Source: Waddliaceae bacterium (lineage in GTDB: Bacteria > Chlamydiota > Chlamydiia > Chlamydiales > SLOH01). From it: DNA of 57,199 bases. How positions within the stretch are numbered: the stretch's first letter is position 1; each line of letters starts with the position of its first letter. This document shows, piece by piece, positions 1 to 57,199 of this stretch. The notes beneath the pieces are model-generated. The model ran no database searches. It was not told the DNA's origin and was given only the letters and a program-made list of their open reading frames with translations. A program made the position numbers and the translations under genes. Where the stretch lies: contig JBBDJA010000031.1 in assembly GCA_040880105.1 (NCBI GenBank), forward strand, positions 1 through 57,199, given 5' to 3'.

Positions 1-36
1 GTTATTTTCTGGTGTCTATAGGCGCAAGCCGCTATT

Positions 37-195
37 AACCCACTGATTAACGCAGCTTATTAAATTTTGTGCCTTTTTCAAGGGAATTCGAGAAAAGCGC
101 ACGCACTTAACTATTAAGTAGTTCAAGTTCAATTGTTTTTTCAAAGTTTAGTAAAAAGGCGCTAAATTAAACAATCTGAGTTATTCAGAGGGTCC
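37..195. repeat. Palindromic intergenic element, copy A (MITE-like, ~160 bp)
   Basis: Ends AACCCACTGATTAACGCAG...CTGAGTTATTCAGAGGGTCC. Left arm closely matches 31434-31519 and the reverse complement of ~22045-22131. Confidence 0.85.
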
Positions 196-234
196 TGTAG
201 TGAGATGATCATTGGCAGATGTTTAGGGAAGAAC

Positions 235-395
235 AGAAATCCTTGAATCAGTCGGGTTCTATCCAATTTTGCCTGCATTTTCTCTAAAACTCGAATTAAG
301 AATAGATCCTAACTATCAAATCGTAAAATGAGTGATTTTTTTTAATCCCCTCGAAATGGGCGCTAAGTTTAACCACATGAGTTACATAGTAGATG
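235..395. repeat. Palindromic intergenic element, copy B (degenerate, inverted relative to A and D)
   Basis: Aligns by eye to the reverse complement of copy D (TGAATCAGT..AATTTTGC..TTTTCTCTAAAACTCGAA; CCCTCGAAATGGGCGCTAAG). Right terminus decayed. Confidence 0.65.
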
Positions 396-600
396 GGATC
401 TTCCGGGGGATTTCCCGGGCTCCATCTCCTTGCGTCACAATGTAGATTGTTGACTTTAGAGGGATGGAAGATTTTGCTTGTTGTATCGTTTAGATTCTTG
501 CATCAGAACGAAGGGGGGAGTCCTATCTTATCGATTGCAGCGCATCTTGTCTCTATTATTGAAGAGGGAATGTGGTGATTTATTAAAGGATAGGCAGGCC

Positions 601-2148
601 TTAAGCCCAAGCGACATCTTCTTTTTCTTCTTTACTACTTTGGCTAGAGACAAGAGAGTGAAATTGTCGGCCCAAAGTCCGTGTAGAATAGATCCACATA
701 AAGATGACAATGGTAATAATAGAGGCAACAGCCGGAGACGATGCGCCGAGTGTGCCGAAAGTAAGGAGTAATCCTTGATGAATAAGGGAGCCGCCAGACT
801 TTCCAAAGCGTGAACCCACGCCATCGATGGCAGCTTTTCCACGGAGCTTGCTTTCATGATCGAGCGGAATAAAAGCCATCTCTTTAGTCGCATCAAAGAC
901 GGAGTATTTCGCAGCCTTGCTAAAGCAGTTTTGGCATGCGCCGAAGAATACTACCATTTGCAGCGGTGTTGCGGCAAAAAGTGACATTGAGATCCCTGAT
1001 AAGTTATCTTGCAGTAGGAGGAACGAGAAGAACCCTCCACTTGTGATGAGCATAATTACAGGTGTAATCAATGCGGTCTTTGTCCACCCAAAGCGTTTAA
1101 TCATTTGACCCATAAAGACAGCAGTTAGAGTAGAGGCAATCCCCATGTACATGGTAAGAGTGTTCATGAACTCGTTGTAATCGCTATGAGCAGGGTAGAG
1201 AAGGCGCAGTTCATTTTTCCAAATAATCTCCACCATATTGATCGTAAGGTTATATGCAATGACGATGACAGCAATACACATAAGATAGTTGGATTTGTAG
1301 AGGTAGCGAAAGCTCGAACGTAGCGATAGGCGTTTCTTTTTCGTTTTGAATTTTCCGTTACCTGCAGTGTGGATCACTGCGAACTCCTCTTTATCAAGTA
1401 CCTTTCGATTGAGCCACCAGAATAGAACCATAGAGATGATTCCGCACGCAGTAATAAGGAGCATTAGCAACATTACTGTCTGTTCCCAGCCATTGGATCC
1501 GAAAGGGATGTTAGGGTTGTAAACTTTACCTTGCGAAAACATATTAGCAACCACACCGGCGCAAATAGCTGCAATATTGGCGCCTATCGTCAATACGGTG
1601 TAAAAGCGCCTCGCTTCGCCAATTTTAGTCACGTCATTGGCTATTCCCCAAAATAATACAGTCAGAACAATGCTACCCCATAGTTCAGCAATGACATAGA
1701 AGAGGGTAAGGGACCAGTGGCAAAGCATGGAAAGTAAACCGCCGCATCCCATAGGCAGATATAAACTGCCCCATTCAGCTAAACTTGTCAGTTGAAAGCT
1801 TTCATAATTCGGGTAGATCACGAAGGCAAAGAGTAAAAAGTATCCAAGATAGCTGCTGATTAGCATATAAAACACGCGCTCTTGTGAGTATCGACTTGTG
1901 AGCTGTGTGAATATATAAGTAAAAAGAAATGCCATGGGAAGAAGAACCCACACCTTAATAAAGGGGATTGTCTCTGCACCTGAAGTCGAAACAATGATTG
2001 TGTCCTTCATCGGCCTTAAAATACTGTAATTAAAGCAGATCAAAAATAGAATAACGAGCATTGGGAGTAATTTTTGGAGCTCGTGCGCGTGTATGGGAAA
2101 GAAAATTGAACGGATCTTACTAAACTGAGTATCAGTATTATTTGACAT
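601..2148 (-). CDS. NTT/Npt (TLC family) nucleotide transporter, NTT2/NTT3-like paralog
   Basis: Multi-TM protein with FFPIHAHEL, ELWG, FWGIAN and FDATKEMAFIPLD..KLRGKAAIDGVG motifs. ATG at 2148 (MSNNT) preferred over the track start at 2181. Confidence 0.92.
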   Translation of the reverse strand: MSNNTDTQFSKIRSIFFPIHAHELQKLLPMLVILFLICFNYSILRPMKDTIIVSTSGAETIPFIKVWVLLPMAFLFTYIFTQLTSRYSQERVFYMLISSYLGYFLLFAFVIYPNYESFQLTSLAEWGSLYLPMGCGGLLSMLCHWSLTLFYVIAELWGSIVLTVLFWGIANDVTKIGEARRFYTVLTIGANIAAICAGVVANMFSQGKVYNPNIPFGSNGWEQTVMLLMLLITACGIISMVLFWWLNRKVLDKEEFAVIHTAGNGKFKTKKKRLSLRSSFRYLYKSNYLMCIAVIVIAYNLTINMVEIIWKNELRLLYPAHSDYNEFMNTLTMYMGIASTLTAVFMGQMIKRFGWTKTALITPVIMLITSGGFFSFLLLQDNLSGISMSLFAATPLQMVVFFGACQNCFSKAAKYSVFDATKEMAFIPLDHESKLRGKAAIDGVGSRFGKSGGSLIHQGLLLTFGTLGASSPAVASIITIVIFMWIYSTRTLGRQFHSLVSSQSSKEEKEDVAWA

Positions 2149-2247
2149 TTTTTGTTTTGTAAAAAAACTATTGTAACACAATCGGGTATATTAATACTAG
2201 AAAAAAGATCCAATATTCAGTAATCAAATTTCTTTTGAGCAGCTTAA

Positions 2248-2405
2248 GGAAGGTCGAATAACGCAGGTTAATTAAATTTTGCAGGATTTCTCTAGAAATT
2301 CTAAAAAATAATCGACCTTAACTATTTTATAGTTAAGTAAGTGCGTTTATTCGAATTCCCTTGAAAAGGCACTAAATTTAAAAGCCTGAGTTTTTCAGAG
2401 AGTCT
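2248..2405. repeat. Palindromic intergenic element, copy C
   Basis: GGAAGGTCGAATAACGCAG...CTGAGTTTTTCAGAGAGTCT. Perfect central palindrome CTTAACTAT-TTT-ATAGTTAAG at 2317-2337 sits at the element midpoint. Confidence 0.85.
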
Positions 2406-2425
2406 TTGAGTTGCTATAAATAGAG

Positions 2426-3982
2426 TTAAGCGGGCTGAGCCTCGGTCTTTGTGCTGTAAGAAGGTACAGGGGTAGTTGTTGACTGGGTCAATTCATTAAA
2501 TTCTTTACCGAGCTTTTTGGTTGCCCAAAACCAGCATCCAACGACTGTGAAGAGTATTGCGGCAACCCAAGGAGCCGAGGCGCTCAATGAGGAGAAGAAA
2601 AAGAGTAAGCTTTGATGGATAAACGAGCCACTCGATTTACCCATTCGATTGATGACACCGTCAATTGCAGCTTTGCCTTTCACAATCGTTTTTTTATCAA
2701 GAGGGACAAAAGCCATCTCCTTGGTCGCGTCATAAACAGTGTATTTTGCCGCTCGGCAGGCAATATTTTGAAAAGATCCGACCCATACGACAAGTGCAAG
2801 GGGAGAGACTCCAAAAAGGGAGTAGTAAAATGCAGAATGAGAATCTTTCGTAAAGAAAAGGAAAAAGAAAGCGGCGCTAGTCACAAAGACGATTATAGGA
2901 GTTGCAAGGGCGGTAAATGTCCAGCCAAAGCGTCTAATCGACTGTCCGGAGATTAAAAGTGAGGAAAGGGTCGCGACAACACCGATAATCGTTGAGACTT
3001 CGCTAAAATAGGTGTGGTATTCAGTTGGGTTCGGGAAAAGCGCATGCATCTCATGTTTCCAGAGAACCTCAACGAGATTGATCGCTAAGTTGTAGGCAAG
3101 AACAATAATGCCCATGAAGATTAGGTATTTTGAGCTCAAAAGATGGCGCATGTTTTTGCGCATCGAGTGGCGTTCTTTCTTTTCATTTGTCGGGGATGTA
3201 GATTCAGCTTCACTTGTTGAGACTACATTTCTGATGAGCCATTTAAATAAGAGGAGTGCGCAGAGTCCTCCAACCAATGTGATCGAGACAAGGATCATTA
3301 AGGTTTGTTCCCAAGCATTGGTTCCGTAAGGGATCCAAGGAAGAAATGGAATTCTAGAGACACTAATCGAGACCCAACCGCCGATAATCCCGGATATATT
3401 TCCCCCAAATCCAAATAAGGCGTAAAAACGTTTGGATTCACCCACTTTTGTCACTTGGTTGGCAAAGCCCCAAAAAAGGACGAAAAGAACAATGTTACCC
3501 CATAATTCCGACATCACATAAAACCCTGAGAAGATCCAGTGGCGAACCATTGCAACCAGTCCTTTACAACCGGCAGGAAGGACGGATGCCATAGAATCGG
3601 CTAAATGATCTAAACGAAGGGATTCTCTATGTGGAAACAGAATAAAGGTAAAAAGAAAGAAGAAAAGTAAGAACATCGAGAACATCAATGTAATCACGCG
3701 TTCGCGGCTCAGGTGGTTGTTCAGTCGCGTGTAAATAAAGGCAAGAAATATGGATCCCGGAAACATGAGCCAAACTTTAATAAATGGAATGACTTCGGCA
3801 CCCGAGTCTTTGGCGGTCACAACCAATGTGTCTTTCAGCATTCTAAGAATGTTGTAACCAAGTGTAATAAAAAAGAAAATCAAAAGCATTGGAATGAGTT
3901 TTTTAAGCTCATGCCGGTGAATGGGCCAAAACAGCGCTCGAAAGCCTGTGAAATTGGTAGAATCCGAGGGTGTATCGGACAT
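2426..3982 (-). CDS. NTT/Npt (TLC family) nucleotide transporter, Npt2/NTT2-like
   Basis: FWPIHRHELKK, KDTLVVT, SELWG, FWGFANQ and YDATKEMAFVPLD..KGKAAIDGV motifs. AGGAG RBS upstream. Confidence 0.93.
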   Translation of the reverse strand: MSDTPSDSTNFTGFRALFWPIHRHELKKLIPMLLIFFFITLGYNILRMLKDTLVVTAKDSGAEVIPFIKVWLMFPGSIFLAFIYTRLNNHLSRERVITLMFSMFLLFFFLFTFILFPHRESLRLDHLADSMASVLPAGCKGLVAMVRHWIFSGFYVMSELWGNIVLFVLFWGFANQVTKVGESKRFYALFGFGGNISGIIGGWVSISVSRIPFLPWIPYGTNAWEQTLMILVSITLVGGLCALLLFKWLIRNVVSTSEAESTSPTNEKKERHSMRKNMRHLLSSKYLIFMGIIVLAYNLAINLVEVLWKHEMHALFPNPTEYHTYFSEVSTIIGVVATLSSLLISGQSIRRFGWTFTALATPIIVFVTSAAFFFLFFTKDSHSAFYYSLFGVSPLALVVWVGSFQNIACRAAKYTVYDATKEMAFVPLDKKTIVKGKAAIDGVINRMGKSSGSFIHQSLLFFFSSLSASAPWVAAILFTVVGCWFWATKKLGKEFNELTQSTTTPVPSYSTKTEAQPA

Positions 3983-4017
3983 CTAGCTCCTTTTTTTATT
4001 TAAGGAATTTTGTCAAA

Positions 4018-4046
4018 ATTATACCACAAATCCGATTTCTTTACAA
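4018..4046 (-). promoter_or_regulatory. Sigma66-type promoter upstream of the NTT gene
   Basis: TTGTAA-N17-TATAAT with extended TGn on the minus strand. Confidence 0.6.
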
Positions 4047-4073
4047 GGAAATTAGGGGGATGAGATTTAGGAA

Positions 4074-5273
4074 TCACTTGCGTTCGCGTTTGGTTAAGGC
4101 TTCTATTCCCGGTAAAGTCCGTTTTTCGAGAAACTCAACAGCTGCCCCTCCTCCTGTAGATAAATGCGAGAAATGTTGAGCGAGTCCAGATTTTCGTATT
4201 GCAGCAACAGAGTCGCCGCCTCCCACGATTTTTACTGCATCTAAATTGGAAAGGGAGCGGGCTATGGCAAACGTTCCCTCACTAAAGGGCTTTTTCTCAA
4301 ATACGCCCAGCGGACCGTTCCAAAGAATGGTAGCGGCTCTGCGTATATTCCACCCGAAATTGGTGCGCGTCTTCGGTCCTATATCAACGCCGATAAACCC
4401 GTTGGGTATCCCATCTTCTGTTGTTACTGTTTCAATTTGCCTCGGATTTTCAAGATCATTTGTAATGATATGGTCTTCGGGAAGGTGGATTTTTGTTTTA
4501 GACTTTAAGAGTTCTTTGGCTTTGGGGATCAGCTCCTCTTCACATAGAGAACTTCCGATTTGAAATCCTTGCGCCTTTAAAAAGGTATAAGCCATTGCCC
4601 CGCCAATATACAGAGCGTCTACTTTATCAAGAAGAGCCTCGATCACGCCGAGTTTGGAGGAGACTTTAGCCCCTCCTAAAAGGGCGTAAAACGGTCGCTG
4701 CGGGTTTTCAAGAGCGTCTCTAAGAAAGTCGATCTCCTTTTTGAGAAGAAATCCCGCTGCCGAATGATCGGGAAAATACGTTGGAAGGGTCGTTACAGAC
4801 ATGTGGGCACGATGAGAGGTTCCAAACGCGTCATTGACATATACATCACCGTAAGAGGCGATTTCCTTCGCAAAACCGGGATCTTTATCCGGGTTTTTTT
4901 CACCAGGCTCAAAACGTAGATTTTCAAGTAGCAGAACAGAGCCCGGCAAAAGGTCTTGCGCCATTTTTTTCACTTTGGCTCCTCTACATGCCGGTGCCAT
5001 CTGTACAGGAGTGCCAAGTAACATAGACAAGTGCTTTGCGCATGGGGCAAGCGATAATTTAGGATCAATTTCTCCTTTGGGTCTGCCTAAGTGACTCATT
5101 AAAATACACGAGGCGCCTTGCTGAAGGGCGTACTTAATGGTAGGAACCGAGGCTACGATCCGACTATCGTCGGTAATTTTTCCGTGGGAATCTATGGGAA
5201 CATTAAAATCAACTCGGATGAGCACTCTTTTATCTTTGAGAGGTAAATCTTTGATTGATAAAATAGATGTCAT
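4074..5273 (-). CDS. pgk: Phosphoglycerate kinase
   Basis: RVDFNVP, SHLGRP, LLENLRF, NDAFG.SHRAH, GGAKVSSK, WNGPLGVFE, GGGDS and STGGGA motifs. Confidence 0.98.
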   Translation of the reverse strand: MTSILSIKDLPLKDKRVLIRVDFNVPIDSHGKITDDSRIVASVPTIKYALQQGASCILMSHLGRPKGEIDPKLSLAPCAKHLSMLLGTPVQMAPACRGAKVKKMAQDLLPGSVLLLENLRFEPGEKNPDKDPGFAKEIASYGDVYVNDAFGTSHRAHMSVTTLPTYFPDHSAAGFLLKKEIDFLRDALENPQRPFYALLGGAKVSSKLGVIEALLDKVDALYIGGAMAYTFLKAQGFQIGSSLCEEELIPKAKELLKSKTKIHLPEDHIITNDLENPRQIETVTTEDGIPNGFIGVDIGPKTRTNFGWNIRRAATILWNGPLGVFEKKPFSEGTFAIARSLSNLDAVKIVGGGDSVAAIRKSGLAQHFSHLSTGGGAAVEFLEKRTLPGIEALTKRERK

Positions 5274-5385
5274 AATAATTTTTACGATAGTTCATTTATT
5301 TTGGGTTGTCAAGTGAGATCAAATCCTTCATCCTTCAGAAAAACTCTTTGTATCGAGACAGTAGGATAAGTGTAGGTGTGGATTC

Positions 5386-5982
5386 ATGGTGCTGCATAGA
5401 AATGATTTAGATTGCGACCCGTTTAAACAATTTTTAAAGTGGTATGCGGATGTAAAAGATCAAAAGGTCTTTGAATACGATGCAATGACTTTGGCTACTG
5501 CAACAGCAGCTGGGCGTCCCTCTTCTCGAACTGTTTTACTTAAGTCTATTTCCGACGGCTTTATATTTTATACTAACTATGAAAGTCGCAAAGGGGTAGA
5601 GCTTGCGGAAAATCCGCATGCAGCGGCTCTATTTTATTGGAAAGAGGTCGGTCGACAGGTGCGAATTGAAGGAAGAGTGAGTAAAATTTCAAGAGAGGAG
5701 TCCTCCGCCTACTTTGCCACAAGGCCGCGTGAAAGTCAGGTTGGCGCTCTTGCTTCCTTTCAAGACCAAAAGCTTGCTTCAAGAAAAGAACTTGAGGATG
5801 CGTTTAAACGCGTTTCGACTCTTTATGAAGATAAACAAATTCCGATTCCCGAATACTGGGGCGGATACTGCCTAATTCCCGAATTGTTTGAATTTTGGGA
5901 GAGTGCACCCCATCGTTTACATGATCGATTCGAGTATGTGAAATCCAATAATCAATGGGAAATCCATCGTTTAAGTCCTTGA
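5386..5982 (+). CDS. pdxH: Pyridoxine/pyridoxamine 5'-phosphate oxidase
   Basis: AMTLATA, PSSRTVLLK, FYTNYESRKG, RQVRIEG, WGGY and EFW..RLHDR motifs. Confidence 0.97.
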   Translation: MVLHRNDLDCDPFKQFLKWYADVKDQKVFEYDAMTLATATAAGRPSSRTVLLKSISDGFIFYTNYESRKGVELAENPHAAALFYWKEVGRQVRIEGRVSKISREESSAYFATRPRESQVGALASFQDQKLASRKELEDAFKRVSTLYEDKQIPIPEYWGGYCLIPELFEFWESAPHRLHDRFEYVKSNNQWEIHRLSP

Positions 5983-5983
5983 A

Positions 5984-6145
5984 GGAATCTCTGAAAATGT
6001 AAGGTTTTATATTCAGAGCCTTTTTCGAGGGAATTTAAGAAAAAACGCACTCTATTAAACATCAAGCGGTTAACCTCGATTGATTTTTCGAAGTTTAGAA
6101 GAAATTCATGCAAAATTTAACTCACCTTACTGACTCAGAGGGTCC
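5984..6145. repeat. Palindromic intergenic element, copy D
   Basis: GGAATCTCTGAAAA...TGACTCAGAGGGTCC with internal GCCTTTTTCGAGGGAATT..AAAACGCACTC. Fills almost the whole convergent pdxH/pdxT gap. Confidence 0.85.
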
Positions 6146-6154
6146 TGAATGGAC

Positions 6155-6718
6155 TTACAGTAACTTTACAAAGAAGCGGTGGATGAGTAAGGAATCCGTA
6201 AGTTCCGGATGAAATGTTGCGCCAAGTAGATGATTTTGACGAATTAAAACCGGGCTATTGTTATGGGTGAGTAGAATCTCAACTTCGTTTGAGCAATTTT
6301 GAATGACCGGCGCGCGGATAAAAAGCGCCGGGATCTTTTTAGATTTCATTTCTAGAAAGGTTGAAAAGGAGTTGATTTGACTTCCGTAACCGTTTCTTTC
6401 TACTGTAATATCCATGGCATCTAGTGTTTTCATCTCTGATCCGGCGACTCTCTTTGCTAGTAAAATAAGACCGGCGCATGTGCCGAATACAGGACGTGAT
6501 TTTGCAAATTCAGAGATTGGATCGAGAAGGTTTTGGCGTGTCAGATGACGACTCATTGTCGTCGATTCTCCTCCGGGAAGGATTAAACCATCGCATAATG
6601 CAAGTTCTTCCTTTGTCCTGACTAGAAGGGGGTTGACATTGAGTTGTTGCAATTTTTCAAAATGTTTTGAAAACCCCCCTTGAAGGCTTAAGACCCCGAC
6701 TGTTTTTTTCACTACCAA
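6155..6718 (-). CDS. pdxT: PLP synthase glutaminase subunit
   Basis: [28 protein letters not shown] and FHPELT motifs. Confidence 0.97.
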
Positions 6719-7608
6719 CCTCGCGTGGCCATTTGCTCTTCTTTTTTGAGCATGCGAATCTCTTTTCCCGGCATTGCACCTAGCAATCCGGCTGATATTT
6801 TCGCAAGCATTTCCGGGTCGTTGTAATAGGTCGCAGCAGCTACAATTGCCTTCGCACGATTTTTGGGATCTTCGGATTTAAAAATACCGGATCCGACAAA
6901 TATAGCCTCAGCACCAAGTTGCATCATTAATGCTGCATCGGACGGTGTCGCAATCCCACCGGCTGCAAAATTGGGCACGGGCAGCTTTCCTGTTTCTGCA
7001 ACCTGCTTGACAAGGTGGAAGGGGGCTTGAAGTCGTTTAGCTTCGGCCATTAGCTCGGATGAGTCCAGTTGTGTGAGAAGAGCGATGTCTCTTTTTACTT
7101 TCCGCATATGTCGTACCGCTTCTACAATATTTCCTGTACCGGGCTCTCCTTTGGTACGAATCATTGAGGCGCCCTCTCCAATCCGCCTTAAGGCTTCACC
7201 AAGATCGCAGCAGCCACACACAAAAGGAATACGAAAGTTTTGCTTATCAATATGGTTTTGCTCATCAGCAGGTGTCAGCACTTCACTTTCATCGATAAAA
7301 TCCACAAAGAGAGCTTCGAGTATCTGCGCTTCAACAAAGTGGCCAATTCGACATTTTGCCATAACAGGGATAGTGACTGCGGCTTGGATTTTTTGGATCA
7401 ATTCAGGGTTTGTCATTCTTGCAACACCGCCTTCTGCGCGAATATCAGAGGGAATGCGCTCTAGTGCCATCACAGCCGTAGCTCCAGCTTCTTCGGCAAT
7501 TTTTGCCTGTTCGGGCGTTGTGACATCCATAATGACACCACCCTTTAGCATTTCTGCAAGACCGACCTTTAATTCAAATGATCCTTTTTCAGTCGAATTT
7601 TCTTTCAT
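6712..7608 (-). CDS. pdxS: PLP synthase lyase subunit
   Basis: [36 protein letters not shown] and FAAGGIATP motifs. Start at MKENS (7608) likely. Confidence 0.98.
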
Positions 7609-7622
7609 TTTAGAACCTCTAC

Positions 7623-8372
7623 TCACAATTGATTAAATGGATTTGTTGCTTGATTAAAGAGCCCGCCTTGTTTGCGTCTTTTAAGTTCACGTCGGATGGA
7701 AAAGAGTAGATCTTGATCAAACTCTTTGTTTGCAGCCCATATCAAAAATTCTTGAGGGACATCTTTCATCAAACGTCCTTTATAAGGGCCAAGGGGCATG
7801 ATTTTAATAGGGACCGGTTTTTCCAACCGAGAAAATAACTGTTGGGTGGTTTGAAATTTTGTAATCAGTCGCTTGAATACTTCGATATTCACTTGAACGT
7901 CTGCCATCGCACGGTGTGCATCGGGATGCGGGATATTAAAGTGTTGACACAGCATGGCAAGAGAGTTAGTCGGACACTCTCCATAGAGTCTAGCTAAGCG
8001 CAAAGTGTCGATAAGCGGATTGTTTGATAGTCGGCTTTGCACCTTTTCTCTTTGAGCCTCTGCGATTAGAACATCAATGTCAAACTGAATCCCATGACCG
8101 ACGATGATGTCTCTTCCCACAAATTTTAAAAACTGCGGAAGGACGTCTTTAATGAACGGTTGTTTCGCTACCATATCATTTGTGATATTATGGATCGCTT
8201 GCGATTCAGGCGGAATCGGGCAGTTTGGATTAACAAGGCACTCTATTCGGTCAAGGGGACCATCTAAAGTGAAGCGAACGGCTGCCAATTCGATGATACG
8301 ATCGTTATGAGAATCAAGCCCGGTCATTTCGCAATCGAGGCAGATAAATACTTGTTTATCGAGTCTAGTCAT
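7623..8372 (-). CDS. dnaQ: DEDDh 3'-5' exonuclease (DNA pol III epsilon-like) with ExoX-like C-terminal domain
   Basis: DCEMTG, GH...FD and HRAMADV motifs; C-terminal MPLGPYKG. Chlamydial dnaQ-tsaE-DUF2709 neighbourhood. Confidence 0.88.
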
Positions 8373-8970
8373 CTGTTTCGTCCGCAATCGCCTCGTTTAT
8401 AATACTAATTAGAGTGTCTCGTCCAATTTTTTTTGGCACAGAGTATAACACGTAGTGGAGATTTTCGAGGTTAAAAGTTTTTAGTATATGATCGATGTAC
8501 TGTTTTCTTTGCGCCTTGGTAATCTTATCGACTTTGGTTATAACTAAAATAACTGCCTTATTTGACTCTAAAATCCATTGCATCATTTGAAAATCATCTT
8601 CATTGGGAGTGCGGCGGATGTCTAAGAGAAAAAGGATAAGATTCAACTCTTCTCTATTTTTTAAGTAAGCGTTGACCGAGCGGCCCCACTCCTCTTTTTG
8701 TTTCTTTGGAACGTTTGCCCATCCATAACCGGGAAGATCGACAAGTGAGAGTTTTTCATCAGCCAAAAAAAAGTTAATTAACTGTGTCTTTCCGGGGATA
8801 GATGAAACTTTTACCAATCGTTTAGTTCCGAGTAAATCTCCTAAAAGACTGGATTTTCCGACATTGGAACGACCGACAAACGCAATTTCCGGAAAATTGT
8901 GCTTAGCGTATCCTTTTGGGGCTAAGGCGGAAGTAATAAATGTGGCTTCTTTAAAGGGGTACTTTTTCAT
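8365..8970 (-). CDS. engB: Ribosome biogenesis GTPase EngB/YihA
   Basis: GRSNVGKSS, PGKTQLINFF, DLPGYG and TKVDK motifs. Confidence 0.96.
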   Translation of the reverse strand: MKKYPFKEATFITSALAPKGYAKHNFPEIAFVGRSNVGKSSLLGDLLGTKRLVKVSSIPGKTQLINFFLADEKLSLVDLPGYGWANVPKKQKEEWGRSVNAYLKNREELNLILFLLDIRRTPNEDDFQMMQWILESNKAVILVITKVDKITKAQRKQYIDHILKTFNLENLHYVLYSVPKKIGRDTLISIINEAIADETDD

Positions 8971-9413
8971 TTAAATAATAAGTCTTTTTTTTCTCCATTC
9001 TTATGAATAGTGATTTGGCGCGTGTTCGGATGATTTGTGTGAGAGATGTGCACTTCCATTCGATTAACGGGTAAAAGAGTCTTAATTCTCTCGGGCCACT
9101 CAATACATACGATCCCATCTGAATGTAAAAATTCATCAAATCCAAGATTAAGGAATTGCTCTTCATTATCTAGTCTGTACAGATCAAAGTGATGAAGCAC
9201 GCACTGGCCTTTGTAACTATTCAGATAGACAAAGGTCGGACTGACGACCTCTTCTGCTTTTGTATTCGTTAACTCTTGGACAAGGCTTTTTATAAACGTT
9301 GTTTTTCCGGCTCCCAAGTCGCCGTAGAAGCAGATGACATCTCTATTTTTCAGTGTGCGGGCAAATTGTTTTGCGATATCTTGCGTTTCTTGTGCACTTT
9401 CTGTTGTCATCAT
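8967..9413 (-). CDS. tsaE: tRNA threonylcarbamoyladenosine biosynthesis ATPase
   Basis: GDLGAGKTTF, SPTF, HFDLYRL and IEWPE motifs. ATG at 9413 avoids overlap with the upstream gene. Confidence 0.96.
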   Translation of the reverse strand: MMTTESAQETQDIAKQFARTLKNRDVICFYGDLGAGKTTFIKSLVQELTNTKAEEVVSPTFVYLNSYKGQCVLHHFDLYRLDNEEQFLNLGFDEFLHSDGIVCIEWPERIKTLLPVNRMEVHISHTNHPNTRQITIHKNGEKKDLLFK

Positions 9414-9423
9414 AGATAAAGGC

Positions 9424-10146
9424 TTATTCAAGCCAAGAGGCGACAGTAGGGGTAAACTCTTCCTCTTCTGCCATTGCTTCAACGAAAGATGTAACCTTCT
9501 CTTCATTGAGTTGCTCTTGGATGAACTCTAAGAATTTGTCCTCAATATTGAATCGATTTTGATTTTGGACTTCTACTAGAGACATTGGTTTGAGATAGTT
9601 TGATTTAAAATCTTCGACTACAGCTTTTCGGTTGTTGAAAATTTTCCCGTTCATTAGCGAGGAGTAGACTGTTTTAGTGATTGGCTCACGAGTAGTCTCT
9701 TTAGATATGTAGTTTTTGATAACTTCCGGGTCTTCAGATATAAAGAATCGTTTGACTCGTAGGCCACCCACGCGTTCGTTGTTTTCAGGACATTTCGAAA
9801 CCCAGTCATAGATGGCGTCTTGAGGATTTGGGTGGGTGTTGTCTCCGAATACCTTTCCTGTAAATGGGCAGATATAGATTCTTTTTGTCTCTTCATTGAC
9901 GCTTTTTTGACCGAGAGAGATTTTAATTTCGGCATGATGCCAAAGTTTGTCTTTCTCTTCTAAGTACTTTACAGCCTCATCGGCAGTTTTAAACACTAAC
10001 TTTTCTTTCGGAAAGACAACAGGTTGAATGTTAAATGTATTTTCTATAAAAGCAAGGTAAGTATTAACAAGTTCAGCGGAAGGATTGTCACGTAAATATT
10101 TAGAGAGTGCTTTTTTACATTTCTCGGTAATGACAGCCTTTCCCAT
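9424..10146 (-). CDS. Chlamydia-specific conserved protein (DUF2709, CT538-like)
   Basis: IYICPFTGKVFGDNTHPNPQDAIYDWVSKCPEN segment; position upstream of tsaE as in chlamydiae. Confidence 0.8.
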   Translation of the reverse strand: MGKAVITEKCKKALSKYLRDNPSAELVNTYLAFIENTFNIQPVVFPKEKLVFKTADEAVKYLEEKDKLWHHAEIKISLGQKSVNEETKRIYICPFTGKVFGDNTHPNPQDAIYDWVSKCPENNERVGGLRVKRFFISEDPEVIKNYISKETTREPITKTVYSSLMNGKIFNNRKAVVEDFKSNYLKPMSLVEVQNQNRFNIEDKFLEFIQEQLNEEKVTSFVEAMAEEEEFTPTVASWLE

Positions 10147-10208
10147 GTTGACCCCTAGTTATATGAATTTAAGTGTAATATGCTATCCTTTAAGAGGTTT
10201 TATTGTCA

Positions 10209-11312
10209 ATGTTAACTATTAAAGAGCATAAGATCTCAGGTTATGAAAAAATAATTGAAGGAATCAATCCGGAGGCAAATCTTCACTGCTTTATCGCGAT
10301 TCATAGTACAAAACTTGGGCCGGCGCTTGGGGGTACGCGCATTTATCCTTACAGTTCAAAAGAGGCTGCTCTTAAAGATGTTTTACGGCTCTCTAAGGGG
10401 ATGACGTATAAGTCAGCGGTAGTACAGATTGGGCTTGGGGGTGGAAAGAGTGTGATTATCGCAGACCCGAAAACTGAGAAATCACACGCGCTTCTTCATG
10501 CATTTGCAGAGGTTCTTAACACGTTAAAAGGTGACTATCTAGCAGCAGAAGATGTCGGTAGCAATACAGACGATATGATGGTCATTCGAGAAAAATCACC
10601 CTATGTTGCCGCTCTTCCAACCAAAACAAGCAGTGGGGATCCGAGTCCTTACACCGCAAGAGGGGTTTTCAAAGGAATGCAGGCAGTCGCCGATCATTTA
10701 TGGGGTCACCCCTCTCTTCGCAATAAAAAAATTCTAATCCAAGGACTGGGACATGTGGGGGCGAAGTTGTCTCGCATCCTTTTTTGGGAAGGAGCCGAGC
10801 TGATTGTTTCAGATGTAGATCAAGAGTCTCTTGAAAAAATCTCAATGCTAGAAGGAGCTGTAAAAGTCGATCCTTCACTTGTGTTTGATGTGGAGTGCGA
10901 TATTTTTTCCCCATGCGCTTTAGGGGGAGTCTTAAATAAAGAGACGATCTCACGCCTTAAATGCAAGGCGGTTGCCGGTTCTGCAAATAATCAACTTGAA
11001 GAGCTAGAGGATGGGGCGCGTCTCTATGAAAGAGGAATCCTGTATGCGCCCGATTTTATCATCAATAGCGGAGGTATTATTAATGCGTCTGCTGAGTACG
11101 AGCCAAAGGGTTACGATCCAAGATTCTCAAGAGATAAAGTTAACGGCATCTACGACACTTTACTTGAGATATTCCGACGCTCTGATATGGAACATAAGCC
11201 AACGTCTGTCGTTGCAAAGGAACTTGCAGAGTATTATTTAAAGGAAGAAATCGGCAAACGAAAACATCCTATTCATTTGGAAGAAGAGTCGAAAAATGAA
11301 AAAAAAGGATAA
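10209..11312 (+). CDS. ldh: Glu/Leu/Phe/Val dehydrogenase (leucine dehydrogenase)
   Basis: GPALGGTR, GMTYK, GGGKSVI, AEDVG, GLGHVG and GSANNQL motifs. Confidence 0.93.
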   Translation: MLTIKEHKISGYEKIIEGINPEANLHCFIAIHSTKLGPALGGTRIYPYSSKEAALKDVLRLSKGMTYKSAVVQIGLGGGKSVIIADPKTEKSHALLHAFAEVLNTLKGDYLAAEDVGSNTDDMMVIREKSPYVAALPTKTSSGDPSPYTARGVFKGMQAVADHLWGHPSLRNKKILIQGLGHVGAKLSRILFWEGAELIVSDVDQESLEKISMLEGAVKVDPSLVFDVECDIFSPCALGGVLNKETISRLKCKAVAGSANNQLEELEDGARLYERGILYAPDFIINSGGIINASAEYEPKGYDPRFSRDKVNGIYDTLLEIFRRSDMEHKPTSVVAKELAEYYLKEEIGKRKHPIHLEEESKNEKKG

Positions 11313-11331
11313 AGGCATCTAATAAGAATCC

Positions 11332-11360
11332 TTCACATAATCAAAACAATTGCGTATAAT
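11332..11360 (+). promoter_or_regulatory. Sigma66-type promoter for argS
   Basis: TTCACA-N17-TATAAT; the -10 box ends 7 nt before ATG 11368. Confidence 0.6.
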
Positions 11361-11367
11361 TTACCGC

Positions 11368-13092
11368 ATGCAACCAATAATTAAAATTTTAGAAGAAAAG
11401 TTTCGTTCTGCTTGCCAAATGGCAAATTTCCCTCCATGTACAATTGAAATTGTAACAAGCAGTAAAGAGCAGTTCGGTCACTATCAGTGCAACTCTGCGA
11501 TGCCGCTGGCAAAAGAGTTGAAAATGGCACCTAGGCAAATCGCTGAGAAAATTGTCTCAAATGTCGAAAAGGGAGTTGAGATTACCCAGCTTGAAATTGC
11601 CGGACCCGGATTTATTAACATTACTTTATCGCCAGAATTTTTGAGCGAGCAGATCAATCAAATGAGAAACAGTAAAACCCTAGGGGTTCCTGTTCCCAAT
11701 AAACCTGAAAAAGTGATTGTCGAGTTCTCTTCTCCCAATATAGCAAAAGAACTTCATGTCGGCCATTTGCGTTCAACGATTATCGGCGACTCTATTGCGC
11801 GTTTATTTGAGTTTATGGGTCAAGATGTCTTGCGACTCAACCATATTGGGGACTGGGGGACAAGTTTTGGGATGCTAATTGCTTACTTGAAAGATAAAGC
11901 GCCGGAAGTGGTCGAAGGAAAAGAAAGCCCCGACTTACTTCAGTTAGAAACCTGGTATAAGGAAGCAAAAAAACGATTTGATGAAGATCCCGCTTTTAAA
12001 AAAACATCTCAATTGCAAGTTGTTGCTTTGCAAAGCGGGGAGCCTCAGGCGCGCCGTGCATGGGAAATCATCTGCGATATTTCAAGGAAGGCGTATCAAG
12101 AGATCTATGATCTTTTGGATGTAAAACTTAATGAGCGTGGCGAGTCTTTTTATAACCCAATGTTACCTGACGTTATTCATGATCTGGAAGAAAAGGGGAT
12201 CGTTCAAATTTCAAATGGTGCCAAATGTCTTTTTTTAGACGGTTTTGTCAATCGCGAAGGCAGTCCTCTCCCCATGATTATTCAGAAATCCGATGGTGGA
12301 TATAATTACTCTACAACTGATTTGGCTGCGATCAAACATCGGATTCAAGAAGAAAATGCAGACCGCATTATCATTGTCACAGATGCCGGACAAAAACTGC
12401 ACTTTAAAATGATCTTTGCCGCCGCGGAAAAAGCGGACTACCTAGATCAGAATAAAGTCAGGGTGGACCATGTACCCTTTGGACTTGTCCTGGGCCCGGA
12501 TGGTAAGAAATTTCAAACACGTTCGGGTAAAACGGAAAAGCTGATCGACCTTTTGACTGAAGCTGTTCACCGCGCAAAGGCAATTGTTGATACACGCGCG
12601 CATCAAGTACCCGAAGATGAAAAAATGCAGCTTGCAAGTTCACTTGGGATTGGCGCCATTAAGTATGCCGATCTCTCTTCTCATCGCATGAGTGATTACA
12701 CCTTTAGTTATGATCGTATGCTGCAGTTTGAAGGGAATACAGCGGCATTTATGATGTATTCTTATGTGCGTATTCAAGGGATCAAGCGCAAAATAGGGAA
12801 AGAGATCGACCCATCAGAGCAGATAAATCTTAAGCATCACACGGAAATTGCCTTAGGATTACATTTGCTGCGATTTTCAGAGGCTTGCATACAGATGGCA
12901 TCCGAGCTTCTTCCTAATCGATTGACAGAGTATCTCTATCTTTTAGCTGAAAAATTTAACGCCTTTTATCGCGACTGTCAAGTAGAGGGAAGCGAGGATG
13001 CGGATTCTAGACTTTTGCTATGTGAGCTTACGGCGCGCGTCTTAAAGCAAGGTTTATCTATTCTTGGAGTGAAAACGGTTTCGAGGATGTAG
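11368..13092 (+). CDS. argS: Arginine--tRNA ligase
   Basis: FGHYQCN, AGPGFIN, EFSSPNIAKELHVGHLRST, NHIGDWG, KSDGGYNY and GNTA motifs. Confidence 0.98.
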   Translation: MQPIIKILEEKFRSACQMANFPPCTIEIVTSSKEQFGHYQCNSAMPLAKELKMAPRQIAEKIVSNVEKGVEITQLEIAGPGFINITLSPEFLSEQINQMRNSKTLGVPVPNKPEKVIVEFSSPNIAKELHVGHLRSTIIGDSIARLFEFMGQDVLRLNHIGDWGTSFGMLIAYLKDKAPEVVEGKESPDLLQLETWYKEAKKRFDEDPAFKKTSQLQVVALQSGEPQARRAWEIICDISRKAYQEIYDLLDVKLNERGESFYNPMLPDVIHDLEEKGIVQISNGAKCLFLDGFVNREGSPLPMIIQKSDGGYNYSTTDLAAIKHRIQEENADRIIIVTDAGQKLHFKMIFAAAEKADYLDQNKVRVDHVPFGLVLGPDGKKFQTRSGKTEKLIDLLTEAVHRAKAIVDTRAHQVPEDEKMQLASSLGIGAIKYADLSSHRMSDYTFSYDRMLQFEGNTAAFMMYSYVRIQGIKRKIGKEIDPSEQINLKHHTEIALGLHLLRFSEACIQMASELLPNRLTEYLYLLAEKFNAFYRDCQVEGSEDADSRLLLCELTARVLKQGLSILGVKTVSRM

Positions 13093-13105
13093 TCATGAGG
13101 GGTTT

Positions 13106-13201
13106 TACTGCAGAATGAGATCATCTGCTGGGTCAACTATTGCAGAATGAGATCATCTGCTCGGTTAACTATTGCAGAATGAGTTGATTTGCTTGGTGAT
13201 C
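13106..13201. repeat. Tandem repeat, 3 x 32 bp, at the convergent argS/lipase junction
   Basis: TACTGCAGAATGAGATCATCTGCTGGGTCAAC / TATTGCAGAATGAGATCATCTGCTCGGTTAAC / TATTGCAGAATGAGTTGATTTGCTTGGTGATC; no spacers. Confidence 0.9.
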
Positions 13202-14278
13202 TACTTTTTGAAAATTGATTTTTCTTCGCGCGTTCAATGATTTTTTAAGACACTTTCTCGGCGACAGTTTTGGTGACTTCATCATAGATTGCGTAAGTAG
13301 ATGAGCGGATTCACGATTAACAACTTCGATCACTCGATCGATGACAGTATCTGAATAGAGAATCCCGCTATGACCAATGTGATTAAACGTATGTACATTT
13401 GGTGACGTACGAGGAAGTGAGCATCTAGCTGATGAGTGTGGAATTATAACGCAGTCGACATCTGAGGCAAAGTGATAAAACCGAATGGTGGCGGCTTTTC
13501 TAATTCTCTCACTTAACTCTTGTAAATATAAGCTACCTCGTTCCATCTCACGAGCGCGTTTTCCGGGGCTCAAACTGGCAACTTTTGTGCCTTCCAAAGG
13601 TGAGGCAAGTGTGATAACAGTGATTTTACCTCTAAATCTTTCATTTTCTGATAGCTCTAGTCCGACTTGTGAAGCTGTAATACCACCCATTGAGTGACCA
13701 AGGAAAATGGCTCCATATTTTTCGATATGCTCCGTGTAATCTTTAATTAAGTGCTTCATTTCATGGTTATGCCAGCCGATTGAAGACCATGTTTTAGAAC
13801 TTGAGAAGCTAATAAATGGGTATTCCAGTCGCGAGACTTCTTGTCTAACATATGACCAAGCAGAGCTGTCGCTGAAATGCCCATGCACACCTACAATAAG
13901 CGGCAAATTGCCTTTAATTTCCTTTGGATGAGGGTTTTTTATTTCATCACTTTCCAATTCAATTGAGTGGAAAAAAAGATGAAGGAGCAACTCTTTACCG
14001 GTTCCTTTGATCCATTGAATGGATCGTTGCAGAGTTTGAGGAAGATAGGGCGTTGCAAACTCACCGAATAAAAGGGATCCGAGAAGAATAGGAGCTGCGA
14101 TAAGAAGAGTTGAGCTCACAAGCCCAAAAGCAGCAACGCCAATCAGTGCGGCTAGCGCAATTTCTGTCACTCTAAGAGCAAATTCAGAGACATGAGAGAG
14201 GCGCACCTTTTGCGAAAAATCGAGCGATTGATTTTGACTTGCCTTTAAGAAAGGCTCTGAATGTATATGCATACTCAT
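13169..14278 (-). CDS. Alpha/beta hydrolase (lipase/esterase-like) with N-terminal hydrophobic hairpin
   Basis: VHGH oxyanion segment, GHSMGG nucleophile, ITLASPLEGT, Asp in DVDCVI and His in IGHSGIL; long hydrophobic stretch at aa ~35-75. Confidence 0.85.
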   Translation of the reverse strand: MSMHIHSEPFLKASQNQSLDFSQKVRLSHVSEFALRVTEIALAALIGVAAFGLVSSTLLIAAPILLGSLLFGEFATPYLPQTLQRSIQWIKGTGKELLLHLFFHSIELESDEIKNPHPKEIKGNLPLIVGVHGHFSDSSAWSYVRQEVSRLEYPFISFSSSKTWSSIGWHNHEMKHLIKDYTEHIEKYGAIFLGHSMGGITASQVGLELSENERFRGKITVITLASPLEGTKVASLSPGKRAREMERGSLYLQELSERIRKAATIRFYHFASDVDCVIIPHSSARCSLPRTSPNVHTFNHIGHSGILYSDTVIDRVIEVVNRESAHLLTQSMMKSPKLSPRKCLKKSLNARRKINFQKVDHQANQLILQ

Positions 14279-14628
14279 ATTTTATATTCTTCCGCAACTT
14301 CTAGTCGGCTTTCGTTTTCGATTCTCTCATAAAGACAGGCCCAATACAGAATGGCAGATGCAAGAGCGACGATATTGCCAATAATCGGAATCGTCTCAAT
14401 TAAGCCGAGCGTGACATTCTTAACTCCCCACATGAGCTGATCAACAAAATGGTCATCCAGTTTCCTCTGTAACATCAATTTTGCTAGTGCATTTATTATT
14501 TGGGTAACGCCAGTTGTTACTTTGATCCAAGCAAAGGTTCTTCCGATCAGTGGAATAGAGGAGGCAATTGAAAGAACGGTGTTAAATGCGATCTGTCGAT
14601 CTGTAATATTATGGGTATTTACTTGCAT
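14275..14628 (-). CDS. Small hypothetical membrane protein
   Basis: 117 aa with hydrophobic SIPLIG and ETIPIIGNIVALA segments; ATGA overlap with the downstream hydrolase. Confidence 0.7.
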   Translation of the reverse strand: MQVNTHNITDRQIAFNTVLSIASSIPLIGRTFAWIKVTTGVTQIINALAKLMLQRKLDDHFVDQLMWGVKNVTLGLIETIPIIGNIVALASAILYWACLYERIENESRLEVAEEYKI

Positions 14629-14686
14629 ATATAAAAAACATTAATTTATTAGTTCCTGATCATAACATTTGGATATTAAGATTTTG

Positions 14687-15682
14687 TTAATTTATGGATT
14701 CAATGACTTTATCAAAGATGTTATCAGAAAATAGAAGGCTTAAATGGCCATGATTTTGAATAGAGGTGTGATTGTGACAGCTTTCGGGTAAAGAGCGTGA
14801 GGCAGATTGATGCGGAAGCACAATCAGGTCGACGGTTGATGTAATATGATAGAAATTGGCTGTATTTTTCTCCATCTCTTCAATTCTTCTATTTAAGGTG
14901 GCAATGTATGGGGAATTCCTTTCCATTTCGCGCGCGCACTTTCCAATGCCGATTTTTGCAAGGTGCGTTCCTTGTAGAGGGGAGGCTAGTGTAATGACCT
15001 GAATTTTATTTTTGAGGAGTGGGTGTCTTTGAATAATAAGATCTGCTGCTTTGCAAGCTGCAATGCCTCCCATTGAATGACCAAGTAAAACAACTCCATT
15101 TTTTTGAATATAGTCAAAATATTTTTGAGAAAGTATTTCTATTTGCTCTGCATATTGATCGATGGATGCAAACATTTTTCTTTTTGTGAGGGTTACAAAA
15201 TTAAAACCGGCGCTTTGGAGCCTTCGACGTCCGTATATCCAAGCAGAACTGTTATGGAGGTATCCATGAGATGCAATCACAAGTGGCTTATTTCCCTTTA
15301 GATTAGAAGCGTCCGGGTTCTGCTTTTCTAAACGATAGAAGTAGAAAAAAATATGTATTGGGAGAGTTAAAAATTCTTTTCCCGCTCCATTGACCCAATG
15401 AACGGCGCGCCTTGCTTTAAGCGGGAGATAAGGTGTTGCAAATTCTCCAAATAACAAAGACCCGAGCAGTAGTGAAGAGAGGAGTAAAGGATTTGTGCCT
15501 ACAATTCCGATGATTCCCAAGCAAACGATGAGGGCAAGTGCGATTTCAGAAACCCTTAGAGTCACCTCAAGAATTTGTGATAGACGTCTCTCTCTATCGG
15601 TGGAAGAATATTCAGATTGGACCCTAACTTCTTCGTTGATAGAGGATGCGTTGTGGCTATTAACGAGAGTAGCTGTATTCAT
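14687..15682 (-). CDS. Alpha/beta hydrolase (lipase/esterase-like) paralog with N-terminal hydrophobic hairpin
   Basis: SHGYLHNSSAW, GHSMGG, ITLASPLQGT and HGHLSLL motifs. ATG at 15682 has an AAGGTG RBS; the track start 15724 lies inside repeat E. Confidence 0.85.
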   Translation of the reverse strand: MNTATLVNSHNASSINEEVRVQSEYSSTDRERRLSQILEVTLRVSEIALALIVCLGIIGIVGTNPLLLSSLLLGSLLFGEFATPYLPLKARRAVHWVNGAGKEFLTLPIHIFFYFYRLEKQNPDASNLKGNKPLVIASHGYLHNSSAWIYGRRRLQSAGFNFVTLTKRKMFASIDQYAEQIEILSQKYFDYIQKNGVVLLGHSMGGIAACKAADLIIQRHPLLKNKIQVITLASPLQGTHLAKIGIGKCAREMERNSPYIATLNRRIEEMEKNTANFYHITSTVDLIVLPHQSASRSLPESCHNHTSIQNHGHLSLLFSDNIFDKVIESIN

Positions 15683-15708
15683 ATTAAACACCTTTCTTTG
15701 ACTTTGAA

Positions 15709-15855
15709 GAAACCCTTGACTCACTCAGATTGTTAAATTTAGCACCGCTCTTGAGGGAATTTTAGTGAAACGTAATCGTTTGACCATCAATTCATTTTTC
15801 GAATTTTAGAAAAAATTCATGAAAAATTAAATCGACCCGAGTTAATCAGACTCCT
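15709..15855. repeat. Palindromic intergenic element, copy E (centre shortened)
   Basis: GAAACCCTTGACTCACTCAGATTGTTAAATTTAGCACC..GAGGGAATT...TTTTTCGAATTTTAGAAAAAATTCATG..GAGTTAATCAGACTCC. Confidence 0.8.
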
Positions 15856-15957
15856 TCTTTAACTAATAGTATAGTTGGCGAATGTTAATATTTGATAAAT
15901 AATAGAATGGCTATCCGACTTATCACAGGTTGGTCATAAAGAAGTGGGGGGAGAATA

Positions 15958-16695
15958 TTAATATGACATCCGATTGTCATCGTTTGTCATCAATAATATC
16001 TTAGAGAAAATCTCTTTTGAATAAAGCAAAGCAATATGGCCAATGCCTTCTTTTAGAGTGACTCGGGGATCTCTAATCGGGAGGGAGCGGATAGAAGATG
16101 CGTAAGGAATGACTAAAAGATCGGTTTTATTACCAAAATGATGAAAATGCAACATTTTCTCATGAAGTGTCATTTGTTCTAGAAGATTTTGGGTAAAAGG
16201 GGAGTGGGGATACATCTCTTTGGCGCACTGTCCGAACCCGATATAGGCAGTGTAAGTGCCTTCTAAAGGCGAGCCTAGAGTTGCGACAGTCATTTTACCT
16301 GCTAGATCAGGGTAGGCATGCAGCAATGCAATTGCACCTTTGGATACGGCAAGTCCTCCCATCGAATGACCGAGCAAAATAAGACCATTTTTTCTAATGT
16401 AACTTAAGTATCGTTCAGATAGAGAGACGATCTGATCTTTGTAAAGGTCAATGGATCCACCTGCCTTTTTTTTTGTTAGAGCTACAAAAGGAACGCGTCG
16501 CTTATTAAACCATCTTTTAGCAAAAAACCATGAGGAGGAATTATGAATGTACCCGTGCGCGCCAATAACAAGTGGCGCTGTGCCTTTAAGATTGTCGGGT
16601 GATGGATTTCTTTTTTCTAGATTATAGAAGTATAGCAACATGAAGATCGGAAGGGAGATCAATTCGGAGAGAATGCCTTTTATCCACTGAATCAT
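15958..16695 (-). CDS. Alpha/beta hydrolase (lipase/esterase-like) paralog, short form
   Basis: AHGYIHNSSSW, GHSMGG, TLGSPLEGT and IGHIALL motifs. Lacks the long N-terminal extension; ATGA overlap with epmB. Confidence 0.85.
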   Translation of the reverse strand: MIQWIKGILSELISLPIFMLLYFYNLEKRNPSPDNLKGTAPLVIGAHGYIHNSSSWFFAKRWFNKRRVPFVALTKKKAGGSIDLYKDQIVSLSERYLSYIRKNGLILLGHSMGGLAVSKGAIALLHAYPDLAGKMTVATLGSPLEGTYTAYIGFGQCAKEMYPHSPFTQNLLEQMTLHEKMLHFHHFGNKTDLLVIPYASSIRSLPIRDPRVTLKEGIGHIALLYSKEIFSKILLMTNDDNRMSY

Positions 16696-17654
16696 AAAAG
16701 AGGGGTTTTGCTCTGTTTTCCGGGGATTTCCCTCACATATTTGGGTATTCCATATCCGGGGAGTTGTTTTGTAAGTTCTTTGATGAGTATGGTCCCTTCT
16801 TCTTCCGGAACTTCAAAATGACTTGCTCCCTCCACACGGTCCAACTGGTGGAGGTAATAGGGAAGGATGCCTTGATTGACAAGGGATTCGCATAATGCTT
16901 TTTGCGCATCAATTGTGTCATTGATACCTTTGAGAAGAACTGCTTGATTGAGAAGGACAACTCCCTTTTTTTGAAGTTCTTTAAGATAAGAAAATATCTC
17001 GTCATCAAGTTCATTGACATGGTTGATATGCAATACAAACCACACCTGAAGTTTGGTTGCTTCTAGGATCTTCAGAAAACCATCATCAATTCTTTCCGGA
17101 ATTCCTATCGGAAAGCGCGTATGGAAACGGATGCGTTTAAGGTGTGAAATAGATGAGAGGTCATTAAACAGCAAATCAAGTGCGCGATTGGAAAGCGAAA
17201 GAGGGTCCCCTCCGCTAAGGATAATTTCGGTAATCGTTGGGTTACTGCGAACCTCTTCAATCTCTTTTTCAAATCCCTTGACCTTCGATTCATAAGGGAA
17301 ATTTTGGCGGAAACAGTAACGGCAGTGCATGGCGCATGCGCTTGTTGCAAGTATTAAGGCGCGTCCTTCATATTTATGTAGAAGTTTGGGTGATTTACAA
17401 AACTGGCTATCTTGAACCGGTTCCTTTACAAATTTTAGAGAAGGCACTGTCTCATTTTGCATGGGAACGAATTGTTTGAAAATTGGATCGTCTAGTGTCG
17501 ATTTTTCAATCTTTTCAGCAAGTCTTCTTGGTAAGTTGAGAGGAAATCGACTCTGTTTAAGGATTTTTTCCGTTTGCTCCTCGTTTAGCTGCAGAAAATC
17601 AGCAAGGGATTTCCAGTCTCTAAAGTTAGACTTGAGAATCGATTGCCACTTCAT
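16692..17654 (-). CDS. epmB: KamA-family radical SAM protein (EF-P beta-lysylation, EpmB-like)
   Basis: LLHKYEGR, CAMHCRYCFR, ILSGGDPL, HINH, NQAVLLKGIND and PYYLHQLD motifs. ATG at 17654 likely. Confidence 0.9.
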   Translation of the reverse strand: MKWQSILKSNFRDWKSLADFLQLNEEQTEKILKQSRFPLNLPRRLAEKIEKSTLDDPIFKQFVPMQNETVPSLKFVKEPVQDSQFCKSPKLLHKYEGRALILATSACAMHCRYCFRQNFPYESKVKGFEKEIEEVRSNPTITEIILSGGDPLSLSNRALDLLFNDLSSISHLKRIRFHTRFPIGIPERIDDGFLKILEATKLQVWFVLHINHVNELDDEIFSYLKELQKKGVVLLNQAVLLKGINDTIDAQKALCESLVNQGILPYYLHQLDRVEGASHFEVPEEEGTILIKELTKQLPGYGIPKYVREIPGKQSKTPLL

Positions 17655-17673
17655 ACTTTCTCTTAGAGGATAG

Positions 17674-19176
17674 TTATTCAAAGAGTTTGCTGCAGTCGCG
17701 CGCATTCCATCCCTTTTTCAACTGATCTATCTTCTTTTTTGAGATTCCACCAAGAAATTCAATGGATTGAAGAAAACGTGCACGCACGCGATCTTTTCCA
17801 AGAAGAGGAATAGAGGAAAAAAGAGGAGGTCCAAACCGCTTTCCCATAAGAGAGGCAAAAAGCAAAGGCATTACGGATTTTTTATGATTAACAGAAAAAG
17901 CTGCTGCAACTTCTTTAGATGCTTCGTGCATTCCCTCTTCACTCCATGTGTCCTTCTCTTCTAAGGACCATATGATGGCTTGAAGAATAAATGCAGCAGT
18001 CTCCTCTGTAAGACCCTTAATTTGAAATAGCTCTTTTGTGTAATTGAGGTGGTTAATGAAGAGAAAATCAGTAAGTTCGATGAATTCGCCAAAGGTTTTA
18101 ATGCGTGTGTGGCAAAGTGGCATTAATTTTTCCATGAACTCATCATTGAACATCCACTCCTTTAGGCGATCCCATAATTTATCTTCTGGAATTTCATTAA
18201 TTAAGTATTGCTGGTTGAGCCATTCAAGTTTTTTAATGTCAAAAACAGCGCCTGAGGCTCCAAATCGTGACTCTTCAAACTCCTTAATAATCTCATCTAT
18301 TGAATAGACTTCTTGATCTCCTTTCATACTATAACCCATCAAAGTCAGGAAATTACAAAACGCCTCGGGTAAAAAGCCGCTGTCACGGTAGTAAAAGATA
18401 GAAGTTGGGTTTTTTCGCTTGGACAGTTTTTTTCCATCTACACCAAGAAGTAGGGGCATATGGATGAATTTAGGTGGCTCCCATCCAAAGAATTCGTAGA
18501 GTAAAATATGCTTGGGGGTAGAACTGATCCATTCATCTCCACGGATGACGTGGGAAATTTTCATTAAATAGTCGTCAACAACGTTTGCTAGATGATAGGT
18601 CGGAAATCCATCCGATTTCATCAAGACTTGGTCATCAATGTCTGCCCAAGGAAAGGAGACACGCTTGCGAATACCGTCTTCAAACACACATTCACCGGTT
18701 AATGGAACTTTCATTCGTACCGTAAATGGCAAGTTTGCCTTTAAATTAGCTTCAATCTCTTGCTCGCTTAAGTTTCGGCAGCGCCTGTCATATCCTTGTC
18801 TGCCACCGCGTTTGGCTTGAACCTCTCTTCTCTCTTTTAATTCTTCAGGGGTACAGAAGCAACGGTACGCTTTGTCTTCATTGATTAATTGATCGCAATA
18901 TTTTTTGTAGATATCCAATCGTTCCGACTGTCGATAAGGTCCATAATCTCCACCGACATCGGGTCCCTCATCCCATTCGATTCCACACCAGTTGAGCGAG
19001 CGAAAGATGTTTTGTTCATATTCAGGTTTGCTGCGCGCTTGATCGGTATCTTCTATTCTTAAGACAAAGCTGCCACCATGATGACGGGCATAGATTAAAT
19101 TGAACATCGCCATATAGGCTGTCCCGACATGAGGATCTCCGGTAGGCGAAGGCGCGATACGAACTCTAACAGACAT
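17674..19176 (-). CDS. gltX: Glutamate--tRNA ligase
   Basis: [34 protein letters not shown] and KLSKR motifs. Confidence 0.98.
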
Positions 19177-19251
19177 GGTTAACCTATAAAAAGGGGAATT
19201 ATGGCCGATTATCTTTTTGATTGCAATGATAAGAAAGCATGCGTTAGAGCT

Positions 19252-21207
19252 CTATTTTTCAGCAGAAGCTTCCTTGATGCTTGTGATCAGAACGAGATCT
19301 TTAATAATGTTGTCTGCTTCGATCATTTGTAAATCATTTTTTCCAAATTGATCGTCTTCCTGCTCGCTTTCCGAAGTGCCGAATTTTTTAAGTTCTTTTA
19401 AAAACGTTTGGTAATTGCGGTTGTTTTCGATGCGGTAATCTGAATTTTTTTTCAAAGTCGCGATATGCTTTGTGTATGTGTCATTTTTTTTCTGGAGATT
19501 GTAAAGGTAGAGAGGTCGGATCTTTTGCCGTTGAAAAAATGGAATATCCGCAAGATCATCATCAAAATTTTCATTAATATGGTCATTATCTAGAGGGTAC
19601 TTGGCAAATTGCTCGCCAAAGTCCATTTCAGAAAGTAGACCCGGAACAACGATATCGGCAGGAACCCCTGTCATTTGGGGGGATTTACCTGATACGGTAT
19701 AGTAGCGCCCACGAGTGACTTTATATTCGCCTATAGGATTGATTTTGTCAGTATCTTGTGTACTGACCGTTAAGATTTGAAAAGTCCCTTTACCAAAGGT
19801 GTGATCATCACCGACAATGATTCCACGACCATAGTCTTGAAGCGCTGCGGCCACAATTTCTGCTGCGGATGCACTTGCCTTATTCACAAGAACAACAAGA
19901 GGACCGTCCCACATTGTCTTCCCATCAATATCGCGGAGGTGCTGAACGTTTCCGTTATGATCCATAATAGAGACAACGATTCCTTTGGTGATGAAAAGTC
20001 CTGTGACCCCAACCGCCTCTGTGAGGAGTCCACCGGAGTTGTATCTTAAATCGAGAATGACCCCTTTAATATTATGTTCCTTTTTTAAATCCTCAAATTC
20101 TCTTTTTAAATCTTTAGTCGAAGAATTTTCCGGATCTTGATAAAAAGTGTGTAGTTTGAGGTGTGCGATGACCCCGTCTCCGAAAGGCTCATGAGATACA
20201 TCATAGCGGGCCTCTTTTAAGACAACCTCACCCCGTGTGAGGGTGATTTCAAGCTTTTCCTCATCTTTCTCTTCGTCTGCTTTATTTCGCATAATTGTAA
20301 GAAGAACCTCAGTATCTTCTTTACCGCGGATGAGGTCGACAGCATCTACAATTGCCATCCCGACAATTGGCTCTCCGTTAACAGCGATAATGCGATCATT
20401 GACTCTTAGTTTTTTACTTAAGGAGGCCGGACCTCCTTCAATAATCCTTACAACAGTTAAACCGTTGATATCATCTCGCAATTGAGCGCCGATTCCAAAT
20501 AATCTTTGTTGGACATCAATCATGAATTGAGACGCTTCTTCCGGTGTAAAATACGATGTATGCGTATCTAAGGCGGATGCAGTCGATTTCAAGACCTTTG
20601 TTAGGACAAGGTTTTTCACATGAACTGGATCGTTATTTTGAAGTTCTGACTCTTGATTGAGACGATACTTTTTTAAACGCTGCTCTGCTAGTTCCCTTAG
20701 CTCTTCTTTCATTTTAATCGTTGTTTCGATTTGCAGAGCCTTTATTCGTGTTAAACGATTGAGAAGTTCATTTTTATCATGTGCCCATTCTAGATCTTTA
20801 AATTCTTTAGCAGAGACATTTTTTGGAAGTTCATCTAAATCGATTTGAGTTTCAAGTTCGTGTCTTCTCTCAATGGCGCCGAGCATTGTTTTGTGGATTT
20901 CATAAAACGTTGAAAAGTTGTTTTCCTTGTATTCTTTTAAGATCTCTTCTAGTTGTTCAGGTGTTGGGTTTACCCATTGGTTAATTTCGGTTTCAATAAA
21001 ATACGATTTTGTCGGATCTAGTTGGTCAAGAAAATTTTCAAGAGTTCTTTGGATGACTAAAGGAGTGAGCTCCTTATGAGTCACGTGGCTTTTCATGATT
21101 TCATTGACCTTTTCAACAACGATGGGGGGTTCAAGATTAGGGAGCTTGGCATTAAGAGGAAGGAGGGGTAGGAGTGTCGTTAAAAAGATGAGGAAAAATT
21201 TTATCAT
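19252..21207 (-). CDS. tsp: Tail-specific (S41) protease with PDZ domain
   Basis: Signal peptide, LDTHTSYF, GIGAQL (PDZ), DLRYNSGG, SASAAEI and TFGKGT motifs. Confidence 0.93.
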   Translation of the reverse strand: MIKFFLIFLTTLLPLLPLNAKLPNLEPPIVVEKVNEIMKSHVTHKELTPLVIQRTLENFLDQLDPTKSYFIETEINQWVNPTPEQLEEILKEYKENNFSTFYEIHKTMLGAIERRHELETQIDLDELPKNVSAKEFKDLEWAHDKNELLNRLTRIKALQIETTIKMKEELRELAEQRLKKYRLNQESELQNNDPVHVKNLVLTKVLKSTASALDTHTSYFTPEEASQFMIDVQQRLFGIGAQLRDDINGLTVVRIIEGGPASLSKKLRVNDRIIAVNGEPIVGMAIVDAVDLIRGKEDTEVLLTIMRNKADEEKDEEKLEITLTRGEVVLKEARYDVSHEPFGDGVIAHLKLHTFYQDPENSSTKDLKREFEDLKKEHNIKGVILDLRYNSGGLLTEAVGVTGLFITKGIVVSIMDHNGNVQHLRDIDGKTMWDGPLVVLVNKASASAAEIVAAALQDYGRGIIVGDDHTFGKGTFQILTVSTQDTDKINPIGEYKVTRGRYYTVSGKSPQMTGVPADIVVPGLLSEMDFGEQFAKYPLDNDHINENFDDDLADIPFFQRQKIRPLYLYNLQKKNDTYTKHIATLKKNSDYRIENNRNYQTFLKELKKFGTSESEQEDDQFGKNDLQMIEADNIIKDLVLITSIKEASAEK

Positions 21208-21372
21208 CGTTCGCCTAGATTTGATTTTTATGCAACATCTTGAAAAAGAGGGAGCTAAAGCTTTTTTTTGAACAGTTTAGGTTCTATACATATATTTTAT
21301 CCTATTTCCCTGTTTTTTTTAAGAGTTAACTATCCCTACATAAAAAAAATTGGAAAATACATAAGAAAACCT

Positions 21373-21400
21373 TTGCATTCAATTCTTTTTTTGGTATAAT
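21373..21400 (+). promoter_or_regulatory. Sigma66-type promoter of euo
   Basis: TTGCAT-N16-TATAAT with extended TGn; GGAGG RBS downstream. Confidence 0.65.
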
Positions 21401-21457
21401 CATACCTTAAACTTTTTAAAATACTTAAAATTTAATAATTCGGAGGAATTTATAAAA

Positions 21458-21886
21458 ATGGATAATCAAGATAGAAGCAAAGATAAAAATAAATTAGTTT
21501 CTATTACTGAAGCTGCTAAAATTAATAAAGTCACGCGTCAAGCCATTTATGTGGCTATTAAGCTAAGAAAACTAAAGGCTTATAAAGAGTCAAGCCGTTG
21601 GACAATACATCTTGACGATCTTGAAGAGTATCGCAGACAAAAATATTCAAGAACAAAATCCCGATTTGACGGCGAGCTTCTTTTTGATAACCAAAAGGGA
21701 TATTATTCAGTAAATCAAGTTGCAAAAATGTTAAATGTTCCTGCTCAGAAGATTTATTATGCGACAAGAACTGGTCAACTTAAAGCACATCGCAAAGGAG
21801 CTGCTTGGGTGATTAGTGTGAATGATGTTCAGAACTATCGCGAAGTAAATAAAGCTGCACGCAAAAGATCGCGCAAAGCAAGTTAA
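21458..21886 (+). CDS. euo: Chlamydial developmental transcription repressor Euo (tandem HTH)
   Basis: SITEAAK..VTRQAIYVAIK and YYSVNQVAKMLNVPAQKIYYATRTG..RKGAAWVI; adjacent to recJ and near gltX. Confidence 0.95.
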   Translation: MDNQDRSKDKNKLVSITEAAKINKVTRQAIYVAIKLRKLKAYKESSRWTIHLDDLEEYRRQKYSRTKSRFDGELLFDNQKGYYSVNQVAKMLNVPAQKIYYATRTGQLKAHRKGAAWVISVNDVQNYREVNKAARKRSRKAS

Positions 21887-21929
21887 TATTTATTAGTTTT
21901 AAATTATATTAGTAATAGAAGTTTATATT

Positions 21930-21961
21930 TCTCGGGTGTTAAATCGCCCGAGATTTTTTTT
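21930..21961 (+). terminator. Intrinsic terminator of euo
   Basis: TCTCGGGTG..CGCCCGAGA stem followed by a T8 run. Confidence 0.8.
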
Positions 21962-21971
21962 GCCCTTAATT

Positions 21972-22131
21972 AGCCTCTCAAGTTACTCAAGTCTGTTAAA
22001 TTTTGCACCCATTTGTTCTGAAATTCGAAAAATCAATCAATGTTATCTATTTAATGGTTAACTGAGTGCGACTTTATCGAATTCCCTTGGAAAAGGCACA
22101 AAGTTAATAAGCTGCGTTAATCAGGGGTTCC
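21972..22131. repeat. Palindromic intergenic element, copy F
   Basis: AGCCTCTCAAGTTACTC...GCTGCGTTAATCAGGGGTTCC. Right arm is a near reverse complement of the left arms of copies A and H. Confidence 0.88.
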
Positions 22132-22139
22132 TTAACGTT

Positions 22140-23873
22140 CTACTTCCCGATGATCTGGAGTTCACGGATCATTAATTGAATTGAAGGGCCTTGTGGGTTG
22201 ACTTGCGGAGAAAAGGCAATTTTAAGGTTGTAGGGCTGGCGAAGCTTTCGGCTCATCGCAGCTTTCCAAGGAGCGATTCCTTCCAGCATCCGATCTCCCT
22301 GAACAAGGTAGAGTTTAAGGTGGTTGCCGACGACCTTAGGCGGCCACGCTTGCTTTGCTTGTGTGTAGAGAACCGGTTGCAGATTTTCATTCCCAAAAGG
22401 CTCAAAAAGCTTGATGGATTCCATCAGTTCAAATGTTAAATCTTCAAAATCTACTTCTGCATCCAAATGCAATTTCGCCATCACGTCCATGTCGTTTAAT
22501 GTGTGGTTTGCGTGTTCGATAAACTTACTTTTGAATAATTCTATATTTTCCTTTTTGATTGTCATTCCCGCAGCAAAATCATGACCTCCGAAGTTGATCA
22601 AAATGTCAGCTGACTTCTTTAAGGCGGGGATTAGAGGGAATTTTGAGATCGAGCGCAAAGAGCCTTTTCCGACCCCGCCTTCAATCGCAATCATGACAGT
22701 CGGTCTTTGGTGCATTTTGGAAATGCGGGTAGATAGAATGGCAATCACGCCGGGATGCCATTTGTCTGAGTGCATGACAATTGCTTTTTCTTTTAAAATT
22801 TCGGGATTTTTTTGAATCATCTCTTCGATGTCAGCAGACATTGTGCGCTCGATTTTTTGACGCTCGATATTATTCAAGTCAAGTTCAAGCGCCATCTTTT
22901 CCGCTTGAGCGGCATTGCGAAGTAAAAGAAGTTCAACACCCTTTTGAGGGTCTGCAATACGGCCTAAACTGTTGAGGCGGGGGGCGATTTTCGAGGCGAC
23001 TGTGTAGGTTGTAATTTGATTGGGGTCGACATCGGCAACCTCAAGAAGTTTGGCAAGTCCAATGCGCTTGGATTTTCTCAGTTGTTTAATCCCGTAACGG
23101 ACTAAGATGCGGTTTTCATCTTTTAGTGCCCCCATATCGGATATCGTTCCAAGGGCAACCAAGTCTAAATAGCGTTTTAAATCGACCTTTCGAGGAGAGA
23201 TTTTTTTGCTATCAACAAGTGTGTTGGTAATTGCATGTGCAAGCTTAAAGGCAACTCCAACCCCCGTCAAATCGCGGTTTGGGTAGCTTTGTTTATTAAG
23301 TTTTGGGTTAAGGGTAGCCACACAGTTGGGAATCGCATCGGTTGGTTCATGGTGGTCTGTAACGATGACATCAATCCCACTCTTAACGACTTGAGCAATT
23401 TCTTCTGCCGAAGTGACACCGCAATCGACTGTGATAAGAAGCTTGCATCCGTTTTGAGTCCCATACTCAATGGCTTCCACAATTAAATTTTCTCGAACAA
23501 TTCCAGGTGTTGAAACAAAGGAGAAGACATTTGCGCCGACTAGCCGTAAAAAATCCACAAGCAGAGCAGTTCCCGTCATTCCATCGACATCGTTGTCTCC
23601 ATAGATGATGATTCCCTCATTGTTCTCGATCGATTGGATGACTCGAGCAACAGCCTTACTCATCTGCTTAAAAAGAAAAGGATCAAAAAGATCCGGTAGT
23701 TTTGCGTAGAGGTAGTCGTGTATATCTTTGATCGTTGTAAACCCACGAGAGACTAAGATTTGGGCAGTCACCGGGTGGATCTTAAATTCCTTAATAATTT
23801 TTTGTTTCCAATCTTCGTCTTTTTTAGGGTAGATCCATACGGGTTCCCCCGCCTCCGTTTCGCGATTTAGCAT
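22140..23873 (-). CDS. recJ: Single-stranded-DNA exonuclease RecJ
   Basis: YGDNDVDG, TVDCG, TDHH, PRLNSLGR, GSLRS, GGH..AAG and EPFGNEN motifs. Confidence 0.97.
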   Translation of the reverse strand: MLNRETEAGEPVWIYPKKDEDWKQKIIKEFKIHPVTAQILVSRGFTTIKDIHDYLYAKLPDLFDPFLFKQMSKAVARVIQSIENNEGIIIYGDNDVDGMTGTALLVDFLRLVGANVFSFVSTPGIVRENLIVEAIEYGTQNGCKLLITVDCGVTSAEEIAQVVKSGIDVIVTDHHEPTDAIPNCVATLNPKLNKQSYPNRDLTGVGVAFKLAHAITNTLVDSKKISPRKVDLKRYLDLVALGTISDMGALKDENRILVRYGIKQLRKSKRIGLAKLLEVADVDPNQITTYTVASKIAPRLNSLGRIADPQKGVELLLLRNAAQAEKMALELDLNNIERQKIERTMSADIEEMIQKNPEILKEKAIVMHSDKWHPGVIAILSTRISKMHQRPTVMIAIEGGVGKGSLRSISKFPLIPALKKSADILINFGGHDFAAGMTIKKENIELFKSKFIEHANHTLNDMDVMAKLHLDAEVDFEDLTFELMESIKLFEPFGNENLQPVLYTQAKQAWPPKVVGNHLKLYLVQGDRMLEGIAPWKAAMSRKLRQPYNLKIAFSPQVNPQGPSIQLMIRELQIIGK

Positions 23874-23900
23874 TTAACTTCCATTATTATATGTGTAAAA

Positions 23901-23928
23901 ATTTTACGGAAATCCCCTTGTTTGTCAA
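23901..23928 (-). promoter_or_regulatory. Sigma66-type promoter of recJ
   Basis: TTGACA-N16-TAAAAT on the minus strand. Confidence 0.55.
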
Positions 23929-24146
23929 TAATAATATTAATATGTGAAGGCTGTTGATTTTGCATGGGACATCAAGCCCTCGGATAGTGAAAAGCCATAT
24001 GTTTTATAGGGAGGGGATTTCGAGGATGACATGGCTCAAATCTAAGTAAATAAATTGTTTAATTTAAACTAGCTTTTAGAGCCGATTGCATTGTTTACGT
24101 ATTTTTTTATTGTTTTTTGCGTAGAAAGGCTTTACTTTCTATTTTA

Positions 24147-24309
24147 GGAACCTCTGAAAAACTCATGTTGTTAAATTTAGCACCTGTTTCCTGAAATTCG
24201 ACAAAAATGCATTCGTTTAACTATTAGATAGTTAAGATCGTTTGTTTTTTCAAATTTCAGTATAGATTCATGTAAAATTTAAATGAACTCGAGTGATTCA
24301 GAGGTTTCC
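24147..24309. repeat. Palindromic intergenic element, copy G (most self-complementary copy by eye)
   Basis: GGAACCTCTGAAAAACTC/GAGTGATTCAGAGGTTTCC termini; paired blocks TTAAATTT/AAATTTAA and CTGAAATT/AATTTCAG; central TTAACTAT-TAG-ATAGTTAA. Confidence 0.9.
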
Positions 24310-24374
24310 ACGAGGAAACTCTGAAATAGTCGAATCTAAATTGAATTTGACCTTAAGTATTTGATAGAGGAATT

Positions 24375-25166
24375 ATGATCTGTTGGACGATTTGCTGCGC
24401 AGAAGGATTTGAGCTGGAGCAGCTGAAAGAACATCTTGATAAACAGTATAAGTGTCGACTGTACGACCATGTGATCCATGTTGAAGTTAAAGAGAATCAA
24501 TTACCTAAGCAGCTTTTTTACTTTCGGTACGGTGTCATTGTGTTTTGGGGAATCTCAAAACAGCAGCACCAAAAGTATCTTGATCTCGCATTGCAGTTTG
24601 CAAGAGGAAAGCTGGATGAAAATGTCGAAGATGAGTTTGTTTATGCTTACGGTGATTTGTCGAAGATTAAAGAAAAGTGCATTATCCTTCCCGATCATGA
24701 ACTTTTAACTAAGCTTGCAGTTAGCCATGCCATGGCTCAATCTGCAAAACTTGAAGTTTTTGAAATCCGCATCGAAAAAACCATTCAAGAAATGCAGCCG
24801 ATTCCTCTGCAACTGGCAAAGACAGGAAGGCAACCTTTTTCCAGTCTTCAACTGAGAAGGAAGATGGGAAAACTTTATGTAGATAAAAGCTCAATCAACC
24901 TGCACTTTGATCTGCTCGATGTGCCTGATTTTTTCTGGGATTACGAAGAACTAGAACCCATTTATTCACTGACCGCAAACTATCTCGACATTAAAGATAG
25001 GGTCGATATTTTGAACCAAAAACTCCATGTGATGAGCGAGTTATATGAGATGCTCAGCGAAGAGCTGAAGCATCGTCACTCCTCCAGGTTGGAATGGATC
25101 ATCATTGTTCTTATTACCATCGAGGTGGTTGTCGTATTGTCAAAAGATATTCTTAAAATATTGTAG
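24375..25166 (+). CDS. RMD1/YagE (DUF155) family protein
   Basis: FRYGVIVFWG, SHAMAQSAKL, PDFFWD and RVDILNQKL motifs; LEWIIIVLITIEV C-terminal TM. Confidence 0.92.
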   Translation: MICWTICCAEGFELEQLKEHLDKQYKCRLYDHVIHVEVKENQLPKQLFYFRYGVIVFWGISKQQHQKYLDLALQFARGKLDENVEDEFVYAYGDLSKIKEKCIILPDHELLTKLAVSHAMAQSAKLEVFEIRIEKTIQEMQPIPLQLAKTGRQPFSSLQLRRKMGKLYVDKSSINLHFDLLDVPDFFWDYEELEPIYSLTANYLDIKDRVDILNQKLHVMSELYEMLSEELKHRHSSRLEWIIIVLITIEVVVVLSKDILKIL

Positions 25167-25202
25167 CTCCTCCCCTCGTTTTACACGGTTGGCCTTATGC
25201 CA

Positions 25203-28200
25203 CTACTCCTCTAAATCCGGAAGAATTAAATGTTTGTTCAAGTTGAGGTTCGGAGCCTCTTTCCATACACGATAGTTATCCGGAAATACCCAGTGACCAC
25301 TTTTTGCATGCTTTGGAAACCATGAATCTTGACTCATGAAATGTACTTCCTCAAGATCGGGGGTATATGTGGCAAGCTCAATCTTTTCTGTCCCTGGATT
25401 GACAAGGAAGATGAAATGCATGTTATGGATTCCACTTGTCCAGTTTGTGTCATGGGTGACAATTCCTGAGTTTATCAGGCGATCTTGCACTGTATCAGGA
25501 AGCGTTGAGACAATTTTTGTGTCCAAGTAAGGAGAAAATTGATGGATCCACCCCCCGTCGGTACTTTGTAGATCATCGCAGTGCGCTTTATAAGCGGCAT
25601 CTAGAATTTCTTTTCTAAACTCTTTAATTGTGATCCCATATGGAATTCTTCTTGCGCTATTGAGGAATCGTTTCGATCCTTGTTCAGAAAGCGCAATGCT
25701 ATCTTTTCTATTCCTTGCAAAGTGAATCAGCTTTTTTACTCGCTCAGGATCTTGAGCACTAAGTGTTTCTGCATAATTACTAAAAATTTTAGTAAATATC
25801 CTCTCCCAATGTTCATTCCGCTCTCCGATTTTAGGATCATGCGCTCGGCTTAAGCAGACAATATTTGCAATTGCTTGAACGCTTGGAGATGAAACTCCCT
25901 CGATGAGGCTGTCAAATATTTCTTTAGATTTTTCGCTAAGTTGTTGGCGAACCCAGTCTTCCTTTTCTCTGGGGCGACACGTCCACTGATTGTTTGCAAC
26001 AAACTCAATAACTGCATCTCGTTCCACTTTATTCAAACGACGATTTGCAATCGCTTTACCGGGTCTTTCTACATTCTTTTGTATATACTCATTGGTCGAG
26101 AGATCCGATGACCAAGCAGATTTAAAACTATCTTCAAATCCTCTCAATAAAAACGCGTGAACAGGGGATGTAACGATCACCGGATTTCTCGGATCGCAAA
26201 ACGATGCTTTTAAGTGATCCGGTTGATTTTTCACAAAATTGATACACTTAGCGAGAACTTCTTTTGGTGTTCCGTTAAAATTCTTCAATTTTGATGGTGA
26301 TGAGTTAAATCCAAAGTAGGTCTTAAGTACCGAATTAAAATCTCCACCCCACTTAAATACCCAAGGTTTTGATCTGATGTTGTGGGCATTAATTTTTAGC
26401 AGTTGTGATTCGCCAAGATCGTGACTAAGTGTTGAAATCATTTTCTTTGCGAATTCAGGATTAGCAAACTCTCTACATAGATTTTCAGCTCTAGAAGTGT
26501 ACTTACTTCCTCCACCTAAATAATCCGCTGTTTTCAAGATCACATCTTGCAGAAACCGTTGAAACTTTTCTGTTGTTCCAATCGATTCCCATTCATGCGG
26601 AGGGGAATAGTCGGAAAACGGTTGAACTTTTACATCCTTTTCATCCGCATCTAGCATTCGAAGTAAATGCGTTGAGTAGATAAAGTCTTTTGGCAAGCCG
26701 GAATCGTAAAGTTCATATCCAAAGTTATGATGGTCATTTGTCCCGTAATTATTATCGTCAAAGATTACCTTAGCATCCTCAATGTGTGGATTGTACTGAT
26801 ATCTCATTCGAGTTAACATTGGAAGGAAGCTCTCATCGAGAATTTCATTGTAAATTTCTCTCTCAGACTCAGGGAATTTATTTATGGATTGATCAAGGAT
26901 ATCTCTCATCAATTCAATCATACATAGAGAAATTGCATATTGCGACCCAAAGATAAGAACCATCGATGCAGCCGCCTGCTCATATGCACGGTGGAGCGGG
27001 TGGGTTGTTTGTGTCCCGAATGCAAACTGCGCTTTGGTAAGAAGCTCTTCTTCCGATCGGTTCTTTTCAGATCGAAGGATGCGCGAATTTTGCTGTGAAA
27101 AATAGGCGTATTTTGCAAGTTGCTTTAATAGGCAATTAACCGAAAAGGTTTTTGGCAACCAGCTTTGTGCCTTTAAAACAGCATCTTTTATATTTTCTAA
27201 TTTGAGAGCCGTACATGCTGAGATAATTCCCGGAGAATCATAAAGATAATGACCGCTTTGGGGTTTTGGCCAGCGATGACTTTTATCGGAACTTAGATTG
27301 TAGCACTGAGTTTTAAGAATCTGCCCCTTTCTCCCCAAAGTAATAATTGTATCTAAATACTCATTAGTCACTCTCTCAAGATAGGGGAATTTTCTCAGTT
27401 CGTTTCCAACGACGCGTTCAATATACCCTTGTTCTGTCAATTGAATCAGGTCTTCAACAAAAATACTGCTATAAGCAAGCTGGGATTTTATTAGACACGC
27501 TGTTGCAAAACAAGTTCCGGCTCTGCCTTGTCTCAAGTGACCCAGAAGGGCGCTTAATACAAAAATTTGGGCATGGCGTTTGGTAATGACTTCATCGTAT
27601 GAGAGTAAAAGGGCTGCTCGAATTGCAGAATCAGAGACAATATTTTTTGATTCAGGGGGGGAGATATCTTCGATCTGATTCAAAAGAGACATGTTATTTT
27701 GTAACTCTGCAACCACAAGATAAAGGTGATCCATCGCAACTGTATCAGCAAACCGCTCAGGAACTAACTGTTCGATATCCTCTATAACCCCAAAATTAAT
27801 TCCCCCCGTTTCAAGAACTAAAAACTTTGAAATCTCCACTGTCATTTTATGGAACAATGCTTGATCCGCATTTTGAATAGAGACATTTTTGTGTCTCATG
27901 TCATGGGCAATTAAGCTCTTTTTCACTCTAGAAATATATGTGCGAGATTTTGCGGCAAATTTCTTGATTGCTTGTGGAAAACTGTTTTTTAAGACGATCT
28001 GAATAGCCTTATTTGGTTCTTCCTGTGCAACTAGCAAAAGGTGACCGAGCCGATTATACACAAGAGCACGCGCCTTATCTTCAGGACTCATCTCTTCTTC
28101 AGCTGCTGTTTCACATATTTCCATTTGAGACCCTGATAATTCGGACTCAATTTGTTGTAAAAGATCTCCAATCTGCAAAGATGAACTAGCTAAGAGTGCA

Positions 28201-28598
28201 TCCTCTTTTCCCTCCTCACTTAATTGAGAGATGATTTGTCTTGCAAACTCAAGAACGACATTTTTTCTTCTTTTGTTTTTCATGAGAAGTTGCAAATGCT
28301 GCATTTGATAATCAATGCGCTCATCCCCGGTGGATCCTTCAATTGACTGTTCCATTCCAAATGCCTCTAAAGCGATCCCAGATTCGACCTTTGCATTTAA
28401 GTGCTGAATTGCCATTAACCTTTGTGTCGTCATTCCAAGGTAAAATGCATCTTCTCTTAACATTTCAATTGGACGGTCTTTATTGATTTTTGCAATTTTA
28501 TTTTTTACAAACTGATGTACGTTTTCTTCACTTTTTCTTTTCGAGAGAATGTTTTTAGGTAGAGGAGAAGATGAAGAGATTTCAGCTACTGGGTTCAT
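25203..28598 (-). CDS. Large hypothetical protein; candidate papain/calpain-like cysteine protease effector
   Basis: ~1130-aa open frame with a GGAGG RBS before ATG 28598. RQGRAGTCFATA, SPVHAF and HDTNW motifs; Ser-rich N-terminus. The ORF is secure; the function is inference. Confidence 0.6.
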   Translation of the reverse strand: MNPVAEISSSSPLPKNILSKRKSEENVHQFVKNKIAKINKDRPIEMLREDAFYLGMTTQRLMAIQHLNAKVESGIALEAFGMEQSIEGSTGDERIDYQMQHLQLLMKNKRRKNVVLEFARQIISQLSEEGKEDALLASSSLQIGDLLQQIESELSGSQMEICETAAEEEMSPEDKARALVYNRLGHLLLVAQEEPNKAIQIVLKNSFPQAIKKFAAKSRTYISRVKKSLIAHDMRHKNVSIQNADQALFHKMTVEISKFLVLETGGINFGVIEDIEQLVPERFADTVAMDHLYLVVAELQNNMSLLNQIEDISPPESKNIVSDSAIRAALLLSYDEVITKRHAQIFVLSALLGHLRQGRAGTCFATACLIKSQLAYSSIFVEDLIQLTEQGYIERVVGNELRKFPYLERVTNEYLDTIITLGRKGQILKTQCYNLSSDKSHRWPKPQSGHYLYDSPGIISACTALKLENIKDAVLKAQSWLPKTFSVNCLLKQLAKYAYFSQQNSRILRSEKNRSEEELLTKAQFAFGTQTTHPLHRAYEQAAASMVLIFGSQYAISLCMIELMRDILDQSINKFPESEREIYNEILDESFLPMLTRMRYQYNPHIEDAKVIFDDNNYGTNDHHNFGYELYDSGLPKDFIYSTHLLRMLDADEKDVKVQPFSDYSPPHEWESIGTTEKFQRFLQDVILKTADYLGGGSKYTSRAENLCREFANPEFAKKMISTLSHDLGESQLLKINAHNIRSKPWVFKWGGDFNSVLKTYFGFNSSPSKLKNFNGTPKEVLAKCINFVKNQPDHLKASFCDPRNPVIVTSPVHAFLLRGFEDSFKSAWSSDLSTNEYIQKNVERPGKAIANRRLNKVERDAVIEFVANNQWTCRPREKEDWVRQQLSEKSKEIFDSLIEGVSSPSVQAIANIVCLSRAHDPKIGERNEHWERIFTKIFSNYAETLSAQDPERVKKLIHFARNRKDSIALSEQGSKRFLNSARRIPYGITIKEFRKEILDAAYKAHCDDLQSTDGGWIHQFSPYLDTKIVSTLPDTVQDRLINSGIVTHDTNWTSGIHNMHFIFLVNPGTEKIELATYTPDLEEVHFMSQDSWFPKHAKSGHWVFPDNYRVWKEAPNLNLNKHLILPDLEE

Positions 28599-28733
28599 AA
28601 GGACCTCCAAGTTGTTCCTGAAGTTTGGTGGTAAGTGTTTTTTTCAGGATTGACGAATGAACAATTTTTGATTTAAAAGAAATGATATCAAAAGTAAAGG
28701 AAATATTTTACTGTAACCCAAAATGGGGGAATA

Positions 28734-30653
28734 ATGTCTTCAATATCTTCAATATCTTCCAATGAAGAGCGTTATGATTTACGTCCGAGAAAGAAACAAA
28801 AGCGGTTGAGACGAGTCGGAGAAAAGCGTGTCGAGGATATTGCTTCAAATATCTTAGAAAACTATCGTCGCACAAAATCTGTCGATAGAGAACCTATTGA
28901 CACATCGTCATCTGATGATGAAGAGTATTTTTTACCTGAAAGGCACAAACAAAACGGCTTGACAGCTGAAGATATAGCTTCAAGCATTTTAAATGATTTT
29001 CCTCGAAAAGAGATTGTTGGCAGAGAGAAAGAATCGCTTGAGATACTGAGTATGATTCTGCAGCCAAGAGAAGGGGTGCGTCCACTATTAATTGGGCCAA
29101 GAGGTGTGGGAAAAGAGTCTCTTGTCTCGAAGGTCTCTACAGCCTCAGCTTTGAAAAACAGAAAAATCGTGATGTTAGATTGTCATGAGTTGATCGCCGG
29201 GCCAAATAAGGATCTGTTAGAAACATTTAAAGCGCTGGTAGATTACACTTTATCAGATCCAAGAAATATTCTTTATTTGCAAAATATTGAAAAACTGGTT
29301 CTTACAGATTCTCTCACGGAGTACGCTCAAACACTATTTAAGAGGCAAATTTCACTCATCGGATCGATAAGCGAAGAGTCGAACGATGAAAAGATTCATT
29401 CTGTTCAAAAGTTGCTCTCTAAATACAGTTTTGTTCCCTATTTAGTAAAGGAATCACCCATTGAAGATGTTCAGATTATCGTTAAAAATTATTTAAAGGA
29501 GAATCCTGTCGATTTCAAAGTTGAGATTGAAGACGATGCCATTGATTGCGCGATCAAACTTGCAGCTAAATATGAGCAGAGAAACCCCTTTCCAATGAAA
29601 GCGATTCAACTCATTCAAGGCTGCGTCTGTCGCTACCTACTTTTGCACCAACACGGGAAAGTCACTCAAAAGGAGATACTGGAATACGTCTCTTCAAAAG
29701 CCAAGATTTCGGCTAGTGATTTAATGGAAGAGGCAATATTCGACGAAAAGCAATTTATAAGAAAAATTAGAGGAAATATTGTCGGACAAGATCATGCGAT
29801 ACAAATGGTTGCCGATAGAATTTGTTCATACAGGCTTGGACTTCTGGATTGCAATCGGCCTTGGGGCGTTTTTCTTTTTGTCGGCTCAACAGGGGTAGGG
29901 AAAACAGAGCTTTCAAAAAATATCGCCGATTTTCTCTTTAATGATAAAAATAAATTTATCCGGATCGATGGATCGGAATATAAAGAATCGCACACTGTCT
30001 CCAATCTAATCGGAGCACCTTTGGGATATGAGGGGAATGAAATCGGTGGGTTGTTGACCGAACCACTCCTTCAAGATCCAAAAAGAGTGGTCCTTATTGA
30101 TGAACTTGAAAAAGCGCACCCGGATGTTCAAAAGCTCTTGCTTCAGATTCTGGATAGCGGATCTATTTTAGATCGACGTGGGAAACGAGTCGACTGCTCT
30201 CAAGCGATCTTTATTATGACCTCAAATATCGGCTCTGATACCCTTTTTCAGTTAGGAGAAGAGGCTTTGACAAATGAAAAAGATGTCCTTGAAATCTTAA
30301 ATCCTCTTTTGGTTGAAGCATTTACCCCGGAGCTATGCAATCGATTCAATGCGATTGTTCCGTTCCAGCCATTGAATCAAAAACTTCTTCCCAAAGTCAC
30401 AGAGGTTCATCTTCACCGCATAAAAAAAAGGCTACAAGAACAAGCAGGAATTGATCTAGAGTGGACAGAGGATTTAGTAAGCTACTTTGGACAATTAGAT
30501 TTTGATTTTCGATTTGGTATGCGGGGATTCTGTAGAAAGATCGATAACCTCATTACCTCATACATTAGAGATATTGTGAATTTGCAAAAGGTGCGGCTAA
30601 AGGGAAAGATTATCTTTTCCACCCAAAATGGTGAAGTAATGGTTAGGTATTAA
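28734..30653 (+). CDS. Atypical ClpA/B-family AAA+ ATPase
   Basis: IVGREKE and GPRGVGKES (NBD1, Walker B degenerate); IVGQDHAI, GSTGVGKTE, GAPLGYEG, LIDELEKAHPDV, IMTSN and PELCNR (NBD2). Confidence 0.88.
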   Translation: MSSISSISSNEERYDLRPRKKQKRLRRVGEKRVEDIASNILENYRRTKSVDREPIDTSSSDDEEYFLPERHKQNGLTAEDIASSILNDFPRKEIVGREKESLEILSMILQPREGVRPLLIGPRGVGKESLVSKVSTASALKNRKIVMLDCHELIAGPNKDLLETFKALVDYTLSDPRNILYLQNIEKLVLTDSLTEYAQTLFKRQISLIGSISEESNDEKIHSVQKLLSKYSFVPYLVKESPIEDVQIIVKNYLKENPVDFKVEIEDDAIDCAIKLAAKYEQRNPFPMKAIQLIQGCVCRYLLLHQHGKVTQKEILEYVSSKAKISASDLMEEAIFDEKQFIRKIRGNIVGQDHAIQMVADRICSYRLGLLDCNRPWGVFLFVGSTGVGKTELSKNIADFLFNDKNKFIRIDGSEYKESHTVSNLIGAPLGYEGNEIGGLLTEPLLQDPKRVVLIDELEKAHPDVQKLLLQILDSGSILDRRGKRVDCSQAIFIMTSNIGSDTLFQLGEEALTNEKDVLEILNPLLVEAFTPELCNRFNAIVPFQPLNQKLLPKVTEVHLHRIKKRLQEQAGIDLEWTEDLVSYFGQLDFDFRFGMRGFCRKIDNLITSYIRDIVNLQKVRLKGKIIFSTQNGEVMVRY

Positions 30654-30654
30654 A

Positions 30655-31422
30655 ATGGGAAACGCAAAGCAGATTTTCACGCCCAAGCATGACCGTCCAA
30701 TGCATGTGGTCGTTTTTGGATCGGGTCCGGGGGTCAACCTACTTGGGCTTTTGCAAGCAGAAAAGGAGATGAAAGCGCTTTTTTCCATTCGGGCGCTCTT
30801 AGTCGATAAGCCATGCGGATTTGAAGAGATCGGAAAAGCGGCGGGATTACCTGTGATACTCAATTCCTTTAAGGAGTTTTTCAGTAAAAGAGGTGTAGAT
30901 GACATCACAGATGAAAAGACTCGCGTCGCCTATGATCTAGAAAGCGTCAAACGCCTTCAAGAACTCAATTTTTCAATCGATTTAATTTTTCTTGCAAACT
31001 ATATGCGGGTCATCTACTCACCGCTGCTTAACGCGTTTCCAAACGCTATTATCAATGTCCATCCATCCGATTTGACAGTGAAAGATACACAAGGTGAGAG
31101 GAAGTATAAGGGCGCTCATGCGGTCTATGACGCTTTGAAAGCAGGTGAGATAAAAACACGGTCGAGTGTGTTTTTAGTTGATAGCCATTTAGATACAGGG
31201 CCGTTACTTGTTTCAGGGCCTTTTGTTGATTATACCGAAGGGGTACCTGTCACAAAAGAGAAGGCAAAGCTTCATCAGGAGAAACAGAAAATTCAAAGTG
31301 ATCTACCCGCAGTAAAAAAAGCATTATCATTGATTGCTCAGGGAAAATTACTTGTCGATGAAAATCGAGGCATTTGGCTTGAGAATGAAAAGCTCGGGGA
31401 GTCGGGAATTATCTGCAGTTAG
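30655..31422 (+). CDS. PurN-like formyltransferase (GAR transformylase family)
   Basis: GSGPGVNL, LANYMR, INVHPS and LDTGP motifs (catalytic N, H, D present); starts 1 nt after the Clp stop. Confidence 0.82.
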   Translation: MGNAKQIFTPKHDRPMHVVVFGSGPGVNLLGLLQAEKEMKALFSIRALLVDKPCGFEEIGKAAGLPVILNSFKEFFSKRGVDDITDEKTRVAYDLESVKRLQELNFSIDLIFLANYMRVIYSPLLNAFPNAIINVHPSDLTVKDTQGERKYKGAHAVYDALKAGEIKTRSSVFLVDSHLDTGPLLVSGPFVDYTEGVPVTKEKAKLHQEKQKIQSDLPAVKKALSLIAQGKLLVDENRGIWLENEKLGESGIICS

Positions 31423-31433
31423 ATGACTCTTTA

Positions 31434-31527
31434 GAAACCCCTGATTAACGCAGCTTAATTAATTTTGTGCCTTTTTCAAGGGAATTCGACAAAAACGCAC
31501 TCAAATAACTATTAAATAGCGAAGATT
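31434..31527. repeat. Palindromic intergenic element, half copy H
   Basis: GAAACCCCTGATTAACGCAGCTTAATTAATTTTGTGCCTTTTTCAAGGGAATTCGACAAAAACGCACTC..AACTATTAAATAG; similarity ends near the central axis. Confidence 0.88.
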
Positions 31528-31646
31528 ATTGGAAGTGGAAGAAGAGATGGGGAGTCACCTGAAAAACCACTTCATTTCCTGTGAATACTTATTGTGTAAT
31601 CACCTATGGACGTCCGGACAAATGTATTGAGGAAAAATAAATGAAT

Positions 31647-31719
<73 letters not shown>

Positions 31720-31764
31720 AGATGATTCAAGTCGCTAAATGGACTTTTTATCGAACCAACGGAG

Positions 31765-32373
31765 TTAAGATAGAAGAAACTCACTTTTTGTGCAATAGAT
31801 TTTAATGCAGATGTCAATTTGTTTGAACTGGGTTTGAAATTGCGGACGATCATGCAGCAGGACAGCTTGTAGATAATTCATTAAAACAAAAAAAATGCTC
31901 CGATTTCTAACTCCCTTAATCAATAAGCCAATTGTGAAGTAATGCTCGATATCCGGAATGACATAATTTTCCTTTTGAACTATGGACAAAGCTAGCATCT
32001 GACTCTTCATTCCTTTTAGACGCTTTGAATACAAATCATCGTCTATTATTTTTTCTTGATCAAAAACTTGGATTTGTTTGAATTGATCAAATGCCTCTTT
32101 CTTTACTGTATAGCCGCTTAAGTAATGATAAAGGGAGATAATGTGGATTAATACCATGATTTTACTTAATTTAGGGGAGTAAATAGGGGATGGTAAAAAC
32201 TCTCGTTTAAAAAAACTTTTGATACAAAGATTATTTTTGTGAAGGAACTCTGCGAGTTTTAGATAATCGTTTGCGACATCAAAAAGGTACTCAAGAACAA
32301 GGTGAGAGGGTCCATAAGGAATCAATTGTTCAATTAGATCTTTAGTCTCCTTGTATTCAACGAGCGGATTCAT
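31765..32373 (-). CDS. Hypothetical protein
   Basis: 202-aa ORF starting 3 nt after the stop of the second tsp; no recognisable motif. Confidence 0.65.
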   Translation of the reverse strand: MNPLVEYKETKDLIEQLIPYGPSHLVLEYLFDVANDYLKLAEFLHKNNLCIKSFFKREFLPSPIYSPKLSKIMVLIHIISLYHYLSGYTVKKEAFDQFKQIQVFDQEKIIDDDLYSKRLKGMKSQMLALSIVQKENYVIPDIEHYFTIGLLIKGVRNRSIFFVLMNYLQAVLLHDRPQFQTQFKQIDICIKIYCTKSEFLLS

Positions 32374-32376
32374 GAT

Positions 32377-34239
32377 TTAATTGTGTCGATTCATATCTTT
32401 AATAATGAGGATCGCTTCATCGACTTGGACTTTGTTGATAAAAGCCGCTTCATTTTGATTTAAAACAGGTTTGTAAATCAGTTGTTGATAGTCTACATTT
32501 TGAGCCAATCGCTTTTCGCTTTGCCTTCTCAGATAAGGAACCATCATCTTCCACTCTGTTGTTTTCTTTTGTAAGGAAGGAACATAGTAACTTAAAAACC
32601 AAGGGCGCTTTTGTCGCTCGACATCTTGAAGGGGGTCTTCAAACAGCGCGGCGATCTTTCCGCTCTCAATCGGATCTTCAAGATACTCCTCACCAATCAT
32701 CTCATTATGGTAAATTCCTGGCACTAAAATATCAGCTAGTACCCCAGTTTTTTGAGGAGATTTTCCGGATACTGTATAGTACTGGCCTACGGTCACTTTA
32801 AATTGAGAGGTTGCATCTGAACTTGTTGTTGTTTGACTTTGGATCGTTCCCTTACCGTATGTTCTTTGATCTCCGACTATAAGAGCAATTCCATAATCTT
32901 GAAGCGCCTGGGCCACAATTTCAGCTGCAGATGCAGTCGCCTTTGAGGTTAAAACAATAATCGGGCCATTATAGGCATCAAAATGATCTAAATCTCGGTA
33001 TAGCTTCTTCGATCCATTTTCGTATTTTGAGACAACGACAATTCCAGTTGTCATAAAAAGTCCGGCAACATTGACAGCCTCGCTTAAGAAGCCGCCGCTG
33101 TTATCTCTCATATCAAGTATTAGACCCTTTAAAGATCCTTTTAGCTTTAATCGCTCGATTGCCTTTTTAAGATCATTTTCTGTAGATACTTCATTTTTTC
33201 CGCGATAGAATGAATCAATAGTAATAAAACCAATAATTCCATTATTCCATGGAATGGCTTGCTCCTTGACGCGCCCCTCATCGATTGGAATAAAGGCTTT
33301 ATTGAGAGTGACCTTAAATGTTCTGCCGTTTCGAACGAGAGTCAAAACAATTTGCTTTTTTCCTTCCGAACGCAGCATCTCAACAACACTGACTAGCGGC
33401 TTGATATCGACTTTTTGATTATCAATTCGAATAAGCTGATCACCTTCTTTAATTTGTTTAGATTTTTCAGCAGGACTTCCCTTTAAAATCTCTGTCACAT
33501 AGAAGTAACTACCCCTCTTCTCGACATGAACTCCAATTCCCTCAAAACCTTTTTGTAGTTTGATTTTAAGATCAAAAGCCTCTTTTGGATCAAAAAAAGA
33601 ACTATGAGAATCTAAACTACTTGTTAATGCTTTGAGAATATGGAGAGTCATCAGATTTTGTGTTTGTTCTTTTGAAAGAGGCTCTCCCTCATCATCGAGG
33701 AAAAGGTAGGTATTCTCCTCTAAGCGTTTCTGGCTGTCATATTGGTTAAAGAGGCTTTTTGAGGGTTTGCGGCCAAGCGACTCTGCGAACTGCCCAAAAT
33801 CATAGTGAATCCGTCTTTTTAGCTCATTGACGGAGCGGGCAAACTGAATCGGATTCACCTCCGGAATTGGCTCTTCGACTAGTAATTCGCTTCTGATTGA
33901 GCGTGCTCGAATAATAGATTTTTGAATTTGCGCATTCAACGCTTCATAAGCGGAAAAGTCTTCTTGATCATACTGTATCATTAAATCGAGAACGTCTTCA
34001 TCGGACAGACGGGCGTAAGGAAGCACTTCTTCTTCAAGAAAGTATGTGTGGTTAGGATCGAAACGCTCGATATAACGAAGGAATGAGTCTCTGATCACAT
34101 CTTTTGTGATTCCTTTATTCGATATATGTTTGCCAAAGATAGATTGCATCACTTCATGGATATTGGTTTTCTCAAGCGGCAATTGTTCTTGAGAAAAAAG
34201 CGAAAGCGTCAACGTAAGTAAAATAATGATAAAGCGCAA
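32377..34239 (-). CDS. Second tail-specific (S41) protease paralog with PDZ domain
   Basis: TTG start at 34239 after AGGAGG, then a signal peptide; LDSHSSFF, GIGV, DMRDNSGG, TASAAEI and TYGKGT motifs. Confidence 0.9.
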   Translation of the reverse strand: MRFIIILLTLTLSLFSQEQLPLEKTNIHEVMQSIFGKHISNKGITKDVIRDSFLRYIERFDPNHTYFLEEEVLPYARLSDEDVLDLMIQYDQEDFSAYEALNAQIQKSIIRARSIRSELLVEEPIPEVNPIQFARSVNELKRRIHYDFGQFAESLGRKPSKSLFNQYDSQKRLEENTYLFLDDEGEPLSKEQTQNLMTLHILKALTSSLDSHSSFFDPKEAFDLKIKLQKGFEGIGVHVEKRGSYFYVTEILKGSPAEKSKQIKEGDQLIRIDNQKVDIKPLVSVVEMLRSEGKKQIVLTLVRNGRTFKVTLNKAFIPIDEGRVKEQAIPWNNGIIGFITIDSFYRGKNEVSTENDLKKAIERLKLKGSLKGLILDMRDNSGGFLSEAVNVAGLFMTTGIVVVSKYENGSKKLYRDLDHFDAYNGPIIVLTSKATASAAEIVAQALQDYGIALIVGDQRTYGKGTIQSQTTTSSDATSQFKVTVGQYYTVSGKSPQKTGVLADILVPGIYHNEMIGEEYLEDPIESGKIAALFEDPLQDVERQKRPWFLSYYVPSLQKKTTEWKMMVPYLRRQSEKRLAQNVDYQQLIYKPVLNQNEAAFINKVQVDEAILIIKDMNRHN

Positions 34240-34272
34240 AAGAACCCTCCTTTTCCTTATTATAATAATTAT

Positions 34273-34332
34273 TTTAAGAAAAAGTCCAATAAGCAATTTA
34301 ACTCTGTTGGAAATTAAATTAATCAGAGGCTC
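34273..34332. repeat. Remnant arm/terminus of the palindromic element
   Basis: AATTTAACTC...TTAATCAGAGGCTC resembles the right arm of copies D and E. Confidence 0.45.
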
Positions 34333-34351
34333 ATTAAGTAGACTACTGGGC

Positions 34352-35326
34352 TCAATGGTTGACTTTTATAACGGCTTGAATATGTCTCCAATCACGTAAT
34401 TTAATATAAAAAATTGTCATAAAGAGAAATAAGGCAAGAAGAGTCACAACAAGCCCACTTGTTGAGAGTGCAAGGCCGTACACAGAGAATAGATGACGGG
34501 CAAGGGCAACTCCAAAAAATGCGGAAAGAGCTCCAATCAACATTGCAATCAATAGCATTTGCTTGAGGTGATGTGTCAAAAGACGTGCGCAAAGAGCCGG
34601 GACGGTAAGAAAGGCAAGAACCATTAAGACACCTACAGCCCGAAAGGAAACGATCACAGTTGTGGCTGTCTGAAACATTAAGAGATAGTGGAAAAGGGAG
34701 GGGGAAATTCCAAGTACTGTGGAAAGGCCCGGGTCGAAGCTTGTCACTTGGTATTCTTTGTAAAACAAGAGGATAAGGAAGATGTTCATGAGCGCGATAA
34801 TCCAAACCATTTTTCCATCTTCTAAACGCAAAGCATCCACACTGCCCATTACAGCCTCTACACCAAGATGGATATCGCGAAGATAAATGGTTGCAAGGAG
34901 AATGCCTAGGGCAAAAAACGTGGTAAAGACGATTGCAATACTTGCATCCGGTGTGAGTTTAATTGTTTTAATCAAAAATTCAGTCGCTACAGTCGTTAAT
35001 ATCGCGCAAAAAAGAGCGCCAAAAAGGAGTCTTGGAAGAACAGTTTGAGTGTCGTAGAACGGCTGCTCGGGGAAAATCAAAACGGTAATGACAATGCCAA
35101 GTAAAATCGTGTGTGAAAGAGAATTGGCAAGCATCGTCATCTTTCGAAGAACGAGGAAGGTTCCTATTAATGCACATGAAGTACTCACACCTAGAAGAAC
35201 GAGAAGTTGAATTTCATCGGATGCGAGATCGGAAAATGACTGCTTTCCTTGAAGGATGAGGGAAAGTCTCTGAAAGAAAATCACGAAAAATTCAAAGAAG
35301 GTACTGCCGCTGTAAGGGAATCTCAT
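34352..35326 (-). CDS. ytgD: Metal ABC transporter permease (TroD/YtgD)
   Basis: GTFLVLRKMTMLANSLSHTIL, FALGI and SFDPG motifs; last gene of the operon. Confidence 0.9.
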   Translation of the reverse strand: MRFPYSGSTFFEFFVIFFQRLSLILQGKQSFSDLASDEIQLLVLLGVSTSCALIGTFLVLRKMTMLANSLSHTILLGIVITVLIFPEQPFYDTQTVLPRLLFGALFCAILTTVATEFLIKTIKLTPDASIAIVFTTFFALGILLATIYLRDIHLGVEAVMGSVDALRLEDGKMVWIIALMNIFLILLFYKEYQVTSFDPGLSTVLGISPSLFHYLLMFQTATTVIVSFRAVGVLMVLAFLTVPALCARLLTHHLKQMLLIAMLIGALSAFFGVALARHLFSVYGLALSTSGLVVTLLALFLFMTIFYIKLRDWRHIQAVIKVNH

Positions 35327-36630
35327 GAGTCGCTCCTTGGAGGGATTGGCTGCTGGTGAGGATCTTGCGTTGGGTTCTGTAGAAGTTTAATGAGTTCATC
35401 TTCTAATTCGGGTGTAATAATGTGCTCCATCTCCTCAGCGCTGTGGTGAACGCGTCTACTACTTGCTCCAAGGTAATTCGCAAGATAGACTTCCCAAAGT
35501 CGATGAAGCCGTACAATCTGCGCCGCGCGTTTTTCCCCCTCTTCCGTGAGAGCATATCCGGAGTTTTGATAGGTAAGCTGCCCTTGATAGACAAGTTTTT
35601 TGAGTATTAATTTTAAAAATATCCAGTGCATCCGATGGGTGCCTCTGATTTGTGAAAACGGATAGGTACCGCTTGGATCTCTTCTCCAGATCCCTTTAAG
35701 AATGTTTTCGGAAATGCAGCGAAGACGGAAGCGAAAATGGCGGATGAGTCGAGGAATTAACCCTTGGGATGGTGATAATAGTAAAGATAAGGTGCATATT
35801 GTTGCCGAGACAAGGACAATTGTGGGTCCCGTTGGAAGAGAGGTTCCCTTCTCAACTAGAGTGACAGATAGGTAATTTCCTAAAAATCCGCTAATAACCC
35901 CAAATGATCCTGCAAGCCAAAGCATTGTAGAAAATCGTTTAGTTAGATATCGAGCAGAAACAGCCGGGGAGACAAGCATGGCAGAAATTAAGACAATACC
36001 AACAGCTCGGATACCAACGACGACAGATAGAATAATGAGTAGAAAAATGACAGCATCAATCTTCGCAACGGGAAGCTTGAGAACTTTAGCAGATTGTCTG
36101 TCAAAAGTGATTAAATGAATCTCTTTATAAAAAATGATGAGGGGACCCAGAATAATAAAGGCAAGGGCGCCGTAGATCATTAAATCCACATCGGTCATGG
36201 TCGCCGCTTGTCCAAATAGGTAGATGAAACTTTGTCGATAAAGTTCAGGGGAAGAAAACTGCACTCCACTTGCGAGTGTGATCCCGACTCCAAAAAAAAT
36301 AGAAAGAATCGTACAAAGAGCAACATCGGGTGAAATGTTCCATAGAGACTGTAGCTTGATAATGGAAAAGTATCCAAGTATTGCTGTAAAAGAGGCACCT
36401 AAGAGGATTGATAGGGTTAAAGATCCTTGGTCATAAGGAGAGACTCCAAGCCATGCTGCGACAATAACCCCAATGATAACGCCCGGGTATGTGGCGTGAG
36501 AGAGTGCCTCTCCAATAAGAGATTGTTTTCTTAAGTACGCAATGCTGCCGATCAATGCTGTTGAAAAGCAAATTAGCATGCTGCCTATTGTCGGAGCTCT
36601 AAGAACAGGATCTGTAAAGAATTCAATCAT
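35323..36630 (-). CDS. ytgC: Metal ABC permease fused to DtxR-like repressor (YtgC-YtgR)
   Basis: SLIGEALSHATYPG permease followed by C-terminal LTEEG..A..IVRLHRLWEVYL, AEEMEH and DPHQQPIP. Confidence 0.92.
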   Translation of the reverse strand: MIEFFTDPVLRAPTIGSMLICFSTALIGSIAYLRKQSLIGEALSHATYPGVIIGVIVAAWLGVSPYDQGSLTLSILLGASFTAILGYFSIIKLQSLWNISPDVALCTILSIFFGVGITLASGVQFSSPELYRQSFIYLFGQAATMTDVDLMIYGALAFIILGPLIIFYKEIHLITFDRQSAKVLKLPVAKIDAVIFLLIILSVVVGIRAVGIVLISAMLVSPAVSARYLTKRFSTMLWLAGSFGVISGFLGNYLSVTLVEKGTSLPTGPTIVLVSATICTLSLLLSPSQGLIPRLIRHFRFRLRCISENILKGIWRRDPSGTYPFSQIRGTHRMHWIFLKLILKKLVYQGQLTYQNSGYALTEEGEKRAAQIVRLHRLWEVYLANYLGASSRRVHHSAEEMEHIITPELEDELIKLLQNPTQDPHQQPIPPRSDS

Positions 36631-37370
36631 ACGTTCGTTTGTTTAGAAAGTTTGAGAGCTTCATCAAACAGAGTGTAGTTTTTTCCAAAAGTGAGAGCGA
36701 GCTGCTCTTTTGTAAATACATTTTCGACAGGACCCGATGCAATTAGGCGGGTATTGAGCAAAATGACCCAGTTAAAAATAGATTCAACGGTTGCAAGATC
36801 GTGATGAACGACAAGAAGCGTCTTTCCCATTTGGCGCAAATCGTTAAAAAGCGCTAATATTGTCTGTTTTGACCCCTCATCAATACCCACAAAAGGTTCG
36901 TCGAGAAAAAGGATCTCAGCCTCTTGAATTAAAGCGCGTGCGATAAAGGCACGTTGTTGCTGTCCACCGGAAAGCTGGTTAATTTGGTGCGAAGCGTAAG
37001 CAGTGAGGCCAACTTTTTCAAGATAATGGTCCGCAGCATTCCAGTCTGATTTTTTTGGAAAACGAAAAACCCCGATTTTCCCATATCTTCCCATTAAAAC
37101 AAGTTCTCGAACAGTAATAGGAAAATCCCAATCGACAGTTTCTCTTTGAGGAACATATGCAATCGATTTGCCCCCATAATTCACCGCGCCTGATAAAGAG
37201 GGGATAAGCCCAAGAGCAGCTTTTAAGAAAGTCGTTTTTCCTGCGCCATTGGGTCCGACAATTGCGACCAGCACTCCTTTGGGGATTTTAAGAGAGATAT
37301 CCCAAAGTGCGGCAGTTTTTCCGTAATTAACGCTAAGTTCAGAAATCTCTAGTGCGTGTTCCATTTGCAT
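36627..37370 (-). CDS. ytgB: Metal ABC transporter ATP-binding protein (TroB/YtgB)
   Basis: GPNGAGKTT, AYVPQR, LSGGQQQR, LDEPF and VHHDL motifs; exact start uncertain (37364-37382). Confidence 0.93.
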   Translation of the reverse strand: MQMEHALEISELSVNYGKTAALWDISLKIPKGVLVAIVGPNGAGKTTFLKAALGLIPSLSGAVNYGGKSIAYVPQRETVDWDFPITVRELVLMGRYGKIGVFRFPKKSDWNAADHYLEKVGLTAYASHQINQLSGGQQQRAFIARALIQEAEILFLDEPFVGIDEGSKQTILALFNDLRQMGKTLLVVHHDLATVESIFNWVILLNTRLIASGPVENVFTKEQLALTFGKNYTLFDEALKLSKQTNV

Positions 37371-38331
37371 TTTCCATTGCATTCAGTTGTTTTGTTAAAA
37401 TATCTGCATTGGCCTTGATCATTTTTAAATACGTGTCCGCATTAGAGCCGGGCAACCCCATCGCGTCCCCATAAAGAGGTTGGGTAGAGATTTCTAGTTT
37501 CAGTCCCATTTGGCTTGCCGAATCTAGCAGTTTACGAAGGGAGGCCTGTGAGACGTTCGACTCCGGGAAAATGACAAAAATATCAAATTGCAGAATATGT
37601 TGGAGAGTCTCTTGAATATCGCTTGTGCTTAGTTGGCTTTCCGGAGAGAGGCCCTCAGGTGCGACAAATCTTTTTTGCCATCCGTTTGACTGCTCCTCCT
37701 TTGTTGCCAGGTAGGCTCTTGTAAAGTAATTAAATGCATCATGGCTTGTCACAAGAAAACGGTAGGGATCGGGAATCGTTTGCAGTTGCGTGCGTACCTC
37801 TCTGTGCGCTTTTCTCATTGCATTGATGAATAGCTTTCCTCTTTTTTCATACTCAGCCCGATTGTCCGGGTCTGCATTAGAAAGGGCAGTAGTGATAATG
37901 GGTACCGCATACGACCAAAGTGAAATGTCCATCCAAATATGAGGATCTGGCTGTCCATCATAGGTAAGAATTTTTCTTGGAATTTTTTTTTGAATATGGT
38001 CTCCAATCGGGATCGCTCTTGGAGTGTTTGCAAGCGTTTGGAGAAGGCTCGGACCATGTTCCAAACCAAGGCCATTATAAAAAATCAAATCGGCAAATGC
38101 GAGTTTTTCATCATCCCCTTTGACCATTTGATAGGAATGAGGATCAAGACCGGGAGGAATAAGTGTTAAAACATCGACGTGTTCGCCGCCAATCTCTTCG
38201 ACAAGGTCTGAGATCATGCCGATTGTGGATAAAACCTTTATTCGATTGTCTTTACGCATCCATAAACGGGTACGACTTCGGTTTTCACCTGTGCAGCAGG
38301 TGAGAAAAACAAGAATAATAAGCCATCTCAT
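37339..38331 (-). CDS. ytgA: Metal ABC transporter substrate-binding lipoprotein (TroA/YtgA)
   Basis: Lipoprotein-like N-terminus; DPHSY, NGLGLE, DPHIW and TSHDAFNYF motifs. Confidence 0.93.
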   Translation of the reverse strand: MRWLIILVFLTCCTGENRSRTRLWMRKDNRIKVLSTIGMISDLVEEIGGEHVDVLTLIPPGLDPHSYQMVKGDDEKLAFADLIFYNGLGLEHGPSLLQTLANTPRAIPIGDHIQKKIPRKILTYDGQPDPHIWMDISLWSYAVPIITTALSNADPDNRAEYEKRGKLFINAMRKAHREVRTQLQTIPDPYRFLVTSHDAFNYFTRAYLATKEEQSNGWQKRFVAPEGLSPESQLSTSDIQETLQHILQFDIFVIFPESNVSQASLRKLLDSASQMGLKLEISTQPLYGDAMGLPGSNADTYLKMIKANADILTKQLNAMENANGTRTRDF

Positions 38332-39413
38332 AATTTTGCCTCGGCTTTTGACAGTTCATAAAGCGCCTCAATAGAATAGATGCCGGAAGAACAACCTGAG
38401 TTGAACGCAAATTTCAACGCATACCTTCCCACATATGAAGCATCTAAAATACAAACATTCTCAAGGTTGGAAGTGTCATCTATGCACTTTGCGCAAGGGC
38501 AGTGGGATTGAATCACCGCAGCAGGAAGCAAAGATTTTGTCCCATCTTCCCAAAAAAGCTGAAATGTCTCATTTTGATTAATAAAAGAAGAAAGAAGCGA
38601 AGGGTGGCGCTCTTTGACTATATTTAAAAGAGATTCTGCTAATTGATCAAATTCTTGAATTTCAATCGGTTTTCCCAGATCCCCTGATTCAGAAATCCGT
38701 GGATCTAACGGGATTTGAGTAAGCAGCGGAACTTTATATTCTTGAGAAAGTTTTTCCCCTCCACCTCTTCCAAAAGGGTATACTTTGCTCTCTGTAGAGG
38801 AGCAATAAAAACTCATGTTTTCTACGATTCCTAAAATAGGAACGCGCATTTGCGTAAAAAGCTGAATTGCTTTTCTCACATCTTGAAGAGAAATTTCTTG
38901 AGGAGTTGTGACAATGACAGCCCCTGATAGATTTGCATGTTGACCTAGAGTGAGTGGAATATCTCCGGTTCCGGGTGGGAAATCGATCAGAAGATAGTCA
39001 AGGGCAGGCCAATCAATTTGACTCAAAAATTGTTGGATTAGGCGATTTGCGATTGGTGCACGGACAGCAGTAGCCGTATCTTCTGCTCGAAAATACGCCA
39101 TAGATATGATTGGGATTCCGCATGAGAGTGCCGGGGTTAACCGCTCGCCTCGCTTTCCGGGCATTTGTGTTTCGGGGAGCATTTTACGAATCGACGGACC
39201 ATACAGGTCGGCATCAAGGATTCCTACAGAAAATCCTTTATTTTTGAGCGACAAGGCAAGATTGACAGTGACTGCGCTCTTTCCAACCCCACCTTTACCG
39301 GCGGCAATCGCAATGATCTGCTTTGCATGAGGAGCAGGTTCTGTCTTTGCATGAGGAGCAGGTTCTGTCTTTGCATGAGGAGCAGGTTCTGTCTTTGCCA
39401 TTCGTAAAGCCAT
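38328..39413 (-). CDS. mrp: Mrp/ApbC P-loop Fe-S carrier ATPase with C-terminal DUF971-like domain
   Basis: GKGGVGKS, DADLYGPS, DFPPGTGD, VTTPQ and ENMS motifs; C-terminal CPCAKC..VGRYAL..SGIY. Confidence 0.9.
   Translation of the reverse strand: MALRMAKTEPAPHAKTEPAPHAKTEPAPHAKQIIAIAAGKGGVGKSAVTVNLALSLKNKGFSVGILDADLYGPSIRKMLPETQMPGKRGERLTPALSCGIPIISMAYFRAEDTATAVRAPIANRLIQQFLSQIDWPALDYLLIDFPPGTGDIPLTLGQHANLSGAVIVTTPQEISLQDVRKAIQLFTQMRVPILGIVENMSFYCSSTESKVYPFGRGGGEKLSQEYKVPLLTQIPLDPRISESGDLGKPIEIQEFDQLAESLLNIVKERHPSLLSSFINQNETFQLFWEDGTKSLLPAAVIQSHCPCAKCIDDTSNLENVCILDASYVGRYALKFAFNSGCSSGIYSIEALYELSKAEAKL
39321..39398. repeat. In-frame 24-bp perfect tandem repeat (3.25 copies; AKTEPAPH)
   Basis: CTTTGCATGAGGAGCAGGTTCTGT x3 plus CTTTGC. 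Confidence 0.97.
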
Positions 39414-39616
39414 GGTGCATATCCTCTTAATATACTATTAGGGAATCTATCATACACGATAGTAGTATTTTTTTGGTCTCAAAAAAGGAAAAATTTATAA
39501 CGGATCGATTCGATTGCGCTTTGACTTAACATTCAGCAAGAATAGGTGTCTAGAAATTGATTATTGCACCTCAATAACGATTGTTCTTCTACAAACTGAA
39601 ATGCAAAAAACTCTGC

Positions 39617-39642
39617 AATAATCTGCGTTTTCAGGAGATTCT
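39617..39642. repeat. Remnant terminus of the palindromic element
   Basis: AATAATCTGCGTTTTCAGGAGATTCT versus the copy F end AATAAGCTGCGTTAATCAGGGGTTCC. Confidence 0.45.
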
Positions 39643-39785
39643 AAAAAAGAATTCGAAAAAATCAAAAAAAATTGATGATTAATTTTCTGTTATTTGGTAA
39701 AACTAAAACACTAAATCACTAAACGGTTTTTTGCACTTCTGATTATCCTCTATAAAATAGTTAATCAGAAGTCTACATATTAAGA

Positions 39786-40340
39786 ATGAACAAAAAGGCA
39801 GGTCAAATTATGAATCAAGAGCAGAAACGGTATAATGTCACAGAAAAAGAGTTGCAAGAACTTATTAATGCAGCGGTAACAAAAATTAAAGGCGATAAAG
39901 AGAATGATATTTGCCAGTATATACCGGCTGAACAAGATGGATATATTCATCATTTTACAATGAGAAAAATGAAAACAGAGAATCCAACTCTTCTTGCTTC
40001 ATGGGTGAATAAGTATATTGTTGATGTTGCTAATCCAAAAAAAGTAGCACCTAAGCCAAGAGCCCCGCGCGGTTCAAGAACAAAACGCGGACAATTTTTA
40101 TTTACAAAGATGGATATTGAGCGTCTACGTAAAATGGTTAGAGCGTCAGGGGAAAAAGACCTTTTACGTAAATTAACTCCAAAAAGAGATCTACGTGCAA
40201 TAAAAAGAGAATTGATTGCATCTATCCGCCACGGGGAAGTAGATGAGGAGCTATGGCATTCATATGTTGAGACTATCGCAACTCAACAAGAACAGCGTTT
40301 AAACGCTTTCGAAGCAGAAAATCTCGCTAAAGGCGCATAA
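39786..40340 (+). CDS. Chlamydia-conserved hypothetical protein (CT066-like)
   Basis: KENDICQYIP..GYIHHFT..KMK and KPRAPRGSR segments; lies between the ytgA operon and npt1 as in Chlamydia. Alternative start 39810. Confidence 0.75.
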   Translation: MNKKAGQIMNQEQKRYNVTEKELQELINAAVTKIKGDKENDICQYIPAEQDGYIHHFTMRKMKTENPTLLASWVNKYIVDVANPKKVAPKPRAPRGSRTKRGQFLFTKMDIERLRKMVRASGEKDLLRKLTPKRDLRAIKRELIASIRHGEVDEELWHSYVETIATQQEQRLNAFEAENLAKGA

Positions 40341-40350
40341 TTTTCACATA

Positions 40351-40379
40351 ACCCGCCTTTTGGGGCGGGTATCTTTTTC
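40351..40379 (+). terminator. Intrinsic terminator
   Basis: ACCCGCC-TTTTGG-GGCGGGT followed by ATCTTTTTC. Confidence 0.75.
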
Positions 40380-40408
40380 TTGATTTTTTATTACCAATTG
40401 GTTAAAAT
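40380..40408 (+). promoter_or_regulatory. Sigma66-type promoter of npt1
   Basis: TTGATT-N17-TAAAAT; AAGGAG RBS downstream. Confidence 0.6.
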
Positions 40409-40452
40409 CCTTCTTTGTAATTAGTTGATTTAAATTTAAGAAGGAGTGCCTA

Positions 40453-41988
40453 ATGTCACAACAATCAACAGCTGAATTTGGAAGGTTGCGGGCCTTTTTT
40501 TGGCCTGTTCATACGTGGGAGCTTAAAAAAATACTCCCGATGTTTTTAATGTTCTTTTTCATCTCATTTAACTATACGATTTTAAGAGATACAAAAGACA
40601 CATTGATTGTCACCTCGTCCGGTGCGGATGCGATCCCGTTTTTGAAGTTATACGGAACAGTCCCTTCCGCTATTATTTTTATGCTTGTATACGCGAAATT
40701 GAGCAATATGCTTTCTAAAGAAAGGTTGTTCTACGCAGCAATTATACCTTTCCTGGTTTTCTTTGCTTTATTTCCTGTTTTTATTTACCCAAACCGTAGT
40801 CTTTTATGCCCAACGACGTCTGCTGATTGGTTGCAGTCAATCCTACCTTTAGGAATGAAAGGGTTAGTTGGATGTTATAGAAACTGGGATTATTCTCTTT
40901 TTTACATTCTTTCGGAACTTTGGGGAAGTGCGATTCTTTCTCTAGGCTTTTGGGGATTTGCAAATGACATTATGAGAATTAATGAAGCTAAGCGTGTATA
41001 TACACTTCTTGGAGTAGGCGCTAACGTTGCTCTTTTAGTTTCAGGTCCAATGATTACATACTTCTCACAAATTCGCGGAAATATGCCGGTCGGTGCCGAT
41101 CCTTGGCAGATCTCGCTTAATTATTTGATGGGTTCTGTGGTTGTTGCCGGTGCAATGATTGTAGGTATCTACTGGTGGATGAACCGTAATGTTCTCACAG
41201 ATCCGAAGTTTTATGACCCACAAGATGTGAAACAGAAGAAAGATAAGCCTAAGATGTCAATTGTCGATAGCTTTAAGTTTTTACTAAAATCTAGGTATAT
41301 TTTCCTAATCGCATTACTTGTAATGTCTTATGGAATTTGCATTAACCTAGTTGAAGTGACATGGAAAGGGCAGCTTAAATTACAGTACCCTAACCCTAAT
41401 GACTATAGCGCCTTCATGGGTGGACTTTCCTTTGCTACAGGTGCGACAACAATCTGCTTAATGTTTATTGGTGGATGGTTAATGCGTACTTTTGGCTGGA
41501 GATTCGCTGCAATGGCAACTCCTGTCATGTTGTTATTAACAGCTACAGGTTTCTTTGCTTTTGTGATTTTTAGCGATTCACTTCACTATTATGTTGCAGC
41601 CCTTGGAACAACACCGCTTTTCTTAGCTGTCATTATTGGTATGATTCAAAACGTACTCAGTAAGTCGACAAAATACTCTCTCTTTGATCCGACAAAAGAG
41701 ATGGCGTATATTCCTTTAGATCAAGAATCTAAAGTGAAAGGAAAGGCTGCAATTGACGTAGTAGGAGCAAGACTTGGTAAATCAGGTGGTTCTGCTATTC
41801 AACAAGTACTCTTAGTTGCCGTTGGCTCTCTCGGAGCAATTACTCCATACGTTGCAGTCTCTGTAATTGTAGTAATGGTTGCTTGGATGCTTGGAGTTCG
41901 CAGCTTAAGCCGCTTGTTTGCTGAACTTACAGGTCAAAAAGAAGAAGTATCTCCCGCTACTGAATCAGCGGCGCAGGCAGCGACTTAA
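40453..41988 (+). CDS. npt1: ATP/ADP translocase (Npt1/NTT1)
   Basis: FNYTILRDTKDTLIVT, SELWGS, FWGFAN, INLVEVTWK and KYSLFDPTKEMAYIPLDQESKVKGKAAIDVVGARLGKSGG motifs. Confidence 0.95.
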   Translation: MSQQSTAEFGRLRAFFWPVHTWELKKILPMFLMFFFISFNYTILRDTKDTLIVTSSGADAIPFLKLYGTVPSAIIFMLVYAKLSNMLSKERLFYAAIIPFLVFFALFPVFIYPNRSLLCPTTSADWLQSILPLGMKGLVGCYRNWDYSLFYILSELWGSAILSLGFWGFANDIMRINEAKRVYTLLGVGANVALLVSGPMITYFSQIRGNMPVGADPWQISLNYLMGSVVVAGAMIVGIYWWMNRNVLTDPKFYDPQDVKQKKDKPKMSIVDSFKFLLKSRYIFLIALLVMSYGICINLVEVTWKGQLKLQYPNPNDYSAFMGGLSFATGATTICLMFIGGWLMRTFGWRFAAMATPVMLLLTATGFFAFVIFSDSLHYYVAALGTTPLFLAVIIGMIQNVLSKSTKYSLFDPTKEMAYIPLDQESKVKGKAAIDVVGARLGKSGGSAIQQVLLVAVGSLGAITPYVAVSVIVVMVAWMLGVRSLSRLFAELTGQKEEVSPATESAAQAAT

Positions 41989-42011
41989 TTTTCGCTGACA
42001 CTTTTTCCAAT

Positions 42012-42045
42012 AAAGCAGTTCCCATATGGGAACTGCTTTTTTTTT
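42012..42045 (+). terminator. Intrinsic terminator of npt1
   Basis: AAAGCAGTTCCC-ATAT-GGGAACTGCTTT plus T run. Confidence 0.9.
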
Positions 42046-42195
42046 GCCCATCGATAAGAAACTATCGAAAATTAAATAATGGGATAGTTGACCTTTTCAG
42101 AGGTTCCATAACCCCTACCTTTTCTCTTTTCACATTTAAACATATCTGATACTCTTCAAGGTCTTACTAACTAAAAATGAAGGAATAGATTCATT

Positions 42196-45100
42196 ATGGA
42201 AAAGCAAAAGCGTTGGCAATTTTGGGTAATCATTGCTGTCATTTCACTCACTTTGATCAATATTCTTCCTACTGTTTTTTATTACAGTAGACCTTTAAAA
42301 TCTCCAATTTTAGAACAAGATGCGAAGGAGATTGGAACTGAAATTGTCAATCGTGTAAACCAGCAAGAAAATGATTCGAGAGACTGGATTTTTTCATTCA
42401 CCAAACATTTAGGCATACAACCGAAGAAGATCGAATTCGATCAAAAAAATCCGGGACAATATGTTGTAGAGTTTAATAACGAACAAGACGCTTTAGTCTT
42501 TCAGCGTTTCTTGCCAAGGGCTGGGAACTTAATTTCTTTTGTTCCGGCTCAGCTGGATCTTGAAGGGGTTGTTGAAGACGAGCCAACAAAAGTGATTGTC
42601 GCAAGACAGCTGACCATTCATCCAACAAGCGAAGATACACAGCATTTATTTCACTATGTTCCGAAACTTGGTGATCAAAATGAAATTTCAAATGATTATT
42701 TGGATCTGATAGGGGAACGTTCCGTACAAATCATTCAATTTCTAGGGAGTGGAAGTTCTCTTGGTGAGACTGTCGAAAAATTTATCTCGGGACCCAACAC
42801 AGAAAAAGGGGATGACCAGGCAGGAGTGATTGCTCGTGAAATTGTGGAGTGGGCAACGCTTTTTGATGGTGAACATCCAGCAACCAAAAGGTTTTTAGCA
42901 CAATTGACGATCGGTCAAAAAGTATCGCCAGAACGTCTATCCGGTGAACTTGTAAATCGACTTCAAGCAGCGCTAGATCGCATAGATTCTAAGATTCAGA
43001 AACCCAGTGCATCTGATGAGTTGACTACTCTTGAAAACAAACAGCGTAGCATTAAGAATGCAATTGCCGTTCTTAAAGCGCGTGAATCGTTATTCAATCA
43101 AAATCTTTCAGTATTAACAAGAAGTGAAGCGCTCAACCGTTTTGAAAAAACTGCAGATCAGATCGATCTAAAAGATCCGATACAATACATCTCTCTTGAT
43201 GGCACGCACCCTCTCTTCCAGCAAGTTGTGATCGATTGGGGTGCAGAAAAAATACGTCTCCAATTGTATGAAGATATTGCAAGCATATTAAATGAGCCTG
43301 CAACCTCCGAAACAAAAGGGTACAGAAAAGAGCGCCTTCGCCAATTCGTTCTTAATGAGGTCGCAAGGCTTTCTCGTGAAACAGAAGAGAGTGCAACACC
43401 TGTAGCTCAAGAATTTGCTATTGATTTTCATCAAAAATCAAATCCTCAAAGCTTCCTTCTTCTTGATTTAGGAGTGCTTGCTCAAAAGCAGCTGGATCAA
43501 CTTAATTATCAGTTGAATACCCAGTGGCAGCCACAGCATCCGGACTTACAAAAAGCCAACTATCCAATCCTTACAAAGGAGCAGTTTGATCAGCTACCTG
43601 CCTCTCAAAAGAAGCTAGGATTTGTTCTATATGCTCCGAATATAGATGAGGATGCAACACCAAGTGGATTTAGAAACGACTCTATCTATATAATTGCAAG
43701 AGGGTTAGATTCAATTCTGCAGAAATATCAAGATAATGCAGCATCTGAAGATGCTCAAATTTTACAAAAAGATCTTAATAAGTTAACTCAGCTTTTAGCA
43801 AAGCAAGGGTATATCGCATACCCAGGAAATGCGTTTGGAATTGACCAGGCATTTGACGATGATTATCTTTTTGAAAAAAGCGACTATTCATCTACTTTTA
43901 TTAAAGCGACAAGAGAAAATTTTCACAAGTATGGCAAGACCCGTTATGCCGTCCTTGAGCTTACCGACAAGGAACAGCGCCTGTTAGCAAGAAATCAAAT
44001 CCTTGATTCTGCTCAAGAAAATCTTGTCAAATGGTCTGATGAATATGAAGCTGCCCAGGCAGATATTAATGTGATTCGTCACTATGAAGTGCCTCCTCCA
44101 ACTAAAAATGTGTATTTGGAAAATTTACGCATTTCCTTATTTAAATTTTTCCAAGGGGATGATCGTAAAATTTTGAAGTGGGGTCTAGACCTTTCTGGCG
44201 GTAAGACTGTTCGTATCGGGCTTAGAGATCAAAACGGACGAAAAGTAACAGATACTGAAAGTCTGAACCAAGCTGTCAATGAACTCTATACCCGTATTAA
44301 TAAGATGGGTGTCTCAGAGCGCACCATCCGTATAGAAAATGAGAATATTATTCTTGATTTTCCGGGTTCACAAGCCTTTTCAGCAGAAGAGTTGATTAAA
44401 TCATCTGCAATGTATTTTCATATTGTGAATGAAAAATTCACACCTACTAATTCTGAAATTGGCAGCGCTGTAAATCAGTTCCTTCAAGATGTTTGGAATG
44501 AAGCTGTTGTAACCAACCGAAAGGATGCAAAAAGCATAAATGAGATTGCTTGGCGTCAATTGGGAGGTGAAGAATTCGGTATTACAGGACGTCCTGCAAG
44601 TGAGCACGCGAAGGTTCTTGTTGATAACGGATTGCACCTTGCATCACCTAAGTCTGAAGAGACCTCTAGCGCATTAAATGATTCTGTTTCAAAGATTGCA
44701 ATTTTACGCGGTAATGAGCTCTCCCAATGGTATGGACAGACGCATCCATTGCTTTTTGTTTTCAATAATTTTGCTTTAGAGGGGTCAAACTTAACCGATG
44801 TTCGAGTCGGCTATGATCCGTCCGAAGGGAATATTCTATCCTTTCAAATTAAAGGTTCTTACAGCGGAAAAAGAGAAGGTAGCCCAAGTGATAATTTTCA
44901 CAGTTGGACCTCACAGTTTTCAGAAGATCAGATACTTGGCACTCCCAAGGAAGAGTATTCAAGTGGCCGAGGATGGAGAATGGCAGTGGTTCTTAATGAC
45001 TCTGTCGTGACGATGCCGCTTTTAAGGGCAGCTCTGCGAGATAGCGGTACGATCAGCGGGCGCTTTTCTCAACGAGAAATCACCGAGCTTGCTGCTGATT

Positions 45101-46728
45101 TGAAAGCCGGATCTCTAAGCTTTACTCCTGAAATTCTATCAGAGGAAAACGTGAGTCCGGAACTTGGTAAAAGTGAACGTAATCAAGGAATTATGGCAAC
45201 TGTGATCGGACTTGTCCTTGTGGCAGCTGCTATGATCGGTTACTATCGATTTGCCGGCGTTGTTGCCACCTGCGCTGTTTTTTTGAACATACTCATTATT
45301 TGGGCGGTTCTTCAAAGCATGGGAGCGGCACTGACTTTAGCTGGACTTGCCGGAATTATCTTAACAATCGGAATGGCTGTCGATGCGAATGTACTTGTTT
45401 TTGAGCGTATTCGCGAAGAGTTCCGTGTTTCCGGAAGAATTGCATCAGCGATTCATGCAGGTTATAGTAAAGCATTCTCTGCGATTGTTGACTCTAATAT
45501 CACAACAATTATCGCCGCATTTATTTTAACCCAGTTCGATTCAGGTCCGATTAAAGGATTTGCCGTGACATTGATTATCGGGATTGTATCCTCAATGTTT
45601 ACAGCCCTTTTTATGACTCGATACTATTTTGCCGGGTGGGTGCAAAATCCAAAACATACCGAGCTTAAAATGTCTAATTGGATTCACGACACTCAAATCG
45701 ACTTTTTGCGCTATGCAAAACCTGTGATTATCGGATCTCTTTCTGTTATTGTGATCGGAGGATTCTTATTCTTTACTCAGCGGCATACGATTTTAGGTAT
45801 GGACTTCACCGGTGGCTACGCTCTTTATGCCCAGGTTGAAGAGCAAGAAGGAATAGACTCCTATCGAAAAGCAGTAGAGACAGCTTTAATTCAAGCAGGG
45901 GCTGCAAGTACAGATGTTGAAATTCGCGCCTTAAGCAAGCCTAATCACTTGCGGATCCAACTTGGAATGGGTATGGAAGAGAGTGGTCGTCCATACCATC
46001 AACTTCCGTTAGTTTCTCATGATGAGGATGTCAGGTACGAGTATCAAAAAGATCCTCGAATCGATTGGGTTGTTGAGGCTTTGCAGACAGCAGGTCTTCC
46101 AATTCAAGAATCGGATCTCACTGAATTGGACTCTAACTGGACAATGATGAGCGGGCAGTTTTCAGACGCCATGCGTACAAATGCAATATATGCACTTTCA
46201 CTTGCTCTGCTTAGCATTTTAATCTACATCACAATTCGTTTTGAGTTTAAATATGCAATTGCAGCGGTGATAGCACTAGCACACACAGTTGCTGTTACTC
46301 TTGCGATCTTAGCGATTTTTCATCAGATGGAACTACCGGTTCAAATTGATCTTGTCGTTGTAGGTGCGATCATGACCATTATCGGATACTCTTTAAACGA
46401 TACGATCATTATCTTTGATAGAATTCGAGAAGATGCACACCTGATGTACAAGAGAAAGTTAACGGAAGTCATTAACCATGCGCTTAATGTTACGCTGAGT
46501 CGAACATTAATGACATCCGGAACGACTTTACTTGTTCTGCTCTCACTTGTCTTCTTTGGAGGATCTTCCATTTTGGACTTCTCGCTTGTGATGACAATTG
46601 GTGTGATTGTAGGAACGTACTCCTCGATTTTCTTAGCCGCGCCATTGATGCTTTATTTCAATAACTTGTTAGATGAAAATAAAGATCAATCATCAACACT
46701 TGGTCATACTAGGAATAAAGAAGCTTAG
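42196..46728 (+). CDS. secDF: Protein translocase SecD/SecF fusion (chlamydial long form)
   Basis: WGLDLSGG, IGMAVDANVLVFERIREE, DSNITT, GMDFTGG and GYSLNDTIIIFDRIRE motifs. Confidence 0.96.
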   Translation: MEKQKRWQFWVIIAVISLTLINILPTVFYYSRPLKSPILEQDAKEIGTEIVNRVNQQENDSRDWIFSFTKHLGIQPKKIEFDQKNPGQYVVEFNNEQDALVFQRFLPRAGNLISFVPAQLDLEGVVEDEPTKVIVARQLTIHPTSEDTQHLFHYVPKLGDQNEISNDYLDLIGERSVQIIQFLGSGSSLGETVEKFISGPNTEKGDDQAGVIAREIVEWATLFDGEHPATKRFLAQLTIGQKVSPERLSGELVNRLQAALDRIDSKIQKPSASDELTTLENKQRSIKNAIAVLKARESLFNQNLSVLTRSEALNRFEKTADQIDLKDPIQYISLDGTHPLFQQVVIDWGAEKIRLQLYEDIASILNEPATSETKGYRKERLRQFVLNEVARLSRETEESATPVAQEFAIDFHQKSNPQSFLLLDLGVLAQKQLDQLNYQLNTQWQPQHPDLQKANYPILTKEQFDQLPASQKKLGFVLYAPNIDEDATPSGFRNDSIYIIARGLDSILQKYQDNAASEDAQILQKDLNKLTQLLAKQGYIAYPGNAFGIDQAFDDDYLFEKSDYSSTFIKATRENFHKYGKTRYAVLELTDKEQRLLARNQILDSAQENLVKWSDEYEAAQADINVIRHYEVPPPTKNVYLENLRISLFKFFQGDDRKILKWGLDLSGGKTVRIGLRDQNGRKVTDTESLNQAVNELYTRINKMGVSERTIRIENENIILDFPGSQAFSAEELIKSSAMYFHIVNEKFTPTNSEIGSAVNQFLQDVWNEAVVTNRKDAKSINEIAWRQLGGEEFGITGRPASEHAKVLVDNGLHLASPKSEETSSALNDSVSKIAILRGNELSQWYGQTHPLLFVFNNFALEGSNLTDVRVGYDPSEGNILSFQIKGSYSGKREGSPSDNFHSWTSQFSEDQILGTPKEEYSSGRGWRMAVVLNDSVVTMPLLRAALRDSGTISGRFSQREITELAADLKAGSLSFTPEILSEENVSPELGKSERNQGIMATVIGLVLVAAAMIGYYRFAGVVATCAVFLNILIIWAVLQSMGAALTLAGLAGIILTIGMAVDANVLVFERIREEFRVSGRIASAIHAGYSKAFSAIVDSNITTIIAAFILTQFDSGPIKGFAVTLIIGIVSSMFTALFMTRYYFAGWVQNPKHTELKMSNWIHDTQIDFLRYAKPVIIGSLSVIVIGGFLFFTQRHTILGMDFTGGYALYAQVEEQEGIDSYRKAVETALIQAGAASTDVEIRALSKPNHLRIQLGMGMEESGRPYHQLPLVSHDEDVRYEYQKDPRIDWVVEALQTAGLPIQESDLTELDSNWTMMSGQFSDAMRTNAIYALSLALLSILIYITIRFEFKYAIAAVIALAHTVAVTLAILAIFHQMELPVQIDLVVVGAIMTIIGYSLNDTIIIFDRIREDAHLMYKRKLTEVINHALNVTLSRTLMTSGTTLLVLLSLVFFGGSSILDFSLVMTIGVIVGTYSSIFLAAPLMLYFNNLLDENKDQSSTLGHTRNKEA

Positions 46729-46743
46729 AAAAGAGCTGTCTGG

Positions 46744-46779
46744 GTGGTGCTTAAGAGATGTTAAGCACCACTTTTTTTT
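46744..46779 (+). terminator. Intrinsic terminator after secDF
   Basis: GTGGTGCTTAA-GAGATG-TTAAGCACCAC plus T8. Confidence 0.85.
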
Positions 46780-47749
46780 ATTTTCGATTTCCTCTAAAAA
46801 GATTCGACATATCCAGAAAGTTCTCGTGGACGTATTGTCTCAAATTATGTCGAAAAACATGAAAAGCTTCTCCATCTTTTGCTTTTGGACGCGCTGAGAC
46901 TTCAGGCGTGATGACCATGTTTTCGATTCCCCAAAGAGGAGAGGAGATGGGAATGGGAATTAAAAACGGCGCATCAATTAATATCCCTCGAAATTTACCC
47001 TCCTTAGATGCGTTGGCAAGAGCCTCTTCATTGATAAATTTTCGATCACCGAGAATAATGAGAATGGAATCTTCCTTCATTAGGTGAAATGCATCTGCAC
47101 CTAAGATCTCTTTTGGCGGGAGTTCTCTTGGCATGGCAAGAGATACGATATCAGCATTTGGAAGAACGGAGTTCAGTTCAGAAAACGAAAATGTCTTCTG
47201 ACAGTGAGGATGGAAAGAGCGCTTCTCTTTGACCCCCCATGTCCGCATTCCCATTTGTTTGCACTGCTTGGTAATTTCCGTTCCGAATTTTCCAAGCCCA
47301 ATCTGGAGGAGTGTTTTACTTTCTAAGCTCCACATAGAGTCGCGCCACTTACTGTCCCATAAAATGTCCGGCAAAACATCGGCCTCTTTCCAATGATGCA
47401 AGTTTTTAGCGAACATCAAAATACTTCCAATTACAAATTCGCCCACTTGCGTAATATTTTCTTCCTTTGTCGAGGTCACAAGAATATTGCCGCGCTCTAC
47501 AATCTCATCCATAGAAAGTCTTGCGAAATGGGGGGTGGTGGTATGTATCCAACGTAAGTTTTTGGCCATTGCAAGTTCCTCTGAATTCAAGTGCCCCCCG
47601 TAAAAAACCTCAACCCTTTCCCAATTTCTTTTATCTAATTTGTGAATAGAGAATTCTGAGAGCGTGAGGAATAAATATTGAGGAAACTCCTCCATCAATG
47701 AGTTAAGCTCATCATCTCTAAGTTTGGCTTGCAGCAGAACTATATTCAC
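46778..47749 (-). CDS. D-2-hydroxyacid dehydrogenase family protein (catalytic residues degenerate)
   Basis: NLRWIH, GLGKFG Rossmann motif, ADIVSL, INEEAL and SPLW..ENMVITPE. Confidence 0.82.
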   Translation of the reverse strand: MNIVLLQAKLRDDELNSLMEEFPQYLFLTLSEFSIHKLDKRNWERVEVFYGGHLNSEELAMAKNLRWIHTTTPHFARLSMDEIVERGNILVTSTKEENITQVGEFVIGSILMFAKNLHHWKEADVLPDILWDSKWRDSMWSLESKTLLQIGLGKFGTEITKQCKQMGMRTWGVKEKRSFHPHCQKTFSFSELNSVLPNADIVSLAMPRELPPKEILGADAFHLMKEDSILIILGDRKFINEEALANASKEGKFRGILIDAPFLIPIPISSPLWGIENMVITPEVSARPKAKDGEAFHVFRHNLRQYVHENFLDMSNLFRGNRK

Positions 47750-48016
47750 TTTTCGTAAGACCCTTATTTTCTCTATTTAAATGCACTATATATTTTTAAA
47801 GGGAGATTTTCTATAGGAACCTTTCTGAATTCAATAATATGCAATCTCTGCCCCCACGCATATGAATTAAATCTAAGAAAAAAGATGCTAAATAAACAAT
47901 CAAATCTTATGGAGATTACCATATAAATCGGTGATAACAGTATTCATTTCTATATTGCTTGATTTCAATCGTGAATTCCTGTACTATTTTCCCATAAAAC
48001 GATTGGGGTATTGAAG

Positions 48017-48334
48017 ATGTATGCCATTATAAAGACCGGTGGAAAACAGTATCGTGTGAAAAAAGACGATGTGATCGATGTTGAACTGCTGAATGGTGCC
48101 GAAGAAGGCAAAAATGTTGAGTTTGGAGAAGTTCTATTTGTGAAAGATGGAACGGAGATGAAAATTGGCGAGCCCTTCCTTGAAGGTTTTGCTGTTGTAG
48201 GGGAAGTTGTTGGTCTTGCACAAGGACCGAAAATACGTAGCTTAAAGTATCGCCCTCGCAAGCATACACAAAAAAACTGGGGCCATAAGCAAAAGTATCA
48301 TCGTATTAAAATTGTTGAGATTAAAGGGAAGTAG
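48017..48334 (+). CDS. rplU: 50S ribosomal protein L21
   Basis: [14 protein letters not shown]...GHKQKY. Confidence 0.98.
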
Positions 48335-48336
48335 TC

Positions 48337-48588
48337 ATGGCACATAAGAAAGGACAAGGATCTACACGTAATGGACGCGATTCTCACTCGAAACGACTTG
48401 GAATCAAAGTTGGGGATGGAGAAGTCGTGAAAACAGGGAATATTTTGGTTCGCCAACGCGGAACAAAGTGGCATCCTGGCGATAATGTAGCAAGAGGAAA
48501 AGATGATACGCTTTTCGCACTATCAGATGGTGTTGTTAAATTTCGCAAAACGAACCGTACTTTAATTTCTGTAACGACTACAGCGTAG
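48337..48588 (+). CDS. rpmA: 50S ribosomal protein L27
   Basis: [26 protein letters not shown]. Confidence 0.98.
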
Positions 48589-48611
48589 TTACCCTTCCTG
48601 TTATTATTTAT

Positions 48612-48645
48612 TAGCGCGTTGTGAAAAACACGCGCTATTTTTTTT
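48612..48645 (+). terminator. Intrinsic terminator/attenuator between rpmA and obgE
   Basis: TAGCGCGT...ACGCGCTA plus T8. Confidence 0.7.
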
Positions 48646-48657
48646 ATTTGTATTATT

Positions 48658-49794
48658 ATGTTTGTTGATCAAGTCACAATTGAACTTATCGCCGGAAAGG
48701 GCGGCAATGGCGTCGTTGCATGGAGACGAGAGAAATATCTTCCTAAAGGTGGCCCTTGGGGCGGCAATGGGGGGAAAGGTGGCTCGATTATCCTAAAAGC
48801 AGATAATCAAATTCCCTCTCTCGACTGGTACAGACATCGCCGAAAGATAAAAGCTGAAAACGGCCAGGGCGGAGGAGCGAACTGTAGACAAGGTAGAAGC
48901 GGAGAGAACCTAATTTTGAAAGTTCCTCTTGGTACCCTTGTAAAGGATGCAAATACCGGAGAGGTACTAATGGACTTCTCTAAACCGGACATGAAATGGG
49001 ATATTTGTCAGGGCGGACGTGGCGGACGCGGAAACGCAAGCTTTAAAACATCGATTAACCGCGCACCTAATTTTTGTACTGAAGGTAAACCCGGACAATC
49101 CATACGTGTTGAACTTGAACTCAAAATTATTGCCGATGTGGGTCTTGTAGGTTTTCCGAATGCCGGTAAGTCGACTTTGATCTCACAAATTACTGATGTT
49201 CATGTCAAAATTGCCCCTTATCCTTTTACGACATTAAGACCAAATATCGGTTCTTTAAAACTCCCGGACCTTGGGCGGATCTTGATTGCCGATATTCCGG
49301 GAATCATTGAAAACGCCTATCAGAACCGAGGTCTTGGCCATGAATTTCTTCGCCATATCGAGAGGACAAAACTACTGCTTTTCGTCCTAGATGCCTCAGG
49401 AATTGATGGCAGAACTCCTTTGGATGACTATCGCGTGCTGAGAAACGAGCTTTCAGCCTATAACCCTGACCTGCTTGATCGACCGTATTTTGTTCTTCTT
49501 AATAAGATCGATACTCAGGAGTCAAAAAAGCATATTCAAGCCTTCCAAAAGGCGCATCCAGCTCCTCTAGATAAACTCTTCACTCTTTCAGCTATGACAG
49601 GGGAAGGGATCGACACCTTTTTGTCGAGATTGAAAGAGTTTTTTCGAGAAAATCTAGAAGTCTCTAAAAAGCTAGAAGAGTTACAGATGCAGCAAGAACT
49701 AGACGAGTTTGAGATATCGCATGAGCAAGACGAGCTTGAAGTTTTAGACGAGTTAGAAACTTCAGAAGAGTCTGCATCTGATGAAGTCGAATAG
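48658..49794 (+). CDS. obgE: GTPase ObgE/CgtA
   Basis: Gly-rich Obg fold; GFPNAGKST, YPFTT, DIPG and NKID motifs; acidic C-terminal tail. Confidence 0.97.
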   Translation: MFVDQVTIELIAGKGGNGVVAWRREKYLPKGGPWGGNGGKGGSIILKADNQIPSLDWYRHRRKIKAENGQGGGANCRQGRSGENLILKVPLGTLVKDANTGEVLMDFSKPDMKWDICQGGRGGRGNASFKTSINRAPNFCTEGKPGQSIRVELELKIIADVGLVGFPNAGKSTLISQITDVHVKIAPYPFTTLRPNIGSLKLPDLGRILIADIPGIIENAYQNRGLGHEFLRHIERTKLLLFVLDASGIDGRTPLDDYRVLRNELSAYNPDLLDRPYFVLLNKIDTQESKKHIQAFQKAHPAPLDKLFTLSAMTGEGIDTFLSRLKEFFRENLEVSKKLEELQMQQELDEFEISHEQDELEVLDELETSEESASDEVE

Positions 49795-49804
49795 TTTCAC
49801 ACCC

Positions 49805-52800
49805 CTACTCTTTGGTGCCCTTTAAATCTTCGATAATAAGATAGAAGCACGGCGTAAGCAGCAAAATAATAAATGTCGCAAAGAGAATACCAAACCCGAG
49901 GGAAATTGCCATCGGGATCAAGAATCTTGCTTGCATTGAGGTTTCAAAAATCATAGGGCAAAGCCCAAAAAAGGTCGTAAGCGATGTGAGAAGGATCGGT
50001 CGAAAACGCCTCTTACTTGCCTCAATTGTGGCTTTAAAAAGAGGAAGATTCTCCTTTCGGTATAACTCGTTTGCAGTCACAATTAGGACCAGAGAGTCGT
50101 TAACAACAACTCCTGATAGAGCAATCATTCCAAACATAGAGACTATCGAAAGTTCGTAACCAAGTAAAAGGTGGCCAAGAACGGCTCCTATAATTCCAAA
50201 AGGGATACTGAGCATCACAATAAGCGGTTGTATATAACTGCGAAAAGGAATGGCCAGAAGAGTGTAAATTCCAATAAGAGCAAAGATAAAACCGTTCCCA
50301 AGTGCAGAAATTGCCTCCTGTTGCTCTTGCTGTTCTCCTGCCAGGCGGTAGGTCAGTCCGGGGTATTTTTCCATTAGTCTTGGCATAACATTTTGGATTA
50401 AATCCTCCACTATCAAATTGGCATTTGCGACCTCCTCTTCCACATCGGCGCTGACTGGATTAATCCGCCTTCCATCAGAGCGCCTAATTTCTGTATATGC
50501 GCGATCTTGCTCTACCTTAGCAGCTTCTGACAAAGTAATTTCACCACCTTCAGGAGTTCGTATGACTAAATCTTCAATCGTTTGAATCCGCTCGCGTTCT
50601 TGTTGCGGGAGACGCACCATAATTTTCATTTCATTGCGCCCACGCTGTTGGCGCAGCGCTTCGGCTCCATAGAAGCTATGTCTCACTTGTCTTGCAAGTT
50701 CGCCTGCTGTAATGCCAAGGCTTCTTGCTTCAGGGGTCAGTTTAAAAGAGAGTTGCGGCTTGCCTTCTGCGACCCCATCAGAGATGTCTTTAACGCCTGA
50801 GTAGTTTTGAAGAATAGAGGCAAGCTCTGTTGCGGCTGTCTCAAGTGTTGAGGTATCAGGGTGGCTCAAATCAAATTCGATGGGTTTGCCCTCAACTGTG
50901 GTCACATGGCCGACAAATTCAAGTGTATCAACTGCTAGAGCGCTGCCGACTTTGTTTCGCCACTGCTTTGCAAACTCAACACCTGAAATTTCCCGTTGGT
51001 CGGAGGGAACAAGAAATACTTGCACACCGACAAGGTGGCTTCCTGTCGCAAAGGCAGTAGAGTTAGCAGGACCTCTACCCGGAAGAGTTGTGCCGATTTG
51101 TGAGTAGATCCCACGTGAAATTTTTTCCCCTCCATTATCATTAATCACATTTCTTGCATTTTGAATCATTTGGCCTTGCACATGGTAAGAGGCACTTTTG
51201 GGTGATCCATAGGGAAGGGTGGCTTGCGCCGAAACAATGTCTGAGTCTACACGTGGAAGGAAGCTGAATGTGATATATCCACCAAAATAGCCTCCTGCAG
51301 TTAAGATGAGCAGCGCAATTCCACAACTGACAGTGATGTATCGAAAGTGGATTGCAAATTTCAGTTGTGGAACATAAATATTTTCAATGAACTTTTTTAA
51401 ATATTTTTCAAAGGTCTTACTTGGAATGGCAAGAGTGTCGAAGAATCTAGATTTTTTATGTTCACGAGAGAGGTGAGCGGGAAGTACAAACAGTGATTCA
51501 ATTAAAGAGATTAAAAAAATTGAGATGGTAATCGAGGGGATTTGTAGAAAAAGCTTTCCCATCGTTCCTGGAACATAGAGTAGGGGGATGAAAGCGACAA
51601 TATTGGTTAAAACAGCAAAGATAACAGGCCCGCTAATTTCTTTTGCACCTTCAATAGAGGCTTGAAGAAACGGCATTCCTTTTTCTCGCTTATAATAAAT
51701 ATTTTCTCCAACAACAACCGCATCGTCAACGACAATGCCGAGTGTGACAATGAAAGCAAAAAGCGCGATCATATTAATCGATGCACCTGTGAAGGGGATT
51801 AGAAGAAAAGAGCCGAGGATGGAGGCCGGTATCCCGAGTGTGACCCAAAAGGCAAGTCTAGGTTCTAAGAAAAGCCCAAGAAGGATAAGGACAAGGACAA
51901 GTCCAAGCGCCGCATTACGGATGAGCAGGCTGATGCGGTCGCGAAAAACCTCCGCACTGTCGTTCCATGTTGTCACATAAATATTTTCCGGAAGATATTT
52001 TTGCAAATCTTTGGTGTAGGCATGAATTTTATTTGAGATTTCAATTGGCGTTTGGTCTCCGACACGGAACACATCAATCCGTATTGCGGGATGGCCGTTA
52101 AAATATGCTTCTTGATCTGTCTCTTCAAATTGCTCTTTTATATTTGCAATCTCATCAAGGCGGATACCAGCTCCTTCTCTTGTGGAGATGACGGGTATAT
52201 CTTCAAACTCTTTTGCTAGGTTGCGCCTTTCCTGCGTGCGAATTAACACCTCACCAGAGGGTGTGCGGATGCCTCCGGCAGGAAGATCTAGTGCTGTGTT
52301 TCTGACAAGGTTTGCCACTTCCTCAAGCGTTAAACCATAGGCTCGGAGCGTGTCTTGTGGAATCTCTATCGAGATCTCAACATTGGGAACTCCATGCAGT
52401 TCAACGAGAGTAATACCGTCTATCTGTATGACCTCTTCTCGGATAGATTCCGCTAAGTTAAAAAGGGCTAAGCGGTCACTTTCTCCATACAGAATTAAAG
52501 AGATGACTTGTCTTTTTGGTTCAAGAAGATTGATAATCGGGCGCTCTGCCTCTTCCGGAAGCGATTGGATTTGATCGACTTCATTTTTCACATCCTGAAG
52601 CGCCTTTCCCCCGTCAGCATCACGCAAGAGTTCTATTGTGACAACACCCTGATTTTCATAGGCGGTGCTCGTGACTTTTTTTACTCCGTCAATTCCACGC
52701 ACTTCATCTTCAATGGATAGGATGATCCCTTCCTCCACTTCATCAGGACTTGCTCCGGGATAAGGGACGACCACTTGAATAATTGGCAGCTCATATTCAG

Positions 52801-52924
52801 GAAATACCTCTTGTTTAATCTGCAGAGTGACAAGAAATCCGCCGAGAATAAAAATAACAAGAAGAAGGTTTGCTGCGACATGATGTTTTGCCATCCAAGC
52901 AATCGGTCCGCCCTTCTCATTCAT
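49805..52924 (-). CDS. RND efflux permease (AcrB family)
   Basis: E.FP, YPGASPDEVE, GIVVDDAVVVGEN, GVVVNDSLV and RFRPILLTSLTT motifs. Confidence 0.95.
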   Translation of the reverse strand: MNEKGGPIAWMAKHHVAANLLLVIFILGGFLVTLQIKQEVFPEYELPIIQVVVPYPGASPDEVEEGIILSIEDEVRGIDGVKKVTSTAYENQGVVTIELLRDADGGKALQDVKNEVDQIQSLPEEAERPIINLLEPKRQVISLILYGESDRLALFNLAESIREEVIQIDGITLVELHGVPNVEISIEIPQDTLRAYGLTLEEVANLVRNTALDLPAGGIRTPSGEVLIRTQERRNLAKEFEDIPVISTREGAGIRLDEIANIKEQFEETDQEAYFNGHPAIRIDVFRVGDQTPIEISNKIHAYTKDLQKYLPENIYVTTWNDSAEVFRDRISLLIRNAALGLVLVLILLGLFLEPRLAFWVTLGIPASILGSFLLIPFTGASINMIALFAFIVTLGIVVDDAVVVGENIYYKREKGMPFLQASIEGAKEISGPVIFAVLTNIVAFIPLLYVPGTMGKLFLQIPSITISIFLISLIESLFVLPAHLSREHKKSRFFDTLAIPSKTFEKYLKKFIENIYVPQLKFAIHFRYITVSCGIALLILTAGGYFGGYITFSFLPRVDSDIVSAQATLPYGSPKSASYHVQGQMIQNARNVINDNGGEKISRGIYSQIGTTLPGRGPANSTAFATGSHLVGVQVFLVPSDQREISGVEFAKQWRNKVGSALAVDTLEFVGHVTTVEGKPIEFDLSHPDTSTLETAATELASILQNYSGVKDISDGVAEGKPQLSFKLTPEARSLGITAGELARQVRHSFYGAEALRQQRGRNEMKIMVRLPQQERERIQTIEDLVIRTPEGGEITLSEAAKVEQDRAYTEIRRSDGRRINPVSADVEEEVANANLIVEDLIQNVMPRLMEKYPGLTYRLAGEQQEQQEAISALGNGFIFALIGIYTLLAIPFRSYIQPLIVMLSIPFGIIGAVLGHLLLGYELSIVSMFGMIALSGVVVNDSLVLIVTANELYRKENLPLFKATIEASKRRFRPILLTSLTTFFGLCPMIFETSMQARFLIPMAISLGFGILFATFIILLLTPCFYLIIEDLKGTKE

Positions 52925-54080
52925 CGGCAGCGCTCCTTAGCATCATCCCTTGAATAGGTGTTGAAATATGAGATGTGATGAGCTCATCTCCCGTTTGAAG
53001 GTTATTTTCAACAATGATTTCATCTAACTGTCGATACAATATCTGAATCGGCCGAATATCAAGAGTATTCTCCTTTGTCTTAATCCATACAGTATCATTT
53101 GTTCTAAGAGCAGACCGTGGAATAACAAAGGCACCCTTAATCTCTTCCCCTTTAATTTCAACACGTACATAAGAGTCTAGAAGAAGCGGGGGTTTGTCTG
53201 ACTTTAATCCAAGAGGATCTTTTACACCGATCAAAAGTCTAGCGAGGCGCCCCCTTGGATCAAGATCACCAAGTAAGCGAATAACAAAAGCCTCTCTTTC
53301 AATTGACATCCCGTTACCAATTTCTTGAAAGACAACAACCGGAAAAGAGAGGTCTCCTTTCCCAAAGTTGATCCAGCGAAGCTTTTCATAGGGAATATTC
53401 ATTTTAACAACAAAAAGATCCGTGGCCGCAAGCCTTGCAATTTCACTTTGAGGTGAAACGAGTTCATCGATCTCTGCATGCTCTTCTAATATAATGGCAT
53501 CAAAAGGAGATTTGATTTGTGTCCGTTCTAAATCAATCAAGGCCTTCTCAAGTCGGCTTTTTGCCGCTCTTACGATAGCTTCCTTCTCTTCTAGGTGTGG
53601 CCGCCTTAGCGCAAGATTAATGTTGAATTCTTCTTGCTGCATTGAAGGTCCGATCAGCTCCCACTCTCGCTTTGCAACTCTTTGTCTGCCGTGTTCAAGT
53701 TCCAGTTCAAACTCAGCGGATTGAAGCTGAGCCTGCTGTTGCTCAACTTGATTTATATAGTCTCTTGGGTCGATCTGCACGAGTCGCTCGCCCTTTGCAA
53801 TAAGTCCGCCTTGATCTAATTGATCGGACATATTGATGATACGGCCGCTGACCTCGGATCTGAGCACGAGTTCACGGTTGGGTTCGAGCGTTCCGAAGCC
53901 AAAAATCGAGACCTTAACATTTTGCTTTTCTAAGGGGCTTGTAGAGACAAGAGTTGAGGCAATTTGAGGCTGACTTCTTTCAATATCGCCTTCTGAAAAT
54001 ATAATGAGCAGCATCAATATGAGAGCGATCAATATAATACCAATAGCAATCAGAAACTGCCTGATACGGCTTTTTAACAT
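52917..54080 (-). CDS. RND periplasmic adaptor (membrane fusion protein)
   Basis: N-terminal TM, SEVSGRI, IDPRDY, coiled coil, RTQIKSPFD and IPRSAL motifs. Confidence 0.93.
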   Translation of the reverse strand: MLKSRIRQFLIAIGIILIALILMLLIIFSEGDIERSQPQIASTLVSTSPLEKQNVKVSIFGFGTLEPNRELVLRSEVSGRIINMSDQLDQGGLIAKGERLVQIDPRDYINQVEQQQAQLQSAEFELELEHGRQRVAKREWELIGPSMQQEEFNINLALRRPHLEEKEAIVRAAKSRLEKALIDLERTQIKSPFDAIILEEHAEIDELVSPQSEIARLAATDLFVVKMNIPYEKLRWINFGKGDLSFPVVVFQEIGNGMSIEREAFVIRLLGDLDPRGRLARLLIGVKDPLGLKSDKPPLLLDSYVRVEIKGEEIKGAFVIPRSALRTNDTVWIKTKENTLDIRPIQILYRQLDEIIVENNLQTGDELITSHISTPIQGMMLRSAADE

Positions 54081-55489
54081 AATACCCGTCCTCCAAGTGC
54101 ACGATAGAGGCTTGCTCTGTACACTAGCAACTGTTTTTTTTCAGCGACGATTTGCCTCTGCAGATTTTGAAGAGATTGAATGGCGCTAATGACCGATAGG
54201 TAATCAGTCAATCCATTGATATAGTGAAATCGAGATTGGTCCAAATTCTGATTTGCGATAAATATCTCCTCTTCCAATCGTTGAATAAGCTCTATTTGAT
54301 ACTTTTCTTGAACAAGAGCGTCCTCAACTTCCCGCACTGCATTTAGAAATAGATTGGCGTACCTCCAAATCCCTTCGCATAAAATGGCTTTACGACGTAA
54401 GATTTCGCCACTCCTACGCCCTCCATCAAAGAGTGGATACACAAGAGACAGTATGACTTGCTTGATTTGTTCCCTAAATAAATCTTCGATAGAAACAGCT
54501 GAAAATCCATAAGTGAAAAATGTGTCGAGCCTCGGAAAAATATCGGCAATTGCAGCGGCAATTTCTGCATCGGCAGACTGAAGGCGAAAATACTGGGCGC
54601 GAAGGTCCGGTCTTCGACAAATAAGATCGATCGGAGCCCCTCTTTTTGGAAAAGGAGGAAGCCCATTAAAGATCTCTAAGTCAAGATCTAGGCAAATCGT
54701 TCCGGGTGCGGCTCCCATTAATGTTTGAAGGTTGTGAATTGAGGTCTCAAGTTTTGAGTGGATAGGCGGCGGTTGAGCTAAAATATCTGCCAACTGTAGG
54801 CGCTGCTGAAAAACATCTAGAGCTGTAGAGAGGGCCGTGCTGAAACGTAGCTCGACAAGCTCAAGAAGCGTGCGACTGACTTCTTCTTGCTCCCGAATCA
54901 CTTCAAGAAGCGCCTGTTGCTCCTGAATTGTAAACCAAAGGTCAACAACGCTTCCTGTGAGGGTAAGGGCTGTTGCATCCAGATCTTCTCGTGTGGCTTG
55001 TAGCTCATAACAAGCTGCCTCTGTTTTGGAGGCAACGCGCCTCCAGAGATCAATTTCATAGGAAAGAGTGGCCTCTAGAGTGTAGAAATTTGTCGCATTC
55101 GATCCCGGTAATCCTGATTCTCCAATCCCATCTAAGCCACCTCCCGGACCAAATCTACCTGCCTGTCCGGAGAAGTGAGCAGCATTCATACCAAGATCAA
55201 TTGCCGGCAAACGGGCAGCCCCTTCAATTTTAAGACGCGCGCACGCTTGAGCGATTTTTGCCCACGACTCTTTTAAATTGAGATTACCCATAAGCGTTTG
55301 ATCGACAATCACATTCAACTGCTGCGAGCCAAATTCCGTCCACCAAGCATCCGGGACATCGACACCTTCCGGACTTTGGCTCGAGTATTCTTCCGGTATT
55401 ATTACTCTAGGAGCTTGCAGACAGCCACTTCTGTGCAATTGACAGCTAAATAAAAGGGGAAGGCAAGTGATAATATAAATGATCCGCAT
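54074..55489 (-). CDS. RND outer membrane factor (TolC/OprM-like lipoprotein)
   Basis: LFSC lipobox; WWTEF, SYEIDLW, RRPDL, PLFDGG and LYRALGG motifs. Confidence 0.93.
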   Translation of the reverse strand: MRIIYIITCLPLLFSCQLHRSGCLQAPRVIIPEEYSSQSPEGVDVPDAWWTEFGSQQLNVIVDQTLMGNLNLKESWAKIAQACARLKIEGAARLPAIDLGMNAAHFSGQAGRFGPGGGLDGIGESGLPGSNATNFYTLEATLSYEIDLWRRVASKTEAACYELQATREDLDATALTLTGSVVDLWFTIQEQQALLEVIREQEEVSRTLLELVELRFSTALSTALDVFQQRLQLADILAQPPPIHSKLETSIHNLQTLMGAAPGTICLDLDLEIFNGLPPFPKRGAPIDLICRRPDLRAQYFRLQSADAEIAAAIADIFPRLDTFFTYGFSAVSIEDLFREQIKQVILSLVYPLFDGGRRSGEILRRKAILCEGIWRYANLFLNAVREVEDALVQEKYQIELIQRLEEEIFIANQNLDQSRFHYINGLTDYLSVISAIQSLQNLQRQIVAEKKQLLVYRASLYRALGGRVLC

Positions 55490-55560
55490 GGTTTTTGGAT
55501 CGTAACAAAGTCAAATAAAATTTTCTATCCAGGAATCGAATCTGTGAATAAAATAACGAG

Positions 55561-57084
55561 TTAAAATTTTCCAATAGGATCTTGAGGAGTAATTTCTTTC
55601 ACACGATCTTTTGGATTATCCCAGACACGTTGCAAATTTTCTGGAAGATATTTTTTTAAAATAAAAAATTCATACCCATATTCCCTTAACCAGCTGTCAC
55701 TCATGATCAGTTCATCTTGATCTTCCCACGAGTTTTCAATTTTCCAGAGCCGCCCGTATTCTTCTTCAATTCCCACAGGTAATTTATTCTCAACCGGATC
55801 ATCACAACCGACAATATTCATTAAGTGCGCACATGATGTCGCACCGTATAATAATCGATCTCCTTTGCTGAGTTTAATAGAGGAGTCAAAATCAAAAATT
55901 TCATCTTTGAGATCATTTTGGATAGAGAAGAAATTTACTCTTTCATCAAGGTGTTTGACATCAGCTGCCATTGGAACTGCATTTCCGTTAATAATCGATT
56001 GAAAAATTGCTTGAATAATCACATCAATATTTACATTTAACCCTCTAAATTCCTTTCCACCTACCATATTTTTAATTTCTTTTCCTTCTAGGACCATATT
56101 CTCTTCGTGATAAGGAATATGAGTTAAATGAACAATTTCATCTAAATCGACCTTGGATCTACGATAAAATTCTAGGGGTGTTAACATCTTTGGCATCCGG
56201 AGGTTATGTGTGACGATAACGTCTTCTCCTGATTCTTCTTCTTTTATTTCGTATGGAAAATAATCCTCTTGATCACTCTCTGCGTCCATAGAACATTTGG
56301 CAGTGTCATTACTTTCATTCCAAACAAATGACTTTGGCGGGATTCCCAAGTATTTTGTCAAAATGCTATAGACCTCATTTAGTGCCTGGTTTTTTATCTC
56401 TTGAATTTTTGGATTTTTGATATCGGCTTTAGCCAATTGATGTATGACCCCACCGACTTCACTCAAACGACACTTTAAAGTTTCCATATACCCCACAGAA
56501 TTCCTACTGAATTCTGTTTCAGGCATTGCATAATCGGGAACAAGACCGTATTTTTTGACAATATTGCAGAAATATTCCCATTGGCCGCCGTCGGTAATTA
56601 GGTAGTTTGAGAAGTCTCGAATTTCAATGTCCAACGGATGAATATTTCTCATCTCAATCATTTTTTCTAAAAAATAATTTGCCCTCTCAAGTTTATCCCA
56701 AAAGGCGACAAAGTTGTGAGAATAATGAAACTCTTCCCCATATCTACTCAAGACCCCTATCCGCATCATATTTAGGCCGGAAAAAATCCAGCACCTTCCC
56801 GAATTTCCCTGATTAGATGGTTTGCCTAGTTTAATTTGATACATTGTCTTTAGATTCTCTTTTCGAACCAATGGCTTGGAGTTAATGTCTTCGATTCCAT
56901 ATTTTGAAATGTAGCGAGTTAACAATGGAGACTTCACACTAAAAGCCTCCACTCTTCTGCAAGAGAGAGCGTTTAGGCGATATGGAAGGTGTTGGCTTAC
57001 TTGATGCGCTTGGTTTCTGTTCAATCTCTCAAATTCATGAAGATAGACACTAGATGCATGTGGAATCCTAGAAAAAGACATCAC
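55561..57084 (-). CDS. Peptidase C1B (bleomycin hydrolase/aminopeptidase C family)
   Basis: NQGNSGRCWIFS (Cys), FWDKLERANYFL, DGGQW, KKYGLVP, AHLM (His) and WKIENSW (Asn); C-terminal DPIG. Confidence 0.92.
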   Translation of the reverse strand: MMSFSRIPHASSVYLHEFERLNRNQAHQVSQHLPYRLNALSCRRVEAFSVKSPLLTRYISKYGIEDINSKPLVRKENLKTMYQIKLGKPSNQGNSGRCWIFSGLNMMRIGVLSRYGEEFHYSHNFVAFWDKLERANYFLEKMIEMRNIHPLDIEIRDFSNYLITDGGQWEYFCNIVKKYGLVPDYAMPETEFSRNSVGYMETLKCRLSEVGGVIHQLAKADIKNPKIQEIKNQALNEVYSILTKYLGIPPKSFVWNESNDTAKCSMDAESDQEDYFPYEIKEEESGEDVIVTHNLRMPKMLTPLEFYRRSKVDLDEIVHLTHIPYHEENMVLEGKEIKNMVGGKEFRGLNVNIDVIIQAIFQSIINGNAVPMAADVKHLDERVNFFSIQNDLKDEIFDFDSSIKLSKGDRLLYGATSCAHLMNIVGCDDPVENKLPVGIEEEYGRLWKIENSWEDQDELIMSDSWLREYGYEFFILKKYLPENLQRVWDNPKDRVKEITPQDPIGKF

Positions 57085-57199
57085 GTCCTCGTTTAAAAAA
57101 TAAAATTATTTATTACATAAGTAAATTGTCTTCGTCAACTCAAATAGAACTTGACCCTCATTGGTCAATTTCTTTTAAAAAAAGCCCCGCGATTCACAA

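Follow-up and report, generated by a model that had tools for sequence, protein, structure and literature searches.

A dispersed, fixed-length rod-like repeat of a Waddliaceae genome is very probably a non-autonomous IS5-group MITE, with relatives in distant bacteria

The hairpin-like repeats scattered between the genes of this Waddliaceae genome are almost certainly non-autonomous IS5-group MITEs, a known kind of genomic parasite, and the element works for itself and not for the host. It is likely that they multiplied between genes by means of a borrowed IS5-group DDE transposase, of which only a broken remnant is now left here, and likewise that their fixed length and one-strand hairpin, which recur in distant bacteria, affect the spread or survival of the element. 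The explanation that we favor as a whole, at a probability of roughly 0.6, joins this identity to a set of steps for the shape: a fixed-length looped substrate for a clamp-binding transposase, whose arms would be homogenised by copying. Chlamydial genomes are usually regarded as repeat-poor. A literature search, with ISfinder outside its scope, returned sources whose accessible text described neither a chlamydial MITE nor a fixed-length class of this sort. At the gathering score of Rfam 15, neither the window (the whole 57,199-nucleotide stretch of DNA analysed) nor 16 relative loci gave a match, the only hits being sub-threshold plant miRNA hairpins. In the 1.67-Mb source genome (G000, 90% complete and 91% coding), a profile HMM scan gave 122 matches at E<1e-5 and 138 non-overlapping ones at E<0.01, against 0 in the reversed genome, and the family makes up 0.9% of the sequence. 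The elements are non-coding, multicopy and without a transposase, mostly 161-162 bp long (range 159-164) and so under the 500 bp that bounds a MITE. The intergenic location described in an earlier, sequence-only reading of the window holds genome-wide: only 1 of the 122 matches lies mostly within an open reading frame of at least 100 aa, the others being mainly intergenic. Preservation of reading frame (161+4=165) was rejected, given the spread of lengths and the avoidance of genes. Rickettsia palindromic elements insert in frame in coding genes; they share with this family the many dispersed long hairpins and are ruled out by the same single match.

In the window, all seven copies and the half copy listed by the sequence-only reading were recovered by the profile HMM (E 4e-40 to 2e-28 for the seven, 4e-21 for the half copy), these copies being among its training sequences; the genome count of 138 is independent of the seed copies. 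Copy A (36-195, plus strand, 160 bp) has a mutated left terminus, has lost its duplication and ends on the right in left-arm-type sequence, an arm exchange. It is adjoined by the decayed copy B (about 236-396, minus strand; model positions 8-160 at 389-238, E 2e-28). Copy C (2248-2405, minus strand) lies between two nucleotide-transporter (TLC) genes, flanked by TCAA and TTAA. Copy D (5984-6145, plus strand, 162 bp) has an exact 4-bp duplication, TGAA, at 5980-5983 and 6146-6149, which overlaps the TGA stop of a pyridoxamine-phosphate oxidase gene; the copy is missing from the orthologous site of the sister species (G001, 57% complete, 77.6% identity to the source genome, some 180 contigs, all but about 40 of them covered), where a short end-like motif is left. 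Copy E (15709-15856, plus strand), with about 14 bp deleted through its central hairpin, is missing from its orthologous site there as well. Copy F (21970-22131, minus strand, 162 bp) has TTAA on both sides (21966-21969 and 22132-22135) and convergent HTH_17 (Euo-like) and recJ genes as neighbours, while copy G (24147-24308, plus strand, 162 bp), the top score in the window, has lost its duplication (TTTA/CACG). The half copy (31434-31526, plus strand; model positions 3-93) breaks off shortly after the central hairpin and lies upstream of a tRNA gene. Four further end remnants had been proposed, and none is significant alone (E=1.3 near 42100, 5.8 near 39630, 18 near 34320, no match near 47815); two look by eye like true ends, one a probable isolated terminal remnant at 42094-42107 on the minus strand, the other a possible right end at about 34319-34332 on the plus strand.

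The central TTAACTAT-N3-ATAGTTAA axis does fall at the midpoint of copies C and G. The description of the whole element as one long hairpin stands for most copies, 65 of the 79 full ones having a folding z under -3 (median -6.1), and fails for copy D, whose fold is not better than that of shuffles (z -0.7); from MAFFT alignments, RNAalifold retrieved the rod in parts only. The palindromic plan needs one correction, in that the arms are not mirror copies: the consensus has 65 Watson-Crick pairs and 13 mismatches, so that the arms are distinguishable paralogues and each copy has a polarity.

Identity as an IS5-group MITE is carried first by the target duplications. The IS5-group target rule is a 4-bp, YTAR-like duplication, and 24 of 58 copies have an exact 4-bp duplication (5.8 expected; 0 of 20,000 permutations) at a TWWA target, with duplications of 2, 3 and 5-9 bp at chance level. 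Exact 4-bp duplications recur elsewhere: the sister species has them in 8 of 20 copies, other chlamydiae in 8 of 14 and Pseudomonadota in 10 of 20. Correia and ERIC elements duplicate a TA dinucleotide; a relationship of that type was rejected, since 2-bp duplications are at chance here (5 of 58 versus 6.0 expected). REPINs are many-copy dispersed long hairpins that depend on RAYT (HUH) transposases and carry REP tags; they resemble the present family in the former respect, and were rejected because Y1_Tnp (PF01797) was not found in any of the five carrier genomes (two of them <90% complete) and the elements have terminal inverted repeats and 4-bp duplications, not REP tags. Second, the element shares GGAACCTCTGAWWAA-type ends with L013, L015, many of 91 IS loci and MITEPsy1. 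IS5-group elements (DUF772 plus DDE_Tnp_1), of which a remnant lies in this genome, have the same first 14-16 bp and a 4-bp AT-rich duplication, exact in 34 of the 91 with called ends; they differ in having a transposase gene and in an interior not homologous to the element. The IS5-related MITEPsy1 of Pseudomonas syringae, probably mobilised by ISPsy2, is the closest parallel: its left end GGAAGGTCTGAAAAAGCC equals a common end variant of the chlamydial element over 11 bases, it is likewise non-coding with a 4-nt duplication (CTAG or YTAA), and it has been shown to transpose in vivo; it is 100 nt long with an 18-nt terminal repeat, whereas the chlamydial element is 161 nt and symmetric over its full length, and the accessible text of that report describes no cross-phylum fixed length, strand polarity or replication bias (PMC3189936). 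According to the accessible portions of two further sources, Correia/nemis of Neisseria, enterobacterial ERIC, cyanobacterial Nezha and QMITE2 of Coxiella belong to the same size class and share AT-rich intergenic targets, a stable predicted stem-loop and empty/filled sites; their ends and duplications differ from those of the present family, QMITE2 having a 7-9-bp duplication against 4 bp here (PMC3184786, PMC10969869). The Thiomargarita MITEs, with 10-bp or TATA duplications (PMC4853749), and the Rhabdochlamydia IS expansion (PMC9723776) concern other elements, as far as the accessible text of those papers goes.

Mobility is also read from the sites themselves. Two nested insertions (C7:4980-5140 and C3:11202-11362) interrupt older copies at their central TTAA, which has been duplicated. 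The orthologous gap in the sister species lacks the element in 36 of 39 comparisons (42 rows, minus C7:4980, C20:18855 and L169:3791, whose flank matched another element), and only two sites are common to both, each decayed. At 78% identity most empty sites are imprecise: once the element and 4 bp are taken out, 6 of the 25 full-length sites come within 15 bp of the orthologous length, and the remaining 19 differ by >15 bp. One comparison, L124 with C11, gives an exact empty site with a single TTTA, and faint end-like sequence is kept in two orthologues. Contigs from three DNA runs of one study (X1-X3), two of which may be the source, had, over window positions 1-40000, no joint skipping a copy; since contigs drop rare variants, this is uninformative on current activity.

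A DDE_Tnp_1 search had no match in G000 or G001, nor was an intact transposase found in either, and it is for this reason that we infer mobilisation in trans. What is present (G000:C32:5402-5742) combines the left end of an IS5, a DUF772 pseudogene and a 53-bp piece of element arm, with TTAA on both sides. This unit may be a chimera, because the element interior matches no IS end (best E 0.28 among 127 IS5 loci). The same lack of homology rejects a Type I MITE, made by internal deletion of a parent IS, and makes this a type II MITE, although the searches turned up no intact parent IS for comparison. The closest intact relatives of the pseudogene are 313-315-aa DDE_Tnp_1+DUF772 proteins, 83% identical and starting MSQLSF, P0002 and P0003 being close intact examples in public data. 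Genome and metagenome scans gave IS5-group elements at best 70-74% identical to the remnant, and a scan with P0002 gave 64% at best among the matches listed, none of either set with the element interior. Matches to the remnant occur in 2 of 5 carrier genomes against 7 of 396 others (p 0.004, kin genomes not being independent). In G526, a rod element shares a CTAG target next to an IS5 end, the right end of that IS differing from the adjacent rod. Taken together, target duplications, empty sites, nesting, the IS5 remnant and the absence of an Rfam match bear out the earlier proposal that this is a chlamydial MITE, so far undescribed, with ends of IS5 type and likely mobilisation in trans.

The class is not specific to chlamydiae. 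Three further Chlamydiales genomes, eight genomes of Pseudomonadota and viral contigs carry rods of 159-162 bp with the same ends, with internal loops at similar positions and a predicted better fold on one defined strand. In a search that allowed lengths of 149-179, 13 of 14 fetched chlamydial relatives were 160-161 bp and 17 of 20 from Pseudomonadota 159-161 bp. Blastn with copy G over 60 relatives gave only the sister species and one weak 32-bp match; a model built on sequence only gave, over 151 genomes, marginal matches in five others (E 2e-5 to 9e-4), among them one true class member, L309; plasmid searches with three copies gave no match, and a strict pattern gave 0 in viral contigs. 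The plasmid matches of IS5 type are annotated ISXfu1-family or IS5 family. The length is not needed for IS5 ends, since other elements with the same ends and duplications measure 89, 101, 105, 139 and 173 bp (the 118-148-bp bin is under-sampled, one 145-bp sequence family dominating the matches listed) and MITEPsy1 100 bp. It is often lost within copies: deletions of at least 6 bp mark 16 of 79, single copies losing 6-18 bp, and in 0 of 16 does the closest relative have the same deletion.

An improbable reading treats the shape as a neutral by-product, in which a single palindromic MITE ancestor would have spread horizontally and passed on its length, with symmetry kept by template switching and orientation reflecting the transposase alone. 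For most pairs of distant families the interiors do give a better alignment in matching polarity than with one flipped, a result suggestive of common descent; post-insertion changes look neutral; and arm conversion is seen directly, as whole-segment conversions (C24:4083, C17:34218 and copy A), with mirrored private tracts in L160, L193 and L169:3791. However, length is held within 2 bp across families whose interiors barely align (G000 against Pseudomonadota scores 23, flipped 22, shuffled 12), although single copies so often shrink, and unopposed copying should erase the internal loops, which persist at similar positions. The conservation of shape over sequence noted earlier is a property of element lineages, and not of insertion sites. 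Our preferred account proposes four steps, which, as the reason for the shape, we rate slightly below even. [quoted passage not shown] Helical periodicity in transposon-end distance near the 150-bp persistence length has been described (PMC3464196, accessible text). In the third, arm-to-arm copying likely maintains the palindromic form.

The second and fourth steps concern replication. With leading strands inferred from GC3 skew on contigs rather than a closed genome, G000 copies are oriented 58:19 relative to replication (p 1e-5) and G001 copies 19:8 (p 0.052), in the same direction across all four gene contexts; orientation tracks replication and not transcription, copies after stop codons being oriented 14:13 and 6:11. 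In step two, insertion would be coupled to the beta clamp through QLSF, an N-terminal motif of the closest intact transposases, and orientation would be dictated by the difference between the arms. Binding to the beta clamp has been reported for IS5a peptides (consensus QLSLF/L), and the accessible text reports an IS5a orientation bias on some chromosomes and no fixed direction (PMC3971601). In step four, the mismatches would have a polarity, with purines prevailing on one strand and pyrimidines on its complement; as a result the lagging-strand template, on which a stable hairpin would promote deletion, is likely kept free of that fold. Intact copies stand at 34:7 and damaged ones at 16:12 (p 0.028), the minority orientation being enriched among the damaged, in a single modest test in which damaged copies are harder to orient. 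The bias does not grow with age (24:6 in young, 34:13 in old copies), which counts against selective loss, since such a step predicts growth. SbcCD cleavage cannot be invoked, as SbcD was not found over the cut-off in the five carriers.

Another possibility, which we consider unlikely yet better placed than the neutral one, is an IS5-group MITE whose rod is a working single-stranded form, in fork ssDNA or a transcript, needed for spread: one defined strand would fold into a 160-nt rod whose loops, purine-rich and often tandem G.A, would be read by a protein. Its generalisation, that cross-phylum parasites of about 160 nt with IS5 ends are polar single-strand rods with fixed loops and a fork-coupled transposition step, is doubtful to the same degree. 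The same sequence-defined strand folds better in 20 of 21 G001 and 43 of 58 G000 copies, in all 20 of the other chlamydial and viral-contig copies (L337 oriented by alignment) and in all 17 copies of 159-161 bp from Pseudomonadota (arm type by eye), counts that are not independent because the copies are kin; in G000 the polarity is weak (median 4.4 kcal/mol versus 3.1 in shuffles). Internal loops recur near positions 29-30, 39-41, 57-59 and 69-72, and double-sided changes that keep pairing number 165 against 71 in shuffles. The better strand shows closed GA/GA loops in 12 of 30, the opposite strand in none of the 30; this count is partly circular because energy models reward GA/GA, and all five G000/G001 rows and three G343 rows lack such loops. 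Against this reading, G.T and A.C occur about equally often in several copies from Pseudomonadota, rare variants comprise 25 G.T versus 20 A.C, the counts after stops show no transcribed-strand bias, selection against opposite-strand folding would give the same polarity, and terminal inverted repeats with 4-bp duplications point to double-stranded DDE chemistry. The larger question is why many bacterial MITEs are long hairpins, for which this class, with its length within 2 bp across phyla, polar fold and fork-tied orientation, is a sharp test case; the close intact transposases P0002 and P0003 make length, loop and orientation variants assayable. Should the single-strand fold be in use, IS5-type transposition would have a step so far unrecognised, with single-strand recognition in a DDE system; if not, the family exemplifies a parasite tuning its palindrome to survive replication.

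It had also been suggested that the elements are domesticated as an RNA structure or protein-binding site. Such host devices (terminators, RNase III sites, small RNAs or chromosomal protein sites) are very improbable. The elements are intergenic, 10 of 58 overlap a stop codon, and Neisseria MITE transcripts are RNase III targets in the accessible text of PMC10969869. But the sites are species-specific, as the 36 empty comparisons and the decay of both shared sites attest, Rfam has no match, rare post-insertion changes show no preference for a better fold, and orientation just after stops is unrelated to transcription. The TWWA target explains the overlap with stop codons. Among copies in tandem gene contexts, the better-folding strand coincides with the mRNA strand at 24:12 (p 0.065), a trend accounted for by replication orientation, being 18:3 for lagging-strand genes and 9:6 for leading.

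The element is an IS5-end miniature element (MITE) with 4-bp target duplications, lineage-specific spread, a fixed length, a polar predicted fold and an orientation linked to the replication fork. All seven copies that a sequence-only reading had placed in the window, along with its half copy, were confirmed in position by sequence and by a profile HMM (refined bounds: copy A 36-195, plus strand; copy C 2248-2405, minus strand; half copy 31434-31526), but none of the four end remnants that it had also proposed was significant by itself in the profile search. Built from 60 copies, the profile finds 138 non-overlapping matches at E<0.01 in the source genome (G000; 1.67 Mb, 90% complete, with the window as its contig C31), against 0 in the reversed genome; a cut-off of E<1e-5 leaves 122. 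Matches make up 0.9% of the genome, and 1 of the 122 lies mostly within an ORF. The consensus is 161 bp long, copies show 55-97% identity (median 75%), and 65 of 79 copies fold with z<-3. Because the two arms are related but distinct, every copy has a direction.

That the element has moved is evident from its flanks. In 24 of the 58 copies with both ends the 4 flanking bases are identical, where cross-pairing predicts 5.8 (0 of 20,000 permutations), and duplications of other lengths in these 58 stay at chance level. The target is TWWA, which accounts for the overlap of 10 of the 58 with a stop codon, and the central TTAA of older copies hosts two nested insertions, both with TTAA duplicated. 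The sister species G001 (140 contigs, 698 kb, 77.6% identical to G000) yielded 63 matches, 21 of them full copies. Of 42 orthologue comparisons between the two, 3 were removed as flank mis-hits; in 36 of the remaining 39 the other species lacks the element at that site, and the 2 sites in common are both decayed. When the element and 4 bases are subtracted, orthologue lengths agree within 15 bp at 6 of 25 full-length sites, 1 exactly; most of the others are too diverged for judging, and two retain faint end-like sequence. Since no copy in G000 is more than 91% identical to one in G001, and pairs within G001 reach 99%, each lineage has amplified its own copies.

The first 14-16 bp are common to the element and IS5-group elements, 34 of 91 of which have exact 4-bp duplications, and the interior is matched by none of 127 IS5 loci. 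A unit in G000, at C32:5402-5742 and bordered by TTAA on both sides, is made up of the left end of an IS5 (12 bp), a DUF772 pseudogene interrupted by three stops, and 53 bp of element arm; it probably arose by deletion as a chimera between an IS and the MITE next to it. Its closest intact relatives are DUF772+DDE_Tnp_1 proteins of 313-315 aa (75-83%), and plasmid matches are annotated as IS5 family. It sits between two minus-strand ankyrin-repeat-like ORFs (C32:4044-7214, locus L011; repeats recognised by eye). An intact transposase was found neither in G000 nor in G001 (57% complete). IS5 fragments are present also in genomes G141, G343, G526 and G642, and were searched for but not found in G064, G410, G678 and G705. 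In G526 a rod element lies within an IS5's CTAG duplication, and the right end of that IS5 is no palindrome. In G343, transposase fragments adjoin rod elements (L020:1372-1490; L529), and contig C129 carries a plain IS5 derivative with an internal deletion (L534:142-300, minus strand), made up of left end, transposase fragment and right end, with TTAA on both sides; at ~159 bp by hand count it is near rod length, yet it is no rod.

The element type, an IS5 MITE, is already known; what is new is the fixed length, the polarity and the link to replication. The closest described element, MITEPsy1, has the same end motif and CTAG/YTAA duplications and is mobile in vivo, but is 100 nt long (PMC3189936). 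No Rfam family matches, our literature search returned neither a chlamydial MITE nor a description of a fixed-length rod class, and chlamydiae are absent from the main text of two reviews (PMC3184786; PMC10969869). A pattern of only the two 12-bp ends, spaced 149-179 bp, matched 5 of 401 Chlamydiales genomes (three from two other families in addition to G000 and G001; control 0) and 10 of 301 Pseudomonadota genomes (control match in 1). Of the 14 chlamydial matches fetched (of 16), 13 are 160-161 bp; 17 of the 20 fetched from Pseudomonadota (of 27), these 17 coming from 8 genomes, are 159-161 bp; and in viral contigs 4 of 6 distinct matches with interior folding z<=-6 are 160-161 bp, the rest 89 and 100 bp. 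Further IS5-end elements with duplications measure 101, 105, 139 and 173 bp, so the fixed length is a trait of the rod class and not of all IS5 MITEs. In all, IS5-end miniature elements of lengths other than that of the rod (L500, L494, L491, L502, L387, L517, L524, L319) measure 89, 91, 101, 105, 139, 149, 171 and 173 bp; several of these differ from 161 by close to a multiple of 10 bp, too small a number for a test. Internal loops recur across rods near positions 29-30, 39-41, 57-59 and 69-72, and a chain of partial similarities faintly suggests homology among the most distant rod families. Deletions of at least 6 bp occur in 16 of 79 copies, which form no subfamilies; three that are not mutual nearest kin have one breakpoint in common, at a short direct repeat. 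[quoted passage not shown]

The predicted fold is better on the strand opposite to the model strand (that of the profile) in 43 of 58 copies in G000, 20 of 21 in G001 and 19 of 20 elsewhere, counts taken over copies that are kin; the lone exception among the last, L337, is the one flipped by alignment. Polarity is the same in 17 of 17 Pseudomonadota copies, with arm type read by eye. Against this polarity, shuffles share the lean (52 of 79), with a G000 median of 4.4 kcal/mol against 3.1 in shuffles. G.T/A.C counts are 243/316 in G000, 53/101 in G001 and near equal in several Pseudomonadota copies. Of 30 rows, 12 have closed GA/GA loops on the better strand and 0 on the other; rows of G000, G001 and G343 have none at all. 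The energy model itself favours such loops, which makes the count partly circular. Mutational skew is out as the source of polarity, the model strand being C-rich though on the G-rich strand. Pairing survives in 165 double-sided changes, compared with 71 in shuffles. Rare variants, however, favour neither strand (G.T 25, A.C 20), and of 37 rare double changes only 15 bring pairing back, so the fold belongs to multiplying lineages and not to settled copies. The main rival, that the single-stranded rod is itself put to use, must be weighed here: the polarity fits selection for folding on one strand and selection against folding on the other equally, and we consider such use improbable, at roughly one chance in four. 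Copying from arm to arm can be seen directly: in two copies the left arm holds sequence of the right-arm type, in copy A the exchange runs the other way, and in three G001 copies a private tract at one end is mirrored at the other; template switching may keep the arms symmetrical.

Third-position GC skew served to infer the leading strands. On that basis, 58 of 77 copies in G000 have their model strand on the G-rich strand (p 1e-5, stable across thresholds), as do 19 of 27 in G001 (p 0.052). A cluster of short basic proteins, which we take to be a ribosomal protein operon, is on the G-rich strand and agrees with the sign of that inference. The opposite strand folds better, and thus the better-folding strand usually avoids the lagging-strand template. 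The bias is 16:3 in convergent, 11:3 in divergent, 18:3 in tandem lagging and 9:6 in tandem leading contexts, and copies directly after stop codons are oriented without relation to transcription (14:13). It is 34:7 in intact versus 16:12 in damaged copies (p 0.028), and is not stronger with age (older copies 34:13 versus 24:6). Hairpins on the lagging template promote deletion, and polar mismatches would hold a stable hairpin off that template; no SbcD above cut-off was found in 5 carrier genomes. The beta clamp may set insertion orientation: the closest transposases begin MSQLSF, and IS5a peptides are described as binding the clamp via QLSLF-like motifs, with orientation bias on some chromosomes, in either direction (PMC3971601).

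Window positions 1-55 and the 3′ end of contig C18 run into the same ~55-bp stretch, which holds one mutated element end, which is the left end of copy A and the right end of the copy in C18; possible causes are recombination or inversion between copies and a repeat left unassembled. Around the 34320 remnant (34302-34362), one contig of DNA sequencing run X1 differs at eight positions, which suggests a second strain or allele. The gene content includes one HTH_17 protein, three TLC nucleotide transporters (a tandem pair at 601-3982, with copy C between, and 40453-41988) and two tail-specific (S41) protease paralogues (19252-21207 and 32377-34296). Three 32-bp tandem units lie between argS and a lipase-like gene (13106-13201), and an Mrp/NUBPL-type gene has in its 5′ part a second array, of three exact 24-bp repeats (39321-39398).

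Follow-up and report, generated by a model that had tools for sequence, protein, structure and literature searches.

The closest described relative of the larger protein considered here, the giant, is CT590 of C. trachomatis (CTL0853, 954 aa), a hypothetical protein of the same family that has the Gln, Cys, His, Asp, Asn and Trp set in common with it. The papers cited here assign no activity to CT590. Its disruption impairs growth of C. trachomatis, the progeny of a transposon mutant being reduced almost 100-fold at 24 h (PMC6686042), and a test of its secretion was inconclusive (PMC3931295). A Chlamydiaceae-type homologue (957 aa), whose equivalence to CT590 was set by synteny and length and not against a named record, has sdhB on one side and two SpoIIE-type genes, enolase and uvrB on the other, the order described for the CT590 locus (PMC6686042). 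In contrast to CT590, the giant belongs to a separate, longer subfamily with ~20% identity, a basic tail and one extra residue between Gln and Cys.

Facing the giant gene is a gene for a Clp-like protein with two AAA+ modules, as in ClpB/Hsp104, ClpA and ClpC, of which the second (NBD2) keeps Walker A and B, the pore loop and sensor 1; its best match in the PDB is ClpB (1qvr, E 1e-72), over NBD2. Unlike those unfoldases, it lacks the N-domain, the M-domain and the ClpP loop, its first module (NBD1) is degenerate, and all NCBIfam Clp models score far under their cut-offs. Human CLPB/Skd3, a single-motor Hsp100 derivative among the PDB matches, works with one NBD2-type module, similar to the one NBD predicted to be live here, and plant SMXL proteins are Clp-derived nuclear regulators. 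In contrast to both, the present Clp has neither an ankyrin nor a double Clp-N domain, is bacterial and is linked to a putative protease and a nuclease.

Viral nucleosome tethers, for example foamy-virus Gag CBS, KSHV LANA and CMV IE1, carry short arginine-anchor motifs in disordered regions, and the tail of this Clp holds a candidate motif of that kind; those are viral tethering peptides with solved nucleosome complexes, whereas here the motif is a predicted one on a bacterial ATPase. The nucleomodulins SINC of C. psittaci and RomA of Legionella are reported to be secreted by intracellular bacteria and to act at the host nucleus (PMC4436835; PMC10653858). They are single effectors, whereas the cassette described below comprises several genes, with predicted secretion and localisation. 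Our literature search found neither a secreted Hsp100 nor a cassette of several genes for an unfoldase, a protease and a nuclease.

A conserved gene pair and its third member

Within the window, by which we mean the whole 57,199-nucleotide stretch of the Waddliaceae genome that was analysed, the giant ORF occupies 25203-28598 on the minus strand and encodes 1131 aa if translation begins at an ATG that GGAGG precedes by 5 nt, or 1135 aa if it begins at a TTG lying 12 nt before that ATG. The Clp-like ORF, at 28734-30653 on the plus strand, encodes 639 aa and is the third Hsp100/Clp of this genome, which has intact ClpB and ClpC genes elsewhere. The two ATGs are separated by 135 bp (28599-28733), in which a promoter scan gave weak sigma-70-like matches only, fewer than in shuffled sequences. 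The Clp stop ends at 30653 and, after a single base, the ATG of a formyltransferase follows at 30655. The layout given in the preliminary description, with the two genes head-to-head and the formyltransferase one nucleotide past the Clp stop, was thus confirmed, as were the Ser-rich N-termini with basic clusters on both the giant and the Clp.

The giant and the Clp are head-to-head in 8 of the 11 chlamydial genomes or contigs that have the giant in context, an arrangement found in ~5 separate lineages, several of the genomes compared being closely related (G172/L049/G078, and the window genome G000 with its sister G401). Since the arrangement recurs in this way, the pairing is more than chance. 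The genes are convergent and one gene apart in G348, and unlinked in G285 and G402. Neighbourhood comparison supports the proposed linkage of the two genes, which are co-distributed across six chlamydial families. The pairing is real, and the two genes are members of a conserved chlamydial cassette that is completed by a tandem exonuclease.

This third gene, overlooked in the preliminary description, encodes two DEDDh domains, both intact-looking, and directly follows Clp in 7 of 12 loci; in the window genome it is encoded on another contig. At the thresholds used, Clps with the disordered tail were present in 8 of 400 genomes (six families), the ~1200-aa giant subfamily in 7/400 and the exonuclease in 7/400, with all three together in six and none of them in the remaining 392. 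The carriers are few, scattered environmental chlamydiae. No exonuclease was found in G348 and no giant in G039, which is 99% complete.

Predicted activities of the giant and the Clp motor

The CT590 family was found in 307 of 400 genomes, and the giant belongs to it by core homology, with the invariant RQ..G.CF, PW, H and DxNW motifs present. As to its place in the family, the giant was ruled out as the CT590 orthologue: it is a paralogue, the orthologue in this genome being a 947-aa protein (G000:C32), and a third family paralogue is also encoded. Among 149 representatives, Q357, C363, H814, N1052 and W1053 are invariant in all of the 143-147 that cover them. Cys363 (27510-27512, minus strand), the proposed nucleophile, lies at a helix start six residues after the invariant Gln357; His814 (26157-26159, minus strand), the proposed general base, immediately precedes a beta-strand; and Asp1050-x-Asn1052-Trp1053 (25440-25451, minus strand) holds the candidate third triad residue, with Asp in 142/143, Asn in 143/143 and Trp in 143/143 covering representatives. 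The role of Cys363 is one that we assume from the papain-type order of the motifs. Alignment and the secondary structure of the model (pLDDT 91.7) together give the clan CA order, namely Gln, Cys at a helix start, His before a strand and Asn/Asp, all conserved. The giant is thus likely to be a papain-like (clan CA) cysteine protease with large helical insertions between its predicted catalytic motifs, and the motifs suggest a catalytic role for the invariant Gln, Cys, His and Asp-Asn-Trp residues. Its cysteine-protease-like character, as first described, stands as a predicted activity.

Searches for more distant relatives returned little. The giant sequence had no match in Pfam, NCBIfam, PADLOC or the PDB, nor did its 148-row profile in the PDB. 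Three of its motif regions, and six homologues, were likewise without a match in Pfam, and when profiles were compared with those of 11 C1B peptidases the probability was 0.1%. Fold searches with the whole chain also gave no match, but are uninformative on a papain fold because the putative domain is split by two long insertions, and an Atlas fold lead to calpain-type C2 clusters (0.79-0.80) was within the chance range. In a 50%-cluster search, the best 150 of 1606 matches were all strong family members. A complex prediction for Clp residues 90-639 with giant residues 36-345 scored 0.00, which is no answer either way.

The Clp has a disordered tail in place of the N-domain, a degenerate NBD1 and an intact NBD2. 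The M-domain was absent from 12/12 orthologues by motif alignment, and neither a Clp_N domain (Pfam) nor an IGF/IGL ClpP-binding loop was found, in agreement with the original suggestion that this Clp is ClpP-independent. In all 12 orthologues NBD1 is without the Walker A Thr, the Walker B acids, the pore Tyr and the Arg fingers. NBD2 motifs are intact in the 10 unbroken genes, with the sensor-2 Arg replaced in G195 and G285. On these motifs the Clp is a predicted one-motor protein, driven by NBD2, with a catalytically dead NBD1 that the preliminary description missed. The tail-bearing Clps form one clade (SH-aLRT 99) in a quick, long-branched tree that has no true root, with either ClpB or ClpC as their candidate donor. 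G104 has two further Clps without an N-domain, but these fall outside the clade and were rejected as cassette members. A homologue search with the N-terminal half recovered one subfamily member only besides the query, a PDB search with the tail gave no match, and the best 80 matches listed from viral contigs had E-values no better than 1e-66.

Basic tails and possible satellite peptidases

Tails resembling nuclear localisation signals (NLS) are found on the Clp and often also on the giant and the exonuclease, as well as on C1B and M18 peptidases that co-occur with them. In the window Clp, residues 13-27 (28770-28814, plus strand) hold YxLR followed by a basic NLS-like cluster, and the tail satisfies the bipartite NLS rule. 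The NLS-like rule is met by 9/12 Clp tails (shuffles mean 1.4, maximum 6), as against 0/62 ClpB/C homologues and 62/1048 proteome N-termini, and by 6/9 exonuclease C-termini as against 60/1048 proteome proteins. For the giants the contrast under the preset rules is modest (10/19 versus 30/119 CT590-type orthologues), and a relaxed bipartite pattern, defined post hoc from inspected tails as was the anchor pattern, matches 12/19 giants, 0/119 CT590-type orthologues and 15/1048 proteome proteins. The earlier reading of both N-termini as NLS-like therefore holds for the Clp and in the enrichment over controls, but not for the giant of the window, which fails both preset rules and passes only the relaxed pattern. 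Tails that are basic and of low complexity can, in addition, serve to bind nucleic acid within the bacterial cell.

Five of the 12 Clp tails contain YxLR, and four more contain other words that resemble an Arg anchor. YxLR is the acidic-patch (nucleosome) anchor of foamy-virus Gag, Y537/L539/R540 (PMC9040877), and by analogy the Clp tail resembles a nucleosome anchor.

A C1B (bleomycin-hydrolase-like) peptidase lies at 55561-57081 on the minus strand (PF03051). This family occurs in 6/10 cassette genomes and in 3/30 hand-picked controls, and unrelated peptidases with basic tails stand beside Clp in two genomes, a C1B that faces it in G039 and an M18 in G402. The window copy, which has no clear NLS-like tail, is possibly a satellite of the cassette toolkit. 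The genome has a gene for a type III export gate, and three TLC nucleotide transporter genes lie within the window; chlamydiae in general possess type III systems and TLC transporters and are purine auxotrophs, so that these traits are no specific pointer to the cassette.

Proposed function and alternatives

We propose, with slightly less than even confidence, that the cassette is a host-nucleus-directed kit that dismantles chromatin. Its proteins would, on balance, be exported into the host by the type III system, and somewhat more probably be imported into the nucleus by their basic tails. More tentatively, the Clp may dock on nucleosomes through a putative arginine anchor that adjoins an acidic segment; NBD2 would then pull proteins apart, and NBD1 would be retained as a scaffold. 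Exposed proteins would be cut by the giant, or by C1B or M18 peptidases where these substitute for it, and exposed nucleic acid trimmed by the exonuclease; the bacterium might benefit by salvaging amino acids and nucleotides or by shutting off nuclear functions of the host. A wider version, which we hold to be doubtful, is that several chlamydial lineages have used eukaryote-style tails to redirect enzymes of housekeeping origin to the host nucleus, namely an Hsp100 motor, a CT590-type protease, a DnaQ-type exonuclease and aminopeptidases of the C1B and M18 types, and have thus created an exported chromatin-digesting machine whose motor is docked on the acidic patch by a virus-like arginine anchor. 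The partner in such a kit is exchangeable or missing in places (no giant in G039, no exonuclease in G348, no linkage in G285). A nucleus-associated chlamydia of Naegleria is known, for which our literature search found no report. For the intranuclear 'Ca. Endonucleobacter', chromatin has been argued against as a main food source (PMC11521996).

If this reading is true, an exported Hsp100 acting on host chromatin would be a bacterial case of the acidic-patch mimicry known from viruses, and the cassette would identify the uncultured chlamydiae that attack nuclei. Apart from any nuclear role, the invariant Cys/His/Asp-Asn set provides a catalytic hypothesis for CT590, a signature protein that is 'hypothetical' across the phylum.

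It is somewhat unlikely, in our view, that these are effectors aimed at the host or its nucleus, each acting on its own, which cluster only through co-regulation and co-transfer. The gene facing Clp varies between loci (giant, C1B, M18 or WD40), all three cassette genes are dispersed in G285 and partly so in G000 and G402, and a conflict between trees points to one transfer of a Clp-exonuclease unit, all of which would fit separate effectors. However, the variable neighbours are mostly peptidases of three unrelated families, which points to a functional slot; moreover, the dispersed genes are still co-retained. It seems distinctly unlikely that the cassette acts within the bacterial cell, for example to remodel the nucleoid in the course of the developmental cycle or to form a defence system of ATPase, protease and nuclease, with tails that bind bacterial or phage nucleic acid. 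The patchy, partly horizontal spread and the ATPase/protease/nuclease make-up do resemble defence systems, and an exported hexameric Hsp100 would need to be unfolded and then reassembled in the host. In PADLOC, the Clp matches PDC-M37B and DolB, both ATPase models, and the exonuclease a Cas-associated DEDDh model, but these are generic ATPase or exonuclease domains of different systems, and the giant matches none. Furthermore, most cassette neighbourhoods consist of housekeeping genes and are not defence islands, the housekeeping paralogues (ClpB/C, the CT590 type and the ~430-aa M18) are largely tailless, and five protein families unrelated to one another carry paired basic clusters separated by linkers of 10-20 residues.

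The preliminary description had added the formyltransferase (30655-31422, plus strand) as a third member of the module, with formylation as an accessory modification, the enzyme acting on a substrate of the Clp and protease or on one of their partners. The tight junction with Clp is retained in G401 (81% identity), the N-x-H and D motifs are present, and tblastn of the window genome found no other pur gene, leaving the enzyme an orphan with no pur pathway to serve. However, it follows Clp in 2/12 loci only, those of the window genome and G401, and 20 of the 24 carriers among 401 genomes are without the cassette. It has no tail. Like PurN (GAR transformylase), it has PF00551 and orthologues in chlamydial pur operons, and of the six loci inspected in other lineages five have the gene immediately behind purD; it differs in being longer, divergent and an orphan, and its best NCBIfam match, PurN, is below the cut-off (TIGR00639, 76.1 bits versus 150.1). 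We therefore reject formylation as a component of the system, a role that we consider very improbable; by its sequence the enzyme is a predicted ordinary PurN-like purine-synthesis gene product, a background neighbour and not a conserved cassette member. In G039 the formyltransferase gene lies far from Clp, beside a second tsp gene, obg and a 2-hydroxyacid dehydrogenase gene, as in the window.

Composition and distribution of the cassette

Contig C31 of G000, a genome of 1.67 Mb that is 90% complete, makes up the window. Its gene content, which includes tsp, an euo-like HTH gene, recJ, secDF and three TLC transporter genes, assigns it to Chlamydiota. Within it, the ORF of the giant protein (25203-28598, minus strand) and a Clp-like ORF (28734-30653, plus strand) diverge with an ATG-to-ATG distance of 135 bp, a formyltransferase ORF (30655-31422, plus strand) follows the Clp ORF after 1 nt, and both the giant and the Clp carry a Ser-rich, basic tail at the N-terminus. 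The ORF coordinates thus bear out the layout given in the preliminary description, as do the two tails the basic N-termini noted there. The same description read the three genes as one co-regulated module; the giant and the Clp do belong together, the formyltransferase does not, and the actual third part is an exonuclease.

Pairing of the giant and Clp was checked by neighbourhood across chlamydial genomes, using 11 giant genes with duplicate loci counted once and excluding the 3-kb contig L050, which carries just a C-terminal giant piece. It holds up: eight of the 11 are head-to-head (G000, its sister genome G401, G379, G172, locus L049, G078, G195 and G403). In G348 the two genes are convergent with one 612-aa gene between them, and in G285 and G402 they lie on different contigs. 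Directly after Clp, 7 of 12 loci encode a protein of 520-730 aa with two RNase_T/DEDDh domains. The G000 copy, at C3:27453-28955 (L075:9454-10956), has the D-x-E, D and H-x4-D motifs in both of its DEDDh domains and a bipartite NLS-like C-terminal tail; it represents the cassette's third member, displaced to another contig.

Weak homologues of the giant occur in 307/400 genomes and the strong subfamily of ~1200 aa in seven, G000 included (E <= 1.6e-165; next best 4e-35), in a survey that scored at most two candidates per genome and left G005 out of scoring. Clp was found in 8/400 (NBD1 query, E <= 1e-14), the exonuclease in 7/400 (E <= 1e-30) and all three together in 6/400. G348 has no exonuclease, the 612-aa gene there (L045:3307-5145; no Pfam match, several basic clusters) being a possible substitute, and G039 has no giant. 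Carriers fall into six families interspersed with non-carriers in the core CT590-type gene tree. G039 groups with its own family in that tree (99) but with G078/G172 in the Clp (99) and exonuclease (100) trees; this conflict between gene trees suggests that horizontal transfer took place one or more times. We conclude that the cassette is real, patchily distributed and apparently undescribed: nothing on it was found in a literature search that took in only a minority of subscription papers, and the effector-prediction tables of chlamydial genome papers could bear on its novelty.

On L050 (1-3173), the giant fragment adjoins an opposite-strand Ser/Arg/Lys-rich ORF, and a further gene resembles that found after the exonuclease in G039.

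A candidate cysteine protease and a one-motor Clp

Family and PDB sequence searches matched the giant to no family model or PDB entry. G000 has two more CT590-family paralogues, and the Cys/His/Asp-Asn set is intact in each: one, at L047:7999-10200 (C28), has pyruvate kinase as its neighbour in environmental chlamydiae, and the other, at L048:8406-11249 (C32), is the core orthologue. One of the paralogues is orthologous to a Chlamydiaceae-type gene of 957 aa, and the neighbours of that gene agree with the CT590 neighbours tabulated in PMC6686042. Q357, G361, C363, F364, H814, D1050, N1052 and W1053 are invariant in 20 giants, 32 CT590-type and 4 third-paralogue sequences and, where covered, in 149 representatives of 50%-identity clusters, except D1050 (142/143). 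In a structure model built from 148 sequences (pLDDT 91.7), a helix begins at the Cys, a strand follows the His, and the Asp/Asn lie on one of the strands that form a late beta-sheet. Papain-like proteases share this order of Cys, His and Asp/Asn. Fold searches gave no papain-like confirmation, which could not be expected since insertions of ~450 and ~235 residues interrupt the core. The giant is probably a cysteine protease or a related acyl-transfer enzyme.

The 12 Clp orthologues form a single clade (SH-aLRT 99; quick tree), and G000 has intact ClpB- and ClpC-type genes at other sites. In all 12 the N-domain is replaced by a tail of 46-155 residues, the M-domain is missing, and NBD1 is without the Walker A Thr, Walker B acids, pore Tyr and Arg fingers. 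Among the 10 genes that are unbroken, NBD2 retains Walker A, Walker B, the pore loop, sensor 1 and the Arg finger, and an IGF/IGL loop is present in none. The copies of G379 and G403 are frameshifted, which may reflect assembly errors because further genes are split in both assemblies. Two other N-domain-less Clp derivatives, one without any NBD1, lie outside this clade in G104 (L166:7770-9944 and L167:6269-8671).

Possible roles of the cassette

NLS rules taken from the literature and set beforehand matched 9/12 Clp tails, against an average of 1.4 in 2000 shuffles, 0/62 ClpB/C homologues and 62/1048 proteome N-termini. They also matched 6/9 exonuclease C-termini and 10/19 giants versus 30/119 CT590-type proteins; the window giant did not match. 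A relaxed pattern, picked post hoc, occurs in 12/19 giants, 0/119 CT590-type and 15/1048 proteome proteins. Further post hoc patterns, in kin that are not independent, are YxLR in five Clp tails, RRSxRL, HNLRN or RxLPR in four, and an acidic LxxF[IV][VI] word in six. In foamy-virus Gag, Y537, L539 and R540 contact the H2A-H2B acidic patch (PMC9040877).

Tailed peptidases also occur near Clp: its facing neighbour in G039 is a C1B peptidase whose tail is basic and bipartite, and in G402 it is preceded by an M18 aminopeptidase whose tail is rich in Lys/Arg. C1B is present in 6/10 carriers versus 3/30 hand-picked controls, with basic tails in G039, G401, G402 and 3/6 G348 copies; none is visible in the copies of G195 and the window, and the non-carrier G104 has a weaker one. 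M18 is widespread (27/40, ~430 aa), long copies with a clear basic tail occurring in G402 and G285. G348 encodes six C1B peptidases (L163:5448-8620 and other loci), two of them in tandem with bipartite basic tails.

We tentatively favour a kit directed to the host nucleus, a destination that these motifs suggest. The proteins would be exported from the bacterium and imported into the nucleus, where the one-motor Clp would dock on nucleosomes and proteolysis and exonucleolysis would follow. For another nucleus parasite, PMC11521996 argues against chromatin as chief food, but also notes that this parasite is without TLC importers, which G000 has. That the proteins are separate effectors whose genes just cluster seems rather unlikely to us. 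A role inside the bacterium, or in defence, is unlikely.

A formylation module, as first described, is highly improbable. The formyltransferase matches PF00551, with a PurN match under the cut-off, and 20 of the 24/401 genomes with homologues are without the cassette. In six other-lineage loci examined among 23 matches, the homologue lies directly after purD in five, with purF next in four of those (pur neighbours were Pfam-labelled in G285 and assigned by likeness in the remaining loci). Outside G000, the Clp-purN junction occurs in G401 alone. In G039 the gene is an orphan adjoining a second tsp, obg and a 2-hydroxyacid dehydrogenase gene, as in the window. Seven other pur-operon queries against G000 gave no orthologue, the sole match being weak and purF-like. 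The gene is most simply explained as a remnant purN beside which the cassette ended up.

Surroundings in the window

The window also includes an euo-like HTH gene, recJ, secDF and two tail-specific protease (tsp, S41) genes, one on either side of the region (19252-21207 and 32377-34296); a purN-like gene adjoins the counterpart of the latter in G039 too. Immediately downstream of the purN-like gene are tRNA-Phe (31646-31720) and an ORF of 202 aa (31765-32373) that matched no Pfam model. A DUF155 (RMND1/Sif2) gene (24375-25166) is convergent with the giant, an arrangement that recurs in G401 only. Genes for three TLC transporters (nucleotide or ATP/ADP) lie at 601-3982 and 40453-41988, and three alpha/beta-hydrolase (lipase-like) genes stand in tandem at 13169-16695.
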